Shown here one piece after another: positions 1 through 44,033 of a stretch of DNA of 44,033 nucleotides. The notes beneath the pieces were generated by a model. That model did not search any database, had not been told where the DNA came from, and saw nothing but the letters and a program-made list of their open reading frames with translations. How positions within the stretch are numbered: position 1 is the first letter of the stretch; every line of letters starts with the position of its first letter. A program made the position numbers and the translations under genes. Location: the UHGV virus genome UHGV-0039449. One strand, given 5' to 3'. This DNA is from a virus.

Positions 1-49
1 AAGGTATACTCTCATACCGTCATGAAAATGGTTTCTATACGGGTGAATT

Positions 50-1300
50 GTGCTTACCGATACAAAATTAAAAAACCTCAAGCCGCAGGACAAACTGTAC
101 AAGGTCTCCGATCGTGACGGGCTGTATGTAGCTGTGCTTACGTCAGGCACGGTCTCGTTTCGCTATGACTACCGTATCAACGGTCGCCGCGAAACACTGG
201 TAATCGGGCAGTATGGGCGTGACGGTATCAGTCTAGCAGAAGCTCGAGAAGAACTGATTGCTGCAAAGAAGCTGCTTAAAGCAGGCCAGTCGCCGGCTGC
301 GGCTAAACGTGACGGTATCAAAAAGATTCGTGGTGCCGAGACGTTTGCGGTACATACCGACAGTTATATGAAACACGTCATCCTGGCTGACAGTACCCGC
401 GCAATGAAGCAGGCGGTGATCGACCGTGACATACTTCCGGTTCTTGGCAACAAAATGATGGCTGAAATTACCACATCGATGGTTCGTGATTTGTGTGACC
501 GGATTGTCGAACGCGGTGGTCGGGCAACAGCAGTACAGGCCAGGGAGATCATCAGCAGCGTATACCGTCACGCCAATGACCGTGGTCATGGTTTGTTTAA
601 TCCTGCGGCTGACATTAAACCTTCGTCTATCGCCATATTTAAACCACGAGAGCGAACACTGACACCAGAAGAAATTGGCCTGTTCTTCCGCACGTTGGAT
701 GCCATTGGTGCTATGGGCACTATGAAAATGGCTTTAAAACTGGTGCTTATCACTATGGTTCGTAAGGGCGAATTCACCAATGCAACGTGGGATGAAATAG
801 ATTTTAAAAAATGGACATGGACAATTCCTTCAGACCGCATGAAGGGAAGCCGGGCGCATGTTATTTACCTGCCTAAACAGGCTCAGGATATATTGGTCGG
901 GTTGCAGATGTGCGCTGGTGGAAGTGAATATCTGGTTCCTGGTCGTTACAATTTCAGGAAGCCATTATCTAATGCCGCGCTGAACTCTCTGATCGACAGA
1001 ACGGTGAAAATAATAAATGAAGATGGTGAGCATATTCAGGACTTCACCGTACACGATATGCGCCGTACAGCCAGTACGTTGTTGCATGAGGCTGGTTATC
1101 CTTCAGACTGGATTGAAAAGGCTCTGGCACATGAGCAGAAAGGTGTGCGCGCCGTATATAACAAAGCGGAATACGCCAGGCAGCGCGCCTACATGTTGCA
1201 GCAGTGGTCCGATATGATTGATTCCTGGATTAACGGGGAGCATACGGATCTGATTCCGTTCTCCCCGTCGAAGTTTGAGAAGTGGATGGCGGGGGAATAG
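50..1300 (+). CDS. int: Tyrosine recombinase / integrase, P4-type
   Basis: 416-aa ORF. N-terminus (LKNLKP...DGLYV...FRYDYRINGRR) resembles the P4-family arm-binding domain; C-terminal catalytic region with VHDMRRT...AVYNKAEY. Sits at the left edge of the phage block. Confidence 0.9.
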   Translation: MLTDTKLKNLKPQDKLYKVSDRDGLYVAVLTSGTVSFRYDYRINGRRETLVIGQYGRDGISLAEAREELIAAKKLLKAGQSPAAAKRDGIKKIRGAETFAVHTDSYMKHVILADSTRAMKQAVIDRDILPVLGNKMMAEITTSMVRDLCDRIVERGGRATAVQAREIISSVYRHANDRGHGLFNPAADIKPSSIAIFKPRERTLTPEEIGLFFRTLDAIGAMGTMKMALKLVLITMVRKGEFTNATWDEIDFKKWTWTIPSDRMKGSRAHVIYLPKQAQDILVGLQMCAGGSEYLVPGRYNFRKPLSNAALNSLIDRTVKIINEDGEHIQDFTVHDMRRTASTLLHEAGYPSDWIEKALAHEQKGVRAVYNKAEYARQRAYMLQQWSDMIDSWINGEHTDLIPFSPSKFEKWMAGE

Positions 1301-1303
1301 CGT

Positions 1304-1498
1304 TTAATAGTTCTGCTGATTTTCTTCCATCTCTGCTTCTGCTGCCAGTGATTCAATTTTGTTTTCGAATATTGCTGACAGTGTTGCAAATTCAGCATCA
1401 GTGACAGCGGGAATTGGAACAAACCTGATCCCGCTGTGTGCAAGCATGTTTGCAGTTTCAAGGCATTTCCTTAAATCTGCTGGTGATGCCCTGTTCAT
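1304..1498 (-). CDS. Hypothetical small protein (64 aa), translationally coupled to the methyltransferase
   Basis: Its ATG overlaps the methyltransferase stop in an ATGA motif (plus-strand tcat at 1495-1498); last gene of the leftward early operon. No recognisable domain. Confidence 0.35.
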   Translation of the reverse strand: MNRASPADLRKCLETANMLAHSGIRFVPIPAVTDAEFATLSAIFENKIESLAAEAEMEENQQNY

Positions 1499-2145
1499 GC
1501 TGCACGCTCCCGCCCCTGGTTGTCTGTTGGTGACAGCGGAGCATTGCTGAATGCATTTGTTAATCTGGCAATATCCAACGCGTATCCAGGGTGTAGTTGC
1601 ACTGCCGGGTCTTCGCACTGATTACCCCAAACATCGAAGCCATGAGACGACTGGCGGGCGAACAGTTCAATGCGAGAAACATCGCCTAACAATTGCACAA
1701 GTTTTTCACGAACGACATCTGGTTTTCTTGAATGCTCAAGCCGCGGTGCGGTAAATGACTGAACGATCCCTGCATTAATGCGCGGAGGTAGTTTTCCCTT
1801 TACTGCAAACAGGCAATCTTCACTATTGGCGCGAGTCATGTGACCCATACCCATAACCAGTTTATCTGGTTGTCGACTACCACATTTTATCCACGTGAAT
1901 CCCTTCATGGTCATCAGACGGAATCCCCAGGCTTCAACAACTTTTAGTGCTTCGAGTGGTTGTGTTGGCACCCACCACATGGCCAACAGACAGTTTTCAT
2001 CGGCCAAATCCCACACAGGAAGGCGGCAGATATCCAGCACACTCATAACCGGATATTTAAAACCGGCACCGCGATTACCATCTGCGGCTTTGTCCCGGTA
2101 TACCCAGGGTGGATCTGCATAGATTAGTGTGTATTTCTTAGTCAT
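1495..2145 (-). CDS. DNA N6-adenine methyltransferase, MT-A70 family (phage Dam-like)
   Basis: Motif IYADPPW near the N-terminus and ...ELFARQSSHGFDVWGNQ near the C-terminus, as in MT-A70 methylases. Start is ATG 2145 or GTG 2157. Confidence 0.8.
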   Translation of the reverse strand: MTKKYTLIYADPPWVYRDKAADGNRGAGFKYPVMSVLDICRLPVWDLADENCLLAMWWVPTQPLEALKVVEAWGFRLMTMKGFTWIKCGSRQPDKLVMGMGHMTRANSEDCLFAVKGKLPPRINAGIVQSFTAPRLEHSRKPDVVREKLVQLLGDVSRIELFARQSSHGFDVWGNQCEDPAVQLHPGYALDIARLTNAFSNAPLSPTDNQGRERAA

Positions 2146-2389
2146 AAACCACCCCACAACATCCTATGCCGCTATAGTCGCCACGGCGAAGGCCGTTACC
2201 TTTTGTGATACATTGGTCCCTGCGAACCGCGATCCTTGCACGTTCAACATCACCAGAAGCAACATCCATACACTGAAGCCAAAGGTGAGCGGTAATGCGG
2301 AACTGCCCTTTTTTCTCTCTTTCAATCGCGCGTTTTTCGATCTCTATCGCCGCAGGAGTAACGGCGACAATCTTTGACTGACTGCGCAT
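2138..2389 (-). CDS. Hypothetical protein
   Basis: ORF in the leftward operon; AAGG Shine-Dalgarno 5 nt before the ATG at 2389; overlaps the methylase start by a few nt. No recognisable domain. Confidence 0.35.
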   Translation of the reverse strand: MRSQSKIVAVTPAAIEIEKRAIEREKKGQFRITAHLWLQCMDVASGDVERARIAVRRDQCITKGNGLRRGDYSGIGCCGVVYD

Positions 2390-2546
2390 TGAAACCTTAT
2401 TCATGTGATATTTTTCAAGTCGGCTTAACTTTCTCACTTAATCCAACCCTCTCTGAAAATTAATGCCAGCAGATAAAGCCATGCTGAAACAGAGGCCAGG
2501 AATAAGTACCATCCTGACCATTTGCTCCAGTGCCTTAGCAGCGCAC

Positions 2547-2795
2547 TCATGCAGCGTTGCTCACGGGACGATATACACGTTGCTGAACAGGAGGTTTTTT
2601 ACCCTGGAACTCTGCCGGGCTTGCTGCCTGACGTTCATCAAGCCAACGCTCAACTTCGTCACGGTTCCATGCGCAGCGTTTGTCAGTGATATACCAGCGT
2701 TTAGGAAATTCCCCTGCGCGCTCCATACGGTCGATAGTGCTCCATGACAGTGGCACCACCGCCAGGAGTTCCTTCTTACCTAATGCACCTTTCAT
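2547..2795 (-). CDS. AlpA-family HTH transcriptional regulator / excisionase-like
   Basis: 82 aa; LSWSTIDRMERAGEFPKRWYITDKRCAWNRDEVERWLDER matches the AlpA/Xis-type winged HTH; GAGG RBS 6 nt upstream. Confidence 0.75.
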   Translation of the reverse strand: MKGALGKKELLAVVPLSWSTIDRMERAGEFPKRWYITDKRCAWNRDEVERWLDERQAASPAEFQGKKPPVQQRVYRPVSNAA

Positions 2796-2844
2796 AAATA
2801 CCTCTCTTGGTTGCAGTGCGGCGCGTGTGGCGGCGCGGTGGTGG

Positions 2845-3786
2845 TTACATAGATGTTTCGTTTAATTCTTCCCGACGAACGCTGTAAACGTCGGTGGCTT
2901 TTGCCAGCAGTTCGTCATCATCTGAAAGTTTTTGTGCAATGTATTTGTAAGCCTTATCCAGTTCGGAGACAGTGCTGTAATTCATCGCTGCGCTGGTAAA
3001 GGCCATCAGCATTTCTTCTGGATCACGGCTATCCGCTTTACGAGTTTGCTCATCAGGCTTTTTCACTGGTTTAGCGTTGATCAGACTGTTCATTCCCGCA
3101 GCAGTAGTTGTTTGCGGAGTAATGTCTCGCTCAACGCGCGGTGCCGTTTCCTGTAATTCGTCTGGTGTGTAGACGCCCATGATTACGTCAGGACAGTGCA
3201 AGCGAGACCAGCGTTTTGTCGCAAGGTATGCGAGTTGTTGTTTCGGATCACTGGCCCAAAGTGTGGAGTTTCTTACCTGTGCTTGAGACAGCATTAACTC
3301 AAGCACTCGAGGTTGATCCTCGCCCTTCATGGTTGCCCATACGCGAACACCGCAGCCTTCTTCGTCTTTTAGAGTCCAGCCTGGTGCGATATATGGATTG
3401 CCGTTTTTGGATGTTTTCTCAACAAACTTACCGATCACGCGTTCCCACGGCCCGAACCACTCGTAGTTGATGCGATCTTTTGTTGGCGACATCGTTGAGA
3501 TAACTGCGTTTACTAATTGGGCTTCATAACCTAGCGTGCCGTTCACAACATGGGTTTTCTGAGCAACGGCAAACGGGTTCATTCCCCACTGCGCAGCCTG
3601 CATTGCCACGGCCATGCAATCAGCTGGTTTCCCGGCGAGGTGCGCCGGTACCGTTACGCGGCTTTGCGCCATTACCTCGGCGAATTTCATCAGTTGGTTC
3701 AAGCCGTCTGGGCTGAAAATAGTTGCAGCAGTTCCAGCGATTGCTGTGTCTACTGGTGCGTTGATGTTTGCGATGTCGTTGCTCAT
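2845..3786 (-). CDS. recT: RecT-family single-strand annealing recombinase
   Basis: About 313 aa with RecT-like core (GMNPFAV...AYLATKRW). ATG overlaps the stop of the upstream exonuclease gene (ATGA). Confidence 0.8.
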   Translation of the reverse strand: MSNDIANINAPVDTAIAGTAATIFSPDGLNQLMKFAEVMAQSRVTVPAHLAGKPADCMAVAMQAAQWGMNPFAVAQKTHVVNGTLGYEAQLVNAVISTMSPTKDRINYEWFGPWERVIGKFVEKTSKNGNPYIAPGWTLKDEEGCGVRVWATMKGEDQPRVLELMLSQAQVRNSTLWASDPKQQLAYLATKRWSRLHCPDVIMGVYTPDELQETAPRVERDITPQTTTAAGMNSLINAKPVKKPDEQTRKADSRDPEEMLMAFTSAAMNYSTVSELDKAYKYIAQKLSDDDELLAKATDVYSVRREELNETSM

Positions 3787-4604
3787 ATGTACATATCCTG
3801 TTTGCGTGCCCACTCAGGGCGTTTAATGATTTCCACACCGCCCCATTCATCATTGATGCGGCATTCGTGATAGGTATTCAGATCCCGGCGGAACAGAGCG
3901 TGCCCGGCATCGACATCCTGCGCATCCAGCTCGAACACGCGTACCGGATACCGACCACAATCAATGCTTTCGCTCACGGCAAGAAAGAAAAAACCATGCG
4001 GCTGACCAGTAACCCTCATTGCGCCTTCGCGGTACATTGCGTCCTGCACGTGGTAGCGGAATTCTTCGATGTGGCGTGCAAAACGGTCCATATCTGCAAC
4101 CTTTTTCACGTCGACGATCACGTTGTGCTCGTTCAGCCATTTGTCTGGACGAATGCGGCACAACTCACCAGTCTCTTCATCGTTCCAGTACATTGATGCT
4201 TCGCAGTAACCAGGTGCTTCCAGCATCCAGCGTGCCGCCGGGTGAGCCATTGCGCTATCACGCATCAGCTCCAGTTTCCGCCACTGCTCGGCATCAAGTA
4301 CCGCAATCCCCATATCCGCTACATCACGAAGAAATGCTTCTTCGTCAGCTTTACCTTGTTTCGTCCGACGATCGAACTTTGGTGAAACAATGAAGCGTTT
4401 GTCGAATTCTCCAGGTTCAAGAAGCAGACAGTGCAATGCAGTTCCCATATCTAGTGCAGACTTTTTCTCTTCGTCTTCTGGTGCTGCCTGAACCCATTTA
4501 AGAAGCGCCGGATTCTTGGCAACCATGTCCAGTTGCGACTTACTCACGCCGTCACCGGCGTGGTAGTCCTCATTGCTGATGTCGAAATAGATGCCAGTAT
4601 TCAT
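3783..4604 (-). CDS. RecE-like PD-(D/E)xK exonuclease (exonuclease VIII-type)
   Basis: 273 aa; N-terminus GIYFDISNEDYHAGDGVSKSQL and IVDVKK motif typical of the RecE C-terminal nuclease fold; paired with RecT. Confidence 0.75.
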   Translation of the reverse strand: MNTGIYFDISNEDYHAGDGVSKSQLDMVAKNPALLKWVQAAPEDEEKKSALDMGTALHCLLLEPGEFDKRFIVSPKFDRRTKQGKADEEAFLRDVADMGIAVLDAEQWRKLELMRDSAMAHPAARWMLEAPGYCEASMYWNDEETGELCRIRPDKWLNEHNVIVDVKKVADMDRFARHIEEFRYHVQDAMYREGAMRVTGQPHGFFFLAVSESIDCGRYPVRVFELDAQDVDAGHALFRRDLNTYHECRINDEWGGVEIIKRPEWARKQDMYI

Positions 4605-4807
4605 AACTTAACCTTGTATTCGTTCTGCTTGTTGGAACGGGTTCCATCGTGGAAATATATTGCGCTCCTGGTTACCTCTACCCATTTGCGACGTTCAAGC
4701 TCAGCGATGAACCAAGAAACCTTCGATCTTGAGATACCAAGAATCTTTGCCATATCTCGGATGCTGTGTTTTCCACCTCGCAGCAATGAGATGAGTGTTG
4801 GTTTCAT
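4601..4807 (-). CDS. Small HTH DNA-binding protein
   Basis: 68 aa; SIRDMAKILGISRSKVSWFIAELERRKWV is HTH-like; overlaps both neighbours by 4 nt. Confidence 0.5.
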   Translation of the reverse strand: MKPTLISLLRGGKHSIRDMAKILGISRSKVSWFIAELERRKWVEVTRSAIYFHDGTRSNKQNEYKVKL

Positions 4808-5103
4808 GCCGCGTCCCTCTGTCCATCAAGCTGATCCGCCAGATCCCAGCGGGCGATAATTGCCATTGCCTCTCGCCGATAGGCATCCATCAGTTCTTCG
4901 AACTCAGGGCTGTCTTTAGCAGCCTCCAGTACTTCCTGGCGAACGCCTTTGCCTGTTACAACGTCGAAAGTTGAGGACAGTTGATGAATTCGGATGCTCT
5001 CAATCAGTTCAACTTGTCGGTCATATAGCTGTTCTGACAGGCGGTAGTCCTTGTCGAATGCCAGCATGATTTTTTGAAGATTTTTCTGCTGATTAACGTT
5101 CAT
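4804..5103 (-). CDS. Hypothetical protein
   Basis: 99 aa from ATG 5103, with GGGAGGG RBS 6 nt upstream. No recognisable domain. Confidence 0.45.
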   Translation of the reverse strand: MNVNQQKNLQKIMLAFDKDYRLSEQLYDRQVELIESIRIHQLSSTFDVVTGKGVRQEVLEAAKDSPEFEELMDAYRREAMAIIARWDLADQLDGQRDAA

Positions 5104-5105
5104 TA

Positions 5106-5258
5106 TCAGCCCTCCCATATCTCGTTATCGTTGGCCACATCGCGAGCTTCTTTGCTGACGAAAGCCCACTTAATGCCTTCCTGTAAGGTGCGGAACTTCC
5201 AGCTCATGAATCCGCATGCAGTAACGCAGTACCAACCGTTGATGATTTTCCACTGCAT
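5106..5258 (-). CDS. Hypothetical small protein (50 aa), first gene of the leftward operon
   Basis: Hand-translated MQWKIINGWYCVTACGFMSWKFRTLQEGIKWAFVSKEARDVANDNEIWEG; not in the ORF track because it is under 60 aa. Stop is 2 nt before the next start. Confidence 0.3.
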   Translation of the reverse strand: MQWKIINGWYCVTACGFMSWKFRTLQEGIKWAFVSKEARDVANDNEIWEG

Positions 5259-5340
5259 AACTTGTTACCTCGGTCTGTTACCGTTGAGGTAATAATTATG
5301 CGTATCTGGTTTGATGTCAATAGATATGAGTTAAAAAAAA

Positions 5341-5355
5341 TTACCCAAAAGGTAA
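5341..5355. promoter_or_regulatory. Palindromic site TTACC-CAAAA-GGTAA (candidate operator at the leftward early promoter)
   Basis: Perfect 5+5+5 palindrome between the repressor terminator and the start of the leftward operon. Confidence 0.55.
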
Positions 5356-5365
5356 TCTAACAGGC

Positions 5366-5390
5366 AATAAAAAAGCCGCCATGAGGCGGC
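5366..5390 (-). terminator. Rho-independent terminator after the repressor gene
   Basis: Minus strand GCCGCC-TCAT-GGCGGC followed by TTTTTTATT. Confidence 0.6.
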
Positions 5391-5412
5391 TTACTTGCTG
5401 AAAACTATAGTT

Positions 5413-5997
5413 TTATTGTTTGTTTTTTTCGTTCTGGTTGATGACAAATTCAATGTAACTTTCGATCTTTGCTTTCTCGGTTTCGGGTAACAATGCGTAG
5501 CGCGAGCGGTCATAGTTGATAGTCGCAGGGTCGTGCGGGTGAATCAGTAATTCATAGCCATGACGCCCGAATGCGGATGCAACATTCTCCAGGGTGGAAA
5601 TGGAAACGCTGACCTCATTGTTTAACAGGCGGCTGATTGTCACCTGGGCGACGCCGGATGCGCGGTGAAGTTTTCCCTGCGTTGAAAGGTCGCGGCTTTC
5701 GCTCATCCAGCGTTCCAGGTTGTGAGCCGCCAGCTGACCAATGTCGCTTGGGCCGACAGGCTGAAAACCTTCCTGAGAAAGCGAGCGATCGATATCAAGC
5801 CAGTTACGGGGTTTATTGGCGGCAGCTTCAATTTTTCGTGCAACCTGGTCGCCGATAACCTTCTTGCCAAGAGCCCAGCGGTTTACCAGATTTGCCTGAG
5901 TTCCAAGTTTTTCTGCCATCCGCGTCTGAACACCATTGAATTCACGGTCGATCAAGTCGTTGAGATTTTGCCTGCGGACGTCCTGGATACTTTTCAT
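5413..5997 (-). CDS. Putative prophage repressor with tandem XRE-type HTH domains
   Basis: 194 aa with two HTH-like segments (MAEKLGTQANLVNRWALGKK... and VAQVTISRLLNNEVSVSISTLENVASAF). Divergent from the Cro-like gene, with three palindromic sites between them. No S24 peptidase motif seen. Confidence 0.6.
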   Translation of the reverse strand: MKSIQDVRRQNLNDLIDREFNGVQTRMAEKLGTQANLVNRWALGKKVIGDQVARKIEAAANKPRNWLDIDRSLSQEGFQPVGPSDIGQLAAHNLERWMSESRDLSTQGKLHRASGVAQVTISRLLNNEVSVSISTLENVASAFGRHGYELLIHPHDPATINYDRSRYALLPETEKAKIESYIEFVINQNEKNKQ

Positions 5998-6052
5998 TTT
6001 CTGGAAAATCGCCTCATATATGAATCAGTAGATGATTCAATTTAAAGCAATA

Positions 6053-6115
6053 TTACCCAACAGGTAAATGCACCTCATGGGTAACTATCCTTGATTTTTG
6101 TTACCTTATGGGTGA
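6053..6115. promoter_or_regulatory. Three clustered palindromic sites between repressor and cro-like genes
   Basis: 6053-6067 TTACC-CAACA-GGTAA (perfect); 6070-6084 GCACC-TCATG-GGTAA (degenerate); 6101-6115 TTACC-TTATG-GGTGA (one mismatch). Confidence 0.6.
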
Positions 6116-6151
6116 ATATTTATTATCTGAAATAAATATCAGGCAATAGCT

Positions 6152-6382
6152 ATGAGCGATAACGGACATTTCGATTTCAAAAAGCACTGGCTTGCACTTA
6201 CTCCGGATGAGCGTGAAGCCTTCGCACAGGAAGCCGGAACGACGAGTCACTATATCCAGACTCACTTAACAGGTAAGCGCAAAATGCCAGGTAAAGTATT
6301 GATGAATGGGCTTTTTAAAGCCTGTAAAACAAGACAATGGCTGCGCTCAAAAGCAGAACTGGCATACTTCTTCTACTCATGA
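6152..6382 (+). CDS. Cro-like small HTH regulator
   Basis: 76 aa, divergent from the repressor; FAQEAGTTSHYIQTHLTGKRKMPGK is HTH-like; followed by a terminator. Confidence 0.5.
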   Translation: MSDNGHFDFKKHWLALTPDEREAFAQEAGTTSHYIQTHLTGKRKMPGKVLMNGLFKACKTRQWLRSKAELAYFFYS

Positions 6383-6404
6383 TATCCAGCTACAACCCTC
6401 TGTA

Positions 6405-6429
6405 GACCGCCACCCGGCGGTCTTTTCAT
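6405..6429 (+). terminator. Rho-independent terminator after the cro-like gene
   Basis: GACCGCC-ACCC-GGCGGTC followed by TTTTCAT. Confidence 0.6.
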
Positions 6430-6437
6430 ATCTATTC

Positions 6438-6452
6438 GTACCTCAAAGGTAA
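6438..6452. promoter_or_regulatory. Palindromic site GTACC-TCAAA-GGTAA
   Basis: Directly after the terminator downstream of cro, ahead of the replication operon. Confidence 0.45.
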
Positions 6453-6532
6453 TAAATAACCAAATCTGGTTGATCTTTTTTTTGTGTCAGCACAAAATAA
6501 CCGTAATCCCAATACTAATAACAGGTCTTACC

Positions 6533-6733
6533 ATGGAAATCATTACACGTATTGATGCCGCAAAGCGCGGACTTAAACGCTACTACACCGGAAAAACATG
6601 TAAGCACGGACATGACAGTGAACGCTGGGTTTACAACGGACACTGTGTTGAGTGCACCATGGAATCAAACCGTCGTATCAGGGCAGAGATTAAGCAGATC
6701 ATGATTAATTCCTCCCCACAACATTCAAGCTGA
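6533..6733 (+). CDS. Hypothetical Cys/His-rich small protein
   Basis: 66 aa MEIITRIDAAKRGLKRYYTGKTCKHGHDSERWVYNGHCVEC...; sits between the early terminator and the O-like gene. Confidence 0.4.
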   Translation: MEIITRIDAAKRGLKRYYTGKTCKHGHDSERWVYNGHCVECTMESNRRIRAEIKQIMINSSPQHSS

Positions 6734-6748
6734 TAGCGGAGATTAATC

Positions 6749-7564
6749 ATGAGCAGACATGCAACAGATTGGGCCTGGGAGACAGATCCAGGTAGCTCGT
6801 CATTAAAGCTCATACTGCTCTCGATGGCTGACAGAGCCGATGAATATAACCTCTGCTACCCCAGCATAGAACGCCTCGTTAAAGACACTTGCCTGAATAA
6901 AAAAACCGTGCAGGCCGGACTTATATCGCTCATGAAAATGGGGCTTATTTCAGATACCGGAGAGAGAAAGGGAGCGACGAAAAGAGTGCGGGTTTTCTCT
7001 CTTAATATAACCAAAAACGGGAACATTAAAGGCAACCGGGAAGGGGATAATGAACCCGAAAACGGTAATGTTACCGAAAACGGGAATATACCCAAAAACG
7101 GGATGTTGAATGATCCCAAAAACGGGATGTTGAATGATCCCAAAAACGGGATCCAGAACCAGTCATATAACCAGTCATTTAACCAAGAGAGGGAGAGCAG
7201 GACAAAAACCGGGGATTCTGTGCCTCATGACCCCGGCGCAAACAACGCCGTGATGAATAACTTTGTTCCTCCTGGTGGGCCAGGGCAATTAGGCAAATTT
7301 GTCATGCATGAACAATGGCACCCATCAGATGACTTTCTTCGGAAAAGCTCATTGCAGGGGATCTACCTGGACAGTCTGCCAACGGCACAGGAACTTGCAG
7401 AGTTCAGAATTTACTGGATGGCTGAGGGTAAGGCATACCATCAGGCACAGTGGGAGCAGAAGCTGGCAAGGCGGCTGCAGATTAGCAGACAGAAGCAATC
7501 AACATTACCTGATAACAACGTTCCGCACTGGAACAGCCCTGAAGCGTGGGAGGATTTCTTGTGA
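6749..7564 (+). CDS. Replication initiator (lambda O-like; N-terminal HTH, iterons inside the gene)
   Basis: 271 aa; N-terminal HTH-like domain; the central NG-rich peptide repeats are encoded by the DNA iterons; immediately upstream of the P-like gene. Confidence 0.7.
   Translation: MSRHATDWAWETDPGSSSLKLILLSMADRADEYNLCYPSIERLVKDTCLNKKTVQAGLISLMKMGLISDTGERKGATKRVRVFSLNITKNGNIKGNREGDNEPENGNVTENGNIPKNGMLNDPKNGMLNDPKNGIQNQSYNQSFNQERESRTKTGDSVPHDPGANNAVMNNFVPPGGPGQLGKFVMHEQWHPSDDFLRKSSLQGIYLDSLPTAQELAEFRIYWMAEGKAYHQAQWEQKLARRLQISRQKQSTLPDNNVPHWNSPEAWEDFL
7011..7156. repeat. Six iterons (core CCnAAAACGG), candidate replication origin inside the O-like gene
   Basis: Copies start at 7011, 7055, 7073, 7091, 7115 and 7139; copies 4 and 5 are identical 24-mers CCCAAAAACGGGATGTTGAATGAT; copy 2 reads GGTAA where the others read GGGAA/GGGAT. 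Confidence 0.65.
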
Positions 7565-8346
7565 ACAACGTTTTTACCGCGATACAAAACCGTGACGGAG
7601 AAGCCCTTTCTCGCATGTCAGGTTATGAGCATCAGTACGTCAACAATGACAATGTGGTGAACATGTCAGCAGAGAGGCTTGTTGATGCCCTTTTCAAACA
7701 GCTGAAACAACTGTTTCCGGCGGCAGTGGTAACCAACCTGAAGACGCCAGAGCAGGAAGTTGCTGCAAAACAGCAGTGGATTGCTGCGTTTGCCGAAGGG
7801 GGAATACGTACCCGTGAACAGGTTTCTGCTGGTATGCGCCACGCCCGCGCCAGTGAATCTCCGTTCTGGCCGTCGCCAGGGCAATTCATCAAGTGGTGTA
7901 AAGACAGCAAGATGGTTCTTGGCGTCACCATTGACGATGTGATGGCGGAGTTTCACCGGTACAGCAAGGAAAAAAGTTTATATCCTGGTGGTCCCGAAAG
8001 ATTCCCGTGGCGACATCCGGTTATGTACTGGGTCGTATGTGATACCCGCCGTGCAATGTATCAGCGCCAGCTTAGCGAGATTGAGGTTGAGAAACACGCG
8101 CGCAGGCTGCTCGATGATTGGGCGAAAAAGGTGGCTTCCGGACAGCAGATACCCGATCCGGTGATCAGCATACAGGCAAAGCCAGAACCCATGAGTACAC
8201 CTCCGGACACAGGGAGAGACGTTTACCATCCACCAGGGCGAAGTTTCGGGTGCATGCCTAACGCCGCCACCCTTGGGGGAATAACACCAGCGCAGTGGCT
8301 GATGGAGGAATACAAGCGGGGAAAGGCGGCAGGATTTATCAAGTAA
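7561..8346 (+). CDS. Replication protein P-like helicase loader
   Basis: From my recollection of lambda P, the segment WIAAFAEGGIRTREQVSAGMRHARASESPFWPSPGQFIKWC...YPGGPERFPWRHPVMYWVV aligns to it. GTG start at 7561 with GGGAGG RBS, overlapping the O-like stop. Confidence 0.75.
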   Translation: MNNVFTAIQNRDGEALSRMSGYEHQYVNNDNVVNMSAERLVDALFKQLKQLFPAAVVTNLKTPEQEVAAKQQWIAAFAEGGIRTREQVSAGMRHARASESPFWPSPGQFIKWCKDSKMVLGVTIDDVMAEFHRYSKEKSLYPGGPERFPWRHPVMYWVVCDTRRAMYQRQLSEIEVEKHARRLLDDWAKKVASGQQIPDPVISIQAKPEPMSTPPDTGRDVYHPPGRSFGCMPNAATLGGITPAQWLMEEYKRGKAAGFIK

Positions 8347-8351
8347 TACCA

Positions 8352-8372
8352 GCGCGATAGCGCATTTTTTTA
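8352..8372 (+). terminator. Weak terminator-like hairpin plus T-run after the P-like gene
   Basis: GCGC-GATA-GCGC followed by ATTTTTTTA; short stem. Confidence 0.35.
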
Positions 8373-8383
8373 CGTCTCAACAA

Positions 8384-8460
8384 TTACCTATCAGGTAATA
8401 AAATATTCTAAACTCTATTGATTTCGTGTCTTATGTGGTTTTTAATTACCTTAGAGGTAA
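8384..8460. promoter_or_regulatory. Two perfect palindromic sites flanking a putative promoter
   Basis: 8384-8398 TTACC-TATCA-GGTAA and 8446-8460 TTACC-TTAGA-GGTAA (ends 4 nt before ATG 8464); TTGATT-N17-TTTAAT between them. Confidence 0.5.
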
Positions 8461-8463
8461 ATC

Positions 8464-8808
8464 ATGAGAAAACAGATACAGGCTCTTGGTCGACTCAAAA
8501 CAGGCCAGATGAACAAAACAGAATCTGCGTATTGCCAGCACCTTGAGCTGCGTAAACGTGCAGGGGAAATCGCCTGGTATCGATTCGAGGGTATCAAGCT
8601 GCGGTTAGCTGACAACACGTTCTATACGCCCGATTTTGCTGTGATGCTCGCCACCGGCGAGATGGAACTGCACGAAGTGAAAGGTTTCTGGACCGACGAC
8701 GCCAGGGTGAAAACCAAAGTCGCCGCAGATCAGTATCCGTTCCGAATCATCGGGGTAACGGTTAAGCCAAAGAAAGCAGGTGGTGGCTGGAACATCGAAG
8801 AGTTCTGA
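8464..8808 (+). CDS. DUF1064-like phage protein (possible PD-(D/E)xK fold)
   Basis: 114 aa; FYTPDFAVMLATGEMELHEVKGFWTDDARVKTK pattern; first gene of an operon preceded by two palindromic sites. Confidence 0.5.
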   Translation: MRKQIQALGRLKTGQMNKTESAYCQHLELRKRAGEIAWYRFEGIKLRLADNTFYTPDFAVMLATGEMELHEVKGFWTDDARVKTKVAADQYPFRIIGVTVKPKKAGGGWNIEEF

Positions 8809-8869
8809 ATCGACGATCTTTTTAGTTATCAATGTAATCAATAAGTTATGTGGATAAGCGAGGGTAAAG

Positions 8870-9319
8870 ATGGAAAGTAATATCAAAGGGTTAGTTGCCG
8901 CCGGGCATGAGATGGCTTCGGAACTGAAAGCAGAATGTGGTGCCGTTGATATGCGTAGTGTGGCAAAACTGATCAGCGATTTGGCAACGCAACTGGAAGT
9001 GCAACTGGTGCGTGCTAATGCGCTGGCGGCGGAGAATGCGGGGCTGAATAAATTTATCGTACAGAGTTGCTACGTGTTTGATGGCGAGCAGGATGAACTA
9101 TCTGATGCGTATATCTGCGCAACAGACGGAGGTATGCCGCAAACCCCGGCTACAGATGCTTTCCTGGCTGATGTACGGGCGGTGGCGTTTGACGAGCTTC
9201 GCGCGGCGTTTGTCAGGCACGCAAAAGTTGCAGGACTGGATGATGCCGATACCGTAACGCTTAAGGAAGTGACAGAAGCATTGTTGCATTGTGCGGAACA
9301 GATTCGCTCGCCTGAATAA
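8870..9319 (+). CDS. Hypothetical protein
   Basis: 149-aa ORF in the nin-like region; no recognisable domain. Confidence 0.45.
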   Translation: MESNIKGLVAAGHEMASELKAECGAVDMRSVAKLISDLATQLEVQLVRANALAAENAGLNKFIVQSCYVFDGEQDELSDAYICATDGGMPQTPATDAFLADVRAVAFDELRAAFVRHAKVAGLDDADTVTLKEVTEALLHCAEQIRSPE

Positions 9320-9413
9320 TTAAATTTAGTGTTGCAAATAAAATTTAATCCTTAACCGGAGGGATTCCTACACCCTCAGAACATCAGGAGGCCGCCCGAA
9401 AGGGCGGTAATGA

Positions 9414-9632
9414 ATGGTCACATTATTCAGAAAAAAATATCCACGAAAGAGTAGAACAACAGAATTTCTGTTTCTCATTCTGTTTATCGTGTTGATGATA
9501 CCGATATCCCCGCTAATTTTTGTCTGGGCAATCGGGAAAATAATTGAGCCAGTTATTGAATTGTATAACGACGTGGTATGGGCGTCGTTCAACACACTGC
9601 ACAATAAAATTAATCCGTATAAGGAAGGTTGA
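9414..9632 (+). CDS. Small hydrophobic membrane protein (moron-like)
   Basis: 72 aa with hydrophobic core FLFLILFIVLMIPISPLIFVWAIG; AT-rich; a GC hairpin (GCCGCCCGAAAGGGCGG) lies just upstream. Confidence 0.35.
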   Translation: MVTLFRKKYPRKSRTTEFLFLILFIVLMIPISPLIFVWAIGKIIEPVIELYNDVVWASFNTLHNKINPYKEG

Positions 9633-9633
9633 A

Positions 9634-9921
9634 ATGGCAACTTTGCAGGAATTAATCGACCTGACGCCAGAACAGGAAAAAGCGTGGAATCGCCTTGTGA
9701 AGGCTGTAAAGGATTTCAGAGCAGCCGGAGGAAAGTTTTATAGTGTCCTGGACACGCTGAGCGCATACAACGGCGAGCACGTTGCCAGCATTGATAACGA
9801 TAAGGGCTACCACACTGCAAGCGTCTATATGCCTAGCATTGATGCGCCAGGGCTAACCAGTTGGGCTGATGATTGGCACGGTATCACGCTGAAAGATGGC
9901 GTTGAAGTGGATGAGGACTAA
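9634..9921 (+). CDS. Hypothetical protein
   Basis: 95 aa from ATG 9634, AAGGAAGG RBS upstream. Confidence 0.45.
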   Translation: MATLQELIDLTPEQEKAWNRLVKAVKDFRAAGGKFYSVLDTLSAYNGEHVASIDNDKGYHTASVYMPSIDAPGLTSWADDWHGITLKDGVEVDED

Positions 9922-9924
9922 CAC

Positions 9925-10791
9925 ATGACCACTATTACCAAAGAACGCGCGGAGATTAAATCATTCATCACTGGTTTCCTGAGCGACCCGGCGCACGATA
10001 ACCAATCCTCAGACAGCCTGCTTGCCAATGTGTTTCGTATCGCCCTGGCATCACTGGAAGCAGAACCAGTGGCAGTAAACGACGACATGGCTTACGCATT
10101 CCATCATGCACTGTCAGATTCATCTCCAGGTGCTGATGAGGTAGAGGAAATTAAGGCCGGGTTGCGTGCAGCCTTTGCCAATGTCACCACCCAACCAGCA
10201 CCAGTAGTGCCGGAATTTGAAACATGGTTTAACAGCCAGGAGTCAGGGAGGAGTATATGCAGCACACAGATTCGTCGTTCCCTTCAGGAAATTTCATGGA
10301 ACGCCTGCCGCGCCGCCATGCTTCATGCCGGAAACTTTCGGGAAATCTCGGAAACGTCAACCAACTCTCCGGTAACTCCGACTCTTTTGCCTGGTGGTTT
10401 CACCGTTGAGGATGCGAAGGAGTTACATGAAGACTTGGTGCGCAGCCACATAAGCCAGGCTTTAAGTGGCGAAAAGATGAAAAAGAAAGATCGCGATGCT
10501 GATTTGCGCTGGATTCATGGCGTAATAGTTCAGGCTGCGTGGTTTGTAAAGGCATCACTGGAGCAGAATGCACTATCGGGCAACTCTCCGGGAACTCCGG
10601 ATGGTTGGATAAGCTGTAGTGAGCGAATGCCCGCTCAAGATGATTGGATTTTAATTTATTCAAAGCACGGCGAGTATATGGCAGGACAGGTACAAGGGGA
10701 ATACGTGGAGTTGAGCGACGGCACTTTATCGTGGTTAGGGAACGCCTTGTACTGGATGCCGTTACCAGAACCGCCGCAGGAGGTGAAGTGA
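9925..10791 (+). CDS. Phage protein with C-terminal DUF551-like domain
   Basis: 288 aa; C-terminus WISCSERMPAQDDWILIY...WMPLPEPP resembles DUF551. Confidence 0.5.
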   Translation: MTTITKERAEIKSFITGFLSDPAHDNQSSDSLLANVFRIALASLEAEPVAVNDDMAYAFHHALSDSSPGADEVEEIKAGLRAAFANVTTQPAPVVPEFETWFNSQESGRSICSTQIRRSLQEISWNACRAAMLHAGNFREISETSTNSPVTPTLLPGGFTVEDAKELHEDLVRSHISQALSGEKMKKKDRDADLRWIHGVIVQAAWFVKASLEQNALSGNSPGTPDGWISCSERMPAQDDWILIYSKHGEYMAGQVQGEYVELSDGTLSWLGNALYWMPLPEPPQEVK

Positions 10792-10913
10792 TGGACAAGT
10801 GCAACGCTCTGCTTTATGCCATGGTGATTGGTTTCGGCCTGGCTGCTGGTATCCGGGTTTATATTACCTGGGAGTCATTAATCAATCTGGCGTGGAGTGC
10901 GATTCGTGGCTAA
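10791..10913 (+). CDS. Very small hydrophobic protein (40 aa)
   Basis: MDKCNALLYAMVIGFGLAAGIRVYITWESLINLAWSAIRG; ATG overlaps the upstream stop (TGATG). Confidence 0.3.
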   Translation: MDKCNALLYAMVIGFGLAAGIRVYITWESLINLAWSAIRG

Positions 10914-11244
10914 ATCCCCCGCAGAGCGCAAAGCCGCTCAGAGAGCCAGACAAGCTGCATCTGGTGTGCGTAAGCTGGAAATTGTGCTTGATGCTCAGGA
11001 AATTGAAATGCTGGAGCGTAACTGTGCCACGCGTCGCCCCGGGCGTGCGCCTTACGAATTTGGTGAGTATATAGCGTTACTGATCCGCCAGGATGATGCA
11101 CGCGTGCGCGGGCGTATAAAATCGATCAGCAGAAAACGTTGCGGTAAGTGCGGCGAGAGAGTTCCAGTTAATTCATGCCCGTGTAATGGTGACTCGCAAT
11201 GCTGGGTGACTAAAGGCTGGCATGAAACGAAATTAATAGTGTGA
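10897..11244 (+). CDS. Cys-rich (zinc-ribbon-like) basic protein, possible late-gene regulator
   Basis: 115 aa; KRCGKCGERVPVNSCPCNG cysteine cluster; GTG start; last gene before the terminator that precedes terS. Confidence 0.4.
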   Translation: MRFVAKSPAERKAAQRARQAASGVRKLEIVLDAQEIEMLERNCATRRPGRAPYEFGEYIALLIRQDDARVRGRIKSISRKRCGKCGERVPVNSCPCNGDSQCWVTKGWHETKLIV

Positions 11245-11254
11245 CATGTCACGA
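11240..11254. promoter_or_regulatory. Palindromic element TGTGACATGTCACGA (copy 1)
   Basis: 12-bp perfect palindrome GTGACATGTCAC overlapping the TGA stop of the Cys-rich gene, about 40 nt before a terminator and about 110 nt before terS. Confidence 0.4.
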
Positions 11255-11292
11255 GTAGATTATGCATGATGAATTTGATGGTTTTGAATACT

Positions 11293-11318
11293 GCCGCCAA
11301 CTATGGCGGCTTTATTTT
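11293..11318 (+). terminator. Rho-independent terminator just upstream of terS
   Basis: GCCGCC-AACTAT-GGCGGC followed by TTTATTTT; followed by a direct repeat CTATTACCAC-N6-CTATTACCAC. Confidence 0.55.
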
Positions 11319-11361
11319 GCATGGTACTATTACCACAACGGTAACTATTACCACGGTGGTT

Positions 11362-11958
11362 ATGATGCCTGCTGAACCTAAAACCTATAAACGCAAATCA
11401 ACGCAATTTAAGCCACTAACAGCAATGCAGGAGGCTTATTGCCAGTCATACATCAAAACGCCTGAAAACCAGACTCAGGCAGCGATTAACGCAGGATTCT
11501 CCCCAAATACAGCGGCAGTTAAAGCCAGTGTCATGATGCGCGATGAACGCATTCAAAAACGGATTGCCGAGTTGATGGAGGAGCGCAACAAACGAATGCG
11601 CGTCAGTGCTGATTACGTTCTCATGCGCCTGGTGGAGATCGACCAGATGGACGTGATCGACATCCTCAACGACGATGGGAGCCTTAAGCCAATCCGCGAG
11701 TGGCCGAAAATCTGGCGCACTACGCTTAGTGGCTTTGATCTGTCATCGACCATCATGAACATGAACGAGGATTCGATAGAGACAATCCTCAAAAAAATTA
11801 AATGGCCTGACAAGGTGAAGAACCTCGAACTGATTGGTAAGCATGTTGATGTCAACGCGTTCAAAGAACGTCTGGATGTTAATGTGAATGTGACAATTGC
11901 TGATCGCATAGCAGCAGCCAGGAAGCGACTCAAAGAACGTCAGGATGGTAATCAGTGA
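11362..11958 (+). CDS. terS: Terminase small subunit
   Basis: Lies directly upstream of, and overlapping, the large terminase gene; basic N-terminus MMPAEPKTYKRKSTQFKPLTAMQEAYCQ. Start placed at ATG 11362 rather than the hydrophobic extension from 11266. Confidence 0.7.
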   Translation: MMPAEPKTYKRKSTQFKPLTAMQEAYCQSYIKTPENQTQAAINAGFSPNTAAVKASVMMRDERIQKRIAELMEERNKRMRVSADYVLMRLVEIDQMDVIDILNDDGSLKPIREWPKIWRTTLSGFDLSSTIMNMNEDSIETILKKIKWPDKVKNLELIGKHVDVNAFKERLDVNVNVTIADRIAAARKRLKERQDGNQ

Positions 11959-13430
11959 AAGATACAGCGTTATCTCCTGAAGAGCAGTTGATCGAGGATA
12001 TTGCAGGGTTCACTCACGATCCGCTTGGTTATGCCCTCTATGCGTTCCCGTGGGGGGAAGAGGGGACTGAACTGGCACATGCCACCGGTCCACGTCAGTG
12101 GCAGGCCGATGCGTTCCGAGAGATACGTGATCACCTGCAGAATCCAGAGACGCGCTATCAGCCGCTTATGCTGGCACGCGCTTCTGGTCACGGTATTGGT
12201 AAATCCGCATTCATCTCAATGCTGATCAACTGGGGCATGTCCACTTGCGAGGATTGTAAGGTCGTGGTGACCGCCAACACCGACAACCAGCTACGAACGA
12301 AGACCTGGCCGGAAATTATCAAGTGGTCGAACCTTGCTATCACGAAAGACTGGTTTACCTGTACCGCTACCGCGATGTACAGCAATGACCTAGGGCACGA
12401 CAAGCGGTGGCGGGCTGACGCAATACCCTGGTCTGAGCACAACACCGAGGCATTCGCCGGACTACACAACGAGCGCAAACGCATCATCGTGGTGTTTGAT
12501 GAAGCGTCGAACATTGCGGATCTGGTGTGGGAAGTTGCCGAGGGTGCGCTTACGGACGAAGACACTGAGATTATTTGGGTGGCGTTCGGAAACCCTACAC
12601 GTAACACCGGGCGTTTTCGCGAATGTTTCCGCAAATATAAACACCGCTGGAAAACTGCGCAGATTGACAGCCGGACGGTGGAAGGCACTAACAAACAGCA
12701 GTTGCAGAAATGGGTTGATGACTACGGGGAAGACAGCGACTTCGTTAAAATCCGTGTGCGCGGTATATTCCCGGATGCATCTGAATTGCAGTTTATCCCT
12801 ACCGGCCTTACTGACGAGGCAATGAAACGGGTGGTAACCGCTGCGCAGGTTGCACATGCTCCGGTGATAATCGGCGTTGACCCGGCATACTCCGGCGTTG
12901 ATGACGCTGTGATATACCTGCGGCAGGGGCTGCACAGTAAGGTGCTGTGGACCGGCAACAAGACCACTGACGATCTGATTATGGCAAAGCGTATCGCTGA
13001 CTTTGAAGACCAGTATCAGGCTGACGCGGTGTTCATCGACTTCGGTTACGGTACCGGGCTGAAGTCAATCGGTGACGGTTGGGGGCGCACATGGCAACTT
13101 GTTCCGTTCGGTGGCGCGTCTACTGACCCGCAGATGCTCAACAAGCGTGGGGAGATGTTCAACTCATGCAAGACATGGCTGAGGCTGGGCGGCATGCTGG
13201 ATGACCAGGAAACAGCGGACGACCTGTCGGCGGCAGAGTACAAAGTTCGCGTGGACGGTAAAATCGTTATCGAACCGAAGGAAGATATCAAAGAGCGGCT
13301 TGGGCGTTCTCCTGGTAAAGGCGATGCGCTACTGCTGACGTTTGCGTTCCCTGTGTCGAAGCGTCTGCGAATTCCCGGGCAGCAGAACCAGCAAGGCAAG
13401 GCGCTTACCGAGTACGATCCATATGCTTAG
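11955..13430 (+). CDS. terL: Terminase large subunit
   Basis: 491 aa; Walker A-like ARASGHGIGKS; Walker B-like IIVVFDEAS; C-terminal nuclease-like region; GTG start overlapping the terS stop. Confidence 0.85.
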   Translation: MKDTALSPEEQLIEDIAGFTHDPLGYALYAFPWGEEGTELAHATGPRQWQADAFREIRDHLQNPETRYQPLMLARASGHGIGKSAFISMLINWGMSTCEDCKVVVTANTDNQLRTKTWPEIIKWSNLAITKDWFTCTATAMYSNDLGHDKRWRADAIPWSEHNTEAFAGLHNERKRIIVVFDEASNIADLVWEVAEGALTDEDTEIIWVAFGNPTRNTGRFRECFRKYKHRWKTAQIDSRTVEGTNKQQLQKWVDDYGEDSDFVKIRVRGIFPDASELQFIPTGLTDEAMKRVVTAAQVAHAPVIIGVDPAYSGVDDAVIYLRQGLHSKVLWTGNKTTDDLIMAKRIADFEDQYQADAVFIDFGYGTGLKSIGDGWGRTWQLVPFGGASTDPQMLNKRGEMFNSCKTWLRLGGMLDDQETADDLSAAEYKVRVDGKIVIEPKEDIKERLGRSPGKGDALLLTFAFPVSKRLRIPGQQNQQGKALTEYDPYA

Positions 13431-14245
13431 TCTTTATTTTTATCATCGAAACCTGATAATCCAGATAGAACACCAAAGTTATTAAAAACGTTTGGCTTAC
13501 CAGATTTTAATCCGGATAAGTTGTGTTGCTCCAAAAAGTTGCTAATTGTTTGGCCGTTGCCAAGTGCAAGGCTTTTTATTTGAGATTTTTCAGGGTATTT
13601 GAGTTTGTATTCGTCGAAATCATTTTGGAGGGTCTTATATGCCTCATTCATTCTTCCCAGAGTTTCCGATATCTCTTTTAATGAATGATTTAGAGCTGCT
13701 AACTGAGCACTGGCGGATCTCAATTCGTCATCTTTAGCTTTCAACTCGGCAGTCAATTCCCCCATACTATTCTTTGATCGAATAATCTCTTCTTTCATCT
13801 CTTGGATGTCTTTTTCCGCGCCAGTCTTAACTTTGTCGTATGTAACATCTTTTTTAGCCAATAACCTCTGCAGTCTGGTTTCACGCTGGATTTTTCTTGC
13901 CTTCAGGTGATTTTCGATTGAGTCATTATTATCAAGAGGCTTTGCTTGCCATACGTTAATGATATTGTTTACCCATGGTAATAGGCAGCAGATAGCAATT
14001 ACAGATAAGCATGGATAAAACATAACAGTTTTCCATGTGCTGTTATCTGAGATATATGAAATTTTATCTATTATGTTTGATTTGCTAAAAAATAGATAAA
14101 GAATTGATTTCCAGTTGAAGGCGCACCAGGACATAACAAAAGCACCAAGCACAGGGTTTTTGGCTCGATTCACGGCAGTATTGGCAGTAGATAAAAACAG
14201 CTCTTTAAACGATTCAAACATGCTAATTACCTTGAAGTTTTTCAT
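13427..14245 (-). CDS. Membrane-anchored coiled-coil protein of unknown function (moron)
   Basis: 272 aa from ATG 14245; two predicted TM segments followed by a long coiled coil; about 30% GC against the phage background; antisense insertion between terL and the portal gene; TATAAT directly abuts the start codon. Confidence 0.5.
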   Translation of the reverse strand: MKNFKVISMFESFKELFLSTANTAVNRAKNPVLGAFVMSWCAFNWKSILYLFFSKSNIIDKISYISDNSTWKTVMFYPCLSVIAICCLLPWVNNIINVWQAKPLDNNDSIENHLKARKIQRETRLQRLLAKKDVTYDKVKTGAEKDIQEMKEEIIRSKNSMGELTAELKAKDDELRSASAQLAALNHSLKEISETLGRMNEAYKTLQNDFDEYKLKYPEKSQIKSLALGNGQTISNFLEQHNLSGLKSGKPNVFNNFGVLSGLSGFDDKNKD

Positions 14246-14249
14246 GATT

Positions 14250-14264
14250 ATACCTTTAAGGTAA
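14250..14264. promoter_or_regulatory. Palindromic site ATACC-TTTAA-GGTAA at the start of the membrane coiled-coil moron
   Basis: Overlaps the TATAAT that abuts the minus-strand ATG at 14245. Confidence 0.4.
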
Positions 14265-14280
14265 TTTGCGGTCATCAAGC

Positions 14281-14304
14281 AAAAAAATGCCCGGCGAACC
14301 GGGC
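14281..14304 (-). terminator. Rho-independent terminator closing the tRNA transcription unit
   Basis: Minus strand GCCCGG-TTCG-CCGGGC followed by TTTTTTT. Confidence 0.6.
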
Positions 14305-14380
14305 GAACTGGAAGCAATGAGTTATGCCTTCCGTGGCTGTACGGGTTTACAGCATGAAGTCATCGCAATGGCGTCCTGCT

Positions 14381-14424
14381 GTAAAAAGGGCGGTGATAGT
14401 CCTTCAAGGGAAACCATCACCGCC
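14381..14424 (-). terminator. Stem-loop with T-run immediately 3' of the tRNA
   Basis: Minus strand GGCGGTGAT-(18-nt loop)-ATCACCGCC followed by CTTTTTAC. Confidence 0.45.
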
Positions 14425-14467
14425 AAGCCCCTGGAACTTCTGGCATCACGGTCCTTAGGCGTGATTC

Positions 14468-14544
14468 TGGCGCGGCATGCAGGATTCGAACCTGCGACCA
14501 ACCGCTTAGAAGGCGGTTGCTCTGTCCAACTGAGCTAATGCCAC
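14468..14544 (-). tRNA. tRNA-Arg (anticodon UCU), phage-encoded
   Basis: 77-nt cloverleaf folded by hand from the minus strand: acceptor GTGGCAT/ATGCCGC, D-arm GCTC/GAGC, anticodon stem ACCGC/GCGGT with loop CTTCTAA, T-arm GCAGG-TTCGAAT-CCTGC, encoded CCA. Confidence 0.8.
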
Positions 14545-14866
14545 AACGCTGAGAGCACTTAGCCTGTTAAGGCACCACACTTTGTCGCGGCTCCATAAAT
14601 GCTCTCATCGTTGCACCCTCGTCTCTTCCGAGGTGTCACACCGAATCGCCGGGATGGTGAATCCCCGTGCGCGGAATAAAACCGCTCGACTTGCACATTC
14701 CGGCTACCTGGTTCGTTTGCCCGAGCAAGGGAGGGTGCCACTTAAACGTATCCAGACCGCTATCGGCGCATGTGCCATACACCGTACTGCTCAAAATAAA
14801 AGCTCACCCCACCTGTTCAATTTAACGACAAGCCAGTCAGGTTAATAACCGGAATGAACTCTTTGC

Positions 14867-14881
14867 TTACCTGAAAGGTAA
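14867..14881. promoter_or_regulatory. Palindromic site TTACC-TGAAA-GGTAA upstream of the portal operon
   Basis: Perfect site about 90 nt upstream of ATG 14972. Confidence 0.5.
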
Positions 14882-14971
14882 TAATTAGTGCGTTAAATGT
14901 CAAGTGTCTACGATAAATAAATCACATGTGGTTAAATTGGTAATAATTTAATTGCGTACGGAGTCATTGAT

Positions 14972-15178
14972 ATGTGCATGGGTAGCTCACCATCAGTGCC
15001 TGCAACACCAGAAGTTCAGGCAGCACCACAGGAGCAGGATGCCGCCGTTGTTGATGCCCGCGACGAAGAAACTCGTCGCCGTCGCGCTGCTGCTGGTCGT
15101 AGTTCTACGCTGCTTACCGGTTCTCAGGGCGACACATCAACCGCTAATACCAGCGGTAAAACGCTGCTTGGTCAGTAA
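14972..15178 (+). CDS. Hypothetical small acidic protein preceding the portal gene
   Basis: 68 aa; its RBS context CGGAGTCATTGATATG is duplicated before the portal gene (CGGAGTCATTGAAATG). Confidence 0.4.
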   Translation: MCMGSSPSVPATPEVQAAPQEQDAAVVDARDEETRRRRAAAGRSSTLLTGSQGDTSTANTSGKTLLGQ

Positions 15179-15192
15179 CCGGAGTCATTGAA

Positions 15193-16872
15193 ATGGCGGA
15201 AACAACTAAAGAGCGATTGAACAAACAGTTCGCACAACTTGAAAGCGAGCGTCAGTCGTTCGAGCCGCACTGGCGCGAGTTGAGTGATTACATCAACCCG
15301 CGTGGTTCCCGCTTTCTGACTTCTGAGGTCAACCGTAACGATCGACGCAATACACGCATTATTGATTCGACCGGGACTATGGCGGCGCGCACTCTCGCCA
15401 GCGGCATGATGTCAGGCATCACAAGCCCCGCGCGTCCGTGGTTTCGCCTGGCTACGCCAGATCCTGAAATGATGGATTATGGCCCTGTTAAGTTGTGGCT
15501 TGAGGCGGTGCAGAACCGCATGAACGATATGTTCAATAAGTCGAATCTCTACCAGTCTCTTCCGCAGTTATACGGAAGCCTCGGCACATACAGCACTGGT
15601 GCAATGGCGGTGCTGGAGGATGACGAGGACATCATTCGCACAATGCCATTCCCGATAGGCAGTTACTACCTGGCTAACTCACCTCGTGGCAGTGTGGACA
15701 CCTGTTTTCGCAAGTTCTCTATGACTGTTCGTCAGCTTGTTCAGGAGTTCGGGCTAAATAACGTCAGCGAATCCGTAAAAAGCATGTGGGAAAGCGGCAC
15801 CTACGAGAAGTGGATTGAAGTGATGCATTCGGTTTACCCGAACATTGACCGCGATACATCGAAGCTGGATAGCAAGAACAAGCCATTCAAATCGGTTTAT
15901 TACGAGGTTGGTGGCGATAACGACAAGTTGTTGCGTGAGTCCGGATTCGATGAGTTTCCAATTATGGCTCCGCGCTGGGAAGTTAACGGCGAAGATGTTT
16001 ATGGATCATCATGCCCGGGTATGCTGGCGCTTGGACCTGTTAAGGCATTGCAGCTTCTCCAGAAGCGCAAGTCGCAGTTGATTGATAAAGCCACCAATCC
16101 GCCGATGGTTGCTCCGACTTCCCTCAAGAATCAGCGCGCCTCCCTTCTTCCTGGCGACATCACGTATATCGATCAGATTACTGGTCAGGATGGTTTCAGG
16201 CCTGCTTATCTGGTTAACCCCAGTACAGCAGATCTGGTAGCAGACATTCAGGACACCCGCCAAATCATTAACAGCGCCTACTTTGTCGATCTGTTCATGA
16301 TGTTGCAGAACATCAATACCCGCTCGATGCCTGTTGAAGCGGTGATCGAAATGAAAGAAGAAAAACTTCTGATGTTGGGGCCGGTTCTGGAGCGTCTGAA
16401 CGACGAATGTCTTAATCCTCTCATTGACCGCGCTTTCTCGATGATGGTGCGTAAAAACATGCTGCCGCCACCGCCTGACGCGATGGAAGGTATGCCCCTG
16501 AAGGTCGAATACATTTCTGTCATGGCTCAGGCGCAGAAGTCTATCGGCCTGTCCAGTCTGGCGTCCACGGTTAACTTCATTGGTCAACTTGCGCAAGCGA
16601 AACCAGAAGCTCTCGACAAACTCAACGTTGATCAGGCGATCGATGCATTCGCTGATATGTCCGGAGTGTCTCCAACCGTCATTGTTCCGCAGGAACAGGT
16701 TGAGCAGGCTCGCCAGCAACGGGCACAGCAACAACAGCAGCAACAAATGATGGCGATGGGGATGGCGGCGGCACAGGGTGCCAAGACGCTAAGCGAAGCT
16801 AAAACTTCGGATCCGAGTGTTTTGTCAGCTATGGCGAATGCAGTTAGTGGTCAGGGTGGGCAATCACAATGA
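15193..16872 (+). CDS. Portal protein
   Basis: 559 aa, directly downstream of the terminase region; size and position fit a podovirus portal; Q-rich C-terminus. Confidence 0.75.
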   Translation: MAETTKERLNKQFAQLESERQSFEPHWRELSDYINPRGSRFLTSEVNRNDRRNTRIIDSTGTMAARTLASGMMSGITSPARPWFRLATPDPEMMDYGPVKLWLEAVQNRMNDMFNKSNLYQSLPQLYGSLGTYSTGAMAVLEDDEDIIRTMPFPIGSYYLANSPRGSVDTCFRKFSMTVRQLVQEFGLNNVSESVKSMWESGTYEKWIEVMHSVYPNIDRDTSKLDSKNKPFKSVYYEVGGDNDKLLRESGFDEFPIMAPRWEVNGEDVYGSSCPGMLALGPVKALQLLQKRKSQLIDKATNPPMVAPTSLKNQRASLLPGDITYIDQITGQDGFRPAYLVNPSTADLVADIQDTRQIINSAYFVDLFMMLQNINTRSMPVEAVIEMKEEKLLMLGPVLERLNDECLNPLIDRAFSMMVRKNMLPPPPDAMEGMPLKVEYISVMAQAQKSIGLSSLASTVNFIGQLAQAKPEALDKLNVDQAIDAFADMSGVSPTVIVPQEQVEQARQQRAQQQQQQQMMAMGMAAAQGAKTLSEAKTSDPSVLSAMANAVSGQGGQSQ

Positions 16873-17165
16873 CAGATTACGAAGATGATCAACTGAAAGA
16901 AGAAAACGCCCGTAAGCAACGTGACATGGCACAGCGTGAAATTGATGACATTCGCTTTGTCATGAGCAGTGAACAGGGGCGTCGCGTTGTCTGGTCTGTG
17001 CTGGAGAAAGGCCGGGTGTTTTCCGCTATCTCACCGATGGACGCTATGGCAATGGCATTTAATGAGGGGCAACGCAATCTGGCGCTGGAACTGTTTCAGC
17101 GCGTTATGGCGCATTGCCCTGAACAGTATTTGAAGATGGCCAAAGAGGCCAGTGAACAGGAGTGA
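16869..17165 (+). CDS. Hypothetical head-assembly protein
   Basis: 98 aa, overlap-coupled to the portal gene (ATGA). Confidence 0.45.
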   Translation: MTDYEDDQLKEENARKQRDMAQREIDDIRFVMSSEQGRRVVWSVLEKGRVFSAISPMDAMAMAFNEGQRNLALELFQRVMAHCPEQYLKMAKEASEQE

Positions 17166-17167
17166 TC

Positions 17168-17863
17168 ATGAATTTATTTGAGCGTTTGCTGTATCGCCGT
17201 CTTTGCGATGAGCAACCAGTCGATGGTGGAGCAGCTCCGGCTGCGTCAGAACCGTCAGCGCCTGCAGGTGATAACCCTGCTCCAGTTGGTGATCCATCAC
17301 AACAGGAAGGTGATAAGCCACAACCTGTTGCTGATGGCGATAAACCTGCTGATGACAAAAAGCCTGAAAACGATAAGCAGGATGAAAAAAAGGACGGCGA
17401 TAAACCAGAGGGTGCGCCTGAGAAGTACGAGTTTCAGGCTGCCGAAGGCGTAGAGCTGGATACAGAAGCGTTGAAGGAGTTCGAGCCGGTGGCGCGAGAA
17501 CTTAACCTGACCAACGAGCAAGCGCAAAAGCTGGTTGATGCTTATCCGAAGATTCTGGCAGGTGTGCAGCAGCGCCAGGCAGAAGCCTGGCAGAAAACAA
17601 CCGAGCAGTGGGCTGCTGATGTAAAAGCTGACAAAGAAATCGGTGGCGACAAGTTGATTTCTAACCTTAGCGCCGCACAGCGTGCGCTTGACCAGTTCGG
17701 GACACCTGAACTCAAAGAATATCTGAACACCACCGGGCTGGGTAATCACCCTGATCTGGTCAAAACGTTCGTGAAAATCGGAAAGGCGATGTCTGAAGAT
17801 GGCATGGTCACCGGTGGTAATGAAGGCCAGCGTAGTGCGGCCGAAGTGCTCTATGGCAAATAA
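17168..17863 (+). CDS. Scaffolding protein (acidic, coiled-coil)
   Basis: Low-complexity acidic N-terminus (PAPVGDPSQQEGDKPQPVADGDKPADDKKPENDKQDEKKDGDK) followed by helical region; lies between portal and capsid genes. Confidence 0.6.
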   Translation: MNLFERLLYRRLCDEQPVDGGAAPAASEPSAPAGDNPAPVGDPSQQEGDKPQPVADGDKPADDKKPENDKQDEKKDGDKPEGAPEKYEFQAAEGVELDTEALKEFEPVARELNLTNEQAQKLVDAYPKILAGVQQRQAEAWQKTTEQWAADVKADKEIGGDKLISNLSAAQRALDQFGTPELKEYLNTTGLGNHPDLVKTFVKIGKAMSEDGMVTGGNEGQRSAAEVLYGK

Positions 17864-17877
17864 GAGAGGAAATGACA

Positions 17878-18864
17878 ATGGCTGTTAAAGGCTTAACTGC
17901 GCTAACGCTGGCTGACTGGGGTAAGCGCGTCGATCCAAACGGGAAAGTCGATAAGATTATCGAGCTTCTCGGTCAAACTAACCCGATCCTTCAGGATATG
18001 CCTTTTGTCGAAGGGAACCTTCCTACCGGACACCGAACCACCATTCGTTCTGGTTTACCTTCAGCTACCTGGCGTTTGCTGAACTATGGCGTACAGCCAA
18101 GCAAATCAACCACAGTGCAGGTAACCGATTCCGTTGGCATGCTGGAAACCTATGCTGAAGTCGATAAGTCACTGGCTGATCTGAACGGCAATACCGCCGA
18201 ATTCCGCCTGTCTGAAGACCGCGCATTTATTGAAGCGATGAATCAGCAGATGGCGCAGACGCTGTTTTATGGTGATTCCAGCGTTAACCCTCAGCAGTTT
18301 ATGGGACTGTCCTCCCGCTATTCCAGCCTGTCTGCAGGTAATGCTCAGAACATCATTGATGCTGGTGGCACGGGTACAGATAACACCTCAATCTGGTTAG
18401 TGGTGTGGGGCGAAAACACCGTGCATGGCATCTTCCCGAAAGGGCAGAAGGCTGGCATTCAGATGGAAGATAAAGGCCAGGTGACACTGGAAGATGCTAA
18501 TGGCGGCAAGTACGAAGGCTACCGTACCCATTACAAATGGGACAACGGACTTGCTCTGCGTGACTGGCGTTATGTTGTTCGCATTGCAAACATCGATGTC
18601 AGCAATCTTTCAGAACCTTCCTCTGCCGCAAATATTGCGAAGTTGATGGTTAAAGCACTGCATCGCATTCCAAACCGTGGCATGGGTCGCCCGGTGTTCT
18701 ACATGAACCGCACTGTAGGCCAGGCTCTTGATTTGCAGTCTCTGGAGAAAACATCTCTGGCGATTAGCGTAAAAGAGACTGAAGGCGAGTGGTGGACGTC
18801 ATTCCGTGGTGTACCAATCCGTGAAACTGATGCGCTTCTGGAAACAGAAGCCCGCGTGGTGTAA
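17878..18864 (+). CDS. Major capsid protein
   Basis: About 329 aa directly after the scaffold gene; strong GAGAGGA RBS; called from size and position in the head module. Confidence 0.75.
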   Translation: MAVKGLTALTLADWGKRVDPNGKVDKIIELLGQTNPILQDMPFVEGNLPTGHRTTIRSGLPSATWRLLNYGVQPSKSTTVQVTDSVGMLETYAEVDKSLADLNGNTAEFRLSEDRAFIEAMNQQMAQTLFYGDSSVNPQQFMGLSSRYSSLSAGNAQNIIDAGGTGTDNTSIWLVVWGENTVHGIFPKGQKAGIQMEDKGQVTLEDANGGKYEGYRTHYKWDNGLALRDWRYVVRIANIDVSNLSEPSSAANIAKLMVKALHRIPNRGMGRPVFYMNRTVGQALDLQSLEKTSLAISVKETEGEWWTSFRGVPIRETDALLETEARVV

Positions 18865-18915
18865 CGCCTGTTATTAACCTGTGGGTCGTAACAGACCCAC
18901 TAATGGAGAAAGAAG

Positions 18916-19353
18916 ATGATCACCGACAAACTGTTGATGTTCTCCGAAGCTCAGGCGGTTACGAATACCGCGGCTTCTACTGACGTAATCGATCTCGGTC
19001 CAATTGATGGAAACCGTCGCGATATCGGCGTGGGTTATCCGCTTGAGTTTTGGGTGCTGGTTAACGAAGCCGCCACGGCAAGTGGTGAGGCAACTGTAAA
19101 CATCCAGTTGCAGACGAGTGAGAATAACAGCTCATGGTCCACTATTTATGATAGTGGCGCACTGGCAAAGGCTACCCTGACAGCAGGTAAACGAGTTGTT
19201 TCTGCAAAGGTGCCTGCCGGTGTTCAGCGATATCTGCGTGTTAACTACTCCGTCGCAACTGGCCCACTAACGGCTGGCGAATTCACTGCTGGTATCAGTC
19301 TTGATGTTGATGCCAATACGCCGTATCCGATCCGCTCAAAAGTAACTGGTTAA
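18916..19353 (+). CDS. Hypothetical virion protein
   Basis: 145 aa downstream of the capsid gene; beta-rich. Confidence 0.45.
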   Translation: MITDKLLMFSEAQAVTNTAASTDVIDLGPIDGNRRDIGVGYPLEFWVLVNEAATASGEATVNIQLQTSENNSSWSTIYDSGALAKATLTAGKRVVSAKVPAGVQRYLRVNYSVATGPLTAGEFTAGISLDVDANTPYPIRSKVTG

Positions 19354-19363
19354 GGTGATATCG

Positions 19364-19699
19364 ATGTCAGGTGAGAAACCAAGATACCGCGTTCTGCGCC
19401 TCTCTCATATCCATAACACTCTGTGGCCGGAGGGGGCAGAAATCGAATACGAAGGTGAGCCTGGTAGCGCACTGGAACCTGTTAACGATGCAGCCAGACA
19501 GGCAAAAGCAAAAGTTGCAGGAAAAGTGTCAATGGCAGCAACCAGCACCAAAATCATCAACGATGTGTCAGATGATGGTGAACTGGATAAGCTCCGTGAA
19601 GAGTACGAATTGCTCTTTAACGAGAAGCCACACCATAACGCCAAAGCCGAAACGCTCCGCGAGAAGATCGCAGATAAGCGTAAAGAACTGGGCGTGTAA
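19364..19699 (+). CDS. Hypothetical protein
   Basis: ATG 19364 with AAGGTG RBS; charged helical C-terminus. Confidence 0.4.
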   Translation: MSGEKPRYRVLRLSHIHNTLWPEGAEIEYEGEPGSALEPVNDAARQAKAKVAGKVSMAATSTKIINDVSDDGELDKLREEYELLFNEKPHHNAKAETLREKIADKRKELGV

Positions 19700-19749
19700 G
19701 CCTCGCGGATCAGACAAGGGGCTTCGGCCCCTTTATTGCAGGAGTGTAT

Positions 19750-20073
19750 ATGGAACTCGTAAACCTCAAAACCGGCACTGACAGCTACCAGGATGAGAGC
19801 GGAGAAACCAGAACTCGCGATGAATACCCGTGGGGGCTGTGCATCACTCTTAATAACGACACATTGAATAAGCTGAAGGCGCAACCTCAGGGCGTCGGAA
19901 CAGAAGTGATGATAACTGCAAAGGCTGTTATTCGAGGCCTGTCTGCCAGAGAAACTGACGATGGTGTTAATCGCAGCGCCGATCTGCAGATCACTGATAT
20001 GGCGATCGCTCCTGTTTCCGGGGATGTAGAAAAATCAGCGGCTGAAACCCTGTACGGCAATGGGGGTGAGTAA
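19750..20073 (+). CDS. Hypothetical virion protein
   Basis: ATG 19750 with AGGAG RBS 6 nt upstream. Confidence 0.4.
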   Translation: MELVNLKTGTDSYQDESGETRTRDEYPWGLCITLNNDTLNKLKAQPQGVGTEVMITAKAVIRGLSARETDDGVNRSADLQITDMAIAPVSGDVEKSAAETLYGNGGE

Positions 20074-20678
20074 TGGCCTCTGTAGTAGAGATCTGCAATC
20101 GTGCGCTGTCCAATATTGGCAATAGCCGCAGCATTAACAGCCTGACGGAAGCCAGCAAGGAAGCGGGGGAATGTTCACTGCACTTTGAGGCCTGCCGTGA
20201 TGCTGTGCTTTCTGATTTTGACTGGAACTTTGCTACCAAACGCGTGGTGCTTGCAGATACGAACAATCCACCGCCTGACTGGGAATATGCGTACCAGTAC
20301 CCGTCCGATTGTCTGCGCATTACTGAAATTATGCTTCCTGGTGTACGCAATCCAACAGCAGCAATGCGCGTTCAGTACGAAGTAGGTGTAGACACCAACG
20401 GAACAGGAAAGTTGATCTACACAGACCAGCCTCAGGCATGGCTCAAGTATGTCTCTCGCGTTACAGATGTGAACATGTTTGATGCCATTTTTATGGAGGC
20501 GTTGGCCTGGCGTCTTGCGGCAGCTATTAACATGGCGCTGACTGGGAATGCAGACCTCGGTACGTTTGCCCTCAATATGTACAATCGCGTGATTCTTAGT
20601 GCTGGCTCGCATAGCCAGAATGAATCACAGGAACCTCAGCCACCGGTTGATGAGTTTACCATTGCGAGGTTGTCCTGA
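20073..20678 (+). CDS. Tail tubular protein A-like (gatekeeper/adaptor)
   Basis: 201 aa immediately before an 823-aa protein, mirroring the size and order of podovirus tail tube proteins A and B; call is from synteny only. Confidence 0.45.
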   Translation: MASVVEICNRALSNIGNSRSINSLTEASKEAGECSLHFEACRDAVLSDFDWNFATKRVVLADTNNPPPDWEYAYQYPSDCLRITEIMLPGVRNPTAAMRVQYEVGVDTNGTGKLIYTDQPQAWLKYVSRVTDVNMFDAIFMEALAWRLAAAINMALTGNADLGTFALNMYNRVILSAGSHSQNESQEPQPPVDEFTIARLS

Positions 20679-23149
20679 TGGCTATCAGTTGGATCCAGCC
20701 CAGCTTTGCTGGTGGTGAGATTGGACCGTCGTTGTACGGACGTATCGACATGGCGAAGTACCAGGTGGCATTGCGCAAGTGCGATAACTTTATCGTGCGG
20801 CAGTATGGCGGCGTTGAGAATCGACCTGGTACGCGTTTTGTCGGTGCCGCCAAATACCCAAATCGGAAATGCCGCCTGATCCCGTTCCAGTTCTCGACGG
20901 TTCAGACTTATGCTCTGGAGTTCGGACACCAGTACATGCGCGTTATCAAAGATGGTGCGTTGGTGCTGAACAGCAGCAATGTTATTTATGAAATTGCCAC
21001 GCCATATACTGAAGCCGATCTGTTCCGAATTAAATTCACGCAAAGCGCCGACGTGCTTACGCTGGTTCACCCGGCATACCCGCCGAAAGAGTTGCGCCGA
21101 TATGCTCATGACAACTGGCAACTGGTTGATGTGGTAACGAAGAACGGGCCATTTGAAGATATCAATATTGACGAGTCAGTGACGGTTTATGCCAGCGCCA
21201 GCACCGGGACAATTACGTTAACGGCAAGCGCCTCTATTTTTGGCGCGGAGCAGGTAGGCAAATTGTTCTATCTGGAACAGCCTGCAGTGGATTCAGTACC
21301 GGTATGGGAAACCAGTAAGAGTACGTCGATTGGCGATATTCGCCGTGCAGATAGTAACTACTATCGCGCCGTTACAGCAGGCAAAACAGGTACTTTGCGC
21401 CCTTCGCATACAGAAGGCACATCATGGGATGGCTGGGGCGGATCCGGTGATGATGATACTGGCATTGAGTGGGAGTATCTGCACAGTGGTTTTGGCATTG
21501 CCCGTATCACTGCTGCAAATGGCACTACTGCAACTGCTGAGGTGATTTCCTATATCCCTTCGCAGGTCGTTGGCGAGGATAATGCCAGCTATAAATGGGC
21601 TAAATATGCCTGGAACAGTGTTAATGGTTATCCTGGCACTGTTGTTTATTATCAACAACGTCTTTACTTCGCCGCATCGACTGCGTTCCCTCAGACTATC
21701 TGGGCCAGCCGTACCGGGGATTATAAGGATTTTGGCAAAAGCAATCCTACGCAGGATGACGACAGAATTATCTACACCTATGCCGGGCGTCAGGTTAATG
21801 AGATCCGCCACCTGATTGATGTCGGTTCTCTGGTGGCACTGACTTCCGGAGGTGAGTACGTCATCACCGGCGATCAGAACAAAGTGTTAACCCCATCATC
21901 ATTTGCATTCAGCTCTCAGGGATCAAATGGCTCGAGCAATGTCCCACCAATTGCCGTGGCGAATATTGCTCTGTTCGTCCAGGAGAAAGGCAGTGTTGTC
22001 CGTGATCTGGCCTACTCATTCGATGTTGACGGCTATCAGGGGAACGACCTGACCATCCTTGCCAATCATCTTTTTCAGAAGCACAGCATTGTTGACTGGT
22101 GCTTCTCTATTGTCCCTTACTCCAGCGCCTTCTGCATTCGTGATGACGGTAAATTACTGGTGATGACCTATTTGCGTGATCAGCAGGTTTTTGCATGGGC
22201 ACCACAATCCAGTACCGGAAAATATGAAAGCACATGCAGTATCAGCGAAGGCAATGAAGATGCGGTGTATTTCGTCGTTAACCGAACCGTTAACGGGCAA
22301 AAAGTGAGATACATCGAGCGGCTGTCCAGCCGTTTATTTACCAGCGATGAAGATGCTTTCTTTGTTGATTCTGGCCTTAGCTATGATGGAAGAAATACGT
22401 CTGACAGAACGATGACCATCAGTGGTGGTTCTGGTGAATGGGATTACCGTGCGGAATATACAATCAGTGTTTCTGGTGGTGCGTACTTCACCAGTAGTGA
22501 TGTCTGCGCGCAACTACAGTTCCCTTATACCGGAACTGATCCTGATACTGGCGATGAAGTGTCAAAAGAATTACGTTGCGACATTATTTCTGTAACCAGC
22601 AATACCGCTGTAGTGGTTCGTGCTAACAGGAACGTCCCGCCATCCCTCAGGAATGTGGCCACCACGAACTGGCAGATGGCGCGCCGGACATTTGGAGGCC
22701 TGTCTCATCTTGAAGGCCAGACCGTAAACATTCTCTCTGATGCGAACGTGGAACCACAGAAAGTAGTTTCCGGAGGTGCCGTCACGCTGGAATCTCCGGG
22801 GGCTGTAGTGCACATCGGCCTGCCAATAACTGCTGAATTCGAAACACTGGATATCAACATTAACGGACAGGAAACGCTGCTGGACAAAAAACAGGTGATC
22901 CCATCCGTTACTCTGGTTGTGAATGCCAGTCGCGGCATCTGGGCGACTACGCCTGGCGGTAAATGGTACGAATATCCACAGCGTGAATTCGAGTTCTACG
23001 ATGATCCTGTTGATGATGCTACCGGAAAAGTAGAAGTGAAACTGGACAGTAACTGGGGCAAAAACGGACGTGTAAAAATCCGTCAGCTTGACCCGTTGCC
23101 GCTGTCTGTTCTTGCCGTTATTCCTCGCCTTACTGTTGGGGGGTTCTGA
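20678..23149 (+). CDS. Tail tubular protein B-like (nozzle)
   Basis: 823 aa, overlap-coupled to the upstream gene; call is from size and synteny. Confidence 0.5.
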   Translation: MAISWIQPSFAGGEIGPSLYGRIDMAKYQVALRKCDNFIVRQYGGVENRPGTRFVGAAKYPNRKCRLIPFQFSTVQTYALEFGHQYMRVIKDGALVLNSSNVIYEIATPYTEADLFRIKFTQSADVLTLVHPAYPPKELRRYAHDNWQLVDVVTKNGPFEDINIDESVTVYASASTGTITLTASASIFGAEQVGKLFYLEQPAVDSVPVWETSKSTSIGDIRRADSNYYRAVTAGKTGTLRPSHTEGTSWDGWGGSGDDDTGIEWEYLHSGFGIARITAANGTTATAEVISYIPSQVVGEDNASYKWAKYAWNSVNGYPGTVVYYQQRLYFAASTAFPQTIWASRTGDYKDFGKSNPTQDDDRIIYTYAGRQVNEIRHLIDVGSLVALTSGGEYVITGDQNKVLTPSSFAFSSQGSNGSSNVPPIAVANIALFVQEKGSVVRDLAYSFDVDGYQGNDLTILANHLFQKHSIVDWCFSIVPYSSAFCIRDDGKLLVMTYLRDQQVFAWAPQSSTGKYESTCSISEGNEDAVYFVVNRTVNGQKVRYIERLSSRLFTSDEDAFFVDSGLSYDGRNTSDRTMTISGGSGEWDYRAEYTISVSGGAYFTSSDVCAQLQFPYTGTDPDTGDEVSKELRCDIISVTSNTAVVVRANRNVPPSLRNVATTNWQMARRTFGGLSHLEGQTVNILSDANVEPQKVVSGGAVTLESPGAVVHIGLPITAEFETLDININGQETLLDKKQVIPSVTLVVNASRGIWATTPGGKWYEYPQREFEFYDDPVDDATGKVEVKLDSNWGKNGRVKIRQLDPLPLSVLAVIPRLTVGGF

Positions 23150-23613
23150 TGATCGATGTTCAAATTATTCCCGCAACCGAAGAGCATCTTCAGATGATTT
23201 TGCCGGATGTTCGTCAGGCTGATATTGACGAACTGTATGCGGTATCGCTGATGACTACCGAAGATGCGCTGCGTGTTGGTCTGCGTACTGCGACTATGGC
23301 CTGGTCAGGATTTGCGAACGGAGAACTGGTAACCATGTTTGGCGTATCTCCGGCGTCAATGATCGGTGGCAATGGTACGCCCTGGCTGGTCGGAACCAGC
23401 CGTATCGAAAAATATCAGAAGACATTTCTTCGCCACTGCCGCCCTGTATTGCAGCAGATGCTGGCAGTTTATCCGCGCCTGGAAAACTACGTCGACGAGC
23501 GAAACCACGTTGCCAAAGCATGGCTGCACTGGCTTGGATTCAGGCTTGAAGAAGCCGCGCCTTATGGTGCTCTTGGTCTTAATTTCCACAGATTTCACAT
23601 GGAGAGAAAATAA
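23149..23613 (+). CDS. Hypothetical virion-associated protein
   Basis: 154 aa, overlap-coupled on both sides. Confidence 0.45.
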   Translation: MIDVQIIPATEEHLQMILPDVRQADIDELYAVSLMTTEDALRVGLRTATMAWSGFANGELVTMFGVSPASMIGGNGTPWLVGTSRIEKYQKTFLRHCRPVLQQMLAVYPRLENYVDERNHVAKAWLHWLGFRLEEAAPYGALGLNFHRFHMERK

Positions 23614-24152
23614 TGTGTAACCCAGCCATCGCTTTGGTTGCCGTCACAGTGGCATCCACAGCCGCGTCAATGTACAGCCAGAGCAAGCAGGCAAAATACC
23701 AGTCAGCCATAGCTGATCGGAATGCTGAAATTGCTGAAGCTCAGGCACAGGATTCAATCAATCGTGGGAATATTGAAGCGGATCAGCGTCGTCGTGAAAT
23801 GCGTCAACGCTCAGGCACTGCGGCGGCCACTATGGGGGCTACCGGTGCGGAATTAAGTAGCGGAACAGCTCTTGACGTTTTTGCGGATAATGCTCAGTTC
23901 GGCACTCTTGATGCGTTAACGACAGTGAATAACGCTCAGCGTGAGGCATATGGGTATCAGGTTCAGGGAATGAATGCTCGGGCACAGGGGGCTGCTGCTC
24001 AGTCGGCTGCTAAATCATCGATGACCAGCACTTTGTTAACGGCACCACTAAAAGCATACGGTGCATACCAGATGGGCGGAGGAACGTGGAGCCCGTTCTC
24101 TCAGAAGGCTGCGCCGATTTCTGCTGCTGTTGGCACTCCAACCGGTCGATAA
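23613..24152 (+). CDS. Internal virion protein (small, Ala/Gln-rich)
   Basis: 179 aa with hydrophobic N-terminus and low-complexity A/Q-rich body, preceding the large internal proteins. Confidence 0.5.
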   Translation: MCNPAIALVAVTVASTAASMYSQSKQAKYQSAIADRNAEIAEAQAQDSINRGNIEADQRRREMRQRSGTAAATMGATGAELSSGTALDVFADNAQFGTLDALTTVNNAQREAYGYQVQGMNARAQGAAAQSAAKSSMTSTLLTAPLKAYGAYQMGGGTWSPFSQKAAPISAAVGTPTGR

Positions 24153-24164
24153 GGGGATAATAAG

Positions 24165-26678
24165 ATGCCAGTTGTACCAACAACATCGGGCCGTCAGGTT
24201 CAGAGCAGAGGGATTTCGACGCAGGGATTCTCATCGTTTCAGACACTAAATGTCGGTGATGTACTTGGCGATGTTGCAGAGCAATATGCAGGTATTATTG
24301 CGCAGGCAAAACAGCGTGCGAATGTTGCTATGGCTCAGGATGCTTCTCTTAGCTTAAGCCAGATAAGCAGCGATCTGCTGAATAATCCTGAAACAGGATT
24401 GCTTAACCTGAAAGGGAAAAATGCTATTGGAAAAGGTCAGGAGTATACGCAGCAGTTTGATGCTCAGGTCGAACAACTGGCTATGTCGCTGCCGGATGAA
24501 CAGGCTCGTAATGCTTTCATGCAGCAGGCGCAGCAGCAGCGCATTCAGTTCACTACGCAGGCAGGGCGGCACGAGATAGGGCAAATAAATGCCTACGAAG
24601 AAGGCCAGTTTCAGGCTGCGCTGCTGAACAATGGTAAAAATGCCGCAGCATTGTATGGCGACAACGCCGCATACGTATTGGCTAATAAGCAAACTTTCCA
24701 GCAAATTGAGGATTACGGCATTGCACATGGCTGGAGTGACGAGCAAATCCAGGCCAAGAAAATCGAGTTTAAAGAGAAGGTTGCTGATGCTGCATTGTCC
24801 CAGTGGTCGGCAAACAATGCGACCGCATTCATCCAAAGTAATGGCGAGTTAAGTGATACTGCTGCTGGAGCTCGCCGTGCTGTAGCAGATAGTGACTCTT
24901 CCGAGCGTGCCCGTGGCATACGCAACAATAACCCAGGAAATCTCGAATACAGCAAAACTAATCCGTGGGTAGGCCAGACCGGTGATGATGGTCGATTTGC
25001 TAAATTCGAAACACCTGAACACGGGATTCGTGCATTAGGGCGGAACCTGATGTCGTATCAGCGGCAGGGTATTGATACAGTCAGCGAGATAATTAATCGC
25101 TGGGCACCGCCTACTGATAAAAATGACACTATGTCGTATATCAAAGCAGTGTGCGAACAACTTGGCGTTTCTGCTGATGAGCCTCTCGATGCATCAAATC
25201 CTGATACCCTGAAGGCGCTTTGTGCAGCCATTATCCATCATGAGAACGGTAGCCAGCCATACAGTGATCAGCAGTTAACTGCTGGTGTCAGTGCAGCACT
25301 TGGTTTATCAACAATTCCAACCAACACCAAACGCTATACCGGTAATGCAGCATTCGATGCGGCATCTCCTGAGGCGCAGGCAAGTTATATGCGACAGGCG
25401 GATCAACTGCGTCGGCAGCAGCAGGCTGAATATAAAACGATGATTGACAGCCAGGTTCGCGATGCGACGGCTGCGTATATGCGTGGCGTTGAATTTCCTA
25501 ATCCACCTGGTGAGGCTGATTTTATTGCAGCTTATGGCGTCAGAGAAGGAAACCTGCGATATACCGAGTTCAGAAATACGCAGATCGCCGGACAGTATAT
25601 AGGCTCTTTCCGCAACATGCCGACAAGCAGCATTACAGCATATGTTGAGCAATTACGCCCGGATACTGGTGAGACAGGGGAGGGGTATGCGGCACGCGCA
25701 GCTCTTTATGACAACGTTGTTTCGGCTGCAAATCAGGTGATAAAGCAGCGGCAGTCGGATCCTGTGCAGTTCTCTCTTGCCGCCGGACAGGCAAAGCCTA
25801 TCGACATGAGCAATAAGGATAACTTTGGACAGAGCGTTGCCTTGCGTGCCGCTCAGGTCAGTGACCTTGCCAAGTCATATGGCACTCCACTGACGTTCTT
25901 TTCCAAAGACGAGGCCAATCAGATCGGTGTTTTCTTTCGTGATGCGCCCGTTTCCCAACAGGCAGCATATCTCGATACCATCAGGCAAAGCACTGGTGGT
26001 GGGCAGGTGTATATGTCAGCACTACAGCAGATCAGTGCCAACGCTCCATCTGCTGCCGTTGCCGGGATACTGATGGATAAACCTGGTGGTATTTTGGCAG
26101 AAAAAAACTGGTTTAATCCGGATGTTTCCGTGTCACCTGAAACCGCTGCGCAGACAATTCTTGCTGGCGCGGCGGCTCGTAAAGGTACTGATGATGCGAA
26201 AGGTATTCCGATGCCTAAAGATGCTGATCTTCGCCTTGAGTTTTCTGACATGGTGAAGGATGCATTTGCTGGTGATGCTCAGGGGGCATCAATGGCATAC
26301 GAGATCGCAAAGGACTATTACGCTGGTGTGATGGCGAAAAAAGGCGTGGTATCAGGCGAAATTGACAATGATATCTGGAAACAGGCTGTTAACGTAGCTA
26401 CAGGTGGCGTGCATGACTATAACGGAATGGGGAATGTCCTTTTGCCGTGGGGAATGTCTGCAGAGCAATTCGATAAGCAGGTTAATCAGGCTTGGAATGA
26501 ACAAGTTGTCGGCACAGGGATAAAAACACCGCCTGGTCAGTATGGTTTGCAAAGTTACGGCGATAGTCAGTACCTGGTAAAACTTGGGACTGGATATCTG
26601 CTGAAGGATGATGGTTCTCCTGTTGTTCTTGATCTGACACAGAAGCGTCAGAGATTCTCCGGAGATATTCCGCAATGA
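24165..26678 (+). CDS. Internal virion / ejection protein
   Basis: 837 aa; conserved-looking central block ERARGIRNNNPGNLEYSKTNPWVGQTGDDGRFAKFETPEHGIRALG..., possibly a cell-wall-directed domain. Confidence 0.55.
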   Translation: MPVVPTTSGRQVQSRGISTQGFSSFQTLNVGDVLGDVAEQYAGIIAQAKQRANVAMAQDASLSLSQISSDLLNNPETGLLNLKGKNAIGKGQEYTQQFDAQVEQLAMSLPDEQARNAFMQQAQQQRIQFTTQAGRHEIGQINAYEEGQFQAALLNNGKNAAALYGDNAAYVLANKQTFQQIEDYGIAHGWSDEQIQAKKIEFKEKVADAALSQWSANNATAFIQSNGELSDTAAGARRAVADSDSSERARGIRNNNPGNLEYSKTNPWVGQTGDDGRFAKFETPEHGIRALGRNLMSYQRQGIDTVSEIINRWAPPTDKNDTMSYIKAVCEQLGVSADEPLDASNPDTLKALCAAIIHHENGSQPYSDQQLTAGVSAALGLSTIPTNTKRYTGNAAFDAASPEAQASYMRQADQLRRQQQAEYKTMIDSQVRDATAAYMRGVEFPNPPGEADFIAAYGVREGNLRYTEFRNTQIAGQYIGSFRNMPTSSITAYVEQLRPDTGETGEGYAARAALYDNVVSAANQVIKQRQSDPVQFSLAAGQAKPIDMSNKDNFGQSVALRAAQVSDLAKSYGTPLTFFSKDEANQIGVFFRDAPVSQQAAYLDTIRQSTGGGQVYMSALQQISANAPSAAVAGILMDKPGGILAEKNWFNPDVSVSPETAAQTILAGAAARKGTDDAKGIPMPKDADLRLEFSDMVKDAFAGDAQGASMAYEIAKDYYAGVMAKKGVVSGEIDNDIWKQAVNVATGGVHDYNGMGNVLLPWGMSAEQFDKQVNQAWNEQVVGTGIKTPPGQYGLQSYGDSQYLVKLGTGYLLKDDGSPVVLDLTQKRQRFSGDIPQ

Positions 26679-28477
26679 GTTACTTTGGCCTTAATCCAGT
26701 AAACCAGAATCAGCAGCTTGACGAAGCAGTATCAAATCCAGCTGGCTTTAACAGCGATGTTGGTTTTTTCGACAATGCTGTAGGAGCGGCATTGTCTGGT
26801 TTGTACTCCGGGCTGGTGGCAAAGCCAGATCAGTTGCTATGGGCAGGGATGGATAAAATCGTATCCCCGATTGCTCAGTTTGTTAACGAAAACACCTCGC
26901 TCAATGACACTTCAGTTTCATACATTGCCGAGCAGAGAAAACTAGCAGAGCAGCAGGTTAAGCGGCTGACGCCTGATGCCGCGACAACCGGAACCGCCGG
27001 GCAGGTTCTTTATGGGTTGTTCGATATGGGCGGGCAGGCTGTTGTCGGTACAACGCTCGGTGGTCCTGTCGGAGGTGCAGCGGCGGTAACTTCGCTACAG
27101 GGTTTTTCTGAGTTTGAACGGCTGACAGCACAGGGTGTTGATTTCAGGACAGCGCAGGAAGCGGGATTAGTGCAGGGCATTACTGCTGGGGCCGGGACAT
27201 TGATCCCTATGAGCCTCGGGTTACGTGCTGGTGGTGCGCTGGCGGAAGGTGTGGCGGCTCAGCTCGCGCGGACGGGTGAAAGTTCAGTACGACGCGCCGC
27301 AGCAACAGCAGTACGTGCAACGCCAGATATTGCCTATGCCGCAGGTACAAATATTGCGTTCGGTATGGCACAGCGTGGGCTTACTGCAAAAACGCTTCGT
27401 GATGGTGGCTATAGCGAAATGGCTAACCAGTATGATGTGTTGGATCGACAGGCAATTGCTATTGATGCTGTTCTTGGGGTGGCGTTTGGTGGTGTCGGCA
27501 GATTTATTAACTCTCGCGGCGAGTCTACAAACGCACCAAATTTTTCACCAGTTGATATCGATGCTGCACTGGCGGCGAATGCCGCTCATCATGCTGAAAT
27601 TGATATTGCGCCCGGCGTGCCGATCAACGTGCTTTCGCGCAATTCTCACATTCAGGCTCTGCGAAAAGCTATGTCTGATGTTAGCCAGGGGAGACCTGTA
27701 GACGTTGCCAGCATTGTTGAGTCTGCATCTTTCAGTGAAATTCCTGGGCGCAAGAGTCTGCTGTCTCAGGCAGTTAATGAGGCTCTGTCATCTGTAGATG
27801 ATGGAGTAACGGCGCGCGCTATAGAAAATCGGTTGCTTGAAGAACAGGCCGCGCAGCTTTTGCCGCGTGGAGATAGACAGGTTTACCAGTCTGAAATCGC
27901 TAATAGCCAACGAATTATTGAAAATCTCACTGAACAGCGTGCACAAATTCTTGCAGAAGAGCCAACCGGTAGCGGTAAAGCTTTGTCTCGTGCTCGATCA
28001 GATAAACAGGCCAGACTTCGCGATATTGATCAACGAATCCGGCAGGCACAAGAACGCCTGGAATTTTCCCGTAACGCGTTGGCACCGCACGAGCCTGGCG
28101 GTCAGCTTTTTGAAGCTCGAGCAGAACTGGCTCGGAGACAGCAGGCAGAAAGTGAACTTAATGCTCAGGCTGTTTCATTCTATAAAACAGCAGAGGTCAG
28201 GACGCCAGACGAAGTAGCTCCTTTTGAGCCTGATAAAATATTGCAACAGGCAGAACAAAAAATGATGTCAGATAAGGCAGGAGATATTGATCTGCGCATA
28301 GCTGAAGACTCGCTGCTTGAATCACCTGACATGATAATCACCGTGCTGGATGATGATGGTAATCCACAATCGCGCAGCGCGCGTGAAGTACTGGATGAAG
28401 CGAACAGGGAAAGTGAGCAGGCAATACAGGATTCCAGCCTGTTTGATGTCGCTGTGGCGTGTTTCTTGAGAGGTTAA
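26675..28477 (+). CDS. Internal virion / ejection protein
   Basis: 600 aa, Ala/Gly-rich N-terminal half and coiled-coil C-terminus; overlap-coupled. Confidence 0.55.
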   Translation: MSYFGLNPVNQNQQLDEAVSNPAGFNSDVGFFDNAVGAALSGLYSGLVAKPDQLLWAGMDKIVSPIAQFVNENTSLNDTSVSYIAEQRKLAEQQVKRLTPDAATTGTAGQVLYGLFDMGGQAVVGTTLGGPVGGAAAVTSLQGFSEFERLTAQGVDFRTAQEAGLVQGITAGAGTLIPMSLGLRAGGALAEGVAAQLARTGESSVRRAAATAVRATPDIAYAAGTNIAFGMAQRGLTAKTLRDGGYSEMANQYDVLDRQAIAIDAVLGVAFGGVGRFINSRGESTNAPNFSPVDIDAALAANAAHHAEIDIAPGVPINVLSRNSHIQALRKAMSDVSQGRPVDVASIVESASFSEIPGRKSLLSQAVNEALSSVDDGVTARAIENRLLEEQAAQLLPRGDRQVYQSEIANSQRIIENLTEQRAQILAEEPTGSGKALSRARSDKQARLRDIDQRIRQAQERLEFSRNALAPHEPGGQLFEARAELARRQQAESELNAQAVSFYKTAEVRTPDEVAPFEPDKILQQAEQKMMSDKAGDIDLRIAEDSLLESPDMIITVLDDDGNPQSRSAREVLDEANRESEQAIQDSSLFDVAVACFLRG

Positions 28478-28482
28478 ATTAA

Positions 28483-30957
28483 ATGAGACAGGAATGTATA
28501 CAAGCGGTCCAGCAGGCGGCGCAGCGCACGTTAACGGCGCGAGAAATACAGAACATTGAAGACCGCATTTATCGAAATATGCGCTCTATTGCTCGTGATG
28601 ACCCGATGTCGTGGAGACAACTTTCCGAATCAGAGCGGCTATATCGTGCAGCACAATTGGCATCTGAAGAATTACAGCGAGAAGCGGCATTAAAGAAACG
28701 TCGTGTGGCCCTCACTATAGCCGCACGTCAGAGATTGGATAAATTTATCAATAGCTATCAAGGGGCTGATGGGAAACTTGGCGCTCTTAACCGTACTATT
28801 GCTTTTAATGCAGACGGTAAATCGAATTTCCTCTCTGTTGAATCCAGAACAAAAGCCACCCGTGATTATGCATTGAGTCAATTGCAGGAGGCATTCGAAG
28901 CAGTTGATCCTCGCTTTTTTGGTCTGTTTGAAGATGAAGCTGGCGTACGTGACCTGGTATATGAAATGCGGGGGCAAAATACTGGCAATGCTAAAGCAAG
29001 AAAAGGTGCTAAGGCGTGGAGAGAAGTTACAGAGCTGCTGCGCCGCCGGTTTAATGATGCTGGTGGGGACATTGGCTATCTCGAAAACTGGGGGATCCCT
29101 CAACATCATTCTATGGAAAAGGTTGGGGCGGTATCAAAAGATAAATGGGTTAGCGATGTTATAGGTAAGCTGGATCGCAAATATTATACCCGAGCCGATG
29201 GACAACTGATGAACGATGCCGAGTTGTCTGCATTTCTTGGAGAGGCTTATAACACGATCGCTACTGGTGGGTTGAATAAGCTTACTGATACCGGAATGCG
29301 AATTTCCGGCGCACGTGCTAACCGTGGTAATGCATCACGACAGATACATTTCAAAGATGCAGATTCCTATCTTCAATATCAGCAACTTTATGGCGATCGC
29401 TCTCTATGGGAAATCATGGTCGGTCACCTGGAAGGTATCAGTAAAGATATTGCACTGGTGGAAACATATGGCCCAAACCCCGATCATGTTTTCCGCTCTC
29501 TTCTTGATCAGGTGAAGGCAGAAACGGCAACAGCTAACCCGAGTAAAACCGGTAAAGTCGAGCGGCTGGCGAACAACACAGAGAATCTGTACAACTTTAT
29601 TTCCGGAAAGACACAGCCTGTAGCGAATCCGCACATCGCGCGATGGTCTGACAATATCCGCAACTGGCTGGTTGCCAGCAGACTCGGATCCGCGTTGCTG
29701 TCATCGTTCTCTGATCTTGGAACCATGTATCTGTCTGCGAAGGTTACCAACCTTCCAATGAACCAGTTATTCCGCAACCAGCTTGAAGCTATGGACCCAA
29801 CGAACCGTACAGAACTTGCGCGGGCGCGCCGCGCTGGTCTGGCGATGGAATCTCTACTTGGCAGCGTTAACCGCTGGGCGATGGATAATATGGGGCCGTC
29901 TGTGTCTCGTTGGGCTGCAACGGCGGTAATGCGTGCCAGTGGGCTTACAGCATGGTCAGATGCGCACAAGCGCGCCTATGGCGTAACCATGATGGGAAGC
30001 TTGGGAGAAGTAGTGTCACGGACACCAGACCTTCGTAGCCTCGATGATTCTGATTTTCGTATCCTGAAAAGCAAAGGGATTACTGACACAGACTGGAGCG
30101 TATGGAAGCTGGCGCAACAGGAGGACTGGGGGAACGGCAATAATACGATGCTGACACCGGAAAGCATTATGCGTATCCCTGATTCAGCAGTTAAACATCT
30201 TGGTGAGCCTGAACGCGTGAAATTTGAGGCAATGCGTAAACTGCTCGGTGCCGTAACTGAAGAAGTTGATATGGCTGTTATTACACCGGGAGCACGTGAG
30301 CAACTGATAACCGGTTCTGGTATTCAGCGTGGAACATGGAAAGGTGAATTAACGAGAAGTGTTTTCCTGTTTAAATCGTTCCCTATCTCGGTGGTTATGC
30401 GTCACTGGTCACGCGCTATGGGTATGCCGTCTGCTGGTGGGCGTGCGGCATATATTGCGACGTTTATTGCCAGTACGACCATTCTTGGCGCTTTGTCGCA
30501 GCAACTTAACGACCTTGCGTCTGGTCGTAATCCTCGCGAGATGACAGGAGAAGATGCTGCTAAATTTTGGCTTGGTGCTCTACTGAAAGGTGGTGGTCTT
30601 GGCCTTTACGGTGACTTTTTATTGTCAGATCACACTAGGTACGGAAGCGGCGCGCTGGCGTCGATGCTTGGCCCGGTAGCTGGTCTGGTTGATGACGTAG
30701 TGAAGATTGCTCAGGGCATACCGTTAAATGCTGTGGAAGGGAAGAGTGAGCAGACTGGTGGTGATCTGGTGAAGCTGGGGAAAGGTTTGATGCCTGGTGC
30801 GAATCTCTGGTACTTGAAGGCGGCTCTCGATCACATGATCTTTAACCAGATGCAGGAGTATTTTTCACCAGGCTATTTGCGTAAAATGGAGCAACGTTCG
30901 AAGAAAGAGTTTAACCAGACATACTGGTGGCGACCACAGGATGTCACTCCGCAATAA
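28483..30957 (+). CDS. Internal virion / ejection protein (large)
   Basis: 824 aa; last gene of the late operon before an AT-rich moron segment. Confidence 0.55.
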   Translation: MRQECIQAVQQAAQRTLTAREIQNIEDRIYRNMRSIARDDPMSWRQLSESERLYRAAQLASEELQREAALKKRRVALTIAARQRLDKFINSYQGADGKLGALNRTIAFNADGKSNFLSVESRTKATRDYALSQLQEAFEAVDPRFFGLFEDEAGVRDLVYEMRGQNTGNAKARKGAKAWREVTELLRRRFNDAGGDIGYLENWGIPQHHSMEKVGAVSKDKWVSDVIGKLDRKYYTRADGQLMNDAELSAFLGEAYNTIATGGLNKLTDTGMRISGARANRGNASRQIHFKDADSYLQYQQLYGDRSLWEIMVGHLEGISKDIALVETYGPNPDHVFRSLLDQVKAETATANPSKTGKVERLANNTENLYNFISGKTQPVANPHIARWSDNIRNWLVASRLGSALLSSFSDLGTMYLSAKVTNLPMNQLFRNQLEAMDPTNRTELARARRAGLAMESLLGSVNRWAMDNMGPSVSRWAATAVMRASGLTAWSDAHKRAYGVTMMGSLGEVVSRTPDLRSLDDSDFRILKSKGITDTDWSVWKLAQQEDWGNGNNTMLTPESIMRIPDSAVKHLGEPERVKFEAMRKLLGAVTEEVDMAVITPGAREQLITGSGIQRGTWKGELTRSVFLFKSFPISVVMRHWSRAMGMPSAGGRAAYIATFIASTTILGALSQQLNDLASGRNPREMTGEDAAKFWLGALLKGGGLGLYGDFLLSDHTRYGSGALASMLGPVAGLVDDVVKIAQGIPLNAVEGKSEQTGGDLVKLGKGLMPGANLWYLKAALDHMIFNQMQEYFSPGYLRKMEQRSKKEFNQTYWWRPQDVTPQ

Positions 30958-30968
30958 AAGGAGATATG

Positions 30969-31091
30969 ATGGTTCAAATAACTTTTATTGTACTAATATG
31001 TGCAGCGTTTTTATGCTATTCATACATTTTGATAAAAATGGGTTTCAATTGGAATCTCTGTTGCGTGCAGCGGCATGGTTCGGCTTTGTAG
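30969..31091 (+). CDS. Small hydrophobic peptide (about 40 aa), tentative
   Basis: Hand-translated MVQITFIVLICAAFLCYSYILIKMGFNWNLCCVQRHGSAL; strong AAGGAG RBS 5 nt upstream; AT-rich. Confidence 0.3.
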   Translation: MVQITFIVLICAAFLCYSYILIKMGFNWNLCCVQRHGSAL

Positions 31092-31176
31092 TATTCGGAA
31101 TTGTATTGTTCGGAAGAATAATAAAATAACTAGTTAATTTGTGGATTGGTGCTGTTTTTCCATGATAGGGGTAATT

Positions 31177-31557
31177 ATGAGAAAAGTATTTTTGATTTTT
31201 GGATTTATGCTTCTCGTTGGATGCCAGTCAGCTGCACAGTTTGAAAGAAATATGCTTACGTGGCGCGGGCAGAGTATAGACGCAATGGTTCAGCAGTGGG
31301 GGTATCCTCAGGGAGAGCTTACATCTCCAGATGGAAACAGAGTGTATGTTTACTCAAGCTCTGGTAGTTATAACGTACCACAAACCACAACGTATAATAC
31401 TACGTCTAATCTAATTGGTAATACTATATATTCAAACACATACGCAACAACTGATGGCGGTTATACACTCCATTTCAGTTGCTCTGTTTACGTTGAGTTT
31501 GGTGCTGATAAGATTATTAAAAATGTTACATGGCGCGGTAATAATTGCGTTGCGTGA
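31177..31557 (+). CDS. Lipoprotein of unknown function (moron)
   Basis: 126 aa; signal peptide plus lipobox MRKVFLIFGFMLLVGC; S/T/N/Y-rich mature part; AT-rich; followed by a terminator. Confidence 0.55.
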   Translation: MRKVFLIFGFMLLVGCQSAAQFERNMLTWRGQSIDAMVQQWGYPQGELTSPDGNRVYVYSSSGSYNVPQTTTYNTTSNLIGNTIYSNTYATTDGGYTLHFSCSVYVEFGADKIIKNVTWRGNNCVA

Positions 31558-31566
31558 CATGTCACA
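31552..31566. promoter_or_regulatory. Palindromic element GCGTGACATGTCACA (copy 2, inverted)
   Basis: Same palindrome overlapping the TGA stop of the lipoprotein gene, directly followed by a terminator; reverse complement matches copy 1 at 14 of 15 positions. Confidence 0.4.
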
Positions 31567-31590
31567 GGCCGCTTTCGCGGCCTTGTTTTT
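31566..31590 (+). terminator. Rho-independent terminator after the lipoprotein gene
   Basis: AGGCCGC-TTTC-GCGGCCT followed by TGTTTTT. Confidence 0.65.
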
Positions 31591-31750
31591 AACGAATGCC
31601 ACCGCCACCCGGGCGGGAATCCGCAGAACGCCCACCGCAGCGGGAGCCGTCAGCAGCAGTGTCGCTGTCGTGCTGACAACGACCGGCAAAGGCCTGAGTT
31701 GAAGCTACCAGAGACAACAAAACGAACAGTGCAGCAAATGCTTTTTTCAT
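31589..31750 (-). CDS. Small secreted peptide, tentative
   Basis: MKKAFAALFVLLSLVASTQAFA signal-like N-terminus then a Gly/Arg-rich tail with two Cys; weak RBS. Confidence 0.25.
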   Translation of the reverse strand: MKKAFAALFVLLSLVASTQAFAGRCQHDSDTAADGSRCGGRSADSRPGGGGIR

Positions 31751-31822
31751 TGTGAAATTTCCATCTATAAGCCACCTCAATGTGGCGTCAATGAGTGTAG
31801 CACTGACTTTTGTTTCGTCCAC

Positions 31823-31843
31823 AAAAAAGCCCGCGCTGCGGGC
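31823..31843 (-). terminator. Rho-independent terminator after the 210-aa gene
   Basis: Minus strand GCCCGC-AGC-GCGGGC followed by TTTTTT. Confidence 0.65.
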
Positions 31844-31848
31844 TTCTA

Positions 31849-32481
31849 TTAATGCAGTTTATCTTTGCTTATAACCAGTAGTCTGTGGGTATGCACATCT
31901 TTATCACTGCCCCAACAGAAATCAGCCCACTGGCTATAGAAATCATCCCATGATGTCATGAAGCTAAGAGGTCTATCTTCTTCAGAGCCATCTGAAACGT
32001 ATACATTATATCCTGGGGTGTTTATAGCCCAAGAAATCATTCTTTCCCAGAATCTTCTCCCATCGATTGTTTGTTGCTCATCAGATACAACGATCGCATA
32101 TTGCTCTAGGAAGAACTGAAAAAAAATCTGAGGCAAACCATGAACAGCACGGTCATGAATAACATTAGGCGTACGCCATACCATGATCTGCGTACATGTT
32201 CTTTTGGCTTCGACGATATCTTCCCGAAAGATTAACTTAACCGCATACACCGTTTCTGGAGTATCGCTGGTAGTAATCATTCTGTAATGATCGCCATTAC
32301 AAGATTTTACAAGGCGATAACCATAAGGTGTTGTGAATCCCGGAAGAACGAAATCAACCACACCTTTCGCTAAGTAGCTTTCGGTGTGACTAGTGTTCTT
32401 CTCAGACATGTTCAGTTTTCTATCGAAATCTGCTTCTGGGATAATGTATGGCATCGCTTTTCTTGTTGTATTTGTTCTCAT
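31849..32481 (-). CDS. Hypothetical protein (210 aa) of unknown function
   Basis: GGGAGG RBS 5 nt upstream; perfect TTACC-N5-GGTAA site about 60 nt upstream; own terminator; no recognisable domain. Confidence 0.5.
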   Translation of the reverse strand: MRTNTTRKAMPYIIPEADFDRKLNMSEKNTSHTESYLAKGVVDFVLPGFTTPYGYRLVKSCNGDHYRMITTSDTPETVYAVKLIFREDIVEAKRTCTQIMVWRTPNVIHDRAVHGLPQIFFQFFLEQYAIVVSDEQQTIDGRRFWERMISWAINTPGYNVYVSDGSEEDRPLSFMTSWDDFYSQWADFCWGSDKDVHTHRLLVISKDKLH

Positions 32482-32539
32482 TTCGTCCTCCCATGTTTGG
32501 CTACAGGACGCGTTTTGAAGGGAAGATTAAAAATGCTTT

Positions 32540-32554
32540 CTTACCCTTGAGGTA
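32540..32554. promoter_or_regulatory. Palindromic site TTACC-CTTGA-GGTAA upstream of the 210-aa gene
   Basis: Perfect site about 60 nt upstream of the minus-strand start at 32481. Confidence 0.5.
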
Positions 32555-32627
32555 ATAGTACGCTATTCACCCCCAGTCTGCAATCTGTACAGAATTATTT
32601 AAAGGCACATCCCTGTGCCGCCGCCCG

Positions 32628-33284
32628 TCAGAAGAACCCTGCCTTGTCGTTGATGTACTCCGCGTGCGTCTGGATATCACGCAGGCATTTGCTCACACCA
32701 ACGATGTAGCAGAACATGGTGGTCAGCTCCGCCGCCGCGCCCGATACGTCGTGCCCGTCGTCCTGTAACTGGTTCAGCAGATTCATCAGCAGTGAGTTCT
32801 CCGTCAGGCCGAGAACACCAGACGGCGAGTGAATCAGGCTGCGGTAGCCGGGCTTCAGTGGGGCACTGTATTCTTTTTTGTCTTCCAGCTTGATCGCCTC
32901 CATAATGGCGGGCATGAAGCCTGACAAGACCTTCTCCACTTTTGTTTCTTGTTGTCTTAAACGTTTCTCGCATTCAATGAAGTAGCGTCGCACCTGGCGA
33001 CCTTTTTCGTTACGCTCGACCATCGCCAGCTCTTTGGCTGTATCAAGGGTGAGGTGGTACTCTTTGCGGTTGTGGCCGCCTCTACCAGATGTTTGCTTTC
33101 CCAAATTGGAAAGCAAAATATAGTCTTGATTTTCAATGAATTCGTATTCTGATATGCGATTTGTAATCCATGCTGCAAACACCTTTTTAACACCTAAAAA
33201 AGCGTGCAGATCGCGGGCATTACAAAGTAGGGCTGTTTCGTTAGATATAGTGCCGTTGAATACGGGGATGAGTTGAGCGTTCAT
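32628..33284 (-). CDS. Phage antirepressor (AntA-type N-terminal domain)
   Basis: 218 aa; [32 protein letters not shown]...[33 protein letters not shown] matches the AntA/AntB N-domain; GGAG RBS. Confidence 0.7.
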
Positions 33285-33442
33285 GATGGCGTCTCCACTT
33301 AGCGAATTACATCACCACCGCTGAGACCAATCAGATGGTGGTGAACTGAACGGAGTTGGTCTTACCGGCCTAAGTGGTACCGGCGTCCTTTCGGACCCCC
33401 ATTCAGCCCACCATAATTCTGGCATGACTGTGCTATACGCAT

Positions 33443-33465
33443 AAAAAAACCACGTCTGGCGTGGT
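33443..33465 (-). terminator. Terminator-like hairpin upstream of ant
   Basis: Minus strand ACCACGCC-AGA-CGTGGT region followed by TTTTTTTAT. Confidence 0.45.
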
Positions 33466-33555
33466 ATGCGCCACTTAGTAATCCGGGAGACCAATCCCGG
33501 CACTGGATTTTGCCAGTGCCCGATTACTATGGCACAAGAGGAGTGCGATGTAAAT

Positions 33556-33570
33556 TTACCGCAAAGGTAA
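33556..33570. promoter_or_regulatory. Palindromic site TTACC-GCAAA-GGTAA between the small Ant paralogue and ant
   Basis: Perfect site in the long leader region upstream of ant. Confidence 0.45.
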
Positions 33571-33601
33571 ATATAAGCACTCCATTTGGTAATTTCAAAC
33601 C

Positions 33602-33874
33602 TTATCTGGTTTGTTTTCGTAATTGTTCGGCACAATAGTCGAGATGTGTTTGCAGATCCTGCATAGACATCTGTGAGCTGGTGACGTAGTTAATCAGTGC
33701 AGTCAGTTCGGCAAGTGGGCCATCGACATTAAATCCATCCTTATCGAGATCCCGGAGTAATTTCATCAAGTGCGATCCCTCCACCAGTGACCTGACGCCT
33801 CCCGGCGTGTGAATCCTTTCGGTAAATCCCTCTTCCAGTGGATAGTGATACTGCTGCATCTTAATCTTCTCCAT
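33602..33874 (-). CDS. Small protein paralogous to the antirepressor C-terminal domain; candidate SOS-inducible antirepressor
   Basis: Aligns by eye to Ant residues about 150-210 (TPGGVRSLVEGSHLMKLLRDLDKDGFNVDGPLAELTALINYV vs [42 protein letters not shown]). Likely start is the second ATG at 33859; LexA-like box 33880-33899 just upstream. Confidence 0.5.
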   Translation of the reverse strand: MEKIKMQQYHYPLEEGFTERIHTPGGVRSLVEGSHLMKLLRDLDKDGFNVDGPLAELTALINYVTSSQMSMQDLQTHLDYCAEQLRKQTR

Positions 33875-33879
33875 GCAAT

Positions 33880-33899
33880 AACTGTATATTTATACAGTA
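33880..33899. promoter_or_regulatory. LexA (SOS) box-like sequence AACTGTATATTTATACAGTA
   Basis: CTGT-N8-ACAG with AT-rich spacer, 18 of 20 matches to the E. coli LexA consensus as I recall it; 20-40 nt upstream of the small Ant-paralogue start. Confidence 0.6.
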
Positions 33900-33936
33900 G
33901 CAAATAATTTGTTTGCTATCCAGCACGTTTTGCAAA

Positions 33937-33951
33937 TCACCTGAAAGGTAA
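33937..33951. promoter_or_regulatory. Palindromic site TCACC-TGAAA-GGTAA in the divergent region before the tailspike gene
   Basis: Four of five left-half matches, perfect right half; a further half-site GGTAA lies at 33997-34001. Confidence 0.4.
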
Positions 33952-34055
33952 TATCTATTCGAATTCACAGCCTTTCTATCCATATGTGGTTTTTCAGGTA
34001 ATAGAATAACCAGATATGCGGCGCAACGGGTGCTGCGATTATCTGGAGATTTAAC

Positions 34056-36425
34056 ATGACGGTCTCAACCGAAGTTGACCACAACGAATACACAGGTAAC
34101 GGCGTTACGACATCATTTCCGTATACCTTCCGTATTTTCAAAAAATCCGACCTGGTTGTTCAGGTGGTTGACCTTGATGAAAATATTGCTGTGCTGGCTC
34201 TTGATACTGATTACACAGTAACTGGTGCGGGAGGGTACAACGGCGGTAATGTAATTCTGTCGAAGGCGTTGGCTAACGGTTATCAGATTTCTATATCACG
34301 AGACCTCCCGGTTACGCAGGAAACTGATTTGCGTAATCAGGGTAAGTTCTTTGCAGAAGTGCATGAGGATGCTTTTGATAAGCTAACGATGCTGATTCAG
34401 CAGGTTCGAAGCTGGTTCCGGCTGGCGTTGTGTAAGCCATCCAGTATAGCGAATTGGTATGACGCACTTAATAACTATATTCGTAATCTGAAAGACCCAC
34501 GCGACCCTCAGGATGCAGCTACAAAAAACTATGTAGATACCATTGTATTCTCTAACCTTAGCCGAACTCTCCGAGTTCCTGAGCCAATAAATCAGTTACC
34601 TCCAGCAGCAGTTCGGCGGAATATGATGCCAGCATTTGATAATGATGGTAATGCGATTGTTGTTATTCCTCCATCTGGTTCAGCATCTGATGTGCTTATT
34701 CAGTTAGCAAGTTCTTCCGATGGAAAGGGGGATGCTTTAGTTGCAGTTAAACAACCTTATGCTAATTCTGTAACTATTACTCAACATCAGCACAACACCT
34801 ATCTTCTTACCCCTTACCACTTCGGAGCAAAGGGAGATGGTATTGCAGATGACACTCTTGCCCTAAACCGCTGGTCCAATTGCGGAGCTAAGGTACTCTA
34901 TTGGCCAGCAGGAAAATATCTGGTGAGCCCTACAAATGGTGTTTCTCTGGATATGGATAACTACCATACAGGGGATTCCGCACTGACGGCGTGCGTAACC
35001 GTTCCCTATGGCGTGAAAATTTATACGGCTGGGACAGAAACCCAGTTATGCGTGAAGGATGCTGACTCAGCATCGACCGTAGGTCTGGCCGTTAGCTACC
35101 CGGAGTCAAGTTATTCCCAGGGAGAAACCGACATCGGAAAATTCATGATTCGCCTGGAAAACGGAAATGGTCGGTACGGTATTCTTACTCCACTCAGGGA
35201 GGAAATGTTCACTGCGCACCGGGCGAAGTTCAAATTAGGAGCGCATTTCGGTCCTCAACAGGGGCGTGATGAACTGACGGTGCTACAGTATTCGTGGGTA
35301 AATGGCATGCTGATTGGCGACGCTTTTAGCGGCTCAGTGCATGTCACTGGATACGGCAGCTATAACGTGCAGCAGGTTGAAGGTACGCAATTCCAGTGCG
35401 TGGCCGTTAAGATGAAGTCCGTTCGAGGTAACGTAGGTGTAGACATCAGATTCAACACAAACAACTGGTGGAAGTTTGTCGAACTGAGTGACGGCGTTGA
35501 AGGGTTTGTTGTCAAGGACAGCGAAGGGCTTGGGGCATTTGTTGGAATCGACCTAACCAACCCAGCCAGCGAGCCAGGTGGATTTATCGATAACGTACAC
35601 GTCAACGTTAAGCAAAACGGAGTACGAGCCAGAAACAGGCCATCCCTGCAAATCGGAAACATTGAAGTCTATAAAAGTGATGGATTTGCCACTGACCTTG
35701 TTTACGATGCGGTGCTTCTGGTTGACTGCCAGGAAGTGACTATCAACTCTATTCACGCAATCGTCGGCAACTCAATCACAAATGCTCAGTCAGTAGTTAA
35801 CTCGACAAACAGCACATTCCGCCTGAACTCATACTTTGCGCAAAACATCAGGTTCGTCGATTTTGTGGTTAATAGCCCTGACTGCTATGTCGGAGAGGGG
35901 ACAATTAACCAGGTCGAGGCAGTTCACTCACTTTCTGGATCACAAAGCAACGACTTCCACGGTAGTGATGTTCTGGTTAGATCCTACAGAAACAACGTTC
36001 GCCCACTTTACGCAGTGATGGATTCCGCTTTCAACAGGGCAAGGGCGAGGTTTCCACAAAATACAAGCCTCCAGGTGAGAACCTTTCTCGACTACACTGT
36101 GGCAGCAGCTGGGACTTTAACAATAGAACCAAGGCTTGACCCCTCCAGGTACTACATCATCATGAGTGCTGGTACAAGTGCCTTCACCTATTCAATTGAG
36201 CTGGATAAAGTGTCTGCCGTAGTTGGTGATATTGTTTACATAAAGATAGCCGGGTCATCATCTGCTAACCCAACAGTTTTGGTTAAAAATGGTATTGGTG
36301 GGACAACGCTCAGCACATTCAATAATATCGGTCCGATTCGTTTGAATTGTGCTTACAGATTTAATGAGTCAGGTAACTGGGGGGCCTACTACATTACCCA
36401 AAGCGTTGAAACCTCTTATGGCTAA
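34056..36425 (+). CDS. Tailspike / tail fibre with beta-helix (pectate-lyase-like) domain
   Basis: 789 aa; N-terminus YTGNGVTTSFPYTFRIFKKSDLVV...DYTV typical of phage fibre anchor domains; HFGAKGDGIADDTLALNRW is a pectate-lyase-fold signature. Confidence 0.8.
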   Translation: MTVSTEVDHNEYTGNGVTTSFPYTFRIFKKSDLVVQVVDLDENIAVLALDTDYTVTGAGGYNGGNVILSKALANGYQISISRDLPVTQETDLRNQGKFFAEVHEDAFDKLTMLIQQVRSWFRLALCKPSSIANWYDALNNYIRNLKDPRDPQDAATKNYVDTIVFSNLSRTLRVPEPINQLPPAAVRRNMMPAFDNDGNAIVVIPPSGSASDVLIQLASSSDGKGDALVAVKQPYANSVTITQHQHNTYLLTPYHFGAKGDGIADDTLALNRWSNCGAKVLYWPAGKYLVSPTNGVSLDMDNYHTGDSALTACVTVPYGVKIYTAGTETQLCVKDADSASTVGLAVSYPESSYSQGETDIGKFMIRLENGNGRYGILTPLREEMFTAHRAKFKLGAHFGPQQGRDELTVLQYSWVNGMLIGDAFSGSVHVTGYGSYNVQQVEGTQFQCVAVKMKSVRGNVGVDIRFNTNNWWKFVELSDGVEGFVVKDSEGLGAFVGIDLTNPASEPGGFIDNVHVNVKQNGVRARNRPSLQIGNIEVYKSDGFATDLVYDAVLLVDCQEVTINSIHAIVGNSITNAQSVVNSTNSTFRLNSYFAQNIRFVDFVVNSPDCYVGEGTINQVEAVHSLSGSQSNDFHGSDVLVRSYRNNVRPLYAVMDSAFNRARARFPQNTSLQVRTFLDYTVAAAGTLTIEPRLDPSRYYIIMSAGTSAFTYSIELDKVSAVVGDIVYIKIAGSSSANPTVLVKNGIGGTTLSTFNNIGPIRLNCAYRFNESGNWGAYYITQSVETSYG

Positions 36426-36545
36426 TAGTCATTATCAATATCCTGCAGATGTGACCTAACGACAAGCGTCGCCACGATGACAACCACGGAAAGGATGCCG
36501 ATAACCCACCACATAACTTACCCGCGCAAAATGAATGGATAAAAA

Positions 36546-36755
36546 TCATCCGCTGATTGATCCTAATCTTTGCATATTTTTCGAAGATGTTACGTTTAGT
36601 TGGGCGAAAAAAGCAATTACAGCAATGCCACCTATCGACGTAAGTCCGAAAAAGCAAGGCTCAGGTCTGCCGCTAATTGGGTATTGATGGCTTACAAGGA
36701 CTACAAGTGATGCGATAAGCCTGATCACGTCAAAGCAATTATGTCTGTTATTCAT
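36546..36755 (-). pseudogene. Remnant of an acyltransferase-3 family gene (O-antigen acetylase-like)
   Basis: N-terminal 69 aa (FDVIRLIASLVVLVSHQYPISG) match the start of acyltransferase-3 membrane proteins, then a premature stop; the downstream frame is junk. Confidence 0.4.
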
Positions 36756-36792
36756 ATATCCATACTGTAGGAAATAGCGATACGAAACAATA

Positions 36793-36807
36793 TCACCTCA
36801 CGGGTAA
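36793..36807. promoter_or_regulatory. Palindromic site TCACC-TCACG-GGTAA upstream of the lysis cassette
   Basis: About 105 nt upstream of the putative holin start. Confidence 0.4.
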
Positions 36808-36911
36808 TTTAGAGATAGGTGGACTCATAAAATTTAATTCATATATGGTTTATGTGTATTATAAACCCAATAACCAATGGGGTGGATTATACACAGTAAT
36901 CGGCGGTCTTT

Positions 36912-37316
36912 ATGTCAGTTCAACTAACTAGTGAGTCTTTAAATCAGTGGCTTAGTATGAGTTCTCTTGCGGCAGTAATAGCTGGAGTACCTCCAGAAGT
37001 GGCGTTGGGTTCTTTGGCTGGTGCAGTAATTTTTGTTACCTCTGCTGTAGAATATCCAATCCGCCGCCGGGTGCTCCTGTCGATGCTCAGCTTTCTTTGC
37101 GGTCTTCTCTTTTACAAACCAGCAGCATCAATTCTTATCGGCATAGCCACCCTGATCCCTACCATCACACAGGACTCTTTTGAGAAAGGGATTGTTTTCT
37201 CTGCTGGTGCATTCGTGTCAGCAATCGTCGCAGTTCGAATTGGCATCTGGCTCTATCACCGTTCAGATAATCCACGCGAGTTAATTCCGGGGAGAAAAGA
37301 CGATGGTAACGCATGA
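36912..37316 (+). CDS. Putative holin / membrane protein
   Basis: 134 aa with several predicted TM helices, immediately upstream of the lysis genes; palindromic site 36793-36807 upstream. Confidence 0.45.
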   Translation: MSVQLTSESLNQWLSMSSLAAVIAGVPPEVALGSLAGAVIFVTSAVEYPIRRRVLLSMLSFLCGLLFYKPAASILIGIATLIPTITQDSFEKGIVFSAGAFVSAIVAVRIGIWLYHRSDNPRELIPGRKDDGNA

Positions 37317-37611
37317 GTTTTTTTTGCTTATCACCAATGCAGTTATTTGTACTGGTATAGCAATTCGTGTTGTCACATTCCGGCGTAACGGTTCACAACA
37401 CCGAAGATGGGGAGGGTGGCTTGCTTATTTCCTTATTGTTGCTGCGGCCAGTATTCCTGTTCGTGTCGTCTATGCAATCTGGTTACGCACGCCAATGGCT
37501 GTGGATTTATCTGAGGTCATTATCAACGCTGTCATGCTTGCTGCGGTTCTTAAAACTCGCGGTAACGTCGTTCAGATTTTCAAAATAACGAGGTCTAAAC
37601 ATGGAGATTAA
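37303..37611 (+). CDS. Putative holin or antiholin
   Basis: 102 aa, three predicted TM helices, overlapping the previous gene and ending just after the endolysin start. Confidence 0.45.
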
Positions 37612-38230
37612 ACAATTCCAGCGAGCTGCTGGTATTAGCGAGGCGCTGGCCGCACGCTGGTTCTCGCATATAACTTCTGCTATGAAAGAGTTTGGTATCA
37701 GCAAACCAGAAGATCAGGCAATGTTTATTGCTCAGGTCGGGCATGAGTCTGGGGGCTTCACCAGATTGGAGGAGAATTTCAACTACAGTGTCAGCGGACT
37801 GGCTAACTTCGTTCGGGCTGGGCGTCTCACTCAGGGGCAGGCTAATGCACTGGGGCGCCGTGCTGGTGAACCACCATTGCCACTTGAGCGCCAGCGCGCG
37901 ATCGCAAATCTGGTATACAGCAAACGCATGGGGAACAATGCCCCTGGTGATGGCTGGAATTACCGAGGGCGCGGACTTATCCAGATTACCGGTTTGAATA
38001 ACTATCGTGATTGCGGAAACGGTCTGAAGGTTGACCTGCTGGAGAGCCCTGAACTGCTGGCGCAGGACGAATATGCGGCTCGTAGCGCGGCGTGGTTCTT
38101 CGCCAGCAAAGGATGCATGAAGTATACCGGCGATATTGCACGTGTAACTCTGATTATCAATGGTGGCAGAAACGGTATCGACGACCGGCGTGCGCGGTAC
38201 ATCACAGCAAGTAAGGTACTGGCGGTATGA
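37601..38230 (+). CDS. Endolysin, glycoside hydrolase family 19-like
   Basis: 209 aa; motifs [12 protein letters not shown] and [16 protein letters not shown] typical of GH19 phage endolysins. Confidence 0.8.
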
Positions 38231-38724
38231 TCTGGGCATTTGTAAAAGCATACCGTAAACAGTTACTTATCGTGGCGATGCTTGCTGTTCTGGTCATATC
38301 AGGAGTTGTTGCCTGGAATGTGCACGGCATCCGTCAGTACGATGCCGGGTATGCGCAGGCGAAGGAAGATCAGAAACAGGCTGATGATAAGTTAAGGTCA
38401 CAGCGTGAGCAGGAGAAAACACAAATTGAACGTGAAGCACAATCCCGTATCGATGCGGCGCGTGCTGATGCTGAGTATGCTAATTCCGCTGCTGACAGCA
38501 TGCGCGCCGAGCTTGACAAAACCAGGCGGCTCGCCGAACACTATACCGGATCTTTCCCACCTGGCACGCCAGCCAGCAAGGTCATCGGTGTGCTCGCCGA
38601 CATGCTTGAAGAAAGCAACCGAGTTTACAACGCAACAGCAGCTGAGGCTGAAAAGTATCGTATCGCAGGGGAATTCTGCGAGCAGCAATACGATTCACTG
38701 AAGAAGCAAAAATCGTGGCACTGA
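38227..38724 (+). CDS. i-spanin (Rz-like)
   Basis: 165 aa; N-terminal TM helix then charged coiled coil; overlaps the endolysin stop. Confidence 0.7.
38453..38701 (+). CDS. o-spanin (Rz1-like lipoprotein) nested in the +1 frame of the i-spanin gene
   Basis: [17 protein letters not shown] signal plus lipobox, Pro-rich mature part, fully inside the i-spanin ORF. Confidence 0.55.
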   Translation: MRRVLMLSMLIPLLTACAPSLTKPGGSPNTIPDLSHLARQPARSSVCSPTCLKKATEFTTQQQLRLKSIVSQGNSASSNTIH

Positions 38725-38869
38725 TTTCCGGTGACGGTATATAAAACGGTACGGGAAAAGTTGAGGCTTGGAAAAGTGTTATCACTCAATTGTTTATGGT
38801 TGTCGTAAATAATTGAGTGGGAGTAGGACTGGCTATAAATAGTAAATTAAGCCTTTCCAACTAACTTTA

Positions 38870-38901
38870 ATGCCAGTCAGTTTGCTGACTGGCATTTTTT
38901 A
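38870..38901 (+). terminator. Rho-independent terminator after the lysis cassette
   Basis: ATGCCAGTCAG-TTTG-CTGACTGGCAT followed by TTTTTTA. Confidence 0.7.
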
Positions 38902-39120
38902 TTGGTTTTTCATTGAGTGTATGACTTCTATTTTTAAGGCCGTAACTCTATAACATCGGCTATGGCCTAAAGATAAAAGCCATTACCAACAAAATGGCGG
39001 TATTCCAAAACAGTCTAGCCGGAAGTGCTTACAATGAGATCGATCAAATCGACAAATGAGATACTGGCCGTTGTGAGCGCCCGGCAACCGTAGCCGTAGG
39101 GGGCGAATTTAATGGCTTTG

Positions 39121-39897
39121 TTATGAGCCATTGGTAATCGCACCCATGACAATTTGAAAGAGTTCTTCTGCTCGATTAGTGGAGCCAATTGCACCTCTTT
39201 CTCTCGCCATTCTCTTGTGCTCTGGTAGATCTGAGGACGCATAGATCATAAAAGGAGTTTTGTCTCCCATTGCGCGTAATCTTTCTAGTAAGACATAACC
39301 TTCTTGCGCCCCTTCTTTGCGATCCATATCCGAAATAATAGCTGCAAACTTATTTGTTTTTAACAATTCTAAGGCTTCGTCAGTTGAAAGAGCTAAAGCG
39401 AACTCTATTCCCTGTGCCTCAAATGCCTGTCTTTCGTAAACATTATTTTCTGGTCGATCATCCACCCATAAAATACGATTTCGCCATTTTTCATGCTTAC
39501 TCTGCCGTTTTGCATTGGATACAACGTTGACGATTTTTCGCAGTTGGCTTTCAGTGACCCCTGCACTATTTTCAGGCTGTTTTGCTGTGGCGGCGGTCAA
39601 TGATGCTGCTGTAGCTATTTGCGCTCTTAAAAAATTATTTTCATCTTTGAAATCTGACGGCCCGTAAAGCTTATTATGATGTTTCGCAACAAGCCAGAGA
39701 AAGCCAAGAAACACAATGACAGGAAAGAAAACCATGAAATAAATAAGGGGAGCTATATGCTCTGATAAGCCATTACCAAAGCCAACGACGAAAGAGGCAA
39801 ATCCATAAACGAGAACAATAAAGAGTGCAATGATACCAAGAGGGCTTTTGGTAAATCCTATTGCAGTTTCAGCAAATTTCTCTGGTTCCATATCCAT
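39121..39897 (-). CDS. Two-TM membrane protein with C-terminal CheY-like receiver (REC) domain; orphan
   Basis: 258 aa. Two hydrophobic helices, then REC-like hallmarks: ILWVDDRPENN (beta1 acidic pair), AAIISDMDR (beta3 Asp), PFMIYASS (beta4 Ser). Likely start is the third codon, ATG 39891 (GAGG 6 nt upstream). No histidine kinase in the window. Confidence 0.5.
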   Translation of the reverse strand: MDMEPEKFAETAIGFTKSPLGIIALFIVLVYGFASFVVGFGNGLSEHIAPLIYFMVFFPVIVFLGFLWLVAKHHNKLYGPSDFKDENNFLRAQIATAASLTAATAKQPENSAGVTESQLRKIVNVVSNAKRQSKHEKWRNRILWVDDRPENNVYERQAFEAQGIEFALALSTDEALELLKTNKFAAIISDMDRKEGAQEGYVLLERLRAMGDKTPFMIYASSDLPEHKRMARERGAIGSTNRAEELFQIVMGAITNGS

Positions 39898-39984
39898 CCT
39901 CAGTATTGCTCATAACACAGTTAAGTTGTATTAGATCAGACCTGATCTGACAATTACCGGCTATTTATAAAGGTATCTGTCAGA

Positions 39985-40380
39985 TTACATCTGGCTTAAG
40001 TTTTTCTCATCCCAGATGTGCTTTCCATCAAGTAACGTTTCCATCGGCGTTCGGCCACTGCACATTTTTCCCTGATGGGTTCGCTCATTATTATAGTGAA
40101 CCCGCCATTCATCAAGAACCGATTGTAATGCTTCAAGATCATCATATAACTTTTTGCGGAACGTCACCTGATAAAACTCGTTCAGTATCGTTTTATGGAA
40201 CTGCTCGCAGATACTATTGGTCTTAGATGACATTGCTTTCGTTTTCGTATGCTCAATATCATTTATCGCCAGATAAAGCTGGTAATCATGCTGCTCCACT
40301 TTACCGCAATCTCTTGGTGTATTGAGAGGCGGGTTATAAAATAAATACTGATACCATGAGGGCGGATCAATCGTGGTCAT
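39985..40380 (-). pseudogene. DDE transposase remnant (IS481/IS3-like integrase core, internally deleted)
   Basis: 131-aa ORF with no RBS; SKTNSICEQFHKTILNEF and DEWRVHYNNERTHQG resemble the C-terminal motifs of rve-type transposases; N-terminal HTH part missing. Confidence 0.4.
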
Positions 40381-40395
40381 AGTATCAGGTCATTC

Positions 40396-41910
40396 TCATG
40401 GGTTTATTGCGTCCCTGAAGATGACGTCGCTGACCATCTCTCCTCCAAGAAAATCGATCAACATATTCGAGTTTTCAAGGTCTTCTCTGGTCAATGCCCC
40501 GATTGCTTGTCCAACTACTACCTCCCAAGGTTTTTTACACTCAACAATAGCACAGACGAGTTGGCGGATTTTCTTGATCTTCTTGTGACGCAATCGGTCG
40601 TTCGATTCCATTAGTTTTGCAATCAACGCTATGTCGGAGTGTGTTTGATTATCCTCAACCCATTTTTTGGCTGCGTCTACAAATTCCACCCATGTAACAT
40701 TCATTACTGCAAGGCATGAATCAGTCAAAAGAACATTTTCGATAGCGTAGCATCGTAAGCGATAGCGTTTAAGAGGTAGGCGATGTTCAAGCGACTCGTT
40801 GATTACACCATCGCCATCACGAAGGGAAAAGGCGATTGGATTGTCATAGAGTGTACTAAGGAGGTCTACGCAAAAATCCTCAAGTTGACTCTGTTGATCT
40901 ACGCTACCTGCTAGTACGGGAAAGATTTTTATTCGACCCTGTGATGTTCTGGCCGCTTGTTGCCAGACTCGTTCGTCGTCCTCTCCTTCCAAAATTAATG
41001 CAGCGTCTTCGCTAAGAGAAAGCGATAGGGGGTGCCCGAAGAATGGTGCAATCTTTCGAAGTTCATCGCTGGCCGGTATCAATGAGATTTCATTCACTGC
41101 AAAGCTCTTCGTGCCGATTGATACATATGGGGAGGCGGCAAGAGAACAGACGAGCGGGGAACTATGGGTGGATAAGCATATGGCAATACTGTTCGCGTGT
41201 GTTCTAAATTCGTCGAGCATACTGATTATCAGCTTGCCCAGTCTAGCTTGGAGGTCGGGGTGCAGATGTACATCAGGCTCATCGAGGAGGAGTACGTTGA
41301 ATTTCTCCGGATCTATTGTGTCGAAGAAATAGATGATTTCCGCGGCTAATGCAACCGCTTCCGATTCACCGCTACTGATTTGGGCCGGATCAATAATCTG
41401 ACCATCTACAAGTGATCGAAACTCATAATCGACATTACCCATCTCGAGCGAAATGTTAGTGAGAAGCTGATTAATTTTACTTAATCGGTCTGTCTGAAAG
41501 TTTCGCGTTAGATCAGTTCGAATTTCCGGAGTATTGGCAAGTCGACGTAAGTAAAGCGTCTCGGCCTCGCGAAATAGCATAGCCGATGCAGCTTTGAAGT
41601 TGCTTGCCTGATTAACTGCCCGAGTGTGCCTCAGCCATTCGGGGTTGTCGCTCATATTTGTGAGGACGGTGCCATCACGCTTGAACGATCCTGCTCGCTC
41701 TGGACTTACATACCGGACATAAAATTGCTGCTTGTTCTGGCTGATTGTTTGTTCGATATCACGAAGGAAACGACTTTTTCCCGCACCGTTTCGGCCCATA
41801 ATTATGTTGATGTTGTTTAAGCCGTAAAGTCGGCCAATTTGGCTAGATAACTCGCTTACTTTCAAGATTGTAACTCCATTTTTTGTTGCCACATACGATA
41901 TCAAATACAC
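40396..41910 (-). CDS. OLD-family ABC-type ATPase fused to a Toprim/DUF4435-like nuclease domain (OLD / PARIS AriAB-like)
   Basis: Walker A GRNGAGKS; signature-like ISSGESE; Walker B/D-loop VLLLDEPDVHLHP; H-loop STHS; C-terminal LILEGEDDE ... LRDGDG ... CYAIENVLL as in Toprim/DUF4435. Start may be TTG 41865 (GGAG 8 nt upstream) rather than GTG 41910. Confidence 0.65.
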   Translation of the reverse strand: MYLISYVATKNGVTILKVSELSSQIGRLYGLNNINIIMGRNGAGKSRFLRDIEQTISQNKQQFYVRYVSPERAGSFKRDGTVLTNMSDNPEWLRHTRAVNQASNFKAASAMLFREAETLYLRRLANTPEIRTDLTRNFQTDRLSKINQLLTNISLEMGNVDYEFRSLVDGQIIDPAQISSGESEAVALAAEIIYFFDTIDPEKFNVLLLDEPDVHLHPDLQARLGKLIISMLDEFRTHANSIAICLSTHSSPLVCSLAASPYVSIGTKSFAVNEISLIPASDELRKIAPFFGHPLSLSLSEDAALILEGEDDERVWQQAARTSQGRIKIFPVLAGSVDQQSQLEDFCVDLLSTLYDNPIAFSLRDGDGVINESLEHRLPLKRYRLRCYAIENVLLTDSCLAVMNVTWVEFVDAAKKWVEDNQTHSDIALIAKLMESNDRLRHKKIKKIRQLVCAIVECKKPWEVVVGQAIGALTREDLENSNMLIDFLGGEMVSDVIFRDAINP

Positions 41911-42169
41911 TAACTGAATAGGTGCGTTGATGCCTCATTTTGTTCACATCTATGTTGAAATTAGTGATGTGACCGAGCTAAGGACTCTATTAGGAGTAGA
42001 GCGGCCATATTGTTCGTCTGAACAGCCTGTAGACAGCTCTATTATTGAGACATGGTATTTTTCGTGGTATCTGCTAAGTGGTTTGTTTCAATGCATTGAT
42101 TTATTTATATTTTATTTTCTCATTGATAGCTGAGTGGGAATGATTTTGATCCCTGCACTATGAATGAAC

Positions 42170-42199
42170 AAAACCCTCTGTTACTACAGAGGGTTTTTT
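42170..42199. terminator. Hairpin terminator at the island/host boundary, downstream of yfgI
   Basis: AAAACCCTCTG-TTACTACA-GAGGGTTTTTT, with A/T runs on both sides. Confidence 0.6.
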
Positions 42200-42237
42200 A
42201 TCTTCAAGAATTATAGGCTTGAAGTTACTTACATCGA

Positions 42238-42777
42238 TTAATTAAACCAGCTGTCCGATTTGTTCTCTTCTGCTTTACCCACGCTTTTCATCAGATCGCG
42301 ACCGCCTTCAGTCATATTTCTGTTTGCGTCAGCTTCAGATTGCACCACATCGGTTTGCGCAGCTTTGTGCTTCAGTTCCTGATCGATAAATTCGTTTTCG
42401 CGCTTGACGCGGGCTTCTTCTTTCGCCAGCGCCAGTTTTTGTTTCTGAATCTCTAAGCTACGTAGCTCATCTTCATAACTTTGATCGCGTTTTTTGTCCG
42501 CAGTGGCTTCGGCGTCCAGTTTATCCTGACGAGCTTTCTTATTCGCTGCTGCCGTTGCCGCTCTTTTATTAGCCGCGGCCTGGGCGTTTGCGCGACGTTG
42601 CTTCTCTTGCTGGATTTCCCTGTTGCGCTCCGCGACCCATTCGTCATGCTGCCTTTGCTCTTCATTTTTACCTTGCTGTTCCGCTTCTGCGACAGCCGAG
42701 AGTTGATCCTGCAATGATGAGGCGATAGCCGGATAGCTTAAGGAGGCTAAGATGGCGCAAAGAAAAACTTTCTTCAT
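42238..42777 (-). CDS. yfgI: Host periplasmic protein YfgI-like (signal peptide plus charged coiled coil)
   Basis: 179 aa with MKKVFLCAILASLSYPAIA signal; recognised from memory as E. coli YfgI; adjacent to YfgH- and YfgG-like genes in the same orientation. Confidence 0.55.
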   Translation of the reverse strand: MKKVFLCAILASLSYPAIASSLQDQLSAVAEAEQQGKNEEQRQHDEWVAERNREIQQEKQRRANAQAAANKRAATAAANKKARQDKLDAEATADKKRDQSYEDELRSLEIQKQKLALAKEEARVKRENEFIDQELKHKAAQTDVVQSEADANRNMTEGGRDLMKSVGKAEENKSDSWFN

Positions 42778-42792
42778 GACTCCTCCTGATTA

Positions 42793-43311
42793 TTAGCTCT
42801 TTTCAGGACATTTGGTATTTGGCTGAATACGCGTTTCGTTATACGTCGTGGTAATAACAACGGCTAAACCTGTCGTAAACTGGCACTCTTTACCCACCTG
42901 GGTGGAGGTATACACTTTGGTGCCTTCCTTATATGTTAAAGAAACACCTTCCACTAAGGTTTTATCATTCACCATAGAACCCGCTGCTGCGCCAACAGCT
43001 CCGCCGCCAACTGCACCTGCTGTCGTTCCGGAATTGCTGCCAGACCCGACGTTGTGGCCGATAACACCGCCAGCGACAGCGCCAATAAGCGCGCCGAAGG
43101 CTTGTGCGTTCCGTTTATTTTGGGCGTTGTCTACGGCAACTTTTGCGGGAAGAATGGAAATAATATTAACGGTTTTAGTTTCTTGTTTGGTATTCAGTTG
43201 ATCGGTTTGATAAACATCGGCGGCATGATCATCAGCATTTGACTGGCATCCTGCCAGAGTGAATGACGCTAACATTGCCACAGGCAGAAGACATTTTTTA
43301 AATTTCATCAC
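42793..43311 (-). CDS. yfgH: Host outer-membrane lipoprotein YfgH-like (glycine-zipper)
   Basis: 172 aa; lipobox LAGC; glycine-zipper GALIGAVAGGVIGHNVGSG. Confidence 0.55.
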   Translation of the reverse strand: MMKFKKCLLPVAMLASFTLAGCQSNADDHAADVYQTDQLNTKQETKTVNIISILPAKVAVDNAQNKRNAQAFGALIGAVAGGVIGHNVGSGSNSGTTAGAVGGGAVGAAAGSMVNDKTLVEGVSLTYKEGTKVYTSTQVGKECQFTTGLAVVITTTYNETRIQPNTKCPEKS

Positions 43312-43621
43312 TATTCCTTGTTATACACATTACGAAAAATGAGACATTTAAGATCATCAAAAGAGGAAAGTAAATGTATTGCGTATAAAGGAATAGATTA
43401 AATTTATTAAAATTCATGCGGGAAATAATTTATAAAAATACATCATCACAACATATGTATTAATGATGTATTTATTTCGCAGCCGAACAGGATGAACTTC
43501 AGTCAGAACAAAAACGTAAAATTTAAGATGAAAGAATATCTGCCGCTTTGATAATCTCAAAGAGCAAAAGCATCCGACAGCGAGGTGCCGTTATGTTCTG
43601 TGAGAGTGGAGAAGGTAACCG

Positions 43622-43813
43622 CTAACGTTGTACCGGTGATTCGACGGAGAGTGTGGATTGCTGAGCTTCTTTTTTGCTCTGATGGTGCTGCCAGGCACCG
43701 ACGGACGAGTAGATAAAACGGCCAAAGAAGAAGATAAAGCTGATGAGCAGTACGATACGGGTCATGCGACTGTTAAATCGGTGTCGTTTTCGCATACTGG
43801 TTGCCTGACTCAC
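43622..43813 (-). CDS. yfgG: Host small membrane protein YfgG-like
   Basis: 63 aa with a single TM helix (IVLLISFIFFFGRFIY); size and neighbourhood match YfgG as I recall it. Confidence 0.45.
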   Translation of the reverse strand: MSQATSMRKRHRFNSRMTRIVLLISFIFFFGRFIYSSVGAWQHHQSKKEAQQSTLSVESPVQR

Positions 43814-44033
43814 AAAAGGTTCCTTGAAGTATGTCCCACGCCGTGGACGGTACTTACATTAAGGCACAACAGGACAAAATGGTCAATTCTTCGTTATGTA
43901 AAAAAGCGTCAGTGGATACATATTTTAATGTTATGGAAGTTAATTTAATTATTTACAGTGATGATGTAATAATGATGAGTTAACATGATAAACGTAATAA
44001 TTCATTAATCAGGGTTATTTTATTTGATATATA

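What the first reader, a model, noticed from the sequence alone, without database searches (positions are those of the whole stretch)
5341..36807. Genome-wide dispersed 15-bp palindrome TTACC-N5-GGTAA at 13 intergenic sites
Perfect or near-perfect copies lie upstream of nearly every transcription unit: the leftward early promoter, three clustered copies between repressor and cro (an OR1-3-like arrangement), after the cro terminator, twice before the DUF1064 operon, and at the membrane moron, portal operon, 210-aa gene, ant leader, tailspike divergent region and lysis cassette. None lies inside a confirmed coding region. This points to one dimeric DNA-binding protein, most likely the tandem-HTH repressor, silencing the whole prophage including late and moron promoters, which resembles the stoperator arrangement of some mycobacteriophages more than lambda.
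Basis: seen in the sequence. Interest (0 to 1): 0.7.

Follow-up and report, generated by a model that had tools for sequence, protein, structure and literature searches.

The report
Dispersed repressor operators of an epsilon15-like prophage
The repeated 15-bp palindrome is real and is the operator sequence of the immunity repressor (and probably Cro) of a phiV10/epsilon15-type prophage, placed at almost every promoter region; the same dispersed sites are already annotated as repressor-binding sites in the epsilon15 GenBank record, so it is a sound but known feature.

Summary
TTACC-N5-GGTAA occurs 9 times perfectly (0.02 expected) and 15 times with up to one mismatch (0.67 expected). With the two-mismatch middle OR site that makes 16 sites, plus a 17th cut by the window's left edge. 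All 16 lie in the 7.6% of the prophage that is non-coding.

The window is an E. coli Uetakevirus prophage, about 97-98% identical to phiV10. Its 194-aa repressor is identical to phiV10 p40 and homologous over its full length to SPC32H Rep (PDB 5D50).

The motif, its positions and its spacings are conserved in epsilon15, SPC32H, Tyrion and a Klebsiella phage. The spacings are 17+30/31 bp at OR, 62-63 bp around PL and the DUF1064 promoter, and 18 bp before terS. The palindrome arms are invariant and the spacers vary. The Rep and Cro recognition helices are invariant.

The epsilon15 GenBank record already annotates seven such sites, including those before terS, portal and tailspike, as repressor binding sites.

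The anatomy is promoter-overlapping palindromic operators, not stoperators. Only the sites just after terminators could act as roadblocks. Direct repression of the late promoters is not shown. Novelty: already known. Interest: low to moderate.

The parts
1..11 (.). Right half of a 17th operator (upstream of int), cut by the window edge
   Evidence: Window 1-11 'aaggtatactc' equals the right half of phiV10 26870 TTACCTTAAAGGTATactc, 57 bp upstream of int. The same site is present in epsilon15, SPC32H and Tyrion.
5278..5292 (.). OL proximal operator (perfect), covering the start region of the leftward early promoter
Evidence: The PL -10 hexamer AATTAT ends at 5292, which is the last base of the site. 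Conserved in 5 genomes.
5292..5320 (-). PL-like promoter TTGACA-17-AATTAT between the two OL operators
   Evidence: score 11.9. TTGAC and ATTAT are invariant in alignment A7.
5341..5355 (.). OL distal operator (perfect), 20 bp upstream of the PL -35 and 63 bp from 5278
5413..5997 (-). Repressor Rep (194 aa), the probable binder
   Evidence: 100% identical to phiV10 p40. E=4e-42 over the full length to SPC32H Rep 5D50. HTH_3 at residues 106-147 and a weak YdaS-like HTH at 21-61. The helix NLVNRW is invariant in four clades.
6053..6067 (.). OR site next to rep (perfect); overlaps the -35 of a PRM-like promoter
   Evidence: The minus-strand promoter TTTACC-18-TAAATT runs 6068..6039. Position conserved in 85 loci.
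6070..6084 (.). OR middle site (GCACCTCATGGGTAA, 2 mismatches), 17 bp from 6053
   Evidence: The +17 spacing is conserved in 85 loci.
6101..6115 (.). OR site next to cro (TTACC...GGTGA), inside the PR-like promoter
   Evidence: Overlaps TTGTTA-17-TATTAT (6098-6126) or TTGATT-17-GAATAT (6091-6119). This site is a xCACC/GGTGA variant in every one of the 85 loci.
6152..6382 (+). Cro-like protein (76 aa), probable second binder of the same sites
   Evidence: 100% identical to phiV10 p41. phrog_35, transcriptional repressor. GTTSHYIQ-HLT is invariant in five genomes, and the intervening residue is T in four and V in one.
6438..6452 (.). Single site (GTACC...) 15 bp after the cro terminator and 17 bp upstream of a TTGATC-17-CAAAAT promoter-like site
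   Evidence: (terminator 6404-6423). Present in phiV10, Tyrion and BUCT711.
8384..8398 (.). Distal operator of the DUF1064-operon promoter, just after the terminator of the P gene
8418..8446 (+). Promoter TTGATT-17-TTTAAT sandwiched between the operators at 8384 and 8446
   Evidence: TTGA and the -10 region are conserved in alignment A6.
8446..8460 (.). Proximal operator of the DUF1064-operon promoter, 62 bp from 8384; its right arm also supplies the ribosome-binding site
   Evidence: The 62-bp spacing is identical in epsilon15, SPC32H, Tyrion and BUCT711.
11330..11344 (.). First of two operators between the terminator 11293-11310 and terS
Evidence: The orthologous epsilon15 site 12-27 is annotated 'protein_bind: repressor'.
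11348..11362 (.). Second terS operator (one mismatch), 18 bp from the first, over the ribosome-binding site and start codon
   Evidence: The same pair is present in epsilon15, phiV10 and Tyrion.
14250..14264 (.). Operator (ATACC...) in the spacer and -10 of the promoter of the leftward membrane-protein cargo gene (13427-14221)
   Evidence: Minus-strand promoter ATGACC-17-TATAAT, 14275..14247.
14867..14881 (.). Operator between the leftward tRNA-Arg unit and the rightward portal operon
   Evidence: The orthologous epsilon15 site 2931-2947 is annotated as a repressor site. The arms are invariant in 5 genomes, and a minus-strand TTGACA lies 17 bp away.
32541..32555 (.). Operator abutting the -10 (TACTAT) of the leftward promoter of a cargo slot (here the 210-aa gene)
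   Evidence: The identical operator and promoter precede a YafO toxin module in TL-2011b.
33556..33570 (.). Operator abutting the -10 of a strong leftward promoter (TTGAAA-17-TATATT) for the AntA-like gene and its leader
   Evidence: score 15.4.
33937..33951 (.). Operator (TCACC...) in the small-ant / tailspike divergent region, about 15 bp upstream of the -35 of the LexA-box ant promoter
   Evidence: The orthologous epsilon15 site 19895-19911 is annotated as a repressor site.
33882..33897 (.). LexA box CTGTATATTTATACAG in front of the small antirepressor gene (33602-33859, minus strand)
   Evidence: The gene is 96% identical to phiV10 p24, lies at the position of the annotated SPC32H ant and matches phrog_450.
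36793..36807 (.). Operator (TCACC...GGGTAA) between a truncated O-acetyltransferase remnant (leftward) and the lysis cassette (rightward)
   Evidence: The TCACC variant is conserved in phiV10, SPC32H and Tyrion.

Best explanation
The palindrome tTACC-N5-GGTAa (ACC and GGT invariant; arms often TTACCT/AGGTAA) is the operator of the immunity system of an epsilon15/phiV10-type (Uetakevirus) prophage.

**Binder.** It is bound through the N-terminal helix-turn-helix domains of the Rep repressor (5413-5997). Rep is a homologue of SPC32H Rep, which works as a tetramer. The site is very probably also bound by the Cro-like protein (6152-6382).

**Immunity region.** The layout is lambda-like. Three sites between rep and cro overlap PR and PRM. 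Two sites bracket PL.

**Promoter-operator modules.** The same module is reused at most other transcription-unit boundaries. Either the last T of the -10 hexamer is the first T of the operator, so bound protein covers the transcription start (PL, the DUF1064 operon, the 210-aa cargo slot, the antA-like gene), or the site lies in the promoter spacer (PR, the membrane-protein cargo gene). At PL and the DUF1064 promoter a second operator lies 62-63 bp (six helical turns) away on the other side of the promoter. One Rep tetramer with two DNA-binding pairs could clamp both. This is inferred.

**Single sites.** Single sites lie 14-20 bp upstream of the -35 of two further promoters, the post-cro promoter and the LexA-controlled ant promoter. 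Others lie 30-42 bp upstream of conserved late-promoter-like blocks (portal, tailspike, lysis). A pair 18 bp apart lies just after the terminator in front of terS.

**Net effect.** In the lysogen Rep keeps the early, replication, antirepressor and cargo-slot promoters shut. It probably also blocks read-through into the packaging genes.

**Shown here:** enrichment, non-coding location, conservation of sites and spacings, homology of the proteins, and promoter overlap by consensus scans.

**Inferred:** physical binding at each site, tetramer clamping, and the effect on late promoters.
For: - **Enrichment and location.** Searches give the enrichment. All 16 sites lie in the 7.6% non-coding DNA. 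E. coli K-12 is at chance level, with hits only inside genes.
- **Identity of the element.** The window is 97-98% identical to phiV10-type phages.
- **The repressor.** Rep is identical to phiV10 p40 and a full-length homologue of SPC32H Rep 5D50. The identical ZX5 repressor, when overexpressed, stops lytic growth and lowers holin and endolysin mRNA by more than 99.9% (PMC9782041; identity). SPC32H Rep binds palindromic sites as a tetramer (PMC9638917). Its domain order is DBD-MDD-tetramerisation domain (PMC9986798).
- **Prior annotation.** The epsilon15 GenBank record annotates seven ATTACC-N5-GGTAAT sites as 'protein_bind: repressor', four of them outside the immunity region.
- **Conservation across phages.** The motif is enriched at orthologous places in epsilon15, phiV10, SPC32H, Tyrion and Klebsiella BUCT711. 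Rep is only 42-78% identical among these, yet the Rep helix NLVNRW and the Cro helix are invariant.
- **Footprint pattern.** In five-genome alignments the arms are invariant and the 5-bp spacers vary.
- **Conserved spacings.** 0/+17/+47-48 at OR in 85 loci. 62-63 bp pairs occur in more than 120 viral contigs, which are almost all Uetakevirus-like.
- **Promoter overlap.**
Against: - No binding data exist for this prophage or for the dispersed sites. The two primary SPC32H papers and the epsilon15 genome paper could not be read here.
- Promoters are consensus predictions only.
- At portal, tailspike and lysis the operator does not overlap the most conserved promoter-like block.
- The lysis-region site also lies upstream of lysogenic-conversion genes in phiV10 and epsilon15, and these are expected to be expressed in lysogens. 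Simple repression at every site is therefore unlikely.
- Rep and Cro cannot be told apart by sequence analysis.
Confidence: 0.85

Rival explanations
1. The dispersed sites (outside OR and OL) work mainly as roadblocks to transcription that reads through terminators. This would be stoperator-like, rather than promoter-occluding.
For: Three loci sit 10-15 bp behind rho-independent terminators: 6438 after the cro terminator, 8384 after the P-gene terminator, and 11330/11348 after terminator 11293-11310. In front of terS there is no room for a -35 hexamer between the terminator and the operators.
Against: The sites are palindromic and carry no orientation. Most overlap or bracket promoter-like hexamers that are conserved in five genomes. 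Site 8384 is the upstream partner of a promoter sandwich identical in layout to PL.
Confidence: 0.25
2. The dispersed sites are used chiefly by Cro during lytic growth, to turn down early, cargo and antirepressor promoters in time. Rep would matter only at OR and OL.
For: Cro's helix-turn-helix is as invariant as Rep's across the genus. Specific positions always carry the xCACC/GGTGA variant half-site (the cro-proximal OR site in 85 loci; the lysis-region site). That fits sites tuned for different affinities of two proteins.
Against: Nothing distinguishes the dispersed sites from the perfect OR and OL sites. The epsilon15 annotators assigned them to the repressor. Overexpressed Rep alone shuts lysis-gene transcription, although that could be indirect.
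Confidence: 0.3
3. At some single sites, centred roughly 60-80 bp upstream of a predicted start, the bound protein activates rather than represses. Candidate sites are the conversion-gene/lysis region, the portal region and the tailspike region.
For: With the -10 assignments proposed by eye in the full report (not tool predictions, and differing from the best scan hit at portal), the operator centres lie about 70-80 bp upstream of the inferred late -10 elements. That position is typical of upstream activators rather than repressors. The lysis-region site also lies upstream of conversion genes that must be expressed in lysogens.
Against: There is no evidence that Rep contacts RNA polymerase. 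The start sites are not mapped. The same sites also lie beside leftward promoter-like hexamers.
Confidence: 0.12
4. The palindrome acts at the RNA level, as a small hairpin that hides the ribosome-binding site or stabilises the mRNA.
For: At 8446, 11348 and 14250 the right arm (AGGT/GGTGG) doubles as the Shine-Dalgarno sequence.
Against: The predicted hairpins are weak, at -2 to -7 kcal/mol. Several sites lie upstream of promoters and would not be transcribed (5341, 8384). The arms are conserved but there is no compensatory variation.
Confidence: 0.03
5. The motif is a host transcription-factor site, a chance feature of AT-rich intergenic DNA, or a recombination scar at module boundaries.
For: The sites sit at module junctions where cargo differs between relatives.
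Against: Dinucleotide-preserving shuffles give 0.02 expected copies. The E. coli K-12 control is at chance and its hits are in coding DNA. The pattern of invariant arms with variable spacers is that of a protein-binding dyad. The motif co-occurs with Rep and Cro homologues across four host genera.
Confidence: 0.03

Closest known systems
Repressor-binding sites annotated in Salmonella phage epsilon15 (GenBank AY150271.2), and the Rep/Ant switch of Salmonella phage SPC32H
   Same: The same genus, the same gene order and the same palindrome (ATTACC-N5-GGTAAT). The sites occupy the same places: before terS, before the portal operon, in the ant/tailspike divergent region, at PL, and before the gene after the replication genes. 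The repressor is a full-length homologue of SPC32H Rep. A small Ant gene with a LexA box is present.
   Different: - The Rep clade differs (42% identity to epsilon15 and SPC32H Rep).
- There are two OL sites rather than three.
- There are extra sites at two cargo slots (14250, 32541) and after the cro terminator.
- The epsilon15 record does not annotate its own OR sites or its lysis-region site.
Lambda-type OR/OL operators
   Same: Three sites lie between divergent repressor and cro genes and overlap PR- and PRM-like promoters. Multiple sites lie at PL. The same sites are probably shared by repressor and Cro. The cro-proximal site is a conserved sequence variant.
   Different: - The operators are not confined to the immunity region.
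- The repressor has no autocleavage domain and is inactivated by an antirepressor.
- The half-site spacing differs. From memory, lambda is TCACC-N3-GGTGA within 17 bp.
Stoperators of cluster A mycobacteriophages (L5, Bxb1); comparison from general knowledge, not tested against sequences here
   Same: Many copies of the true operator sequence are spread through the prophage in short intergenic regions, and presumably all are bound by the immunity repressor. The post-terminator sites could block elongating polymerase.
   Different: Stoperators are asymmetric 13-bp sites, oriented with transcription, and act inside transcription units. Here the sites are palindromic, fewer (16-17), and mostly overlap or bracket promoters.
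Conserved inverted repeats (CIRs) bound by the repressor of Streptomyces phage phiC31; from memory
   Same: A palindromic operator of about 17 bp is dispersed at many intergenic promoter and terminator regions of a temperate phage.
   Different: The repressor family and the host are unrelated. No sequence or structural comparison was made here.

Membership tests
Uetakevirus (epsilon15/phiV10/SPC32H) Rep-Ant immunity system and its operators | Repressor homologous over its full length to SPC32H Rep (N-terminal DNA-binding domain, middle dimerisation domain, C-terminal tetramerisation/Ant-binding domain) | tested here: met
   phmmer E=4e-42, residues 1-190 against 2-197 of 5D50. Domain description from PMC9986798.
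Uetakevirus (epsilon15/phiV10/SPC32H) Rep-Ant immunity system and its operators | Palindrome identical to the sites annotated as repressor-binding in epsilon15, at orthologous positions | tested here: met
Uetakevirus (epsilon15/phiV10/SPC32H) Rep-Ant immunity system and its operators | Small antirepressor gene with a LexA box upstream, divergent from the tailspike gene | tested here: met
   The gene at 33602-33859 is 96% identical to phiV10 p24 and matches phrog_450. SPC32H ant is annotated at the same place. The LexA box lies at 33882-33897.
Uetakevirus (epsilon15/phiV10/SPC32H) Rep-Ant immunity system and its operators | Rep physically binds the palindrome | not testable with these tools
   Only second-hand statements are available. 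PMC9638917 says Rep binds palindromic sites as a tetramer. The primary papers are not held.
Lambda-type immunity region | Tripartite operator between divergent repressor and cro genes, overlapping both promoters | tested here: met
   Sites 6053, 6070 and 6101. Conserved in 85 loci.
Lambda-type immunity region | Repressor with a C-terminal S24 peptidase domain for RecA-stimulated self-cleavage | tested here: not met
   Pfam finds only HTH families. Inactivation is by Ant in the SPC32H system.
Lambda-type immunity region | Operators confined to the immunity region | tested here: not met
   Eleven of the 16 sites lie outside OR and OL.
Stoperators (cluster A mycobacteriophages) | Asymmetric site with a fixed orientation relative to transcription | tested here: not met
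   The site is a perfect dyad. ACC and GGT are invariant, and T6/A10 are symmetric.
Stoperators (cluster A mycobacteriophages) | Sites lie within transcription units, downstream of promoters, and act on elongation | tested here: inconclusive
   Three loci lie directly behind terminators. The others overlap or bracket promoter-like hexamers. No transcription data are available.
Stoperators (cluster A mycobacteriophages) | Same sequence as the genuine operator at the early lytic promoter | tested here: met
   The dispersed sites and the OR and OL sites share one consensus.

The most novel reading that the evidence does not exclude
Rep, as a tetramer, would be a global regulator of essentially every transcription unit of Uetakeviruses.
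- It would clamp promoters between operator pairs set six helical turns apart.
- It would guard terminator exits.
- It would control fixed 'cargo slots', whose interchangeable genes (a 210-aa protein here, a YafO toxin module in TL-2011b) would then be induction-coupled rather than lysogen-expressed morons.
- Operator and recognition helices are invariant across phages of Salmonella, Escherichia, Enterobacter and Klebsiella. Immunity specificity in this genus would therefore reside in Rep-Ant pairing, not in operator recognition.
Probability: 0.3. Interest if true: 0.45.

Novelty: already known. Interest (0 to 1): 0.25.

Why it matters
The result gives a complete operator map for a phiV10-type prophage, a phage used as an E. 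coli O157 reporter and typing phage. It corrects some annotations: the terS start, a missed tRNA, and the role of the second HTH-like domain. It also states testable rules: the -10 hexamer abutting the operator, operator pairs 62-63 bp apart, and variant half-sites at fixed positions. The idea itself, a single repressor operator scattered over an epsilon15-like genome, is already in the public annotation of epsilon15, and the repressor family has been studied structurally. It therefore does not open a new kind of system. The open points are whether late genes are controlled directly and how the cargo slots behave in lysogens.

Tried and rejected
- **Primary literature.** I tried to read the epsilon15 genome paper (DOI and PMC2698709) and the two SPC32H papers (PMC3807360, PMC4983836). 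None is held. Full-text searches for the motif or for operator descriptions in epsilon15, phiV10 or SPC32H papers found no open-access description.\n- **RNA hairpin idea.** Rejected. The hairpins are weak and several sites are not transcribed.\n- **Degenerate partner sites.** I looked for a partner about 62 bp from the single sites (6438, 14867, 33937, 36793). At most half-sites were found, so no hidden pairs are claimed (reading of the sequence).\n- **Leftward promoter at 14910..14881 (TAGACA-18-AATTAT).** It is not conserved in epsilon15. The alternative, TTGACA-17-TACCTT, is conserved but has a weak -10.\n- **Defence function for the two cargo proteins.** PADLOC gave only coiled-coil noise, and PHROGs gave families of unknown function.\n- **Contigs without Uetakevirus proteins.** A few viral contigs found with the paired pattern have no Uetakevirus proteins. 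They carry their own arrays of the same core next to unrelated XRE repressors, or as iteron-like repeats. They are unrelated systems and were not used as evidence.\n- **Technical note.** Loci fetched in parallel were not all copied to the script machine, so Tyrion, BUCT711 and two K-12 segments were scanned with the DNA search instead.

Full report
**What the window is.**
- The window is an integrated E. coli prophage of the epsilon15/phiV10 group (genus Uetakevirus). It is 97-98% identical over most of its length to phiV10, phiv142-3, PAS61 and relatives.
- Mapping the phiV10 proteins onto the window gives the gene order:
  - int (50-1300);
  - a leftward early operon that starts at 5258;
  - the repressor (5413-5997, minus strand, 100% identical to phiV10 p40);
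  - cro (6152-6382), then the replication genes dnaT and P;
  - a DUF1064 operon (from 8464);
  - terS and terL;
  - a leftward cargo gene and a tRNA;
  - the portal-to-tail operon (14972-30957);
  - three leftward genes: a 210-aa protein, an AntA-like protein and a small Ant;
  - tailspike (34056-36425) and the lysis cassette (36912-38724).
- Host DNA follows from about 38.9 kb.

**Checking the observation.**
- TTACC-N5-GGTAA occurs 9 times perfectly, against 0.02 expected from dinucleotide-preserving shuffles. It occurs 15 times with at most one mismatch, against 0.67 expected.
- Adding the two-mismatch site at 6070, which sits exactly 17 bp from 6053, gives 16 sites.
- The window also begins with the right half of one more site, which lies upstream of int in phiV10.
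- With a curated gene list, the prophage is 7.6% non-coding, and all 16 sites lie in that fraction.
- The only doubtful case is terS. The phiV10 annotation starts the gene upstream of the two sites, but that start runs through a rho-independent terminator. The protein from 11362/11365 matches the annotated epsilon15 terS start.
- In 150 kb of E. coli K-12 there are one perfect and three one-mismatch copies, all inside genes.

**Anatomy of the site.**
- Across the 16 copies, ACC (positions 3-5) and GGT (11-13) never vary. Positions 6 and 10 are mostly T and A, so many arms are TTACCT/AGGTAA. The central bases vary and are A/T-rich.
- In alignments of five genomes from four host genera, the arms are invariant while the spacers differ. 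This holds for the portal, ant/tailspike, lysis, DUF1064/ruvC and PL regions. It is the signature of a symmetric protein-binding site.
- As RNA the palindromes would form only weak hairpins of -2 to -7 kcal/mol, and several copies lie upstream of promoters.

**Who binds it.**
- The repressor is a full-length homologue of SPC32H Rep (5D50, E=4e-42).
- According to papers I could read, SPC32H Rep has an N-terminal DNA-binding domain, a middle dimerisation domain and a C-terminal tetramerisation/Ant-binding domain. It binds palindromic DNA as a tetramer and is disassembled by the antirepressor Ant (PMC9986798 and PMC9638917).
- Pfam sees the middle domain as HTH_3, and sees only a weak YdaS-like HTH in the N-terminal domain.
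- The ZX5 phage repressor is the identical protein. When overexpressed it abolishes free phage and lowers holin and endolysin mRNA by more than 99.9% (PMC9782041).
- Rep proteins of the E. coli, Enterobacter, Klebsiella and Salmonella clades are only 42-78% identical, but the helix NLVNRW is invariant. The Cro helix GTTSHYIQ(T/V)HLT is near-invariant, with only the one T/V position varying. In about 90 related viral contigs both helices remain highly conserved with minor variants, NL(V/I)(N/S)R(W/Y) in Rep and mostly GTTSHYIQTHLT in Cro.
- The unchanged operator across the genus fits this. Sequence analysis cannot separate Rep from Cro, and both probably use the sites.

**It is already annotated.**
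- The epsilon15 GenBank record (AY150271.2) carries seven 'protein_bind: repressor / lysogeny' features. Their sequences are ATTACC-N5-GGTAAT. They lie:
  - before terS (12-27);
  - before the portal operon (2931-2947);
  - in the divergent region upstream of tailspike (19895-19911);
  - three at PL;
  - one before the gene that follows the replication genes.
- My scans find 15 sites (one mismatch or fewer) in epsilon15, 14 in phiV10, 18 in SPC32H (several of the one-mismatch hits lie inside genes and look like chance), 15 in Tyrion and 13 in Klebsiella phage BUCT711. They lie mostly at orthologous places, and each count far exceeds chance.
- The paper that presumably describes the epsilon15 sites (Kropinski et al. 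2007) is not held. Whether the text discusses the dispersal is from my memory only.

**Relation to promoters (consensus predictions only).**
- PL is TTGACA-17-AATTAT (5320..5292). The last T of the -10 is the first base of operator 5278-5292. A second operator lies 20 bp upstream of the -35, 63 bp from the first.
- The DUF1064-operon promoter is the mirror image: operator 8384, a 19-bp gap, TTGATT-17-TTTAAT, then operator 8446, with 62 bp between the operators.
- This sandwich and its 62-63 bp spacing are the same in all five genomes. A pattern search for such pairs returned more than 120 viral contigs, nearly all Uetakevirus-like, usually with two pairs about 3 kb apart.
- Six helical turns between two dyads fits one tetramer holding both. 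This is an inference.
- The same '-10 abuts operator' layout recurs at three other places:
  - the 210-aa cargo slot (TTGCAG-17-TACTAT, site 32541);
  - the antA-like gene (TTGAAA-17-TATATT, site 33556, the strongest predicted promoter);
  - terS, as a -10-like TACTAT without a -35.
- At OR the three sites overlap PR- and PRM-like promoters. In 85 loci the spacing is 0/+17/+47-48, and the cro-proximal site is always a xCACC/GGTGA variant.
- Site 14250 lies in the spacer and -10 of ATGACC-17-TATAAT, which drives the leftward membrane-protein gene.
- Site 33937 lies about 15 bp upstream of the -35 of a promoter whose -10 overlaps the LexA box in front of the small ant gene. Here a LexA box takes the place of the proximal operator.

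- At portal, tailspike and lysis the best conserved element is not the operator. It is a block 30-42 bp downstream of it: CATATGTGGTT, then about 5 bases, then GGTAATA(A/G)AAT or GTGTATGAT. This block has no -35 hexamer.
- That looks like an activator-dependent late promoter. If so, late genes are off in a lysogen simply because the early operons are off. The upstream operator may then serve the neighbouring leftward promoter (tRNA-Arg unit, ant) or act in some other way.
- The lysis-region site also sits upstream of the lysogenic-conversion genes in phiV10 and epsilon15. Uniform repression at every site is therefore unlikely.
- The stoperator comparison fails on the defining anatomy, which is an asymmetric, oriented site inside a transcription unit. 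It remains plausible only for the sites just behind terminators, especially the terS pair.

**Cargo slots.**
- Two sites absent from phiV10 (14250, 32541) belong to variable regions. The membrane-protein gene has no close match in the phage collection.
- The operator and promoter at 32541 are conserved in relatives that carry different genes behind them. In TL-2011b these are a small protein plus a YafO-family toxin.
- Interchangeable genes are thus placed under an operator-bearing promoter. This raises the untested possibility that they are expressed on induction rather than in the lysogen.

**Verdict.**
- The finding is real, statistically overwhelming and biologically meaningful.
- It is the known operator of the Uetakevirus repressor, in an arrangement already recorded for epsilon15.
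- The most useful additions here are:
  - the full site list for a phiV10-type prophage;
  - the promoter-operator rules and conserved spacings;
  - the genus-wide invariance of operator and recognition helices;
  - the caution about late promoters.
- Confidence that these are Rep/Cro operators is about 0.85.

Noticed in passing
window 14923-14950, 33981-34007, 36840-36862 (also 8430-8446): A second conserved motif lies 30-42 bp downstream of the operator in front of the portal, tailspike and lysis operons. It reads CATAT(G/A)TGGTT, then about 5 bases, then GGTAATA(A/G)AAT or GTGTATGAT. Its core (e.g. ATGTGGTTAAATTGGTAATAATTTAA at portal, GGTAATAGAAT at tailspike) is 100% conserved in five genomes from four host genera, and it has no -35 hexamer. 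It is probably an activator-dependent late promoter. PerC-like and AlpA-like regulators are encoded in the PL operon (2138-2437, 2547-2795).
   Followed up: partly
window 14468-14544 (minus strand), terminator 14424-14389: A tRNA-Arg (anticodon TCT) gene, followed by a terminator, lies between the cargo gene and the portal operon. In phiV10 this stretch is annotated as a hypothetical protein (p04, equivalent to 14287-14535 on the other strand), which is probably a spurious ORF. SPC32H annotates a tRNA-Arg at the same place.
   Followed up: partly
window 11284-11365: The phiV10 GenBank start of terS (equivalent to 11284) runs through a rho-independent terminator and both operators. The start at 11362/11365 matches epsilon15 terS and is more likely.
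   Followed up: yes
window 31849-32555; L129 (TL-2011b) 844-1618: This is a cargo slot. The identical operator plus promoter (TTGCAG-17-TACTAT) precedes a 210-aa protein of unknown function here, and a small protein plus a YafO-family toxin in TL-2011b.
   Followed up: partly
window 32628-33284 and 33602-33874 (both minus strand): The 218-aa AntA-domain protein carries a C-terminal part (residues 135-216) of the same family (phrog_450) as the small SPC32H-type Ant. The prophage therefore has two proteins with this antirepressor module. The larger one has a long leader with an internal terminator (33465-33449).
   Followed up: no
window 36546-36755 (minus strand): A 69-aa ORF matches only the N-terminus of phage O-acetyltransferases (phrog_3333). 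It looks like a remnant of the phiV10 oac conversion gene, left after the tailspike region was replaced (tailspike 59% identical to phiV10 over the N-terminal part only).
   Followed up: no
window 7099-7142: Two identical 20-bp stem-loop units (TGGGATCATTCAACATCCCG) lie in tandem, 24 bp apart, inside the dnaT-like gene. They may be origin iterons.
   Followed up: no
L014 3738-3905, L055 7251-7405, L025 339-688, L097 7642-8012, L108 323-675: Viral contigs with no protein similarity, or almost none, to Uetakeviruses (L108 has one weak Ant-like hit) carry arrays of 4-7 copies of the same TTACC-N5-GGTAA core. In L025 the array lies between two divergent HTH-type ORFs that look like a repressor pair (not family-scanned). 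In L014 and L055 the copies form GGTTACC...GGTAACC repeats spaced 18-23 bp (up to 45 bp), like iterons. The core is therefore reused by unrelated systems.
   Followed up: partly
window 6101-6115, 33937-33951, 36793-36807: The variant half-site xCACC (or GGTGA) is fixed at particular positions across the genus. These are the cro-proximal OR site in 85 loci and the lysis-region site in four of five genomes. This suggests tuned affinity or Rep/Cro discrimination.
   Followed up: partly

Follow-up and report, generated by a model that had tools for sequence, protein, structure and literature searches.

Ribbon-helix-helix regulators such as P22 Arc, Mnt, CopG, MetJ, AmrZ and omega are small intertwined dimers with a strand, helix, helix fold, whose two-stranded beta-ribbon recognises a short palindrome or pseudopalindrome. 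At the mosaic joints of lambdoid and P22-like phages there are reportedly conserved boundary or 'linker' sequences, an idea said to be that of Susskind and Botstein. The consensus site of CRP is TGTGA-N6-TCACA, and that of FNR is TTGAT-N4-ATCAA. In the telomere phage N15, the SopB sites IR1-4 have the sequence GTGCGACC-NN-GGTCGCAC (PMC7205306 Table 4). The vB_EcoP_ZX5 paper covers the repressor, antirepressor and integrase only.

The DNA analysed here (UHGV-0039449, 44,033 nucleotides, referred to as the window) is an epsilon15/phiV10-like (Uetakevirus) prophage. It carries two copies, A and C, of a short palindrome, in the following setting (no strand is assigned to the palindromes):

10906..11244, plus strand: p55 gene, 112 aa; its TGA stop (11242-11244) lies within copy A
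11241..11252, no strand: palindrome copy A, GTGACATGTCAC; 14-mer at 11240-11253; p55 stop inside
11293..11318, plus strand: intrinsic-terminator-like hairpin GCCGCCAACTATGGCGGC with T-run; closes the early-right transcription unit
11330..11362, no strand: two overlapping TTACC-N5-GGTAA palindromes (11330-11344 and 11348-11362), just 5' of terS
11365..13430, plus strand: first late unit, terS (11365-11958) and terL (11955-13430)
31141..31557, plus strand: variable 138-aa ORF (phrog_3716), last gene of the head-tail unit; its TGA (31555-31557) lies within copy C
31554..31565, no strand: palindrome copy C, GTGACATGTCAC; 14-mer at 31553-31566; mosaic joint
31566..31591, plus strand: terminator-like hairpin AGGCCGCTTTCGCGGCCT with T-run; directly abuts copy C

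As a preliminary description of this DNA had stated, the 14-mer TGTGACATGTCACG occurs exactly twice in the window, at 11240-11253 (plus) and 31553-31566 (minus). Its core, GTGACATGTCAC, is a perfect 12-bp palindrome, exact at 11241-11252 and 31554-31565, and the sole copy with one mismatch in the window was located within a coding region at 16921. None of 100 dinucleotide-preserving shuffles of the window yielded any match to the palindrome; these shuffles and the per-genome expectations given below ruled out a chance origin, in agreement with the earlier judgement. Also confirmed was that each copy overlaps a TGA stop, in identical register, of ORF 10897-11244 at A and ORF 31141-31557 at C, and adjoins a terminator-like hairpin and T-run (11293-11310, about 40 nt downstream of A; 31566-31583, abutting C). 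The significance of the opposite orientation of the copies found no support, because the core is its own reverse complement and orientation is set by a single flanking base on each side (T..G versus C..A), which is weak evidence for an inverted pair. The hairpin at 11293..11318 is kept in Salmonella and Enterobacter relatives. The hairpin at copy C lies between the convergent head-tail unit and a minus-strand gene (31589-31822), its phiV10 counterpart carries a terminator annotation, and hairpin and palindrome are conserved jointly as an island of about 35 bp. A Klebsiella phage homologue of the 138-aa ORF likewise terminates inside the palindrome.

Copy A does lie before terS, as described, but copy C does not follow the last late gene: a 789-aa ORF (34056-36425) occupies the tailspike position of relatives, assigned from the phiV10 and TL-2011b gene maps by position only, and ORFs at 36912-38724 occupy the lysis-gene positions, all to the right of copy C. 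What the A/C pair encloses is therefore the packaging, head and tail block and not the late region as a whole. The idea that the two copies bracket a late operon as a unit likewise found no support, since most relatives have a third copy, B, after the bidirectional terminator that follows terL; the window lacks this terminator and copy B, and a minus-strand moron (13427-14317) abuts terL. A different repeat, TTACC-N5-GGTAA, was found 15 times in the window against 0.67 expected, including the divergent immunity region (6053 and 6101), and it is likely to be the repressor operator. At 11330..11362 it probably serves the first late unit as repressor operator or promoter element, and the late units appear to have promoters of their own, which carry this repeat. 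The immunity region contains no GTGAC-type copy, and the 12-bp palindrome was rejected as the prophage repressor operator. It was likewise rejected as a promoter: its GTGACA looks like a -35 hexamer, but a consistent -10 is missing downstream at A, B and C, and a promoter scan returned only a 9-of-12 promoter-like match over site A and none over site C.

The protein encoded at copy A, p55 (10906-11244), is a homologue of phiV10 p55, epsilon15 gp49 and N15 gp46. It starts with a basic helix at the N-terminus, continues with a core predicted to be strand-helix-helix, and ends in a Cys cluster that probably binds zinc. Pfam has no family for p55 and the best NCBIfam match was at E=0.055; among PDB sequences there was no relative with a solved structure, and none of these three resources matched p55 to Q proteins. 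The best fold matches, though weak, were to DNA-binding ribbon-helix-helix proteins. PADLOC gave no match, and a reading of p55 as a defence-system regulator was dropped. The family is found in epsilon15/phiV10-like prophages, N15-type telomere phages, and ZF40-like, P2-like and Vibrio phages, and has so far been annotated as 'hypothetical' or with the generic term 'transcriptional regulator'.

Among 185 distinct p55 homologues, 118 have GTGAC-NN-GTCAC at the gene end, and in 98 of the 185 the TGA lies inside the motif in a fixed register. The homologues with a site at the gene end include those of the lambda-like phage Chlobot, the myovirus ZF40, the telomere phage N15 and unclassified viral contigs; in Chlobot, ZF40 and N15 the distance between the motif and the stop codon is 0-10 nt. 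The gene and palindrome pair thus recurs in many unrelated temperate phages. Twelve phage genomes bearing a homologue contain one to three copies of GTGACNNGTCAC each, compared to approximately 0.03 expected, whereas lambda, which has no p55 homologue, contains none, so that in this comparison enrichment was confined to gene-carrying genomes. An unbiased scan of all 1024 inverted 5-mers with spacers of 0-8, carried out on 35 non-redundant loci (0.8 Mb), ranked GTGAC-N2-GTCAC first with 60 matches (median 0; 99th percentile 6), and also retrieved the published N15 SopB centromere site and TTACC-N5-GGTAA. In the literature covered, which left the epsilon15 genome paper outside its scope, none of the 12-mers was found in a phage context.

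The two central bases of the motif vary together across all sites of one genome. N15-like phages have a TG/CA centre at all three sites, a 45%-identical relative has an AA/TT centre at the three homologous places, and the Vibrio-type loci have a GC or AC centre. The predicted beta-strand differs in parallel with the centre (RKLELVLD, TRRDWVLE, PQRQLMLE and INEIRVRLE); the N15 form of the site, GTGACTGGTCAC, would be to N15 gp46 what GTGACATGTCAC would be to p55. The orientation of asymmetric centres is not fixed relative to transcription, which fits a two-fold symmetric DNA binder, and full sites and half sites occur in arrays with a spacing of approximately 25-37 bp. Most of the approximately 26 site copies in annotated genomes lie between genes or at gene ends, as tallied from annotation tables, and a terminator-like hairpin is present within 30 nt of 19 of 72 sites versus 4.5% of random positions, an excess inflated by related genomes. 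Conserved copies also lie inside coding regions, in N15 repA and in the ZF40 cII-like gene. A P2-like phage subfamily has no site at the gene end and carries a copy 0.6-3.4 kb away. One N15 site precedes a predicted -35 by about 30 nt, and the sites in Vibrio K233 lie 20-30 nt upstream of start codons; these fit ordinary promoter control better.

We consider it probable that GTGAC-NN-GTCAC is the cognate double-stranded DNA site of p55, which would bind as a symmetric dimer with a ribbon-helix-helix-like core and a Cys cluster. The link is correlative and comes from gene-site linkage, gene-restricted enrichment and co-variation of the site centre, all of which favour the Cys-rich protein at 10897-11244 that had earlier been named as a candidate binder. 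By comparison across genomes, one copy lies at the 3' end of the p55-family gene, usually with the TGA inside, and the one or two extra copies elsewhere in the same genome would make up a tiny regulon. The earlier proposal of a site for a regulator or antiterminator thus seems sound as to a protein-binding site; its other half, a late-gene activator or antiterminator, found no support, as there are no Q-like or N-like features and no promoter.

Counts in related genomes bore out the constancy of the element, since Uetakeviruses of E. coli, Salmonella and Enterobacter agree in every one of the 12 bases at three corresponding positions, while their flanks and neighbouring terminator stems diverge. 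Site A is mutated in phiV10 and about four other close relatives in which p55 is intact, and phage EC.W1-9, in which p55 is frameshifted and copies B and C are absent, was still isolated as a phage, indicating that the p55/palindrome system is dispensable for growth. Using a 600-bp query centred on site C, 532 E. coli genomes were found to match, and only 29 of these also share the left side, including the 138-aa ORF. In most of the 532 (approximately 500) homology starts at query position 299/300, the left edge of the palindrome, and at least seven left flanks unrelated to one another reach the palindrome with a gap of 0 nt while the right side is shared. Approximately 10% of complete E. coli genomes carry a match to the site C region of such a prophage. 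At site B in relatives, at least eight different minus-strand morons stop 4 nt from the palindrome. A short conserved sequence therefore stands exactly at the joint of shared and unshared DNA at C and, in relatives, at B. Site A was rejected as a mosaic joint, as the only within-genus change of its flanks is a 186-bp indel directly 3' of the palindrome; the alternative right flank (26 of 86 relatives) is this ORF indel and the remainder is homologous. The suggestion that recombination breakpoints coincide with the palindromes, and that these are module-exchange junctions, was accordingly upheld at C and at B in relatives but not at A.

These joints, the indel beside A and the RecE/RecT-type recombination genes encoded by the phage (phiV10/TL-2011b-type gene maps) would all suit a palindrome that is primarily a recombination 'linker' at module boundaries, used in homologous or microhomology exchange, with protein binding secondary. 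We regard this as unlikely, because it leaves unexplained the attachment of the palindrome to a single gene's stop codon across unrelated phages, the conserved copies inside genes and the co-variation of centre and protein. Twelve bp is also short for efficient homologous exchange, and selection on function alone predicts joints at gene boundaries. Homologues of the site-B moron in p55-less phages are without the palindrome, and none follows the stop of those in Akira, mEpX1 and MK54, which also led us to reject an integron attC-like, cassette-borne site. A genome terminus or cos was rejected too, as the phiV10 record opens inside the palindrome merely because this is the base after the stop of the last gene, and a packaging site is spoken against by copies B and C and by N15, which has a separate cos.

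Read as RNA, the palindrome would form a small hairpin, GUGA-CAUG-UCAC, in the 3' UTR or before the next ribosome-binding site, and might serve as a p55 target comparable to that of Mu Com, as a nut-like element or as a stabilizer. Its position at or just past stop codons, often abutting the Shine-Dalgarno of the next gene (GGAGG in N15 and Chlobot), is in keeping with this, as are the terminators met downstream of A and C and, for minus-strand transcription, of B, and a Cys cluster of the kind seen in some RNA-binding proteins. However, the stem is 4-5 bp at most and does not appear when site C is folded to minimum energy, Rfam gave no match, and an invariant 'stem' with a variable 'loop' is the opposite of what is expected of a structure under selection. 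The unconserved orientation of the asymmetric centres, the operator-like arrays of full and half sites and the weak fold matches of p55 to DNA-binding proteins also make an RNA element very unlikely. An N/nut arrangement (boxA-boxB with an arginine-rich N protein) was rejected, since boxB has a 5-bp stem and 5-nt loop, compared to at most a 4-5 bp stem and 4-nt loop here. Hardly any credence is due to the idea that p55 is irrelevant and that the palindrome serves another factor, be it the repressor of the prophage, CRP or a comparable regulator of the host, a partition protein, or an enzyme of methylation or restriction. It is true that TGTGA..TCACA is similar to CRP half sites, that all of the phages compared encode DNA methyltransferases, and that N15 has dispersed centromere sites in similar regions. 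A CRP or FNR site was nevertheless rejected, as the observed TGTGA-N4-TCAC has a half-site spacing of 4 rather than the 6 of CRP and the wrong half site for FNR; the likely repressor operator here is TTACC-N5-GGTAA, and the SopB sites are those given above (PMC7205306). A host protein fails to explain linkage to one gene across phage groups or co-variation of the centre within genomes, and a methylase or restriction site would exceed one to three copies per genome.

The Uetakevirus copies mark the ends of rightward transcription units, beside intrinsic terminators: A closes the early-right unit, B (lost in the window) closes terS-terL, and C closes the head-tail unit where it converges with minus-strand morons. 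If the palindrome is the p55 site, bound p55 might act on elongating RNA polymerase at unit boundaries rather than on initiation, and we infer that at operon ends it would strengthen or gate termination, serving as a roadblock or an insulator. Since these 12 bp are retained where conserved DNA meets variable DNA, the palindrome coincides with mosaic joints and may promote them. A wider reading, which we think rather improbable, makes p55 and its palindromes a phage-encoded boundary system, a protein-assisted terminator or insulator that also creates hotspots of moron exchange. A ribbon-helix-helix/zinc protein would then sit on the DNA beside terminators at operon ends and convergent junctions, would act in other phages at repA and the antirepressor leader, and would turn tightly occupied sites into hotspots for the exchange of neighbouring morons. 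If so, one small protein would both insulate transcription units and shape mosaic evolution.

The p55 family gains from this analysis a candidate partner and a candidate site, both testable. The placement is unusual, with a site in the regulator's own stop codon and more copies at operon ends by terminators, and it points to control at transcription-unit boundaries, which is poorly understood in phages. Twelve bp also make a very sharp mosaic joint in hundreds of genomes, and this is a place to ask if the binding of a protein steers the exchange of modules. A reporter phage for E. coli O157 has been built from phiV10, so that knowledge of its boundary elements has practical engineering value.

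Of the known systems, lambda Q/qut/tR' resembles this locus in its layout: p55 is the last gene of an early-right (nin-like) operon and directly precedes the late genes, from which a DNA site and a terminator separate it, and, as in Q, a predicted DNA-binding part is coupled with a Cys cluster. Unlike Q, p55 shows no homology to any Q family, Chlobot and N15 carry a p55 homologue plus a separate Q-like gene, and extra copies stand at the distal ends of late units, where nothing would be gained by read-through; unlike qut, which is set within a late promoter, the palindrome has no convincing promoter overlapping it, although a terminator does follow A and C. With the lambdoid and P22 linkers it shares a short sequence kept at a module edge with one side swapped, at breakpoints that coincide in hundreds of genomes, but it differs in being perfectly palindromic and linked to one specific protein-coding gene, and its conservation within genes of other phages makes it more than the residue of a junction. 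Like N15 SopB IR1-4, a few copies of one palindrome are dispersed over functionally distinct genome regions, and in N15 both kinds of site presumably lie in the same general regions (replication, antirepressor control). The sequence and the protein differ, however, and the Uetakeviruses integrate and have no partition system, with no partition genes annotated in Uetakevirus records. The ribbon-helix-helix regulators differ from p55 in that it has no detectable sequence membership in their class, carries an extra basic N-terminal helix and the C-terminal Cys cluster, and has its site in the stop codon and at operon ends by terminators, not at its own promoter. It may resemble them in its predicted strand-helix-helix core and in its best, though weak, fold matches; its gene adjoins its probable site, and the residues of the predicted strand vary with the site centre.

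In the window, an E. coli prophage of the epsilon15/phiV10-like (Uetakevirus) type, the 14-mer TGTGACATGTCACG occurs exactly twice, at 11240-11253 (+) and 31553-31566 (-). None of 100 dinucleotide-preserving shuffles of the window contained a match, which rules against a chance origin; as the preliminary description had held, the palindrome is real and non-random. At its centre is a perfect palindrome of 12 bp, GTGACATGTCAC (the core), and the only one-mismatch copy of this core in the window lies within a gene, at 16921. A TGA stop falls inside both copies (A and C) in the same register, ending ORFs 10897-11244 and 31141-31557, and each copy adjoins a terminator-like hairpin with a T-run, both as previously described. 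The opposite orientation is true of the 14-mer, but since the core is self-complementary it is defined by a single flanking base on each side. Placement at the two ends of the late operon held for copy A, which precedes terS, but the copies do not bracket the whole late region because the tailspike- and lysis-position ORFs (from comparison with the gene maps of phiV10 and TL-2011b) lie to the right of copy C.

Features at the two palindrome copies in the window
11241-11252, copy A, closing the early-right operon; next come a terminator, two TTACC-N5-GGTAA copies, terS (11365) and terL
11293-11310, terminator-like hairpin and T-run near copy A
31554-31565, copy C, after the last gene of the head-tail unit; faces minus-strand accessory genes
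31566-31583, terminator-like hairpin and T-run near copy C
34056-36425, tailspike-position ORF, assigned by gene-map comparison with phiV10 and TL-2011b

E. coli phages phiV10, TL-2011b and phiv142-3, Salmonella phage VB_ST_E15 and Enterobacter phage Tyrion have the exact 12-mer in matching places, in keeping with the earlier expectation for related phages, while the flanks and even the terminator stems vary among them. Most of these relatives carry a third copy (B) directly 3' of the bidirectional terL terminator, at +2262 or +2448 nt from the stop of p55 (the 112-aa Cys-rich protein whose ORF ends in copy A) in most of approximately 86 close IMG/VR relatives. Copy B is missing from TL-2011b, EC.W1-9 and the window, where a minus-strand gene abuts terL. 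The corresponding stretch of the window, 13427-14545, holds a minus-strand 296-aa ORF (phrog_4780) with weak coiled-coil-type matches to DndD, LmuB and JetC models, as well as a minus-strand tRNA gene (14471-14544); in relatives, different accessory genes occupy this place. A single mismatch affects copy A in phiV10 (GTGACATGTTAC) and in a few relatives, with p55 intact. The linear phiV10 RefSeq record (L001) was opened inside this palindrome, right after the stop codon of the last gene, splitting it between 39101-39104 and 1-8. In EC.W1-9 (L004), a frameshift interrupts the p55 homologue (5945-6290) ahead of its Cys cluster, copies B and C are lost and A is kept, which fits co-dependence of gene and sites in this single lineage. 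The palindrome-free type of site C is also seen in E. coli strain N1 (L322).

The p55 protein matches phrog_536, is annotated as 'hypothetical' in sequence databases, and has no Pfam family or curated model; its family is small (213 clusters at 50% identity among 1.84 billion representatives). Using tblastn, homologues were found in 154 records from widely differing phages. The exact palindrome lies 7 nt past the homologue stop in lambda-like Chlobot, as the sole copy in the genome, and 3 nt past it in Pectobacterium myovirus ZF40, which has two further copies elsewhere. Gene 46 of the telomere phage N15 has its TGA inside GTGACTGGTCAC; the interior of repA and the antirepressor operon leader each contain this 12-mer or its complement again. 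Among 185 distinct homologues (approximately 300 IMG/VR loci), 118 had GTGAC-NN-GTCAC between -35 and +120 of the stop, with the TGA inside the motif in 98. A P2-like subfamily has no site at the homologue stop, a copy being located 0.6-3.4 kb downstream. In P2-like Yersinia phage vB_YenM_42.18 (L010, 8073-11730), the homologue comes after gpA and is followed by a gene annotated (annotation only) as an 873-aa Smc-like 'chromosome partition protein', and the palindrome and degenerate copies lie 3.4 kb downstream. This region of P2-like phages is a defence-gene hotspot, and an accessory or defence cassette there might be under the control of the homologue. The N15 (L009) sites are at 28550, 33237 and 39269, with homologous positions in a second locus (L118); N15-type phages retain all three, at the gene 46 end, in repA and in the antirepressor leader, the last upstream of a predicted promoter pointing toward a terminator. 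In several loci from outside Uetakevirus (e.g. L155 at 10350-10380, L135 and L182), a small conserved hairpin, CCTGTTGCAGCAGG or CCCGATGCAGCGGG, lies approximately 10-12 nt past the palindrome and immediately before the ribosome-binding site of the next gene.

A scan of all 1024 inverted 5-mer half sites with spacers of 0-8 in 35 non-redundant loci (0.80 Mb) returned GTGAC-N2-GTCAC as the top motif, with 60 matches (median 0, 99th percentile 6). Its other strong motifs were TTACC-N5-GGTAA and the N15 SopB centromere site GTGCGACC-NN-GGTCGCAC (PMC7205306), and the scan is validated by this recovery of a published protein site. The SopB IR1-4 centromere sites and the GTGAC-type sites of N15 are different elements. 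Twelve homologue-bearing genomes had 1-3 copies each, versus approximately 0.03 expected, and no copy was found in the lambda genome or at homologues of the copy B accessory gene in phages lacking p55.

The palindrome is neither the SopB site nor TTACC-N5-GGTAA, of which the window has 15 copies (at most one mismatch) versus 0.67 expected.

TTACC-N5-GGTAA positions in the window
5278, 5341, 6053, 6101, 6438, 8384, 8446, 11330
11348, 14250, 14867, 32541, 33556, 33937, 36793

Copies fall between cI and cro and close to the starts of major rightward ORFs (terS 11365, 15193, 34056, 36912), and in epsilon15-like phages the motif is probably a repressor operator or promoter element; the epsilon15 genome paper reportedly gives a similar consensus, ATTACCWDWWNGGTAAT. 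If it is a repressor operator, many dispersed promoters would be under one repressor.

The palindrome probably works as DNA rather than as RNA. As RNA, it could form a hairpin of 4-5 bp at most; no such hairpin appears in the minimum-energy fold at copy C, and Rfam gave no match. The half sites do not vary; the two bases between them differ among lineages but are uniform within a genome: TG/CA at 3/3 sites in N15-like phages, and AA/TT at three homologous positions in a 45%-identical relative. This switch in the distant N15 relative is concerted. A predicted beta-strand of the protein changes in parallel with centre type, and several loci combine a full site with half sites spaced 25-37 bp. 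Asymmetric centres are not conserved in orientation relative to transcription, which fits a two-fold symmetric DNA binder. In an AlphaFold2 model of p55 (pLDDT 70.8), a basic helix is followed by an extended segment, a pair of helices, the Cys cluster and a last helix. Of the two roles first proposed, that of a binding site gains, by gene linkage and enrichment, a most likely partner in the Cys-rich protein encoded at 10897-11244; we consider it fairly probable that the palindrome is the recognition site of p55.

The other proposed role, module-exchange junctions, was also borne out, as flanks switch at copies B and C. A 600 bp query centred on copy C matched 532 of 5426 complete E. coli genomes, the left half being common to only 29; in most, homology begins at query 299/300, where the palindrome has its left edge. 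On that side, this palindrome is adjoined at 0 nt by at least seven unrelated flanks, and one type without the palindrome is joined directly to the terminator. Next to copy B, the minus-strand genes that end 4 nt from the palindrome are of at least eight kinds. At copy A, 26 of 86 close relatives have a 186-bp, 70-codon ORF directly 3' of the palindrome; the window, E15 and Tyrion lack this ORF. It (MPKIRYDLED...DEFDGL; 2500-2712 in the IMG/VR relative L027), which has no family match, and its ribosome-binding site start a few bases past the palindrome, at a place corresponding to window 11253/11254. In our view the joints follow from the conservation of a functional site at boundaries between units, where binding may enhance exchange.

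According to annotation tables, most of approximately 26 site copies in annotated genomes are intergenic or at gene ends, and 19 of 72 sites, a count inflated by related genomes, lie at most 30 nt from a terminator-like hairpin, versus 4.5% of random positions. In Uetakeviruses, three rightward units have the sites at their 3' ends, and two of these ends are convergent junctions; we therefore infer that, instead of affecting initiation, bound p55 would serve at terminators as a roadblock or insulator against elongating polymerase. One N15 site lies approximately 30 nt upstream of a predicted -35, and two sites in Vibrio K233 lie 20-30 nt upstream of start codons; therefore, ordinary promoter control may apply outside this phage group.

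No phage context was found for the 12-mers in the searchable literature and, as far as checked, no description of the p55 family, its site, the stop-codon embedding or the terminator-side placement. As a kind of system, the pairing of palindromic sites with a small DNA-binding protein of a phage is well known.

What the first reader, a model, noticed from the sequence alone, without database searches (positions are those of the whole stretch)
13427..14245. AT-rich membrane coiled-coil moron inserted antisense between terL and the portal gene, beside a phage tRNA
A 272-aa protein with two TM helices and a long coiled coil is encoded on the opposite strand inside the otherwise co-directional packaging-head operon, at much lower GC. 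A -10-like TATAAT directly abuts the start codon, suggesting a leaderless, lysogen-expressed transcript. I do not recognise the protein, but the architecture resembles superinfection-exclusion or abortive-infection membrane proteins.
Basis: partly seen in the sequence, partly recalled or inferred. Interest (0 to 1): 0.6.

Follow-up and report, generated by a model that had tools for sequence, protein, structure and literature searches.

The report
Uncharacterised membrane coiled-coil phage accessory gene
A real, antisense, AT-rich gene in an E. coli phiV10-like prophage encodes a membrane-anchored coiled-coil protein from a large, unstudied family that sits in phage accessory-gene hotspots; it is a good untested candidate for phage-versus-phage conflict, but it is probably neither leaderless nor lysogen-expressed.

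Summary
The ORF, its antisense position between terL and portal, its low GC, the neighbouring tRNA-Arg and the TATAAT next to ATG 14245 are all confirmed.

Corrections:
- **Start codon.** Homologues start at Met9 (ATG 14221, 264 aa). A conserved promoter plus a roughly 20-nt leader travels with the gene, so ATG 14245 lies in the 5'UTR. The mRNA is not leaderless.
- **Regulation.** The promoter overlaps a 17-bp palindrome (ATTACC-N5-GGTAAT). The palindrome is repeated at about 14 intergenic sites in the prophage, including three in the immunity region. This predicts repressor control and early expression, not constitutive lysogenic expression.

The protein is phrog_4780. It has no Pfam, NCBIfam, PADLOC or PDB relative. 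Its N-terminal 160 residues are conserved: a two-segment membrane hairpin, with both termini predicted cytoplasmic. Its C-terminal coiled coil is hypervariable.

The terL-portal slot is a cargo hotspot with at least five alternative antisense genes. Distant relatives lie in the same slot, in the lambdoid nin region, in the P2 gpA-Q defence hotspot, and in Bacteroidota beside restriction, McrBC and Ppl genes.

Best reading (about 0.45): a solo exclusion or abortive-infection-type membrane protein. No member has been tested.

The parts
13427..14221 (-). Most likely coding sequence, 264 aa plus stop: MFESFKELF...DDKNKD. The stop (13427-13429) overlaps the terL stop (13428-13430).
   Evidence: ORF. 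Homologues start at this Met. phrog_4780 aligns from residue 9 of the 272-aa form.
14222..14245 (-). Eight in-frame codons (MKNFKVIS) upstream of the conserved start. This is PGAP's annotated start, but it is probably 5'UTR. It contains the AAGG Shine-Dalgarno at 14233-14230, 8 nt before ATG 14221.
   Evidence: Relatives have CAGAAAAAAC here, with no ATG.
14247..14275 (-). Sigma-70-type promoter: -35 ATGACC (14275-14270), 17-nt spacer, -10 TATAAT (14252-14247).
   Evidence: 10 of 12 matches. The xTGAC(C/T)-17-TAnAnT geometry is conserved upstream of family members in every phage backbone.
14249..14265 (.). Operator-like 17-bp palindrome ATTACCTTAAAGGTATA (core TACC-N5-GGTA, 14251-14263). It overlaps the promoter spacer and the start of the -10.
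   Evidence: The PWM score of 22.5 is among the best of about 14 sites in the prophage.
14281..14304 (-). Terminator-like hairpin GCCCGGTTCGCCGGGC plus a T-run. It marks the left boundary of the variable cargo cassette.
   Evidence: Flanks stay conserved up to the T-run across alternative cargo alleles.
14381..14424 (-). Second terminator-like hairpin (14-bp stem) just downstream of the tRNA.
14468..14544 (-). tRNA-Arg (anticodon UCU, reads AGA). It is co-directional with the ORF and upstream of it.
   Evidence: ARAGORN; Rfam RF00005, 69.4 bits.
14866..14903 (-). Perfect -35 TTGACA (14903-14898) followed 17 nt later by a second operator-like palindrome (14882-14866). This is the probable regulated promoter of the antisense tRNA unit.
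13742..14221 (-). Conserved N-terminal module, residues 1-160. It comprises an amphipathic helix, hydrophobic segment 1 (residues 23-45; 14087-14155, with invariant A-F-N-W-K), a short acidic loop, hydrophobic segment 2 (residues 63-92; 13946-14035), and a highly conserved juxtamembrane helix.
   Evidence: Alignments A1 and A2, hydropathy, AF2 pLDDT above 90, charge bias.
13430..13741 (-). Hypervariable C-terminal region, residues 161-264. It holds the distal coiled coil (heptads run to about residue 217) and a low-confidence tail.

Best explanation
The gene is a self-contained accessory cassette (own promoter, short leader, 264-aa CDS) in the cargo hotspot that phiV10/epsilon15-like (Uetakevirus) prophages keep between terL and the tRNA-Arg/portal genes.

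Its product is predicted to be an inner-membrane protein. Its N-terminal hairpin of two hydrophobic segments would leave both termini in the cytoplasm, and the second segment continues as a helix of about 145 residues that forms a cytoplasmic coiled-coil stalk.

I infer that it acts in phage-versus-phage conflict, by exclusion or abortive infection. In this reading the conserved membrane module is the anchor or effector, and the hypervariable coiled coil determines partner or target specificity.

I further infer that the prophage repressor (or its Cro-like partner) controls the promoter through an overlapping operator. The protein would then be made early after infection or induction, or only at a basal level in the lysogen, rather than constitutively.

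Shown: gene anatomy, family membership, modular conservation, hotspot behaviour, contexts and the operator network. Inferred: topology, regulation, and the function and mechanism.
For: **Real, conserved gene.** It matches phrog_4780 at E 6e-137. A search found 177 close homologues in Enterobacteriaceae. A profile of the N-terminal domain finds 376 cluster representatives at E<=1e-10 and 2,427 at E<=1e-3.

**Modular variation typical of conflict genes.** Across 124 homologues, N-domain identity averages 78% and C-domain identity 13%. In 116 pairs the N-domain is at least 90% identical while the C-domain is below 30%.

**It travels alone.**
- Same antisense terL-portal slot in E. coli, Salmonella, Klebsiella, Serratia and a metagenomic Uetakevirus-like prophage, at 23-71% identity.
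- Antisense in the lambdoid nin region.
- No conserved partner gene in 43 Bacteroidota loci.

**Defence-type locations.**
- Distant members lie between gpA and portal Q of P2-like prophages. This is the old/tin anti-phage hotspot (PMC9122126).
- In Sphingobacterium the gene lies immediately upstream of a full-length Ppl homologue (E 1e-126) followed by McrBC.
- In Cryomorpha it is next to a type I restriction R subunit (E 0).
- The 141 nearest neighbours in Bacteroidota also include PDC-S06, PDC-M43A/B, PDC-S15, bSEFIR, IetA and HamB hits.

**Own promoter.** The 5' element is conserved in every backbone.

**Topology.** Over 137 representatives, mean net charge is +1.5 for the N-flank, -0.9 for the loop and +1.5 for the C-flank.

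**Structure.** The AF2 model has mean pLDDT 85.6, with a single helix over residues 63-208.

**Operator network.** There are 11 exact TACC-N5-GGTA sites against 0.24 expected. Thirteen PWM hits score above every shuffle; all are intergenic except one inside a doubtful N-terminal extension of the annotated terS. Two weaker immunity-region sites score within the shuffle range. Three sites lie in the immunity region. phiV10 has the same layout, including a near-identical promoter and operator at int.
Against: - No member of the family has been tested. I found no paper for the accession or the PHROG and no match in the supplements I could search.
- There is no homology to any Sie, Abi or defence family in Pfam, NCBIfam, PADLOC 2023, PHROG annotations or the PDB. 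Fold searches return only generic coiled coils.
- The defence-neighbour evidence has no matched control, and many Bacteroidota neighbours are housekeeping genes.
- If the operator means repression in the lysogen, the gene would not protect lysogens constitutively, as classical prophage defence genes do.
- A hypervariable coiled coil could also reflect weak constraint on a spacer.
- The other cargo genes in the same slot have no recognised defence function either.
- Hydrophobic segment 1 is only marginally hydrophobic, so the topology is not secure.
Confidence: 0.45

Rival explanations
1. It is an early lytic-cycle or establishment gene that manipulates the host rather than other phages. For example, a membrane-anchored coiled-coil protein could act on cell division, envelope or membrane proteostasis, or the lysis-lysogeny decision, and be expressed transiently like int and the other repressor-controlled early units.
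For: The promoter and operator architecture matches that of PR, early-left, nin-like, antirepressor and (in phiV10) int promoters. The extreme conservation of residues 95-160 would fit binding to a conserved host partner. The family has been a long-term resident of the same slot across Uetakevirus-like phages of several genera.
Against: The gene is dispensable. phiV10, TL-2011b, ZX5 and most close relatives carry other cargo in the slot. Hypervariability of the C-terminal half, occurrence in the P2 defence hotspot, and occurrence next to restriction, Ppl and McrBC genes in non-phage Bacteroidota DNA are all hard to explain by a host-takeover role.
Confidence: 0.25
2. One reading: a leaderless transcript starting at ATG 14245 is made constitutively in the lysogen and encodes a classical superinfection-exclusion protein that blocks DNA entry, as P22 SieA does.
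For: TATAAT lies next to ATG 14245 and PGAP calls that start. P22 SieA is a precedent for an inner-membrane exclusion protein encoded by a podovirus prophage (PMC10883804). An AAGG lies 7 nt upstream of ATG 14245 and could serve read-through transcripts.
Against: A -10 ending one base before the ATG would place the transcription start inside the ORF. The eight extra residues are confined to one clade, and most other homologues start at Met9 with a leader of about 25 nt after the -10. The operator overlaps the promoter. The protein has no similarity to SieA, which is 162-164 aa with three TM segments and a FxRYPxEAxxFNK motif.
Confidence: 0.08
3. It is a counter-defence (anti-defence) protein made early in infection to neutralise a host immune system.
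For: Early, repressor-controlled expression is predicted. The gene sits in a variable accessory slot and has a hypervariable region.
Against: Chromosomal copies in Bacteroidota and copies in the P2 old/tin hotspot sit among defence genes rather than in phage early regions. Membrane anchoring is not a feature I associate with characterised anti-defence proteins (my own knowledge, not checked here).
Confidence: 0.08
4. It is a virion, assembly or lysis component, for example a spanin-like or scaffolding protein belonging to the packaging-head operon.
For: It is located inside the morphogenesis region. A membrane anchor plus coiled coil superficially resembles an i-spanin.
Against: It is on the opposite strand with its own promoter. 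It is absent from phiV10, epsilon15 and other viable relatives. It has no structural, lysis or spanin PHROG or Pfam hits beyond coiled-coil noise. Charge bias indicates a cytoplasmic C-terminus. A separate Rz/Rz1 lysis cassette exists in this phage type.
Confidence: 0.03

Closest known systems
P22 SieA (superinfection exclusion A)
   Same: Both are single, prophage-borne inner-membrane proteins of temperate podoviruses, with several highly divergent sequence types (PMC10883804).
   Different: SieA is 162-164 aa with three predicted TM segments, no coiled coil, and a FxRYPxEAxxFNK motif. It is prophage-expressed and is known to block DNA injection by acting against ejection proteins gp16 and gp20. 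The present protein has no such motif or sequence similarity, carries a helical stalk of about 145 residues, and has an operator over its promoter.
Cargo genes of the P2 gpA-portal Q hotspot (old, tin and other anti-phage systems)
   Same: Distant family members occupy exactly this interval in P2-like prophages of Providencia and Pantoea and in an IMG/VR contig. The terL-portal slot here behaves the same way, as a fixed position with interchangeable cargo.
   Different: There is no homology to old, tin or any system tested in PMC9122126. The AC1 '2TM' protein from that paper did not resemble the family by eye (no FNWK motif). The phage backbone and the slot are different.
Lambdoid morons such as HK97 gp15, a prophage-expressed membrane protein that blocks DNA entry (recalled from the literature, not checked here)
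   Same: Both are extra genes with foreign composition and their own promoter, inserted between conserved genes and encoding small membrane proteins.
   Different: No terminator of its own was detected. The promoter carries the phage's operator. The family is an old resident of the slot rather than a one-off insertion. Function is untested.
T4 Imm, a membrane exclusion protein made early in lytic infection (recalled from the literature, not checked here)
   Same: A small membrane hairpin protein expressed early to protect an already infected cell. This would fit the predicted repressor-controlled early expression.
   Different: Imm is a much shorter protein with no coiled coil. There was no hit to any superinfection-immunity family at E<=0.1 in Pfam.

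Membership tests
phrog_4780 (PHROGs v4, unknown function) | Full-length profile match | tested here: met
   E 6.3e-137, residues 9-272 against profile positions 1-267 of 275. The N-terminal domain also matches phrog_13369 (3.7e-21) and phrog_35327 (4.9e-19).
Moron, in the sense used for lambdoid phages | Present in some genomes and absent or replaced in otherwise near-identical genomes | tested here: met
   Among 75 contigs with 98-99% identical terL, cargo is split 35 / 17 / 12 / 5 / 2 across five main unrelated gene families, with a few rarer ORFs. phiV10 and relatives lack this gene.
Moron, in the sense used for lambdoid phages | Atypical base composition | tested here: met
   GC 0.367 against 0.52-0.57 for the flanks. 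Four of 8 Arg codons are AGA, against none in terS, terL, portal or MCP.
Moron, in the sense used for lambdoid phages | Own promoter | tested here: met
   Sequence-level only. ATGACC-17-TATAAT is conserved with the gene in all backbones. Transcription was not measured.
Moron, in the sense used for lambdoid phages | Own terminator downstream | tested here: not met
   No terminator-like site was found after the stop, which overlaps the terL stop. The 3' region folds no better than shuffles (z = 0.07).
Moron, in the sense used for lambdoid phages | Expressed from the repressed prophage | not testable with these tools
   The operator-like palindrome over the promoter argues against constitutive expression. 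RNA data from a lysogen are needed.
SieB / Imm / RexB-type exclusion proteins (Pfam families) | Significant match to any such Pfam model | tested here: not met
   hmmscan at E<=0.1 returned only coiled-coil noise below the gathering thresholds. None of 57 diverse family members matched any such family.
P22 SieA | Three TM segments, about 160 aa, cytoplasmic FxRYPxEAxxFNK motif | tested here: not met
   The features come from PMC10883804. The protein here is 264 aa with two hydrophobic segments, and no such motif is visible in its sequence. No direct SieA alignment was run.
Known anti-phage defence systems (PADLOC-DB 2.0.0) | Specific match to a defence-protein model | tested here: not met
   Only weak coiled-coil matches (DndD, LmuB and JetC arms; best 1.8e-5). 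For 57 family members, only two isolated coiled-coil hits. Systems described after 2023 were not covered.
i-spanin (Rz-like) | N-in/C-out single TM, periplasmic coiled coil, gene in the lysis cassette with a partner o-spanin | tested here: not met
   No spanin PHROG or Pfam hit. Charge bias favours a cytoplasmic C-terminus. The gene is far from the lysis cassette, and this phage type has its own Rz/Rz1.

The most novel reading that the evidence does not exclude
The family is a previously unrecognised, widespread, single-gene immune or exclusion system found from Enterobacteriaceae to Bacteroidota. A conserved two-segment membrane module acts as effector, for example by perturbing the membrane or blocking genome entry. 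A rapidly diversifying cytoplasmic coiled coil is the phage-sensing or specificity element. In Uetakeviruses the gene has additionally been wired into the phage's own repressor/operator network.
Probability: 0.3. Interest if true: 0.7.

Novelty: new variant of a known kind. Interest (0 to 1): 0.5.

Why it matters
If the inference holds, a family with hundreds to thousands of sequence clusters would join the anti-phage repertoire as a very simple one-protein system. The family currently has no Pfam, NCBIfam or PADLOC model. Its natural domain swaps (identical membrane module, different coiled coils) would make specificity directly testable.

The case also flags the terL-portal slot of phiV10/epsilon15-like prophages as a cargo hotspot, analogous to the P2 and P4 hotspots. 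About one in six complete E. coli genomes carry sequence matching the flanks of the slot (terL end and/or the tRNA-Arg region). At least four other cargo genes of unknown function sit there.

The operator network offers a handle on how these phages silence many separate transcription units.

If the gene proves inert against phages, it remains a well-defined example of how reading a -10 box next to an ATG can mislead start-codon and 'leaderless' calls.

Tried and rejected
**Family and fold searches**
- Pfam, NCBIfam, PADLOC and PHROG scans of the protein gave only phrog_4780 and relatives plus coiled-coil noise. Scans of 57 diverse relatives against Pfam and PADLOC gave the same picture.
- A PDB sequence search with the N-domain profile found nothing.
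- The first AF2 model, built from close homologues only, was poor (pLDDT 67), and a BFVD search with it was empty.

**Locus and literature searches**
- The search for related loci in genome contigs with the enterobacterial alignment confirmed no hit.
- Literature searches for the accession and the PHROG id found nothing. The supplements of the DefensePredictor paper and of the P2/P4 hotspot paper did not contain the accession.
- I considered whether the '2TM' protein of the AC1 TIR system from the P2 hotspot paper is a relative. Its sequence did not look related by eye, but I ran no alignment.

**Ideas checked and dropped**
- tRNA-Arg(UCU) exists to serve the cargo: rejected. The tRNA is present whatever the cargo, and tail genes also use AGA.
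- MerR-like activation (operator in an overlong spacer): rejected. The conserved geometry has a 17-nt spacer.
- A LysM-like C-terminal tail: no Pfam support.
- No Rfam family other than the tRNA was found in 13200-15300.
Full report

Yes. A minus-strand ORF ends at 13427 and can start at ATG 14245 (272 aa). A longer TTG form reaches 14317. This stretch of the window matches an E. coli chromosome (NZ_CP095086.1) at 100%. There the ORF is annotated as a 272-aa hypothetical protein inside a prophage integrated next to guaA.

Its neighbours are:
- terS (Pfam Terminase_2) and terL (phrog_2) on the plus strand, upstream of the slot
- the portal gene (PF12236, E 1.6e-187) on the plus strand, downstream

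The stops of terL and the ORF overlap. GC is 0.367 for the gene and 0.52-0.57 for the flanks.

tRNA-Arg(UCU) lies at 14468-14544, on the same strand as the ORF and upstream of it. Two terminator-like hairpins follow it. TATAAT (14252-14247) sits one base from ATG 14245.

The protein has:
- one strong hydrophobic segment (residues 63-92 in 264-aa numbering) and one marginal one (residues 23-45)
- a heptad pattern far above shuffles between residues about 113 and 217

**2. Start codon and 'leaderless' claim**

Of the 120 listed homologues (177 found), nearly all begin ML/FES-K-E. This corresponds to Met9 of the 272-aa form, and the commonest length is 264 aa. phrog_4780 also aligns from residue 9.

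I compared the DNA upstream of the conserved ATG in about 25 loci from different phage backbones. A shared element emerges: xTGAC(C/T), a 17-nt spacer, TAnAnT, then cAGAAAAAAC, an AAAGG-type Shine-Dalgarno, and the ATG about 25-31 nt after the -10.

In this window the leader reads CATGAAAAAC. ATG 14245 is therefore a fortuitous in-frame ATG inside the leader. A -10 that ends at 14247 predicts a transcription start near 14240, downstream of that ATG. AAGG (14233-14230) lies 8 nt before ATG 14221.

The leaderless reading is therefore not supported. This is inference from sequence, not a mapped 5' end.

**3. What the protein is**

It belongs to phrog_4780 (E 6e-137). It has no significant match in:
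- Pfam or NCBIfam
- PADLOC
- PDB sequences

Fifty-seven diverse relatives have no Pfam or PADLOC family either.

A profile of residues 1-165 retrieves 376 50%-identity cluster representatives at E<=1e-10. The best 150 almost all align from their own N-termini. They come from Enterobacteriaceae, Serratia, Pantoea, Providencia and Bacteroidota, and every member whose source name I looked up is labelled hypothetical or generic coiled-coil/Smc.

Conservation is strikingly modular:
- Residues 1-160 are 60-95% identical among close relatives. This includes an invariant A-F-N-W-K in segment 1 and an almost invariant juxtamembrane helix.
- Beyond residue about 160 the sequence is essentially unalignable.
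- Across 124 sequences the N-module averages 78% identity and the C-module 13%. In 116 pairs the N-module is at least 90% identical while the C-module is below 30%.

With a diverse alignment, AlphaFold2 gives a confident model (pLDDT 85.6). It has four short N-terminal helices and one continuous helix over residues 63-208. Fold searches find only generic coiled coils.

Net charge over 137 representatives is +1.5 for the N-flank, -0.9 for the loop and +1.5 for the C-flank. By the positive-inside rule, this favours both termini in the cytoplasm.

**4. The slot is a cargo hotspot, and the family is at home in it**

Phage records related to phiV10 match the flanks of this region but not the gene. 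phiV10 carries a 123-aa Sf6-gp66-like gene there instead.

Among 75 IMG/VR contigs with terL 98-99% identical to this one, the interval holds one of the following, always antisense and always starting just after the same hairpin and T-run:

| Cargo | Contigs |
|---|---|
| PF13876 (Sf6 gp66-like) gene | 35 |
| phrog_4846 | 17 |
| this family | 12 |
| phrog_27507 | 5 |
| phrog_3163 | 2 |

The small alternatives begin immediately with AAGGTGAG-ATG and have no promoter of their own. Every close relative of this gene examined brings its promoter with it; two distant alleles (Serratia L017, metagenomic L175) lack the operator at their promoter.

Diverged alleles occupy the same slot in Salmonella, Klebsiella and Serratia prophages and in a metagenomic one, down to 23-29% identity. 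About 60 of 71 IMG/VR loci found with the enterobacterial profile are in this slot.

Copies in other backbones lie antisense in the lambdoid nin region, between the replication genes (O/P- or DnaB-type) and DUF1367/DUF968/Q. Six such copies, including the one in Klebsiella phage KO-TP1, still carry a 26-150-aa fragment of the Uetakevirus terL 3' end. This is a fossil of export from the slot.

In E. coli, 37 of 5,426 complete genomes carry this allele. In all, 904 genomes match part of the 1.3-kb query, mainly its flanks.

**5. Evidence bearing on function**

No experiment exists for any member that I could find. The evidence is contextual.

- **P2 hotspot.** Distant members in Providencia, Pantoea and one IMG/VR contig lie between the P2-type replication gene A and portal gene Q. 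That interval is documented as a hotspot of anti-phage systems that includes old and tin (PMC9122126).
- **Bacteroidota.** In 43 chromosomal loci the gene has no conserved partner. Its nearest neighbours include:
  - a full-length Ppl homologue followed by McrBC
  - a type I restriction R subunit
  - hits to PDC-S06, PDC-M43A/B, PDC-S15, bSEFIR, IetA and HamB

  Many ordinary metabolic genes are also neighbours. I had no matched control, so this is suggestive rather than quantitative.
- **Sequence logic.** Solo mobility, foreign composition and a hypervariable half on a conserved membrane module fit a conflict gene.

**6. A regulatory twist found on the way**

The promoter spacer contains the palindrome TACCTTAAAGGTA. 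The core TACC-N5-GGTA occurs 11 times in the window, against 0.24 expected; none of 100 shuffles reached that count. The extended consensus is ATTACC-N5-GGTAAT.

In a PWM scan, 13 sites score above the maximum of 20 shuffles. All are intergenic except one that lies in a doubtful N-terminal extension of terS. Intergenic DNA is only 10.6% of the prophage.

Three sites lie between the HTH repressor gene (5413-5997, minus) and the cro-like gene (6152-6382, plus). One of them sits in the spacer of a TTGATT-17-AATATT promoter.

Other sites overlap or abut sigma-70-like promoters:
- of the early-left unit
- of the DUF1064 (nin-like) unit
- of the tRNA unit (perfect TTGACA at 14903-14898)

Further sites lie upstream of a low-GC 210-aa gene and in the antirepressor region.

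Five sites directly follow intrinsic-terminator hairpins. phiV10 has the same set of sites. It also has one at its integrase promoter whose sequence, GGTGAC...ATTACCTTAAAGGTATACT, is nearly the same as the promoter of this gene family.

The motif recurs at equivalent positions in Salmonella, Serratia and Klebsiella relatives. In non-Uetakevirus backbones it is found only in front of this gene, as a relic.

The simplest reading is that these are operators of the phage repressor/Cro pair, and that this promoter is shut in the lysogen and open early after infection or induction.

Caveat: a similar site lies between oac and the lysis genes of phiV10. The phiV10 record annotates oac as acting in superinfection immunity. 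A site therefore does not by itself prove silence.

**7. Most likely mechanism and rivals**

- **Best reading (0.45).** A single-protein, inner-membrane-anchored exclusion or abortive-infection factor. The conserved hairpin and juxtamembrane helix form the anchor or effector. The variable cytoplasmic coiled coil sets specificity. Expression comes from an operator-controlled early promoter.
- **Main rival (0.25).** A dispensable early gene that manipulates the host for the phage's own benefit.
- **Minor rivals.** The last is contradicted by strand, dispensability and absence from infectious relatives.

**8. Novelty and verdict**

The kind of thing, a single accessory membrane gene in a phage cargo hotspot, is well known. 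The family itself is undescribed in every library I could query and is large.

I rate it a new variant of a known kind, with moderate interest (0.5). It is a well-justified candidate for experimental testing, not a demonstrated system. Two parts of the original interpretation need correcting: the leaderless mRNA and the lysogen expression.

Noticed in passing
window 5277-5293, 5340-5356, 6052-6068, 6069-6085, 6100-6116, 6437-6453, 8383-8399, 8445-8461, 11329-11345, 14249-14265, 14866-14882, 32540-32556, 33555-33571, 33936-33952, 36792-36808: A 17-bp palindrome, ATTACC-N5-GGTAAT, is scattered over the prophage almost exclusively in intergenic DNA. There are 11 exact core matches against 0.24 expected. 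Three sites lie in the immunity region, several overlap sigma-70-like promoters, and five directly follow terminator hairpins. It looks like a genome-wide operator network for the phage repressor/Cro. I found no description of it in the papers searched.
   Followed up: partly
window 13430-14285; loci L091-L170: The terL-portal interval of phiV10-like prophages is a cargo hotspot. At least five unrelated genes alternate there: PF13876/Sf6 gp66-like, phrog_4846, phrog_27507, phrog_3163 and this family. All are antisense, all are of unknown function, and none has a PADLOC hit.
   Followed up: partly
L002 5815-5970 (Klebsiella phage KO-TP1); L039, L050-L053, L058: Copies of the gene outside Uetakeviruses still have a 26-150-aa fragment of the Uetakevirus terL C-terminus just downstream. 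This shows the cassette was exported from the terL-portal slot by illegitimate recombination.
   Followed up: partly
window 31849-32481 (-): This is another low-GC (0.41) antisense gene of 210 aa, with 10 of 14 Arg codons AGA and an operator-like palindrome about 60 nt upstream. It has no PADLOC hit and is a second accessory-gene candidate in the same prophage.
   Followed up: partly
window 14468-14903 (-): The tRNA-Arg(UCU) is itself antisense to the head operon. It has a perfect TTGACA -35 with an operator over the -10 position and two terminator-like hairpins after it. Members of this gene family are AGA-rich (3-10 AGA each). However, tail genes use AGA too, and the tRNA is present whatever the cargo.
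   Followed up: yes
window 11266-11368: The annotated terS start (11284 in PGAP; 11266 as the longest ORF) lies upstream of a terminator hairpin and an operator-like site. The real start is probably ATG 11362 (MMPAEPK...), which would make that operator intergenic.
   Followed up: no
L294 (phiV10) 26855-26890: The phiV10 integrase promoter region, GGTGAC-N-ATTACCTTAAAGGTATACT, is nearly identical to the promoter and operator that travel with this gene family. This suggests the cassette uses a standard Uetakevirus early-promoter module.
   Followed up: partly
window 14266-14538 (+); phiV10 PhiV10p04: A 90-aa plus-strand ORF overlapping the tRNA is conserved only because of the tRNA and hairpins. 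It is annotated as a CDS in phiV10 but is almost certainly spurious.
   Followed up: no

Follow-up and report, generated by a model that had tools for sequence, protein, structure and literature searches.

The minus strand of a 44,033-nucleotide stretch of viral DNA (UHGV virus genome UHGV-0039449; the whole stretch is referred to here as the window) almost certainly specifies a real, selected, structured RNA, which adjoins a phage tRNA-Arg gene. The RNA-like module spans positions 14542-14784 (about 245 bases, with a core of about 170 bases), and comparative analysis has shown a predicted architecture of six helices (P1-P6), organized around a near-invariant strand of 19 bases and including a pseudoknot at P4. 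It represents a new RNA family, which matches no curated family and is named in no paper in the literature searched. Its homologues occur in otherwise unrelated phages, among them P1, lambdoid and N4-like phages, and in about one third of the complete E. coli genomes.

Location and boundaries of the RNA

A tRNA-Arg(tct) gene was located at 14468-14544 on the minus strand by ARAGORN as well as by Rfam (69.4 bits), and the interval 14545-14866 is therefore its 5' flank. A previous sequence-only reading had described this interval as stem-rich, non-coding and richer in GC than its surroundings. The GC content amounts to 0.57-0.58 over 14525-14749, compared with 0.31-0.39 in the AT-rich genes at 13400-14300 and 0.35 at 14825-14974, and thus bears out the last of these points. 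The interval itself was drawn slightly too long, as the conserved RNA covers approximately 14542-14784 and is preceded by a short 5' leader (Table 1). Of the identities proposed for it, that of a phage small RNA was right in kind but wrong in size, as the core comprises about 170 bases and about 245 bases are reached when P6 is included. Membership in a widespread family was not visible from the letters alone. We infer the ends of the RNA from the pattern of conservation and from the adjoining tRNA. The promoter-like pair of the leader scores below the threshold of the promoter scan, and its predicted transcription start lies 1-2 bases ahead of P1.

Table 1 Features of the structured RNA and of its putative transcription unit, in the order of minus-strand transcription
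Feature	Position	Strand	Description
Sigma-70-like promoter	14881-14910	-	TAGACA-18-AATTAT; 9 of 12 matches in a consensus scan; points into the RNA; putative function
Operator-like palindrome	14867-14881		TTACCTGAAAGGTAA; abuts the -10 hexamer at the expected transcription start
5' leader	14785-14866	-	Conserved solely among epsilon15-type phages (alignment, BLAST)
Weaker promoter-like pair in the 5' leader	14815-14820 and 14793-14798	-	TTGAAC and TATTTT; read from the sequence
P1	14764-14784	-	8-bp hairpin CGGUGUAU/AUGCGCCG with near-invariant loop GGCAC
P2 domain	14702-14761	-	Invariant lower helix, covarying base CUGG/CCAG above it, variable apical part (14712-14751)
19-mer	14690-14708	-	GGUAGCCGGAAUGUGCAAG; near-invariant central strand common to P2 and P3
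P3	14666-14697	-	UGUGC (3' end of the 19-mer) with GCACG, around a small GCGG/CCGC hairpin
P4 and H-type pseudoknot	14639-14665	-	GGGA/UCCC (4 bp) with 7-base loop UUCACCA
P5	14617-14633	-	5-bp hairpin CCUCG/CGAGG with conserved loop GAAGAGA
P6	14542-14615	-	Long closing helix UGCAACG-AU-GAGAGCA... with ...UGCUCUC-AG-CGUUGUG; variable apical part
tRNA-Arg(UCU)	14468-14544	-	Downstream of the RNA; presumed to be co-transcribed
Two intrinsic terminators	14389-14424 and 14289-14304	-	Terminator scan; close the unit

Structure and covariation

The structural analysis is based on an alignment of 104 distinct RNA-sense homologues with a mean pairwise identity of 59%, in which invariant blocks alternate with variable stems. 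Among these 104 sequences, 96.0% of the cells are paired, compared with 27-48% when the partners are slid against each other, and 12 pairs are changed on both sides, corresponding to 293 compensatory cells. The covariation score was 0.332 versus 0.142 in shuffled alignments and was reached by none of 500 shuffles; compensatory substitutions were found in five helices. The covariation analysis in related phages that the sequence-only reading had recommended thus uncovered a conserved structure and not the decayed 3' end of a reading frame. A covariance model built from 28 representatives gave a single match in the window (14784-14611, minus strand, 140.8 bits, E = 3e-37) and matched all 66 sources searched, and the alignment obtained with this model, which includes 24 bacterial-genome loci, has 96.5% of its cells paired and 13 pairs changed on both sides.

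When compared with shuffled sequences, the minus strand folds with z = -3.0 (none of 100 shuffles as good), and the plus strand is not better than its shuffles (z = -1.3); together with the many G.U pairs, this identifies the minus strand as the structured one. A thermodynamic consensus from averaged base-pair probabilities recovered P1 and P5 alone, and the other helices were derived from covariation. Approximately 45-60 bases are invariant, concentrated in junctions and loops, and conservation sets in abruptly at the first base of P1, regardless of the sequence that precedes it.

In helix P1, 97.5% of the cells are paired, the fifth pair being G-C in 72 and A-U in 31 sequences, and its G.U pairs fix the strand. 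The lower helix of the P2 domain (AGCGGUC with GGUAGCC, including a tandem G.U plus G.A) never varies, and its sequence is compatible with pairing; in the covarying P2 helix, three of the four pairs are changed on both sides, and the second pair is U-A in 56 and C-G in 48 sequences. For the 19-mer, which occurs once in the window (0.01 expected), only three single-base variants were present among the matches listed, these loci having been found via another motif. The 3' end of this strand contributes to P3, the weakest of the six helices, whose 3' strand reads GCAC, GUAC, GCAU or GUAU in the homologues (GYAYG), with changes solely from G-C to G.U as judged by eye and uncounted; in the cdtI type, P3 was looked for and not found. 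P3 competes with the loop of P1 for the GUGC of the 19-mer, and the pairing of this GUGC with the loop sequence GCAC is compatible in 99.6% of the cells, with both sides invariant.

P4 corresponds to the inverted repeat GGGAT/ATCCC that had been noticed at about 14651-14665, and it is maintained through compensatory substitutions: 97.8% of the cells are paired and three of the four pairs are changed on both sides. Bases 3-6 of its loop (CACC, 14656-14659) pair with GGUG (14639-14642) to give the pseudoknot, in which one pair is C-G in 80 and A-U in 24 sequences with zero exceptions. Four of the five pairs of P5 are changed on both sides. P6 begins directly after P5 and ends with three bases that are also the first three of the tRNA-Arg; its base is formed by the second repeat noticed beforehand, GAGAGCA/TGCTCTC at 14551-14606. 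A helix is found at the position of P6 in nearly every variant, with differing sequences (compensatory differences seen by eye), and the sequence is not conserved between subfamilies. In about 40% of the variants, the sequence of the P6 3' strand is UGCUCUY, similar to the core of boxA.

Coding potential and searches for known families

The statement that no credible ORF is present in the interval agrees with the comparison of homologues. The ORFs of 52-87 amino acids in this region are mechanical ones; no reading frame is conserved among the 104 homologues, the best one being open in 29 of them, and no consistent 3-base periodicity of substitutions was found in the same set. The sole PHROG match is a partial one of 21 residues (E = 5.6e-4). 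A protein-coding gene or decayed ORF is ruled out by the frames and the absence of periodicity.

Searches for known RNAs, which had also been proposed beforehand, yielded the tRNA-Arg as the only hit in the region and left 14545-14866 empty. With the 4227 models of Rfam 15, which include RNase P, tmRNA, 6S, SRP, Y RNA, ribozymes, riboswitches, GOLLD, ROOL, C4, IsrK and EAR, cmscan of 14200-15000 on both strands at E<=10 found nothing inside the interval. The failure to fold a second tRNA from it by eye was confirmed, since none was reported by ARAGORN and none by Rfam, either at the gathering score or at E<=10. A degenerate second tRNA can also be discarded, as neither program finds a cloverleaf and the loop of P4 pairs with a downstream strand and does not form a T-loop. 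RNase P RNA was rejected as well: the local alignment to E. coli M1 scores 28, which is below the shuffled mean of 32.6, and the likeness of GUGCAAC..GAGAGCA to RNase P RNA is a by-product of the internal pairing of P6. For antisense pairing of five conserved segments with 16S, 23S and 5S rRNA or M1, the duplex energies gave z values of -1.3 to +1.3 versus shuffles and did not stand out from these controls.

Among the matches listed, the element is annotated either not at all or occasionally as a "hypothetical protein". Exact 15-mers of the conserved strand occur in no paper, and a search, which was not exhaustive, of the literature on lambdoid and prophage RNAs, ban and trnI of phage P1, catalogues of structured RNAs and the immunity region revealed no description. 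A catalogue of 10,006 candidate phage RNAs has been published (PMC10690425) and might include the RNA without naming it.

Distribution and mobility

In BLAST searches, the core (approximately 14598-14785) showed 68-83% identity with otherwise unrelated phages. The module is present in 86 phage records, including P1, P7, D6, Stx2c phages, cdtI, mEp460, phiV10 and SopranoGao. The carriers comprise lambdoid phages (cdtI, mEp460, 2H10, Ayreon, Stx2c-converting phages, 1720a-02 and mEp390), phages of the P1 type (P1, P7, D6, SJ46 and RCS47), epsilon15-type phages (Uetakevirus) of Salmonella, Enterobacter and Klebsiella, and the N4-like Klebsiella phage SopranoGao; for two carrier phages, Stenotrophomonas is recorded as host.

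A sensitive search detected the module in 1850 of 5426 complete E. coli genomes (34%), with up to four copies per genome, at 2489 places, of which 1935 are chromosomal and 554 are on plasmids. The 591 plasmid records with the module are mostly of about 90-100 kb and non-mobilizable, and this size is the one expected of P1-type phage-plasmids. An exact-match scan with one genome per species gave 24 loci, all in Enterobacterales except for two metagenome bins labelled as Bacillota, which are probably mis-binned. Each of two IMG/VR scans gave at least 120 matches.

The borders of the core are sharp in at least five unrelated neighbourhoods, and each prophage has one copy, with one locus carrying two tandem copies. 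Judged from these sequence comparisons, the family is a self-contained module that travels between unrelated enterobacterial phages. In epsilon15 itself, three quarters of the RNA have been deleted together with the tRNA. When trnI or ban of phage P1 was knocked down by CRISPRi, no plaque defect resulted (PMC10695390), and the region around the element is thus dispensable in the laboratory. On the basis of the epsilon15 deletion and of these CRISPRi data (PMC10695390), the RNA is accessory, not essential.

Transcription unit in the window

In the window, the putative sigma-70-like promoter, the operator overlapping it, the RNA, the tRNA-Arg and the two terminators appear to form one unit. The block 14867-14960, which holds the promoter, is 83-85% identical in epsilon15, PAT1 and Tyrion. 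The motif of the palindrome (TTACCT-N3-AGGTAA) occurs 17 times in the window versus 1.0 expected, and for epsilon15, the record labels the homologous palindrome a repressor binding site. Beyond the unit, the next ORF comes with a separate TATAAT promoter and with another copy of the palindrome.

Context in other phages and prophages

The RNA is always co-oriented with the neighbouring genes and tRNAs. A tRNA lies within 600 bases at 43 or more of 131 loci, in all cases on the strand of the RNA, and at least 88 of the 131 loci are without one. Where the neighbour is a tRNA-Arg(UCU), it comes after the RNA, just like in the window; in the P1-type copies, a tRNA-Ile/Met(CAU) ends about 15 bases before helix P1. 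On the strand of the RNA, a promoter-like site is found upstream in 54 of 148 distinct contexts (8 on the other strand) and a terminator downstream in 104 of 145 (31 on the other strand); the terminators sit 100-170 bases past P6, without overlap with the core. At about 87 of 178 loci, a repressor gene (HTH plus peptidase S24) is located directly upstream on the same strand. Other neighbourhoods are that of ban in phage P1 and, in the N4-like phage, a position past the lysis genes.

In the three lambdoid types that were read, sigma-70 promoters lead into the RNA (TTGACA-18-TACATT, TTGACG-17-TAAATT and TTGCAT-17-TATCTT), helix P1 starting about 35-110 bases past the promoter, and in two of these types an intrinsic terminator of its own closes the repressor gene. 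The possibility that the RNA is a 3' UTR of the repressor mRNA was excluded because of this terminator and of the promoter that follows in all three types. Operator-like repeats were examined in one of the three types, at a locus in an O111 prophage of the cdtI type (L189), where they follow the repressor terminator and share half-sites with the cI-cro intergenic region. With a promoter directly before it, and in L189 also the operator repeats, the RNA occupies in lambdoid prophages the position of nutL in lambda or putL in HK022 (PMC9378689). At L189, nothing else is conserved from the PL-like promoter to the strong terminator that precedes yfdP-yfdQ-yfdR; no ORF or promoter-like site was seen between promoter and first gene, and no promoter-like site after the terminator. 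The terminator ahead of the early-left genes consists of a hairpin (-19 kcal/mol) with a U run behind it in the cdtI type and of CCCGGGCGCCCCGGG followed by seven U in the BUCT708 type; at the mEp390-type loci, none was seen before the first gene. The first downstream genes (yfdP-like and others) have no match to an N-type family in Pfam or PHROGs.

In P7, the element belongs to the tRNA-ban gene block, ahead of which the record annotates C1 operators. The RNA thus lies behind a promoter and repressor operators, predicted or annotated, in three phage lineages, and this arrangement points to early lytic expression. In P1 and P7, helix P6 extends over the translation start of ban: its 3' strand takes in both the ribosome-binding site and the start codon, with the start codon paired and the Shine-Dalgarno sequence left in an internal loop. 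This suggests a cis role in these two phages, and the masking of ban may be a secondary, lineage-specific use of P6.

Proposed function and alternative explanations

The reading that we tentatively prefer, at close to an even chance, is that of an autonomous, early-expressed RNA which acts in trans. In the window, the RNA and the tRNA-Arg would be transcribed from the promoter at 14910-14881, which the prophage repressor would shut via the palindrome, so that synthesis of the RNA would fall into the early phase after induction or infection. Transcription would halt at the two terminators, cleavage by RNase P at the 5' end of the tRNA would generate the 3' end of the RNA and release it, and the long duplex of P6 might be a site for RNase III. 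The released RNA would then use its roughly 45-60 invariant bases to act on a partner that all Enterobacterales have conserved, candidates being a protein of the machinery for transcription or translation and a component of a defence system. A trans-acting autonomous RNA is favoured by the self-contained unit here and elsewhere and by the unrelated nature of the downstream elements.

The layout of L189 fits better with a cis-acting leader for processive antitermination. By analogy with put of HK022, the nascent fold would bind RNA polymerase, directly or with Nus factors, and make it read through terminators, serving as a substitute for N and nut in lambdoid prophages without an N gene. The nutL/putL position in three lambdoid types, the terminators that precede the early-left genes in the cdtI and BUCT708 types, the lack of an ORF or promoter-like site between promoter and first gene in L189 and the lack of N-type matches among the first downstream genes all argue for this explanation, and RNA polymerase, being near-identical across Enterobacterales, would account for the invariant bases. 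This explanation, the main alternative, is nevertheless rather unlikely. In the window, two terminators close the unit behind the tRNA, any read-through would proceed into the terminase gene in antisense direction, and the following ORF is served by a promoter of its own; in the N4-like phage, the RNA is located near the genome end with just a 56-aa ORF behind it; the mEp390-type loci show no terminator to be read through before the first gene; each prophage has a single copy and no putR equivalent in the rightward operon; and six helices with a pseudoknot (about 170-245 bases) stand against the two stem-loops of put (about 70 bases).

A self-cleaving or catalytic RNA that trims polycistronic early transcripts, for example by freeing the tRNA or by setting its own ends, would be consistent with the pseudoknot, the invariant bases in junctions and loops, the abrupt start of conservation at P1 and the close tRNAs, with the P1-type copies having tRNA-Ile(CAU) about 15 bases ahead of helix P1 and the window having the start of tRNA-Arg inside the 3' strand of P6. 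This is improbable, as no ribozyme model of Rfam matches even weakly, no cleavage site can be proposed from the sequence, most loci lack a tRNA within 600 bases (at least 88 of 131), and RNase P together with RNase E or III would be enough for processing. Similarly improbable is a riboswitch-like sensor or a translational operator of the next gene with P6 as expression platform: the pseudoknotted core with its invariant junction bases does resemble an aptamer, and the 3' strand of P6 pairs with the ban start codon in P1 and P7, but what lies downstream changes from context to context and may be a tRNA, ban, a small ORF or a terminator with yfdP behind it, the terminators past P6 leave the core free, and the sequence of P6 differs between subfamilies.

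That the region has no function of its own is hardly credible, whether it is taken for a tRNA leader, for the remnant of a gene or tRNA, or for a site acting as DNA, for example a recombination boundary: a tRNA does adjoin it in the window, epsilon15 has lost most of the RNA, and CRISPRi of trnI and ban in phage P1 is harmless to plaques (PMC10695390), but a functionless leader is contradicted by the covariation seen in the alignment, with compensatory substitutions in five helices and G.U pairs valid on one strand only, and the near-invariant blocks despite a mean pairwise identity of 59%, the retention in thousands of genomes and unrelated phages and the lack of a conserved reading frame likewise speak against it. 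The tRNA leader put forward by the sequence-only reading fails in addition on the many homologous loci that have no tRNA nearby and on the presence of the module beside unrelated genes.

Significance

P1, lambdoid and Stx-converting phages are among the best-studied genetic systems, and a covarying, pseudoknotted RNA of 170-245 bases has stood unannotated in them at the head of early units. It is possible, if somewhat unlikely, that it belongs to a new class of complex regulatory RNAs heading repressor-controlled early transcripts, either as an element that reprograms the RNA polymerase of the host without a protein, put-like in action but with an unrelated and much larger fold, in N-less lambdoid prophages, including Stx2c-converting ones, or as an RNA-only factor for early takeover or anti-defence. 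A modifier of RNA polymerase would explain early-left expression in N-less lambdoid prophages and would be only the second phage RNA of such a kind; with a trans-acting mode, it would be a novel early effector of phages that consists of RNA. Either way, if true, an unrecognized functional RNA would be present in phage P1 and in about one third of sequenced E. coli. Annotation pipelines leave the locus blank or fill it with spurious "hypothetical proteins", which a covariance model like the present one would fix.

Comparison with known systems

Several phage RNAs share individual properties with the one described here. GOLLD and ROOL, RNAs of about 600-800 bases found for the most part in Firmicutes and related groups, are likewise complex structured phage RNAs and frequently lie beside tRNAs; they differ in their larger size and in the taxa, and their Rfam models gave no match here at E<=10. 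The stable RNAs of the T4 tRNA cluster (species 1 and 2, also designated RNA C and D) are co-transcribed with tRNAs and matured by tRNA-processing enzymes. Compared by description, they resemble the present RNA as stable phage RNAs co-transcribed with a tRNA, the layout that we infer for the window; to our knowledge, they are not modular across phage families, and T4 is virulent. The immunity RNAs C4 of P1/P7 and CI of P4 are regulatory RNAs cut from longer transcripts by RNase P; with about 70-80 bases they are short, and as antisense RNAs they have known targets. A C4/IsrK pair is present in the window at 33334-33519 (Rfam), and the RNA described here lies elsewhere in the genome and has no similarity to C4 or CI.

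The leader of lambda with nutL and N has the same position behind the early-left promoter; the duplex of P6 would be a possible RNase III substrate, and its UGCUCUY, present in about 40% of the variants, recalls the boxA core. Unlike in lambda, no N-like gene is found downstream and no boxB-type hairpin in the RNA, and the boxA-like string is base-paired and missing from the other subfamilies.

The put RNA of HK022 comprises about 70 bases folded into a V of two stem-loops, and each phage has two copies (PMC9378689); it suppresses pausing and termination via the zinc-binding domain of the beta-prime subunit of RNA polymerase (PMC9378689). Set apart by description (PMC9378689), the present RNA has six helices and a pseudoknot and a single copy, and it also occurs outside early-left operons, namely in the tRNA unit of the window, in the ban operon of phage P1 and in the N4-like phage. 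What it has in common with put is the putL/nutL position in lambdoid prophages, downstream of the early-left promoter and upstream of terminators, and the nature of a folded RNA with non-canonical pairs that has no dedicated protein gene alongside.

Conservation and variants of the RNA in related phages

The interval of the window comprising positions 14545-14866, which holds most of the structured non-coding RNA encoded upstream of tRNA-Arg(tct), matches a prophage segment of E. coli EC5654 (NZ_CP095086.1) at 100 % identity, and the neighbouring genes there are the same as well. The layout of the window agrees with that of phiV10, TL-2011b, and vB_EcoP_ZX5, for which integration at guaA has been reported. 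One IMG/VR prophage (locus L028) has the RNA twice in the same orientation, with about 650 bases between the copies. Of these, the second scores 116 bits, carries substitutions in the 19-mer, the otherwise near-invariant central strand, and has several unpaired positions.

In the type phage epsilon15 (L003, NC_004775, 2433-2534; likewise in locus L140), only about the first 50 bases of the RNA are left, corresponding to the P1 helix and the start of P2, and this remnant is joined to the sequence on the 3' side of the tRNA gene. The site annotated as 'RNaseIII mRNA processing' in the epsilon15 record adjoins the remnant and covers the upstream leader.

The closing helix P6 differs among the homologs. 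In phages P1 and P7 (P7: locus L002, 2895-2990), its 3' strand reads CCAGGA-UGGAGUG-UUAAUG; both the Shine-Dalgarno sequence of ban and its AUG lie within this strand, whose pairing partner is CAUUAAUCCUG, located immediately after P5. Pairing of P6 over the ban start could serve translational control of this DnaB-like helicase gene. In some other variants (L014, also L041), the variable apical insertion of P6 contains the T-arm-like sequences CUGGUUCAAUUCCAG and GUCCGUUCAAUUCGGAC, which suggests capture of tRNA fragments at this place.

Region downstream of tRNA-Arg

The tRNA gene is followed on its 3' side by a GC-rich segment of about 150 bases (14320-14467, minus strand) with 75-83 % identity to other epsilon15-type phages, a counterpart of which is kept in epsilon15, a phage with a deletion of the tRNA. 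The segment includes a terminator hairpin, beyond which a second terminator and an ORF are located (see table). The ORF product, for which no match was found in Pfam, has a hydrophobic N-terminus as judged from the translation. A TATAAT promoter with a copy of the operator-like palindrome inside it ends 1 base ahead of the first ATG of this ORF, and therefore the ninth codon may be the translation start.

Features of the window and of locus L028
Feature	Position	Strand	Remarks
Terminator hairpin	14389-14424	minus	14 bp; inside the GC-rich segment
Second terminator	14289-14304	minus	
ORF	13427-14245	minus	272 aa; PHROG 4780, unknown function
IsrK RNA and adjoining C4 antisense RNA	33334-33519	minus	Rfam, 67.7 bits (IsrK), 61.2 bits (C4)
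TTACCT-N3-AGGTAA palindrome (examples)	5278, 5341, 6053, 8384, 8446, 14250, 14867, 32541, 33556, 33937		
RNA copies in L028 (own coordinates)	3994-4152 and 4801-4957	same strand	

Antisense-RNA module and operator-like palindromes

The IsrK/C4 pair is an immI antisense-RNA module of the type known from phages P1 and P7, here within an epsilon15-type prophage, and it has two copies of the operator-like palindrome (33556 and 33937) as neighbours at its flank. When up to two mismatches are allowed, this palindrome occurs 17 times in the whole window, compared to 1.0 expected copies. The copies look like a scattered multi-operator repressor network as known from phage P1.

Follow-up and report, generated by a model that had tools for sequence, protein, structure and literature searches.

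Three separate accessory modules encoding putative envelope proteins occupy a slot behind the ejection-protein genes of an epsilon15-like Escherichia coli prophage

RESULTS

An accessory slot at the end of the late operon

The window analyzed here, that is, the whole 44,033-nucleotide stretch of UHGV virus genome UHGV-0039449, is an epsilon15/phiV10-like (Uetakevirus) E. coli prophage. A 1-kb stretch around the three small open reading frames (ORFs) considered below (A, B, and C) is 100% identical to prophages of E. coli CE10, APEC O1, and other ExPEC strains and 99.7% identical, over the same 1 kb, to the temperate podovirus vB_EcoP_ZX5 (genus Uetakevirus; hereafter ZX5). Of 5426 complete E. 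coli genomes, 555 (~10%) gave a match to a 1-kb query spanning peptide C. Gene order in the window is the same as in phiV10: the plus-strand late operon has three large virion/ejection-type genes at its end (24165-26678, 26675-28477, and 28483-30957), and the product of the last of these, of 824 aa, matches phrog_684 (virion structural protein; E = 0), an annotation it also has in phiV10. The late operon is followed by a minus-strand block ending in an AntA/Bro-N antirepressor, with isrK and C4 antisense RNAs preceding the antirepressor, and beyond this block lie the tailspike and then the lysis cassette. A, B, and C thus fall behind the ejection-protein genes and ahead of the antirepressor/tailspike region, and positions 30958 to 31850 are an accessory slot between the last ejection/virion-protein gene and that region (Table 1).

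Occupants of this slot other than B were transmembrane (TM) or signal-peptide proteins in all eight cases examined, and include two-TM peptides of 46 to 66 aa, a 3-TM protein of 98 aa, a Rap1a-family protein, and an exported protein of 134 aa. A Shine-Dalgarno sequence and ATG at the same place as positions 30958 to 30969 of the window start the alternative occupant genes in phiV10 and Salmonella. For the window itself, the ORF listing confirmed the coordinates of all three ORFs given by a first-pass annotation. Scans of Pfam, NCBIfam, and PADLOC returned nothing significant for A, B, C, or a neighboring 210-aa gene product; Rfam returned no family at gathering score between 30800 and 32000 (best E-value, 0.48); and the phiv142-3 and ZX5 publications do not treat the A, B, and C genes.

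Table 1. Features of the slot and its borders, with positions in the window
Feature	Position	Strand	Basis or remark
Last large virion/ejection-type gene, 824 aa (epsilon15 gp17-like, phiV10 p20)	28483..30957	+	phrog_684
Shine-Dalgarno AAGGAG of the small ORF	30958..30963	+	Read from sequence; 5 nt before ATG at 30969
ORF A, 41 aa (40 aa from 30969), first TM helix and aberrant tail	30966..31091	+	ORF listing, homologs, DNA alignment
Frameshift site, one base missing at or next to a T4 run	31026..31030	+	DNA alignment
-1 frame remainder of the A gene, second TM helix, FDKNGFQLESLLRAAAWFGFVVFGIVLFGRIIK	31028..31129	+	Now without own start context
Lipoprotein B, 126 aa; signal peptide and lipobox Cys16 at 31177-31224	31177..31557	+	ORF listing, family conservation
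Perfect palindrome GTGACATGTCAC over the B stop codon, conserved module junction	31554..31565
Intrinsic late-operon terminator, stem AGGCCGC-TTTC-GCGGCCT then TGTTTTT	31566..31590	+	Terminator scan
Peptide C precursor, 53 aa	31589..31750	-	phrog_14503, cross-genus conservation
Mature 31-aa peptide C, GRCQHDSDTAADGSRCGGRSADSRPGGGGIR	31684-31592	-	
Sec-type signal peptide of C, predicted cleavage after AFA	31750-31685	-	
Candidate promoter/leader region of C	31751..31822	-	72-nt conservation
Candidate -10 of C, TACACT, 7 nt, then hairpin GCCAC-ATTGAG-GTGGC	31799-31794 (hexamer); 31786-31771 (hairpin)	-	
Alternative candidate promoter of C, TTGACG, 16 nt, TATAGA	31791-31786; 31769-31764	-	
Terminator of the upstream minus-strand gene, AGCCCGC-AGC-GCGGGCT then T6, left border of the C cassette	31823..31844	-	Read from sequence

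ORF A is a relic of a two-TM hairpin gene

The first ORF had been described as encoding a 40-aa hydrophobic peptide with a strong ribosome-binding site. The binding site is sound and precedes the second ATG, and the ORF is where it had been put, but rather than a complete gene it represents the front half of a two-TM peptide gene that has been frameshifted. A query joining both reading frames of the window retrieved intact single-frame homologs of 54 aa (P0252) and 52 aa (P0253), which match both frames at 65-67% identity over 96% of the joined query, together with a 44-aa variant. DNA alignment of the intact gene (TAT GCC TTC GAT) with the window (TAC A-T TTT GAT) revealed a single-base gap. 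Intact relatives encode two-TM hairpins of 52 to 57 aa and normally lie directly behind the 824-aa gene; in one related phage contig the 54-aa homolog starts 8 nt after an 824-aa gene. Two-TM peptides also stand at the position of A in phiV10 (46 aa) and phiv142-3 (57 aa), and the 57-aa hairpin ORF of phiv142-3 belongs to the A family (BLASTP of the -1 frame remainder, E = 2e-5).

All 34 complete E. coli genomes holding the segment matched it over its full length at 99.5-100% identity, and ZX5 has the same split A as the window. In one metagenome allele, a 26-nt deletion puts A back in frame. Programmed -1 frameshifting was considered and rejected, as there is no in-frame X XXY YYZ heptamer at 31020-31040 and the relatives use a single frame. 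Judged from these alignments, the 40-aa ORF represents a 5' stub left by a decayed inner-membrane hairpin gene, which lost one base and kept a single TM segment. Given its good Shine-Dalgarno sequence, the stub may still be translated, with the second helix missing. ZX5 is a viable temperate phage carrying the same frameshift; A is therefore dispensable.

B encodes a lipoprotein of a large family with a BamE-like predicted fold

The description of B as a 126-aa lipoprotein with a classical lipobox proved accurate, and PGAP annotates the same ORF. Its signal peptide reads MRKVFLIFGFMLLVG up to the acylated Cys, with the lipobox LVGC (LLVG before C) and Gln as the +2 residue; the n- and h-regions, a lipobox of the form [LVI][ASTVI][GAS]C, and the invariant Cys that define a lipoprotein are all there (MRKVFLIFGFMLLVGC). 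Cys16 does not vary among 21 relatives, and at least 90% of 73 distant relatives have it as well. Family members have Gln or Ala at +2 and never Asp, so that, by the Lol sorting rule, B is predicted to go to the outer membrane. Also invariant among B relatives are Cys102, Cys124, and the motifs WGYP, P-x-GN-x-VYVY, and GNNC. An AlphaFold2 (AF2) model of B had a mean pLDDT of 83.7, and a profile of B relatives matched PDB chain 4h0a (E = 5.6e-5). The mature domain is modeled with a BamE/OsmE/BLIP/CAP_assoc_N-like fold and a conserved C102-C124 pair, predicted to form a disulfide. Folds of this kind are typical of protein-binding modules. Unlike these proteins (CAP_assoc_N being PF14504), which share the SmpA_OmlA-like alpha-beta fold, B is without a Pfam match (the BamE/SmpA_OmlA family HMM, PF04355, did not hit it) and has longer hairpins, the C102-C124 pair, and WGYP and GNNC motifs of its own; nothing points to B as a component of the BAM complex.

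B matches phrog_3716, a PHROG of unknown function, at E = 5e-64. Its 37 close relatives are all enterobacterial, yet a profile search reached a wider family of 3733 clusters at 50% identity, none of which has a Pfam assignment, just as B itself matched no family in Pfam, NCBIfam, or PADLOC. Members of this wider family are spread over many phyla as lone chromosomal genes with unrelated neighbors, and a search for a conserved gene neighborhood among the distant relatives found none; the ancestral role was therefore not phage-specific. We flag it here as a large lipoprotein family, with a BamE/BLIP-like fold, for which a Pfam model is lacking. B has a dN/dS of 0.05-0.14, and cross-genus conservation, saturated synonymous sites, and few nonsynonymous changes place both B and C far beyond chance ORFs. 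A role for B as an o-spanin was rejected: Rz lies at 38227-38724 with an embedded LLTAC-lipobox ORF, beside the holins and endolysin, and B is 7 kb away.

B is a low-GC arrival apparently read from the late operon

The ~600 bp of low-GC DNA reported for the segment holds for A and B but not for C. The A+B tract (30958-31557) has a GC content of 0.378 compared to 0.483 for the window, and only 0.8% of 600-bp windows are as low; the peptide C gene is at 0.57, and the part encoding the mature peptide at 0.69. In Salmonella, Klebsiella, and Enterobacter prophages, the B gene stays at a GC content of ~0.40 against flanks of 0.49-0.56, whereas in distant taxa the GC content of B relatives equals that of the surrounding DNA. 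This pattern indicates that B is a horizontally acquired gene, captured from a low-GC donor.

In Salmonella prophages, B starts 10 nt after the 824-aa gene and is indexed in 930 blocks of the collection. It occupies the same slot in Klebsiella and Enterobacter prophages, beside different tailspikes. The terminator scan found no plus-strand terminator between 30957 and 31566, where the strong late-operon terminator begins. On the minus strand, the latter lies after the stop codon of C, there without a good U-tract, and it stands beside C in 80 of 80 viral contigs. In a promoter scan for B, only a 9/12 match overlapping the start of A reached the threshold, and the region as a whole yielded 7 candidate promoters compared to 5.7 expected from shuffled sequence, that is, a count not above expectation. 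With no convincing promoter of its own and the close spacing in Salmonella, B looks like a passenger of the late operon and appears to be read from it.

C encodes an ultraconserved, apparently secreted peptide

The minus-strand ORF had been described as a signal-peptide-bearing, Gly/Arg-rich peptide, and this was borne out. The precursor begins MKKAFAALFVLLSLVASTQAFA, followed by the G at which the mature peptide would start, and the 31 mature residues hold 9 Gly and 5 Arg. Its signal peptide has the three parts of a Sec signal, namely, a basic n-region (MKK), an h-region of ~14 residues (AFAALFVLLSLVAS), and an AXA site (TQAFA before G). C matches phrog_14503 (E = 2e-40), and its relatives form 57 clusters across Enterobacterales, in Escherichia, Shigella, Citrobacter, Klebsiella, Cronobacter, Franconibacter, Salmonella, Pectobacterium, and Dickeya. 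Across genera, pS is 0.5-0.8 compared to a pN of 0.04-0.09, as expected of a real gene under strong constraint. The signal peptide is variable and the mature core almost invariant (C-Q-H-D-S-D-T-A-A-D-G-S-R-C-G-G-R-S-A-D-S-R-P-G-G), which counts against the database name "transmembrane anchored protein." We propose to correct that name, as the product looks like a secreted Cys-X12-Cys peptide, predicted to be cleaved and exported to the periplasm.

A longer, 77-aa version of C with a GTG start (the length of phrog_3117) was rejected, since MKK is where homologs begin and, in Klebsiella, a TAA lies in frame three codons upstream. The AF2 model is confident for the signal helix only, with the mature part at low confidence, and C matched no PDB sequence. 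Peptide C had no relative of known function among families or structures, and we found no publication describing it; orf11 (the C gene) is not among the genes in the supplement of PMC7724020, which lists only up-regulated genes. Between the two cysteines of C lies a D-x-D-x-x-x-D-G loop that could bind a cation, which we offer only as a lead.

The C gene sits in a mobile cassette

In 80 viral contigs with identical C, the sequence is constant from the upstream terminator (AGCCCGC…GCGGGCTTTTTT) to the palindrome GTGACATGTCAC, and the flanks of this cassette fall into 43 upstream and 28 downstream variants. The upstream terminator, which is not in the terminator-scan output, travels with C, and the sequence beyond it varies. 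At the other border, the palindrome is kept in phiV10, in Salmonella and Klebsiella prophages (L007 and L009), and in most of the 80 contigs, irrespective of the upstream gene; of C itself, phiV10 has kept just the last six codons. Between the upstream terminator and the ORF, positions 31751 to 31822 are near-identical in the commonest upstream variants among the 80 contigs, with single-base variants only, while the flanks farther out differ. Klebsiella, Cronobacter, and Pectobacterium have a hairpin of different sequence at the same position upstream of C; this hairpin stands ~25 nt before the ATG, is preceded by a -10-like hexamer, and is absent from alleles with strong Shine-Dalgarno sequences. 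Taken together, C has the appearance of a self-contained cassette of ~300 bp comprising a terminator, a putative promoter/leader, the ORF, and a terminator, convergent to the late operon.

This cassette pairs with at least six different convergent neighbors: A and B (5 of the 80 contigs), a phiv142-type hairpin with a 3-TM protein, phiV10 p21, Ant, a 283-aa exported protein, and the 824-aa gene. On its upstream side stands YafO, Ant, or the 210-aa gene. Plasmids, both small and large, also carry C, which in some locations lies beside RelB/YafQ or MuF_C toxin genes.

Three modules rather than one moron

The segment had been taken for a single AT-rich moron behind the late operon. Much of this stands: the genes are accessory cargo at the 3' end of an operon, patchy in relatives, atypical in composition, and bounded by terminators. 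What does not stand is their unity. Patchiness affects the parts separately, with A and B absent from phiV10 and phiv142-3 and C absent from the Salmonella and Klebsiella prophages L007 and L009. Composition departs from that of the surrounding phage genes in opposite directions (low in the A+B tract, ~0.40 in B, 0.69 in mature C). Terminators serve both B and C, candidate -10 and -35 elements lie upstream of C, and B is without a convincing promoter, so that only C appears to have the classic moron layout, its promoter being putative. The three ORFs are adjacent, and all carry export or membrane signals, as would be expected if they were one AT-rich moron whose products act together. We regard that as very improbable, however, because A and B accompany C in only 5 of the 80 viral contigs with identical C and at least five other convergent neighbors take their place in the rest; in Salmonella and Klebsiella prophages, B occurs with neither A nor C; one locus (L049) has an intact A-type peptide without B; C is GC-rich; and A is frameshifted. 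By the comparisons above, A, B, and C are three unrelated modules in one slot that recombine independently among related phages, and we place high confidence in this overall anatomy of the segment. A stretch of "hypothetical proteins" is thereby resolved into three separately testable units.

DISCUSSION

As prophage cargo, the stretch belongs to a familiar general type, built from uncharacterized families, and would hold little surprise for a phage specialist unless a function were demonstrated; the most interesting item in it is the ultraconserved and understudied peptide C. Its wider relevance is that prophage cargo genes shape the phage resistance and fitness of pathogenic E. coli (K1, APEC, and ExPEC strains), and that the post-ejection-gene slot of epsilon15-like phages is a hot spot for envelope proteins. 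The slot is analogous to the position of sieA in phage P22, where sieA follows ejection gene 16 and precedes ant and the tailspike gene. The map position is equivalent, in a temperate podovirus as here, and the occupant is likewise a dispensable accessory gene for an envelope protein. P22 SieA excludes related phages, blocking DNA delivery by acting on ejection proteins (PMC10883804). The products differ, with SieA a polytopic protein of the inner membrane, B a lipoprotein, and C a secreted peptide; no sequence similarity connects them, and exclusion is conjectural here.

Because the slot matches that of sieA, a role in blocking entry is plausible for B. A, B, and C may be envelope-acting accessory proteins like the occupants of the P22 sieA position. 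B would most likely be anchored in the outer membrane, in its inner leaflet, and bind a periplasmic or outer-membrane protein. Possible partners are an ejection-conduit component of a related phage as it enters and an envelope protein of the host on which the phage depends; binding to either would hamper passage of the phage through the envelope or the entry of its DNA. Peptide C would act separately, on a periplasmic target conserved across Enterobacterales. The reading as a whole, with three unrelated slot modules and putative envelope or entry-hindering roles, seems to us about evenly poised between right and wrong; the entry-blocking function of B, argued by analogy, is on its own possible rather than probable.

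The first-pass annotation went further, holding that prophage lipoproteins at this position often block DNA entry. We found no tested example of this, and the known exclusion lipoproteins adjoin receptor-binding genes. T5 Llp and phi80/N15 Cor, for instance, are encoded next to such genes and block the receptor FhuA. Both are, as predicted for B, small lipoproteins of phage origin that face the periplasm from the outer membrane, and Llp is also disulfide-stabilized; unlike them, B is of a different fold class, has no sequence match to them, and belongs to a phage with a surface polysaccharide as primary receptor. Llp has been described as an FhuA-blocking exclusion lipoprotein (bioRxiv 10.64898/2026.03.26.714494). 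Searches for a sequence or fold link from B to Llp, Cor, SieA, or any PADLOC model found none.

B, and possibly C, could instead benefit the host as a fitness or lysogenic-conversion factor with no anti-phage role, for example, as an orphan immunity protein or inhibitor against periplasmic toxins (type VI secretion system [T6SS] effectors, lysozymes, or colicins) or as a Bor/OsmE-like factor in envelope stress or serum survival. In a Klebsiella relative, exactly this slot is filled by a Rap1a-family (T6SS immunity) protein, the wider B family is mostly chromosomal and not linked to phages, B resembles BtiO, BLIP, and OsmE, and C occurs on plasmids and beside the toxin modules YafO, RelB/YafQ, and MuF_C. 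Cargo genes neighboring in phiv142-3 have also been found to affect serum survival (PMC7724020), which we count in the same direction. Against this, sequence comparison connects B to no known immunity, inhibitor, or Bor family, it has no linked cognate toxin, and it lies in a late operon without a clear promoter for expression in the lysogen; we give a host-benefit role, the main rival, a real but minority chance, about equal to that of the entry block. That same position in the operon would suit a function late in the lytic cycle, with B made only after induction, whether to protect progeny from cell debris as T5 Llp does or to restrain a wall-degrading or ejection protein of the virion until release. 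B runs in the direction of the late operon and closes it, spaced by only 10 nt from the preceding gene in Salmonella, with no internal terminator and the late terminator directly after it, and, in relatives, the first of the three large ejection-type proteins contains an SLT domain. The 837-aa protein of the window, however, has no match to the SLT domain expected from those relatives; many close relatives, phiV10 and phiv142-3 among them, are viable without B, which is therefore not a core late function; and podoviruses specific for O antigen or capsule are not known to use a proteinaceous receptor that a lipoprotein could mask. We consider a late lytic role distinctly unlikely, and retain, as the most economical reading, that of B as a periplasmic binding module anchored in the outer membrane that may hinder entry of related phages.

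For C, the closest parallel in organization is with lambdoid morons such as lambda bor and HK97 gp15, with which it shares an extra gene between two terminators, an upstream region of its own, patchy distribution, and atypical composition; it differs from them in that its promoter is putative and its product family uncharacterized, with the database label noted above. We speculate that C could represent a new class of mobile periplasmic effector and the post-ejection-gene slot a general exclusion locus, a joint reading to which we lend only limited credence. C would then be a disulfide-looped peptide of 27 to 31 residues, phage and plasmid borne and possibly binding metal or Ca2+, with the motif C-x-H-D-x-D-x-A-A-D-G-S-R-C-G-G-R-S-A-D-S-R-P-G-G, and it would have stayed near-unchanged across Enterobacterales because it is bound to a conserved envelope protein. 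The interchangeable occupants of the slot, namely, an inner-membrane hairpin, a 3-TM protein, a periplasmic Rap1a-like protein, and an outer-membrane lipoprotein, might each block the ejection conduit at a different layer of the envelope.

Occupants of the accessory slot and the end of the late operon

The position after the last ejection/virion-protein gene holds different small genes in related phages. In a Klebsiella epsilon15-like prophage (L014), it is filled by a Rap1a-family protein of the type VI secretion system (T6SS) immunity type and a 134-amino acid (aa) signal-peptide protein. Phage phiv142-3 carries a two-transmembrane (TM) open reading frame (ORF) directly 3' of the 824-aa gene; its GenBank record has no annotation for this ORF, which is homologous to P0252, the intact 54-aa form of the frameshifted ORF A of the window (BLASTP, E = 2e-10). 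In a second Klebsiella prophage (L009), a strongly hydrophobic ORF falls within the 143-nt gap upstream of the lipoprotein gene, on the opposite strand; it could have arisen by chance or encode a small peptide resembling a toxin.

Regardless of which gene stands upstream, phiV10, Salmonella and Klebsiella all keep the perfect palindrome GTGACATGTCAC at the late-operon end, as do most of the 80 viral contigs that carry identical peptide C (the secreted peptide). The palindrome could be bound by a protein or mark a junction at which recombination occurs.

Features of the window and related loci
Feature	Locus	Coordinates	Strand	Remarks
tRNA gene	window	14471-14544	minus	69.4 bits
Palindrome GTGACATGTCAC	window	31554-31565		overlaps stop codon of lipoprotein gene B
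Peptide C leader	window	31771-31799	minus	-10-like hexamer, 7 nt, hairpin
210-aa protein	window	31849-32481	minus	phrog_1349 (unknown function); between antirepressor and peptide C
AntA/Bro-N antirepressor gene	window	32628-33284
isrK Hfq-binding RNA and C4 antisense RNA	window	33334-33519	minus	67.7 and 61.2 bits, respectively
Tailspike, 789 aa	window	34056-36425		weak pectate-lyase-like match
Remnant of gene C	L002 (phiV10)	4247-4270		last six codons, GGGGIR and stop
Two-TM ORF, 57 aa	L005 (phiv142-3)	2568-2741		GTG start
Rap1a-family and signal-peptide proteins	L014	5238-6094
Hydrophobic ORF, 39 aa	L009	5855-5974	minus

Leader of peptide C and its remnant in phiV10

Upstream of the peptide C gene, a hairpin is constant in position and genus dependent in sequence (window, L014, L015, L135 and L013), with stems of GCCAC/GTGGC, ACCACC/GGTGGT, GGCCAT/ATGGCC and CCGC/GCGG. 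The hairpin, which may act as a 5' stabilizer or a regulatory element, is absent from alleles with strong Shine-Dalgarno sites. In phiV10, the six-codon piece of C, on which the annotation is silent, is a deletion remnant and adjoins a terminator common to phiV10 and the window.

Neighboring regions

The isrK and C4 RNAs lie directly upstream of the antirepressor gene, an arrangement resembling a P1/P7-type immI control region, in this case in a podovirus. The neighboring 210-aa protein had no match in Pfam, NCBIfam or PADLOC; TL-2011b-type contigs carry a YafO-family toxin and a small partner in its place, making the two interchangeable. The CE10 prophage is otherwise identical to the window and encodes a 1039-aa endosialidase-domain protein at the tailspike position; between the two, the tailspike is swapped on a constant backbone. 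Between the early and late regions of the window, the tRNA gene adjoins a further stretch of very low GC content (about 0.37 at about 13400-13750).

Follow-up and report, generated by a model that had tools for sequence, protein, structure and literature searches.

In several Salmonella prophages, the SOS response and the self-cleavage of LexA lead to the production of an antirepressor, Ant, which inhibits the prophage repressor through protein-protein contact, as summarised in PMC7380047 (citing Kim & Ryu 2013 among others). For Salmonella phage SPC32H, SOS-dependent expression of ant, binding of Ant to the repressor Rep, and ant-dependent induction are reported in the accounts given by PMC7380047 and PMC9638917; the latter describes Rep as binding DNA as a tetramer, and a tetrameric Ant as binding two Rep dimers and splitting the Rep tetramer. 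In the GenBank record of SPC32H, the pair is annotated as ant (SPC32H_020) and rep. PDB entry 5D50 is the Rep-Ant complex of this phage, and 5D4Z is a further entry for the same system (Kim & Ryu 2013, J Virol 87:11775; Kim et al. 2016, PNAS 113:E2480). Antirepressors can also be controlled by small RNAs. At the Gifsy-1 isrK-orf45-anrP locus, the short IsrK RNA switches on translation of the read-through transcript, and a processed RNA from further downstream has complementarity to IsrK (Hershko-Shalev et al. 2016, PMC4825925). In phages P1 and P7, the immI region contains the c4-icd-ant operon (Citron & Schuster 1990, cited via PMC7313666). The same trio of isrK, C4 and a Bro-N protein has been noted in APSE phages.

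The window, i.e., the whole stretch of 44,033 nucleotides analysed here (UHGV-0039449), is an integrated phiV10/epsilon15-type podovirus prophage (Uetakevirus) of E. coli, with an integrase at 50-1300, a tailspike gene at 34056-36425 that is divergent from ant and has a common intergenic region with it, and a holin and endolysin at 36912-38230. An earlier note on this DNA had suggested that induction is wired through a LexA-repressed mini-antirepressor, and our comparison supports this suggestion through the orthology of the two proteins to SPC32H Ant and Rep and through a conserved LexA site. Overall, we assign a probability of roughly 0.85 to the reading that this E. coli prophage carries an SPC32H-type relay from LexA through Ant to Rep, together with an optional, RNA-controlled second antirepressor.

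The small antirepressor gene, ant, lies on the minus strand at 33602..33859 and encodes an 85-aa orthologue of SPC32H Ant. The open reading frame as a whole runs from 33874 to 33602 on the minus strand and would yield 90 aa, in agreement with the 85-90 aa noted earlier for the gene behind the LexA box. The second ATG, at 33859, which gives the 85-aa product, is preceded by a GGAG Shine-Dalgarno sequence and is equivalent to the annotated and crystallised start of SPC32H Ant; conservation of the first, at 33874, does not extend to the Klebsiella relatives. The product is ~89% identical to that of SPC32H ant and 96-99% identical to those of phiV10-group genes, and it matches PDB 5D50 chain E ('Anti-repressor protein') with E = 1.7e-47 over residues 7-89. 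The identity to this solved structure settles the fold of the small protein. A large-database search with small Ant returned 138 clusters; of the 120 that were listed, almost all are Enterobacteriaceae proteins of 85-86 aa that stand alone. The Pfam search gave no family match, and DUF724 was dismissed because its score was sub-threshold. In PHROGs, small Ant falls in phrog_450, labelled 'unknown function', and RefSeq labels the gene 'hypothetical protein'; such labels represent an annotation gap, given an orthologue with a crystal structure and a known role.

The partner protein is encoded far from ant. The prophage repressor gene, rep, occupies 5413..5997 on the minus strand and encodes 194 aa with two helix-turn-helix regions; no other product of the window is a plausible prophage repressor. 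A divergent cro-like gene at 6152-6382 (plus strand) encodes a 76-aa protein matching phrog_35, transcriptional repressor. Rep aligns over its full length with PDB 5D50 chain A ('Repressor') at 42% identity (E = 4e-42), and its C-terminal half aligns with residues 92-198 of SPC32H Rep, the HTH/tetramerisation domain. Its Pfam matches are confined to helix-turn-helix families (HTH_3), and the same search found no Peptidase_S24 domain. These results agree with the earlier observation that the repressor shows no RecA-dependent self-cleavage domain. Lambda-type self-cleaving repressors carry a C-terminal Peptidase_S24 domain with a Ser-Lys dyad; we rejected a cryptic S24 domain in Rep, since Pfam reports none and the C-terminal half matches SPC32H Rep instead. 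Rep is 100% identical to the repressors of phiV10, phiv142-3, ZX5 and others.

A second antirepressor gene, at 32628..33284 on the minus strand, encodes a 218-aa protein with an AntA domain at residues 22-92 (Pfam PF08346, E = 4e-26) and an Ant-like C-domain at residues ~128-213 (32646-32903). This protein belongs to phrog_377, 'anti-repressor Ant', and matches 5D50_E directly (E = 8e-14). Small Ant aligns with its residues 128-210 at 42% identity (E = 4e-17), which bears out the earlier view of the small product as a paralogue of the C-terminal third of its AntA-type neighbour. The same note had called a duplication of only the Ant C-domain unusual, a description that does not hold, given that the phrog_450 domain recurs as a C-terminal module in anti-repressor families phrog_377, 1760 and 14211 and also in sister phages. 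In the latter, the C-terminal Ant-like domain is constant and the N-domain swaps between AntA (the window and phiv142-3) and Bro-N (phiV10, TL-2011b and ZX5). We likewise rejected the idea that the duplication is unique to the window prophage, as it is present in E. coli, Enterobacter and Klebsiella relatives in addition to several PHROG families; a recurrent domain with interchangeable N-domain partners describes it better. The C-domain is likely the Rep-binding module. In ZX5 (Escherichia phage vB_EcoP_ZX5), prophage titres fell from 10^9 to 10^6 and rep transcription dropped when the homologous ORF4 was overexpressed (Li et al. 2022, PMC9782041). Because the Rep of ZX5 is identical to that of the window, this result indicates, by analogy, that the 218-aa protein is a working antirepressor of the window Rep.

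The activity of the large protein raises the question of whether small Ant acts on the same repressor. It could be that Ant and its LexA box are functional, but that Ant acts in trans on the repressors of other prophages, or has another role in the SOS response, and that the 218-aa protein is the real Rep antirepressor. The unequal divergence from the SPC32H partners (42% identity for Rep vs 89% for Ant) would fit such a role, as would the finding that in ZX5, with its identical Rep, the large protein alone shifts the phage from lysogeny (PMC9782041), and Gifsy and Fels-2 prophages are known to make antirepressors that act in trans (PMC7380047). However, Ant and Rep homologues co-occur in essentially one set of ~35 phage records, and the alignment of Rep with 5D50_A is full-length over both domains. 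Furthermore, not all relatives carry the unit consisting of isrK, C4 and the large ant gene. The E. coli phiV10 group, Enterobacter phage Tyrion and some Klebsiella phages have this optional unit, but SPC32H, epsilon15, BUCT554 and BUCT711 do not, and the large protein is likewise missing from PAS61, so that Ant must be the inducer in the phages without it. We therefore consider an Ant that acts elsewhere improbable, and an Ant directed at the Rep of its own prophage remains the preferred reading.

Alternatively, small Ant might modulate its large paralogue rather than Rep, by co-assembling with it, either to activate AntA-Ant in an SOS-dependent manner or to act on it as a dominant-negative partner. 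The common domain is 42% identical, SPC32H Ant is described as a tetramer in the account of PMC9638917, and the two genes are neighbours on one strand, where a terminator scan detected none between the ant stop codon (33602) and the isrK unit. Yet many relatives have small Ant alone, an identity of 42% is low for the preservation of mixed interfaces, and we found no evidence of hetero-oligomers, all of which makes this possibility very improbable compared with direct action of small Ant on Rep.

The relay further requires that ant respond to LexA. A LexA (SOS) box, TACTGTATAAATATACAGTT on the ant strand (33880..33899, minus strand), lies 20 nt 5' of the ant start codon. Written as AACTGTATATTTATACAGTA (33880-33899), it has two mismatches to the LexA consensus TACTGTATATATATACAGTA, i.e., 18 of 20 positions match, and it spans -21 to -40 relative to the ATG at 33859; the near-consensus site that the earlier note had placed 20-40 nt upstream of the small gene is thus borne out. 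When the 44-kb window was searched with the consensus at ≤3 mismatches, this box was the sole match, and none of 100 dinucleotide-preserving shuffles of the window yielded any match. Scoring with a LexA weight matrix, a check proposed in the earlier note, gave 27.6 bits, above every one of the 26 E. coli SOS boxes used for training (maximum 26.9), although the matrix is approximate. The runner-up in the window scored 12.2 bits by the same matrix, and the heterology index of the box is ~1.5. In each of the 10 relatives compared, which belong to E. coli, Salmonella, Enterobacter or Klebsiella, the best LexA site was found at the matching position, 18-20 nt 5' of the ant ATG. The CTGT/ACAG half-sites are invariant except in Klebsiella, and the central bases vary.

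A candidate ant promoter at 33894..33922 (minus strand) comprises a -35 TGGATA (33922-33917) and, after a spacer of 17 nt, a -10 TACTGT with a TG extension; this -10 (33899-33894) coincides with the six leading bases of the LexA box. The promoter is weak, with 4/6 and 3/6 consensus matches plus the extended TG, and a standard sigma-70 consensus scan called no promoter in the ant upstream region. Its geometry recurs in 8 of the 11 aligned phages under a relaxed scan, and CTGGATAG and TG.TACTGT form invariant blocks in the alignment of this region. The LexA box would thus cover the -10 and the start site, predicted at ~33887, of this putative promoter, and we infer that LexA occupies 33880-33899. 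That the palindrome is instead a chance AT-rich sequence, or serves the divergent tailspike gene, is hardly credible: the standard scan called no sigma-70 promoter beside it and the intergenic region is common to both genes, but the shuffles produced no such site, its score exceeds those of genuine SOS boxes, its half-sites are conserved around a varying centre over four genera, and its distance from the ant ATG stays at 18-20 nt, vs ~157 nt from the ATG of the tailspike gene.

LexA might not be the only regulator of ant. The palindrome ATTACC-N5-GGTAAT occurs at 15 sites in the window at ≤2 mismatches, vs 1.1 expected, and many of these are intergenic, including one in the rep/cro switch region (6052..6068, palindrome scan). 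Another copy lies in the ant-tailspike intergenic region at 33936..33952, 37 nt 5' of the LexA box; it is conserved in 11 of 11 aligned phages, and the equivalent site is annotated as a repressor binding site in the GenBank record of epsilon15. The palindrome is likely the Rep operator. Given such a site 5' of ant, ant may not be controlled by LexA alone, and Rep may also touch both antirepressor units.

The spacer between ant and the gene for the 218-aa protein is 317 nt long and contains isrK-like and C4-type RNAs identified with Rfam, which the earlier note had left unremarked. A promoter scan identified an isrK promoter at 33526..33571 (minus strand), with a -35 TTTACA, 17 nt, and a TG-extended -10 CATAGT (TGcCATAGT). 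A Rep-operator-like palindrome at 33555-33571 abuts its -35, and both the promoter hexamers and the operator half-sites are invariant in six lineages, with a spacer that varies. Transcription is predicted to start at ~33519, exactly where the Rfam isrK match begins. This isrK-like small RNA (33443..33519, minus strand; RF01394) is full length and scores 67.7 bits against a gathering score of 50; on the same strand it contains the C4 targets b1 (33496-33487) and a1 (33478-33471) and the stem of an intrinsic terminator found by the terminator scan (33465-33449). The overlapping c4-a1b1 element RF03163 scores 39.9 bits, under its gathering score of 46.7. Next comes a full-length C4-type antisense RNA at 33334..33418 (minus strand; RF01695, 61.2 bits, gathering score 45), with loops a' (CCACUUAG, 33377-33370) and b' (AGACCAA, 33362-33356) on the same strand. 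Matches to isrK and C4 were found in six relatives.

The two loops are exactly complementary to CUAAGUGG and UUGGUCU within isrK. They are also complementary to a downstream pair in the region 33295..33332 (minus strand), formed by b2 (GAUUGGUCUC, 33332-33323) and a2 (CUAAGUGG, 33302-33295); the underlying direct and inverted repeats are exact over 8 and 10 nt. The a2 target and the Shine-Dalgarno of the 218-aa gene (GUGGAG) overlap, as they do in every phage compared. The a'/a1/a2 and b'/b1/b2 sets covary, giving four sequence types across the phages: besides the pairing of the window, phiV10 and TL-2011b pair CCUUUUAG with CUAAAAGG and ACGCCAA with UUGGCGU, Tyrion and Klebsiella ST512 pair CCUUUGUAG with CUACAAAGG, and Kp4865 pairs GUCUCAA with UUGAGAC. 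This covariation provides strong comparative evidence for a function at the RNA level. Together with the pairing over the Shine-Dalgarno, it suggests that the large antirepressor is under RNA control of the P1-immI/Gifsy-1 type and not under direct LexA control; by comparison with these systems, the C4-type RNA would repress the 218-aa gene. A 37-aa open reading frame at 33425-33312 overlaps C4; comparison with phiV10, TL-2011b, Tyrion and Klebsiella ST512 shows no conservation of its reading frame or its peptide. Given this lack of conservation, we do not claim a coupled upstream open reading frame of the icd/orf45 kind.

Based on these observations, we propose that, in the lysogen, host LexA would sit on the SOS box over the ant promoter and start site and keep ant silent. 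Upon DNA damage, active RecA would promote LexA self-cleavage and the 85-aa Ant would be made. Ant would then bind the non-cleavable, two-HTH Rep (5413-5997), an interaction extrapolated across the large divergence of Rep (42% vs 89% identity to the SPC32H partners for Rep and Ant). Rep would leave its ATTACC-N5-GGTAAT operators, and the lytic genes would be turned on. The promoter flanked by a Rep operator would produce the isrK-like RNA carrying a1/b1 and ending at the terminator, and read-through would produce the C4-type antisense RNA. Pairing of its a'/b' loops with a2/b2 over the ribosome-binding site would block translation of the 218-aa AntA-Ant, as in P1 immI and Gifsy-1 isrK-anrP.

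The two units might also be coupled. As there is no terminator between ant and isrK, SOS-induced ant transcripts would run into isrK, where the a1/b1 decoy could titrate C4 and unlock the large AntA-Ant. We put this forward tentatively and regard it as rather doubtful. If true, the locus would act as a two-stage feed-forward switch, in which LexA controls small Ant and an RNA decoy and these in turn lead to large Ant, and the paralogous C-domains would either both act against one Rep or assemble into mixed tetramers. We found no prior description of a protein-plus-RNA relay joining SPC32H-type and P1-immI-type modules.

With or without coupling, the locus is a natural example of stacked control, with one antirepressor under LexA and its paralogue under Rep and a C4/IsrK-type RNA. 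Among complete E. coli genomes, 79 of 5,426 have at least 80% of the locus, so antibiotics that trigger the SOS response should induce such prophages via Ant and not via repressor cleavage. The finding opens no long-standing question.

The likeness to known systems is closest for SPC32H. Both phages belong to the same genus (Uetakevirus), and in both, ant lies between the tailspike and upstream structural genes, with a LexA box at an equal distance 5' of ant; Ant is ~89% identical, and Rep shares the two-HTH architecture and aligns over its full length, without S24. In contrast, the window Rep is of the phiV10 immunity type, SPC32H lacks a second antirepressor and an isrK/C4 module 3' of ant, and it is the SPC32H relay that has been characterised by structure and genetics. 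The large antirepressor is most readily compared with ORF4 of ZX5, whose C-domain shares 91% identity with the C-domain of the 218-aa protein and whose overexpression pushes ZX5 away from lysogeny (PMC9782041), although its N-domain is Bro-N and not AntA. The account of ZX5 in PMC9782041 does not mention a small ant gene, LexA or RNAs.

The logic of a LexA-repressed small antirepressor acting against a repressor that RecA cannot cleave is also that of 186 Tum, Gifsy-1/3 GfoA/GftA and Fels-2 Tum, as summarised in PMC7380047 (systems: Shearwin 1998; Lemire et al. 2011, PMC3121763). The earlier note had likened the relay to 186 Tum and Gifsy-type prophages; this comparison stands for the logic but not for descent, as the true relative is SPC32H Ant (~89% identity) and the Pfam and PHROGs searches gave no evidence of homology to Tum or the Gifsy proteins. 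Small Ant falls in phrog_450 and in no Pfam family; we treat it as a functional analogue of Tum and GfoA and not as a member of their family. The antirepressor AntC of phage N15 follows the same LexA-repressed logic.

As in Gifsy-1 and P1 immI, an isrK-family RNA with its own terminator is followed by a C4-family RNA and then an antirepressor gene, and the C4 loops match one upstream and one downstream target pair, the downstream one at a ribosome-binding site. The isrK promoter is flanked by a prophage-repressor operator, as is the case for P1 Op51. Unlike in these systems, a2 in the window lies directly on the Shine-Dalgarno of the antirepressor gene with no conserved icd/orf45-like upstream open reading frame, the module is located directly 3' of a LexA-controlled ant, and the C-domain of its antirepressor is a paralogue of small Ant. 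Overall, the relay is the orthologue of a characterised system and so is not new, real but ordinary; the window copy differs in the immunity type of Rep (42% identity), and its RNA-controlled second antirepressor is also of an already known kind.

Seventeen-nucleotide palindromes of the form ATTACC-N5-GGTAAT occur at 15 sites in the window, an approximately 13-fold over-representation, and many of the copies are intergenic. Examples lie at 5340-5356, 6052-6068, 8383-8399 and 14866-14882, with further ones at 32540-32556, 33555-33571, 33936-33952 and 36792-36808. We consider this palindrome to be probably the operator of Rep, the prophage repressor (5413-5997). The copies are dispersed over the prophage rather than limited to one switch region, and the predicted promoters of both antirepressor genes are flanked by them. 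One such operator-like site (32540-32556) also precedes a 210-aa ORF on the minus strand (31849-32481), downstream of the large antirepressor gene, which matched phrog_1349 (unknown function) over its full length and to which no Pfam family was assigned.

The small antirepressor gene ant (33602-33859) is labelled "hypothetical protein" in RefSeq and "unknown function" in PHROGs (phrog_450), which represents an annotation gap, given that for its orthologue the structure has already been solved and the role demonstrated. Its stop codon is overlapped by a terminator-like hairpin at 33596-33613 on the plus strand, opposite to ant. The epsilon15 record annotates the equivalent terminator and assigns it to the convergent gene; the hairpin could serve as a stop for late-operon transcripts running antisense into ant. 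Between ant and the 218-aa large antirepressor gene, isrK-like and C4-type antisense RNAs are located on the minus strand (33334-33519), a pair that was outside the finding as first noted. Sequence comparison across phages showed covariation of the C4 targets, one of which covers the Shine-Dalgarno sequence of the 218-aa gene.

Elsewhere in the window, short minus-strand ORFs after the tailspike gene (36394-36755) resemble, as judged by eye, the N-terminus of a membrane acyltransferase. Because phiV10 carries the O-antigen acetyltransferase gene oac at the equivalent position, these ORFs may represent a degraded oac. Past the lysis genes, the gene content of 39121-43311 is not phage-like and includes a response-regulator receiver-domain protein, an rve_3 integrase-core fragment, a 504-aa AAA_15/AbiEii-like ATPase that is possibly a defence gene, a DUF5384 protein and a glycine-zipper/TraT-like lipoprotein.

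Rep is 98.5-100% identical among phages whose large antirepressors share the C-domain and differ in the N-domain (window 32904-33284; phiV10 locus 3107-3691; TL-2011b locus 3906-4601). The occurrence of AntA or Bro-N on a common C-domain is a clean case of N-domain swapping. In phiV10, the large antirepressor (locus 3012-3691) appears broken inside the Ant-like C-domain: the annotation splits it into a 194-aa protein and a 29-aa ORF, and tblastn coverage of it takes two pieces; the split annotation and the two pieces together suggest a frameshift in this type phage. In TL-2011b, an insertion of ~1.1 kb (locus 2780-3868), annotated solely as "similar to hypothetical protein", lies between ant and the isrK unit (both RNAs and the large antirepressor gene), parting the two antirepressor modules. 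Compared with their SPC32H counterparts, Ant is 89% identical and Rep only 42%. Either the Rep surface recognised by Ant is conserved, or ant and rep have been reassorted through recombination.
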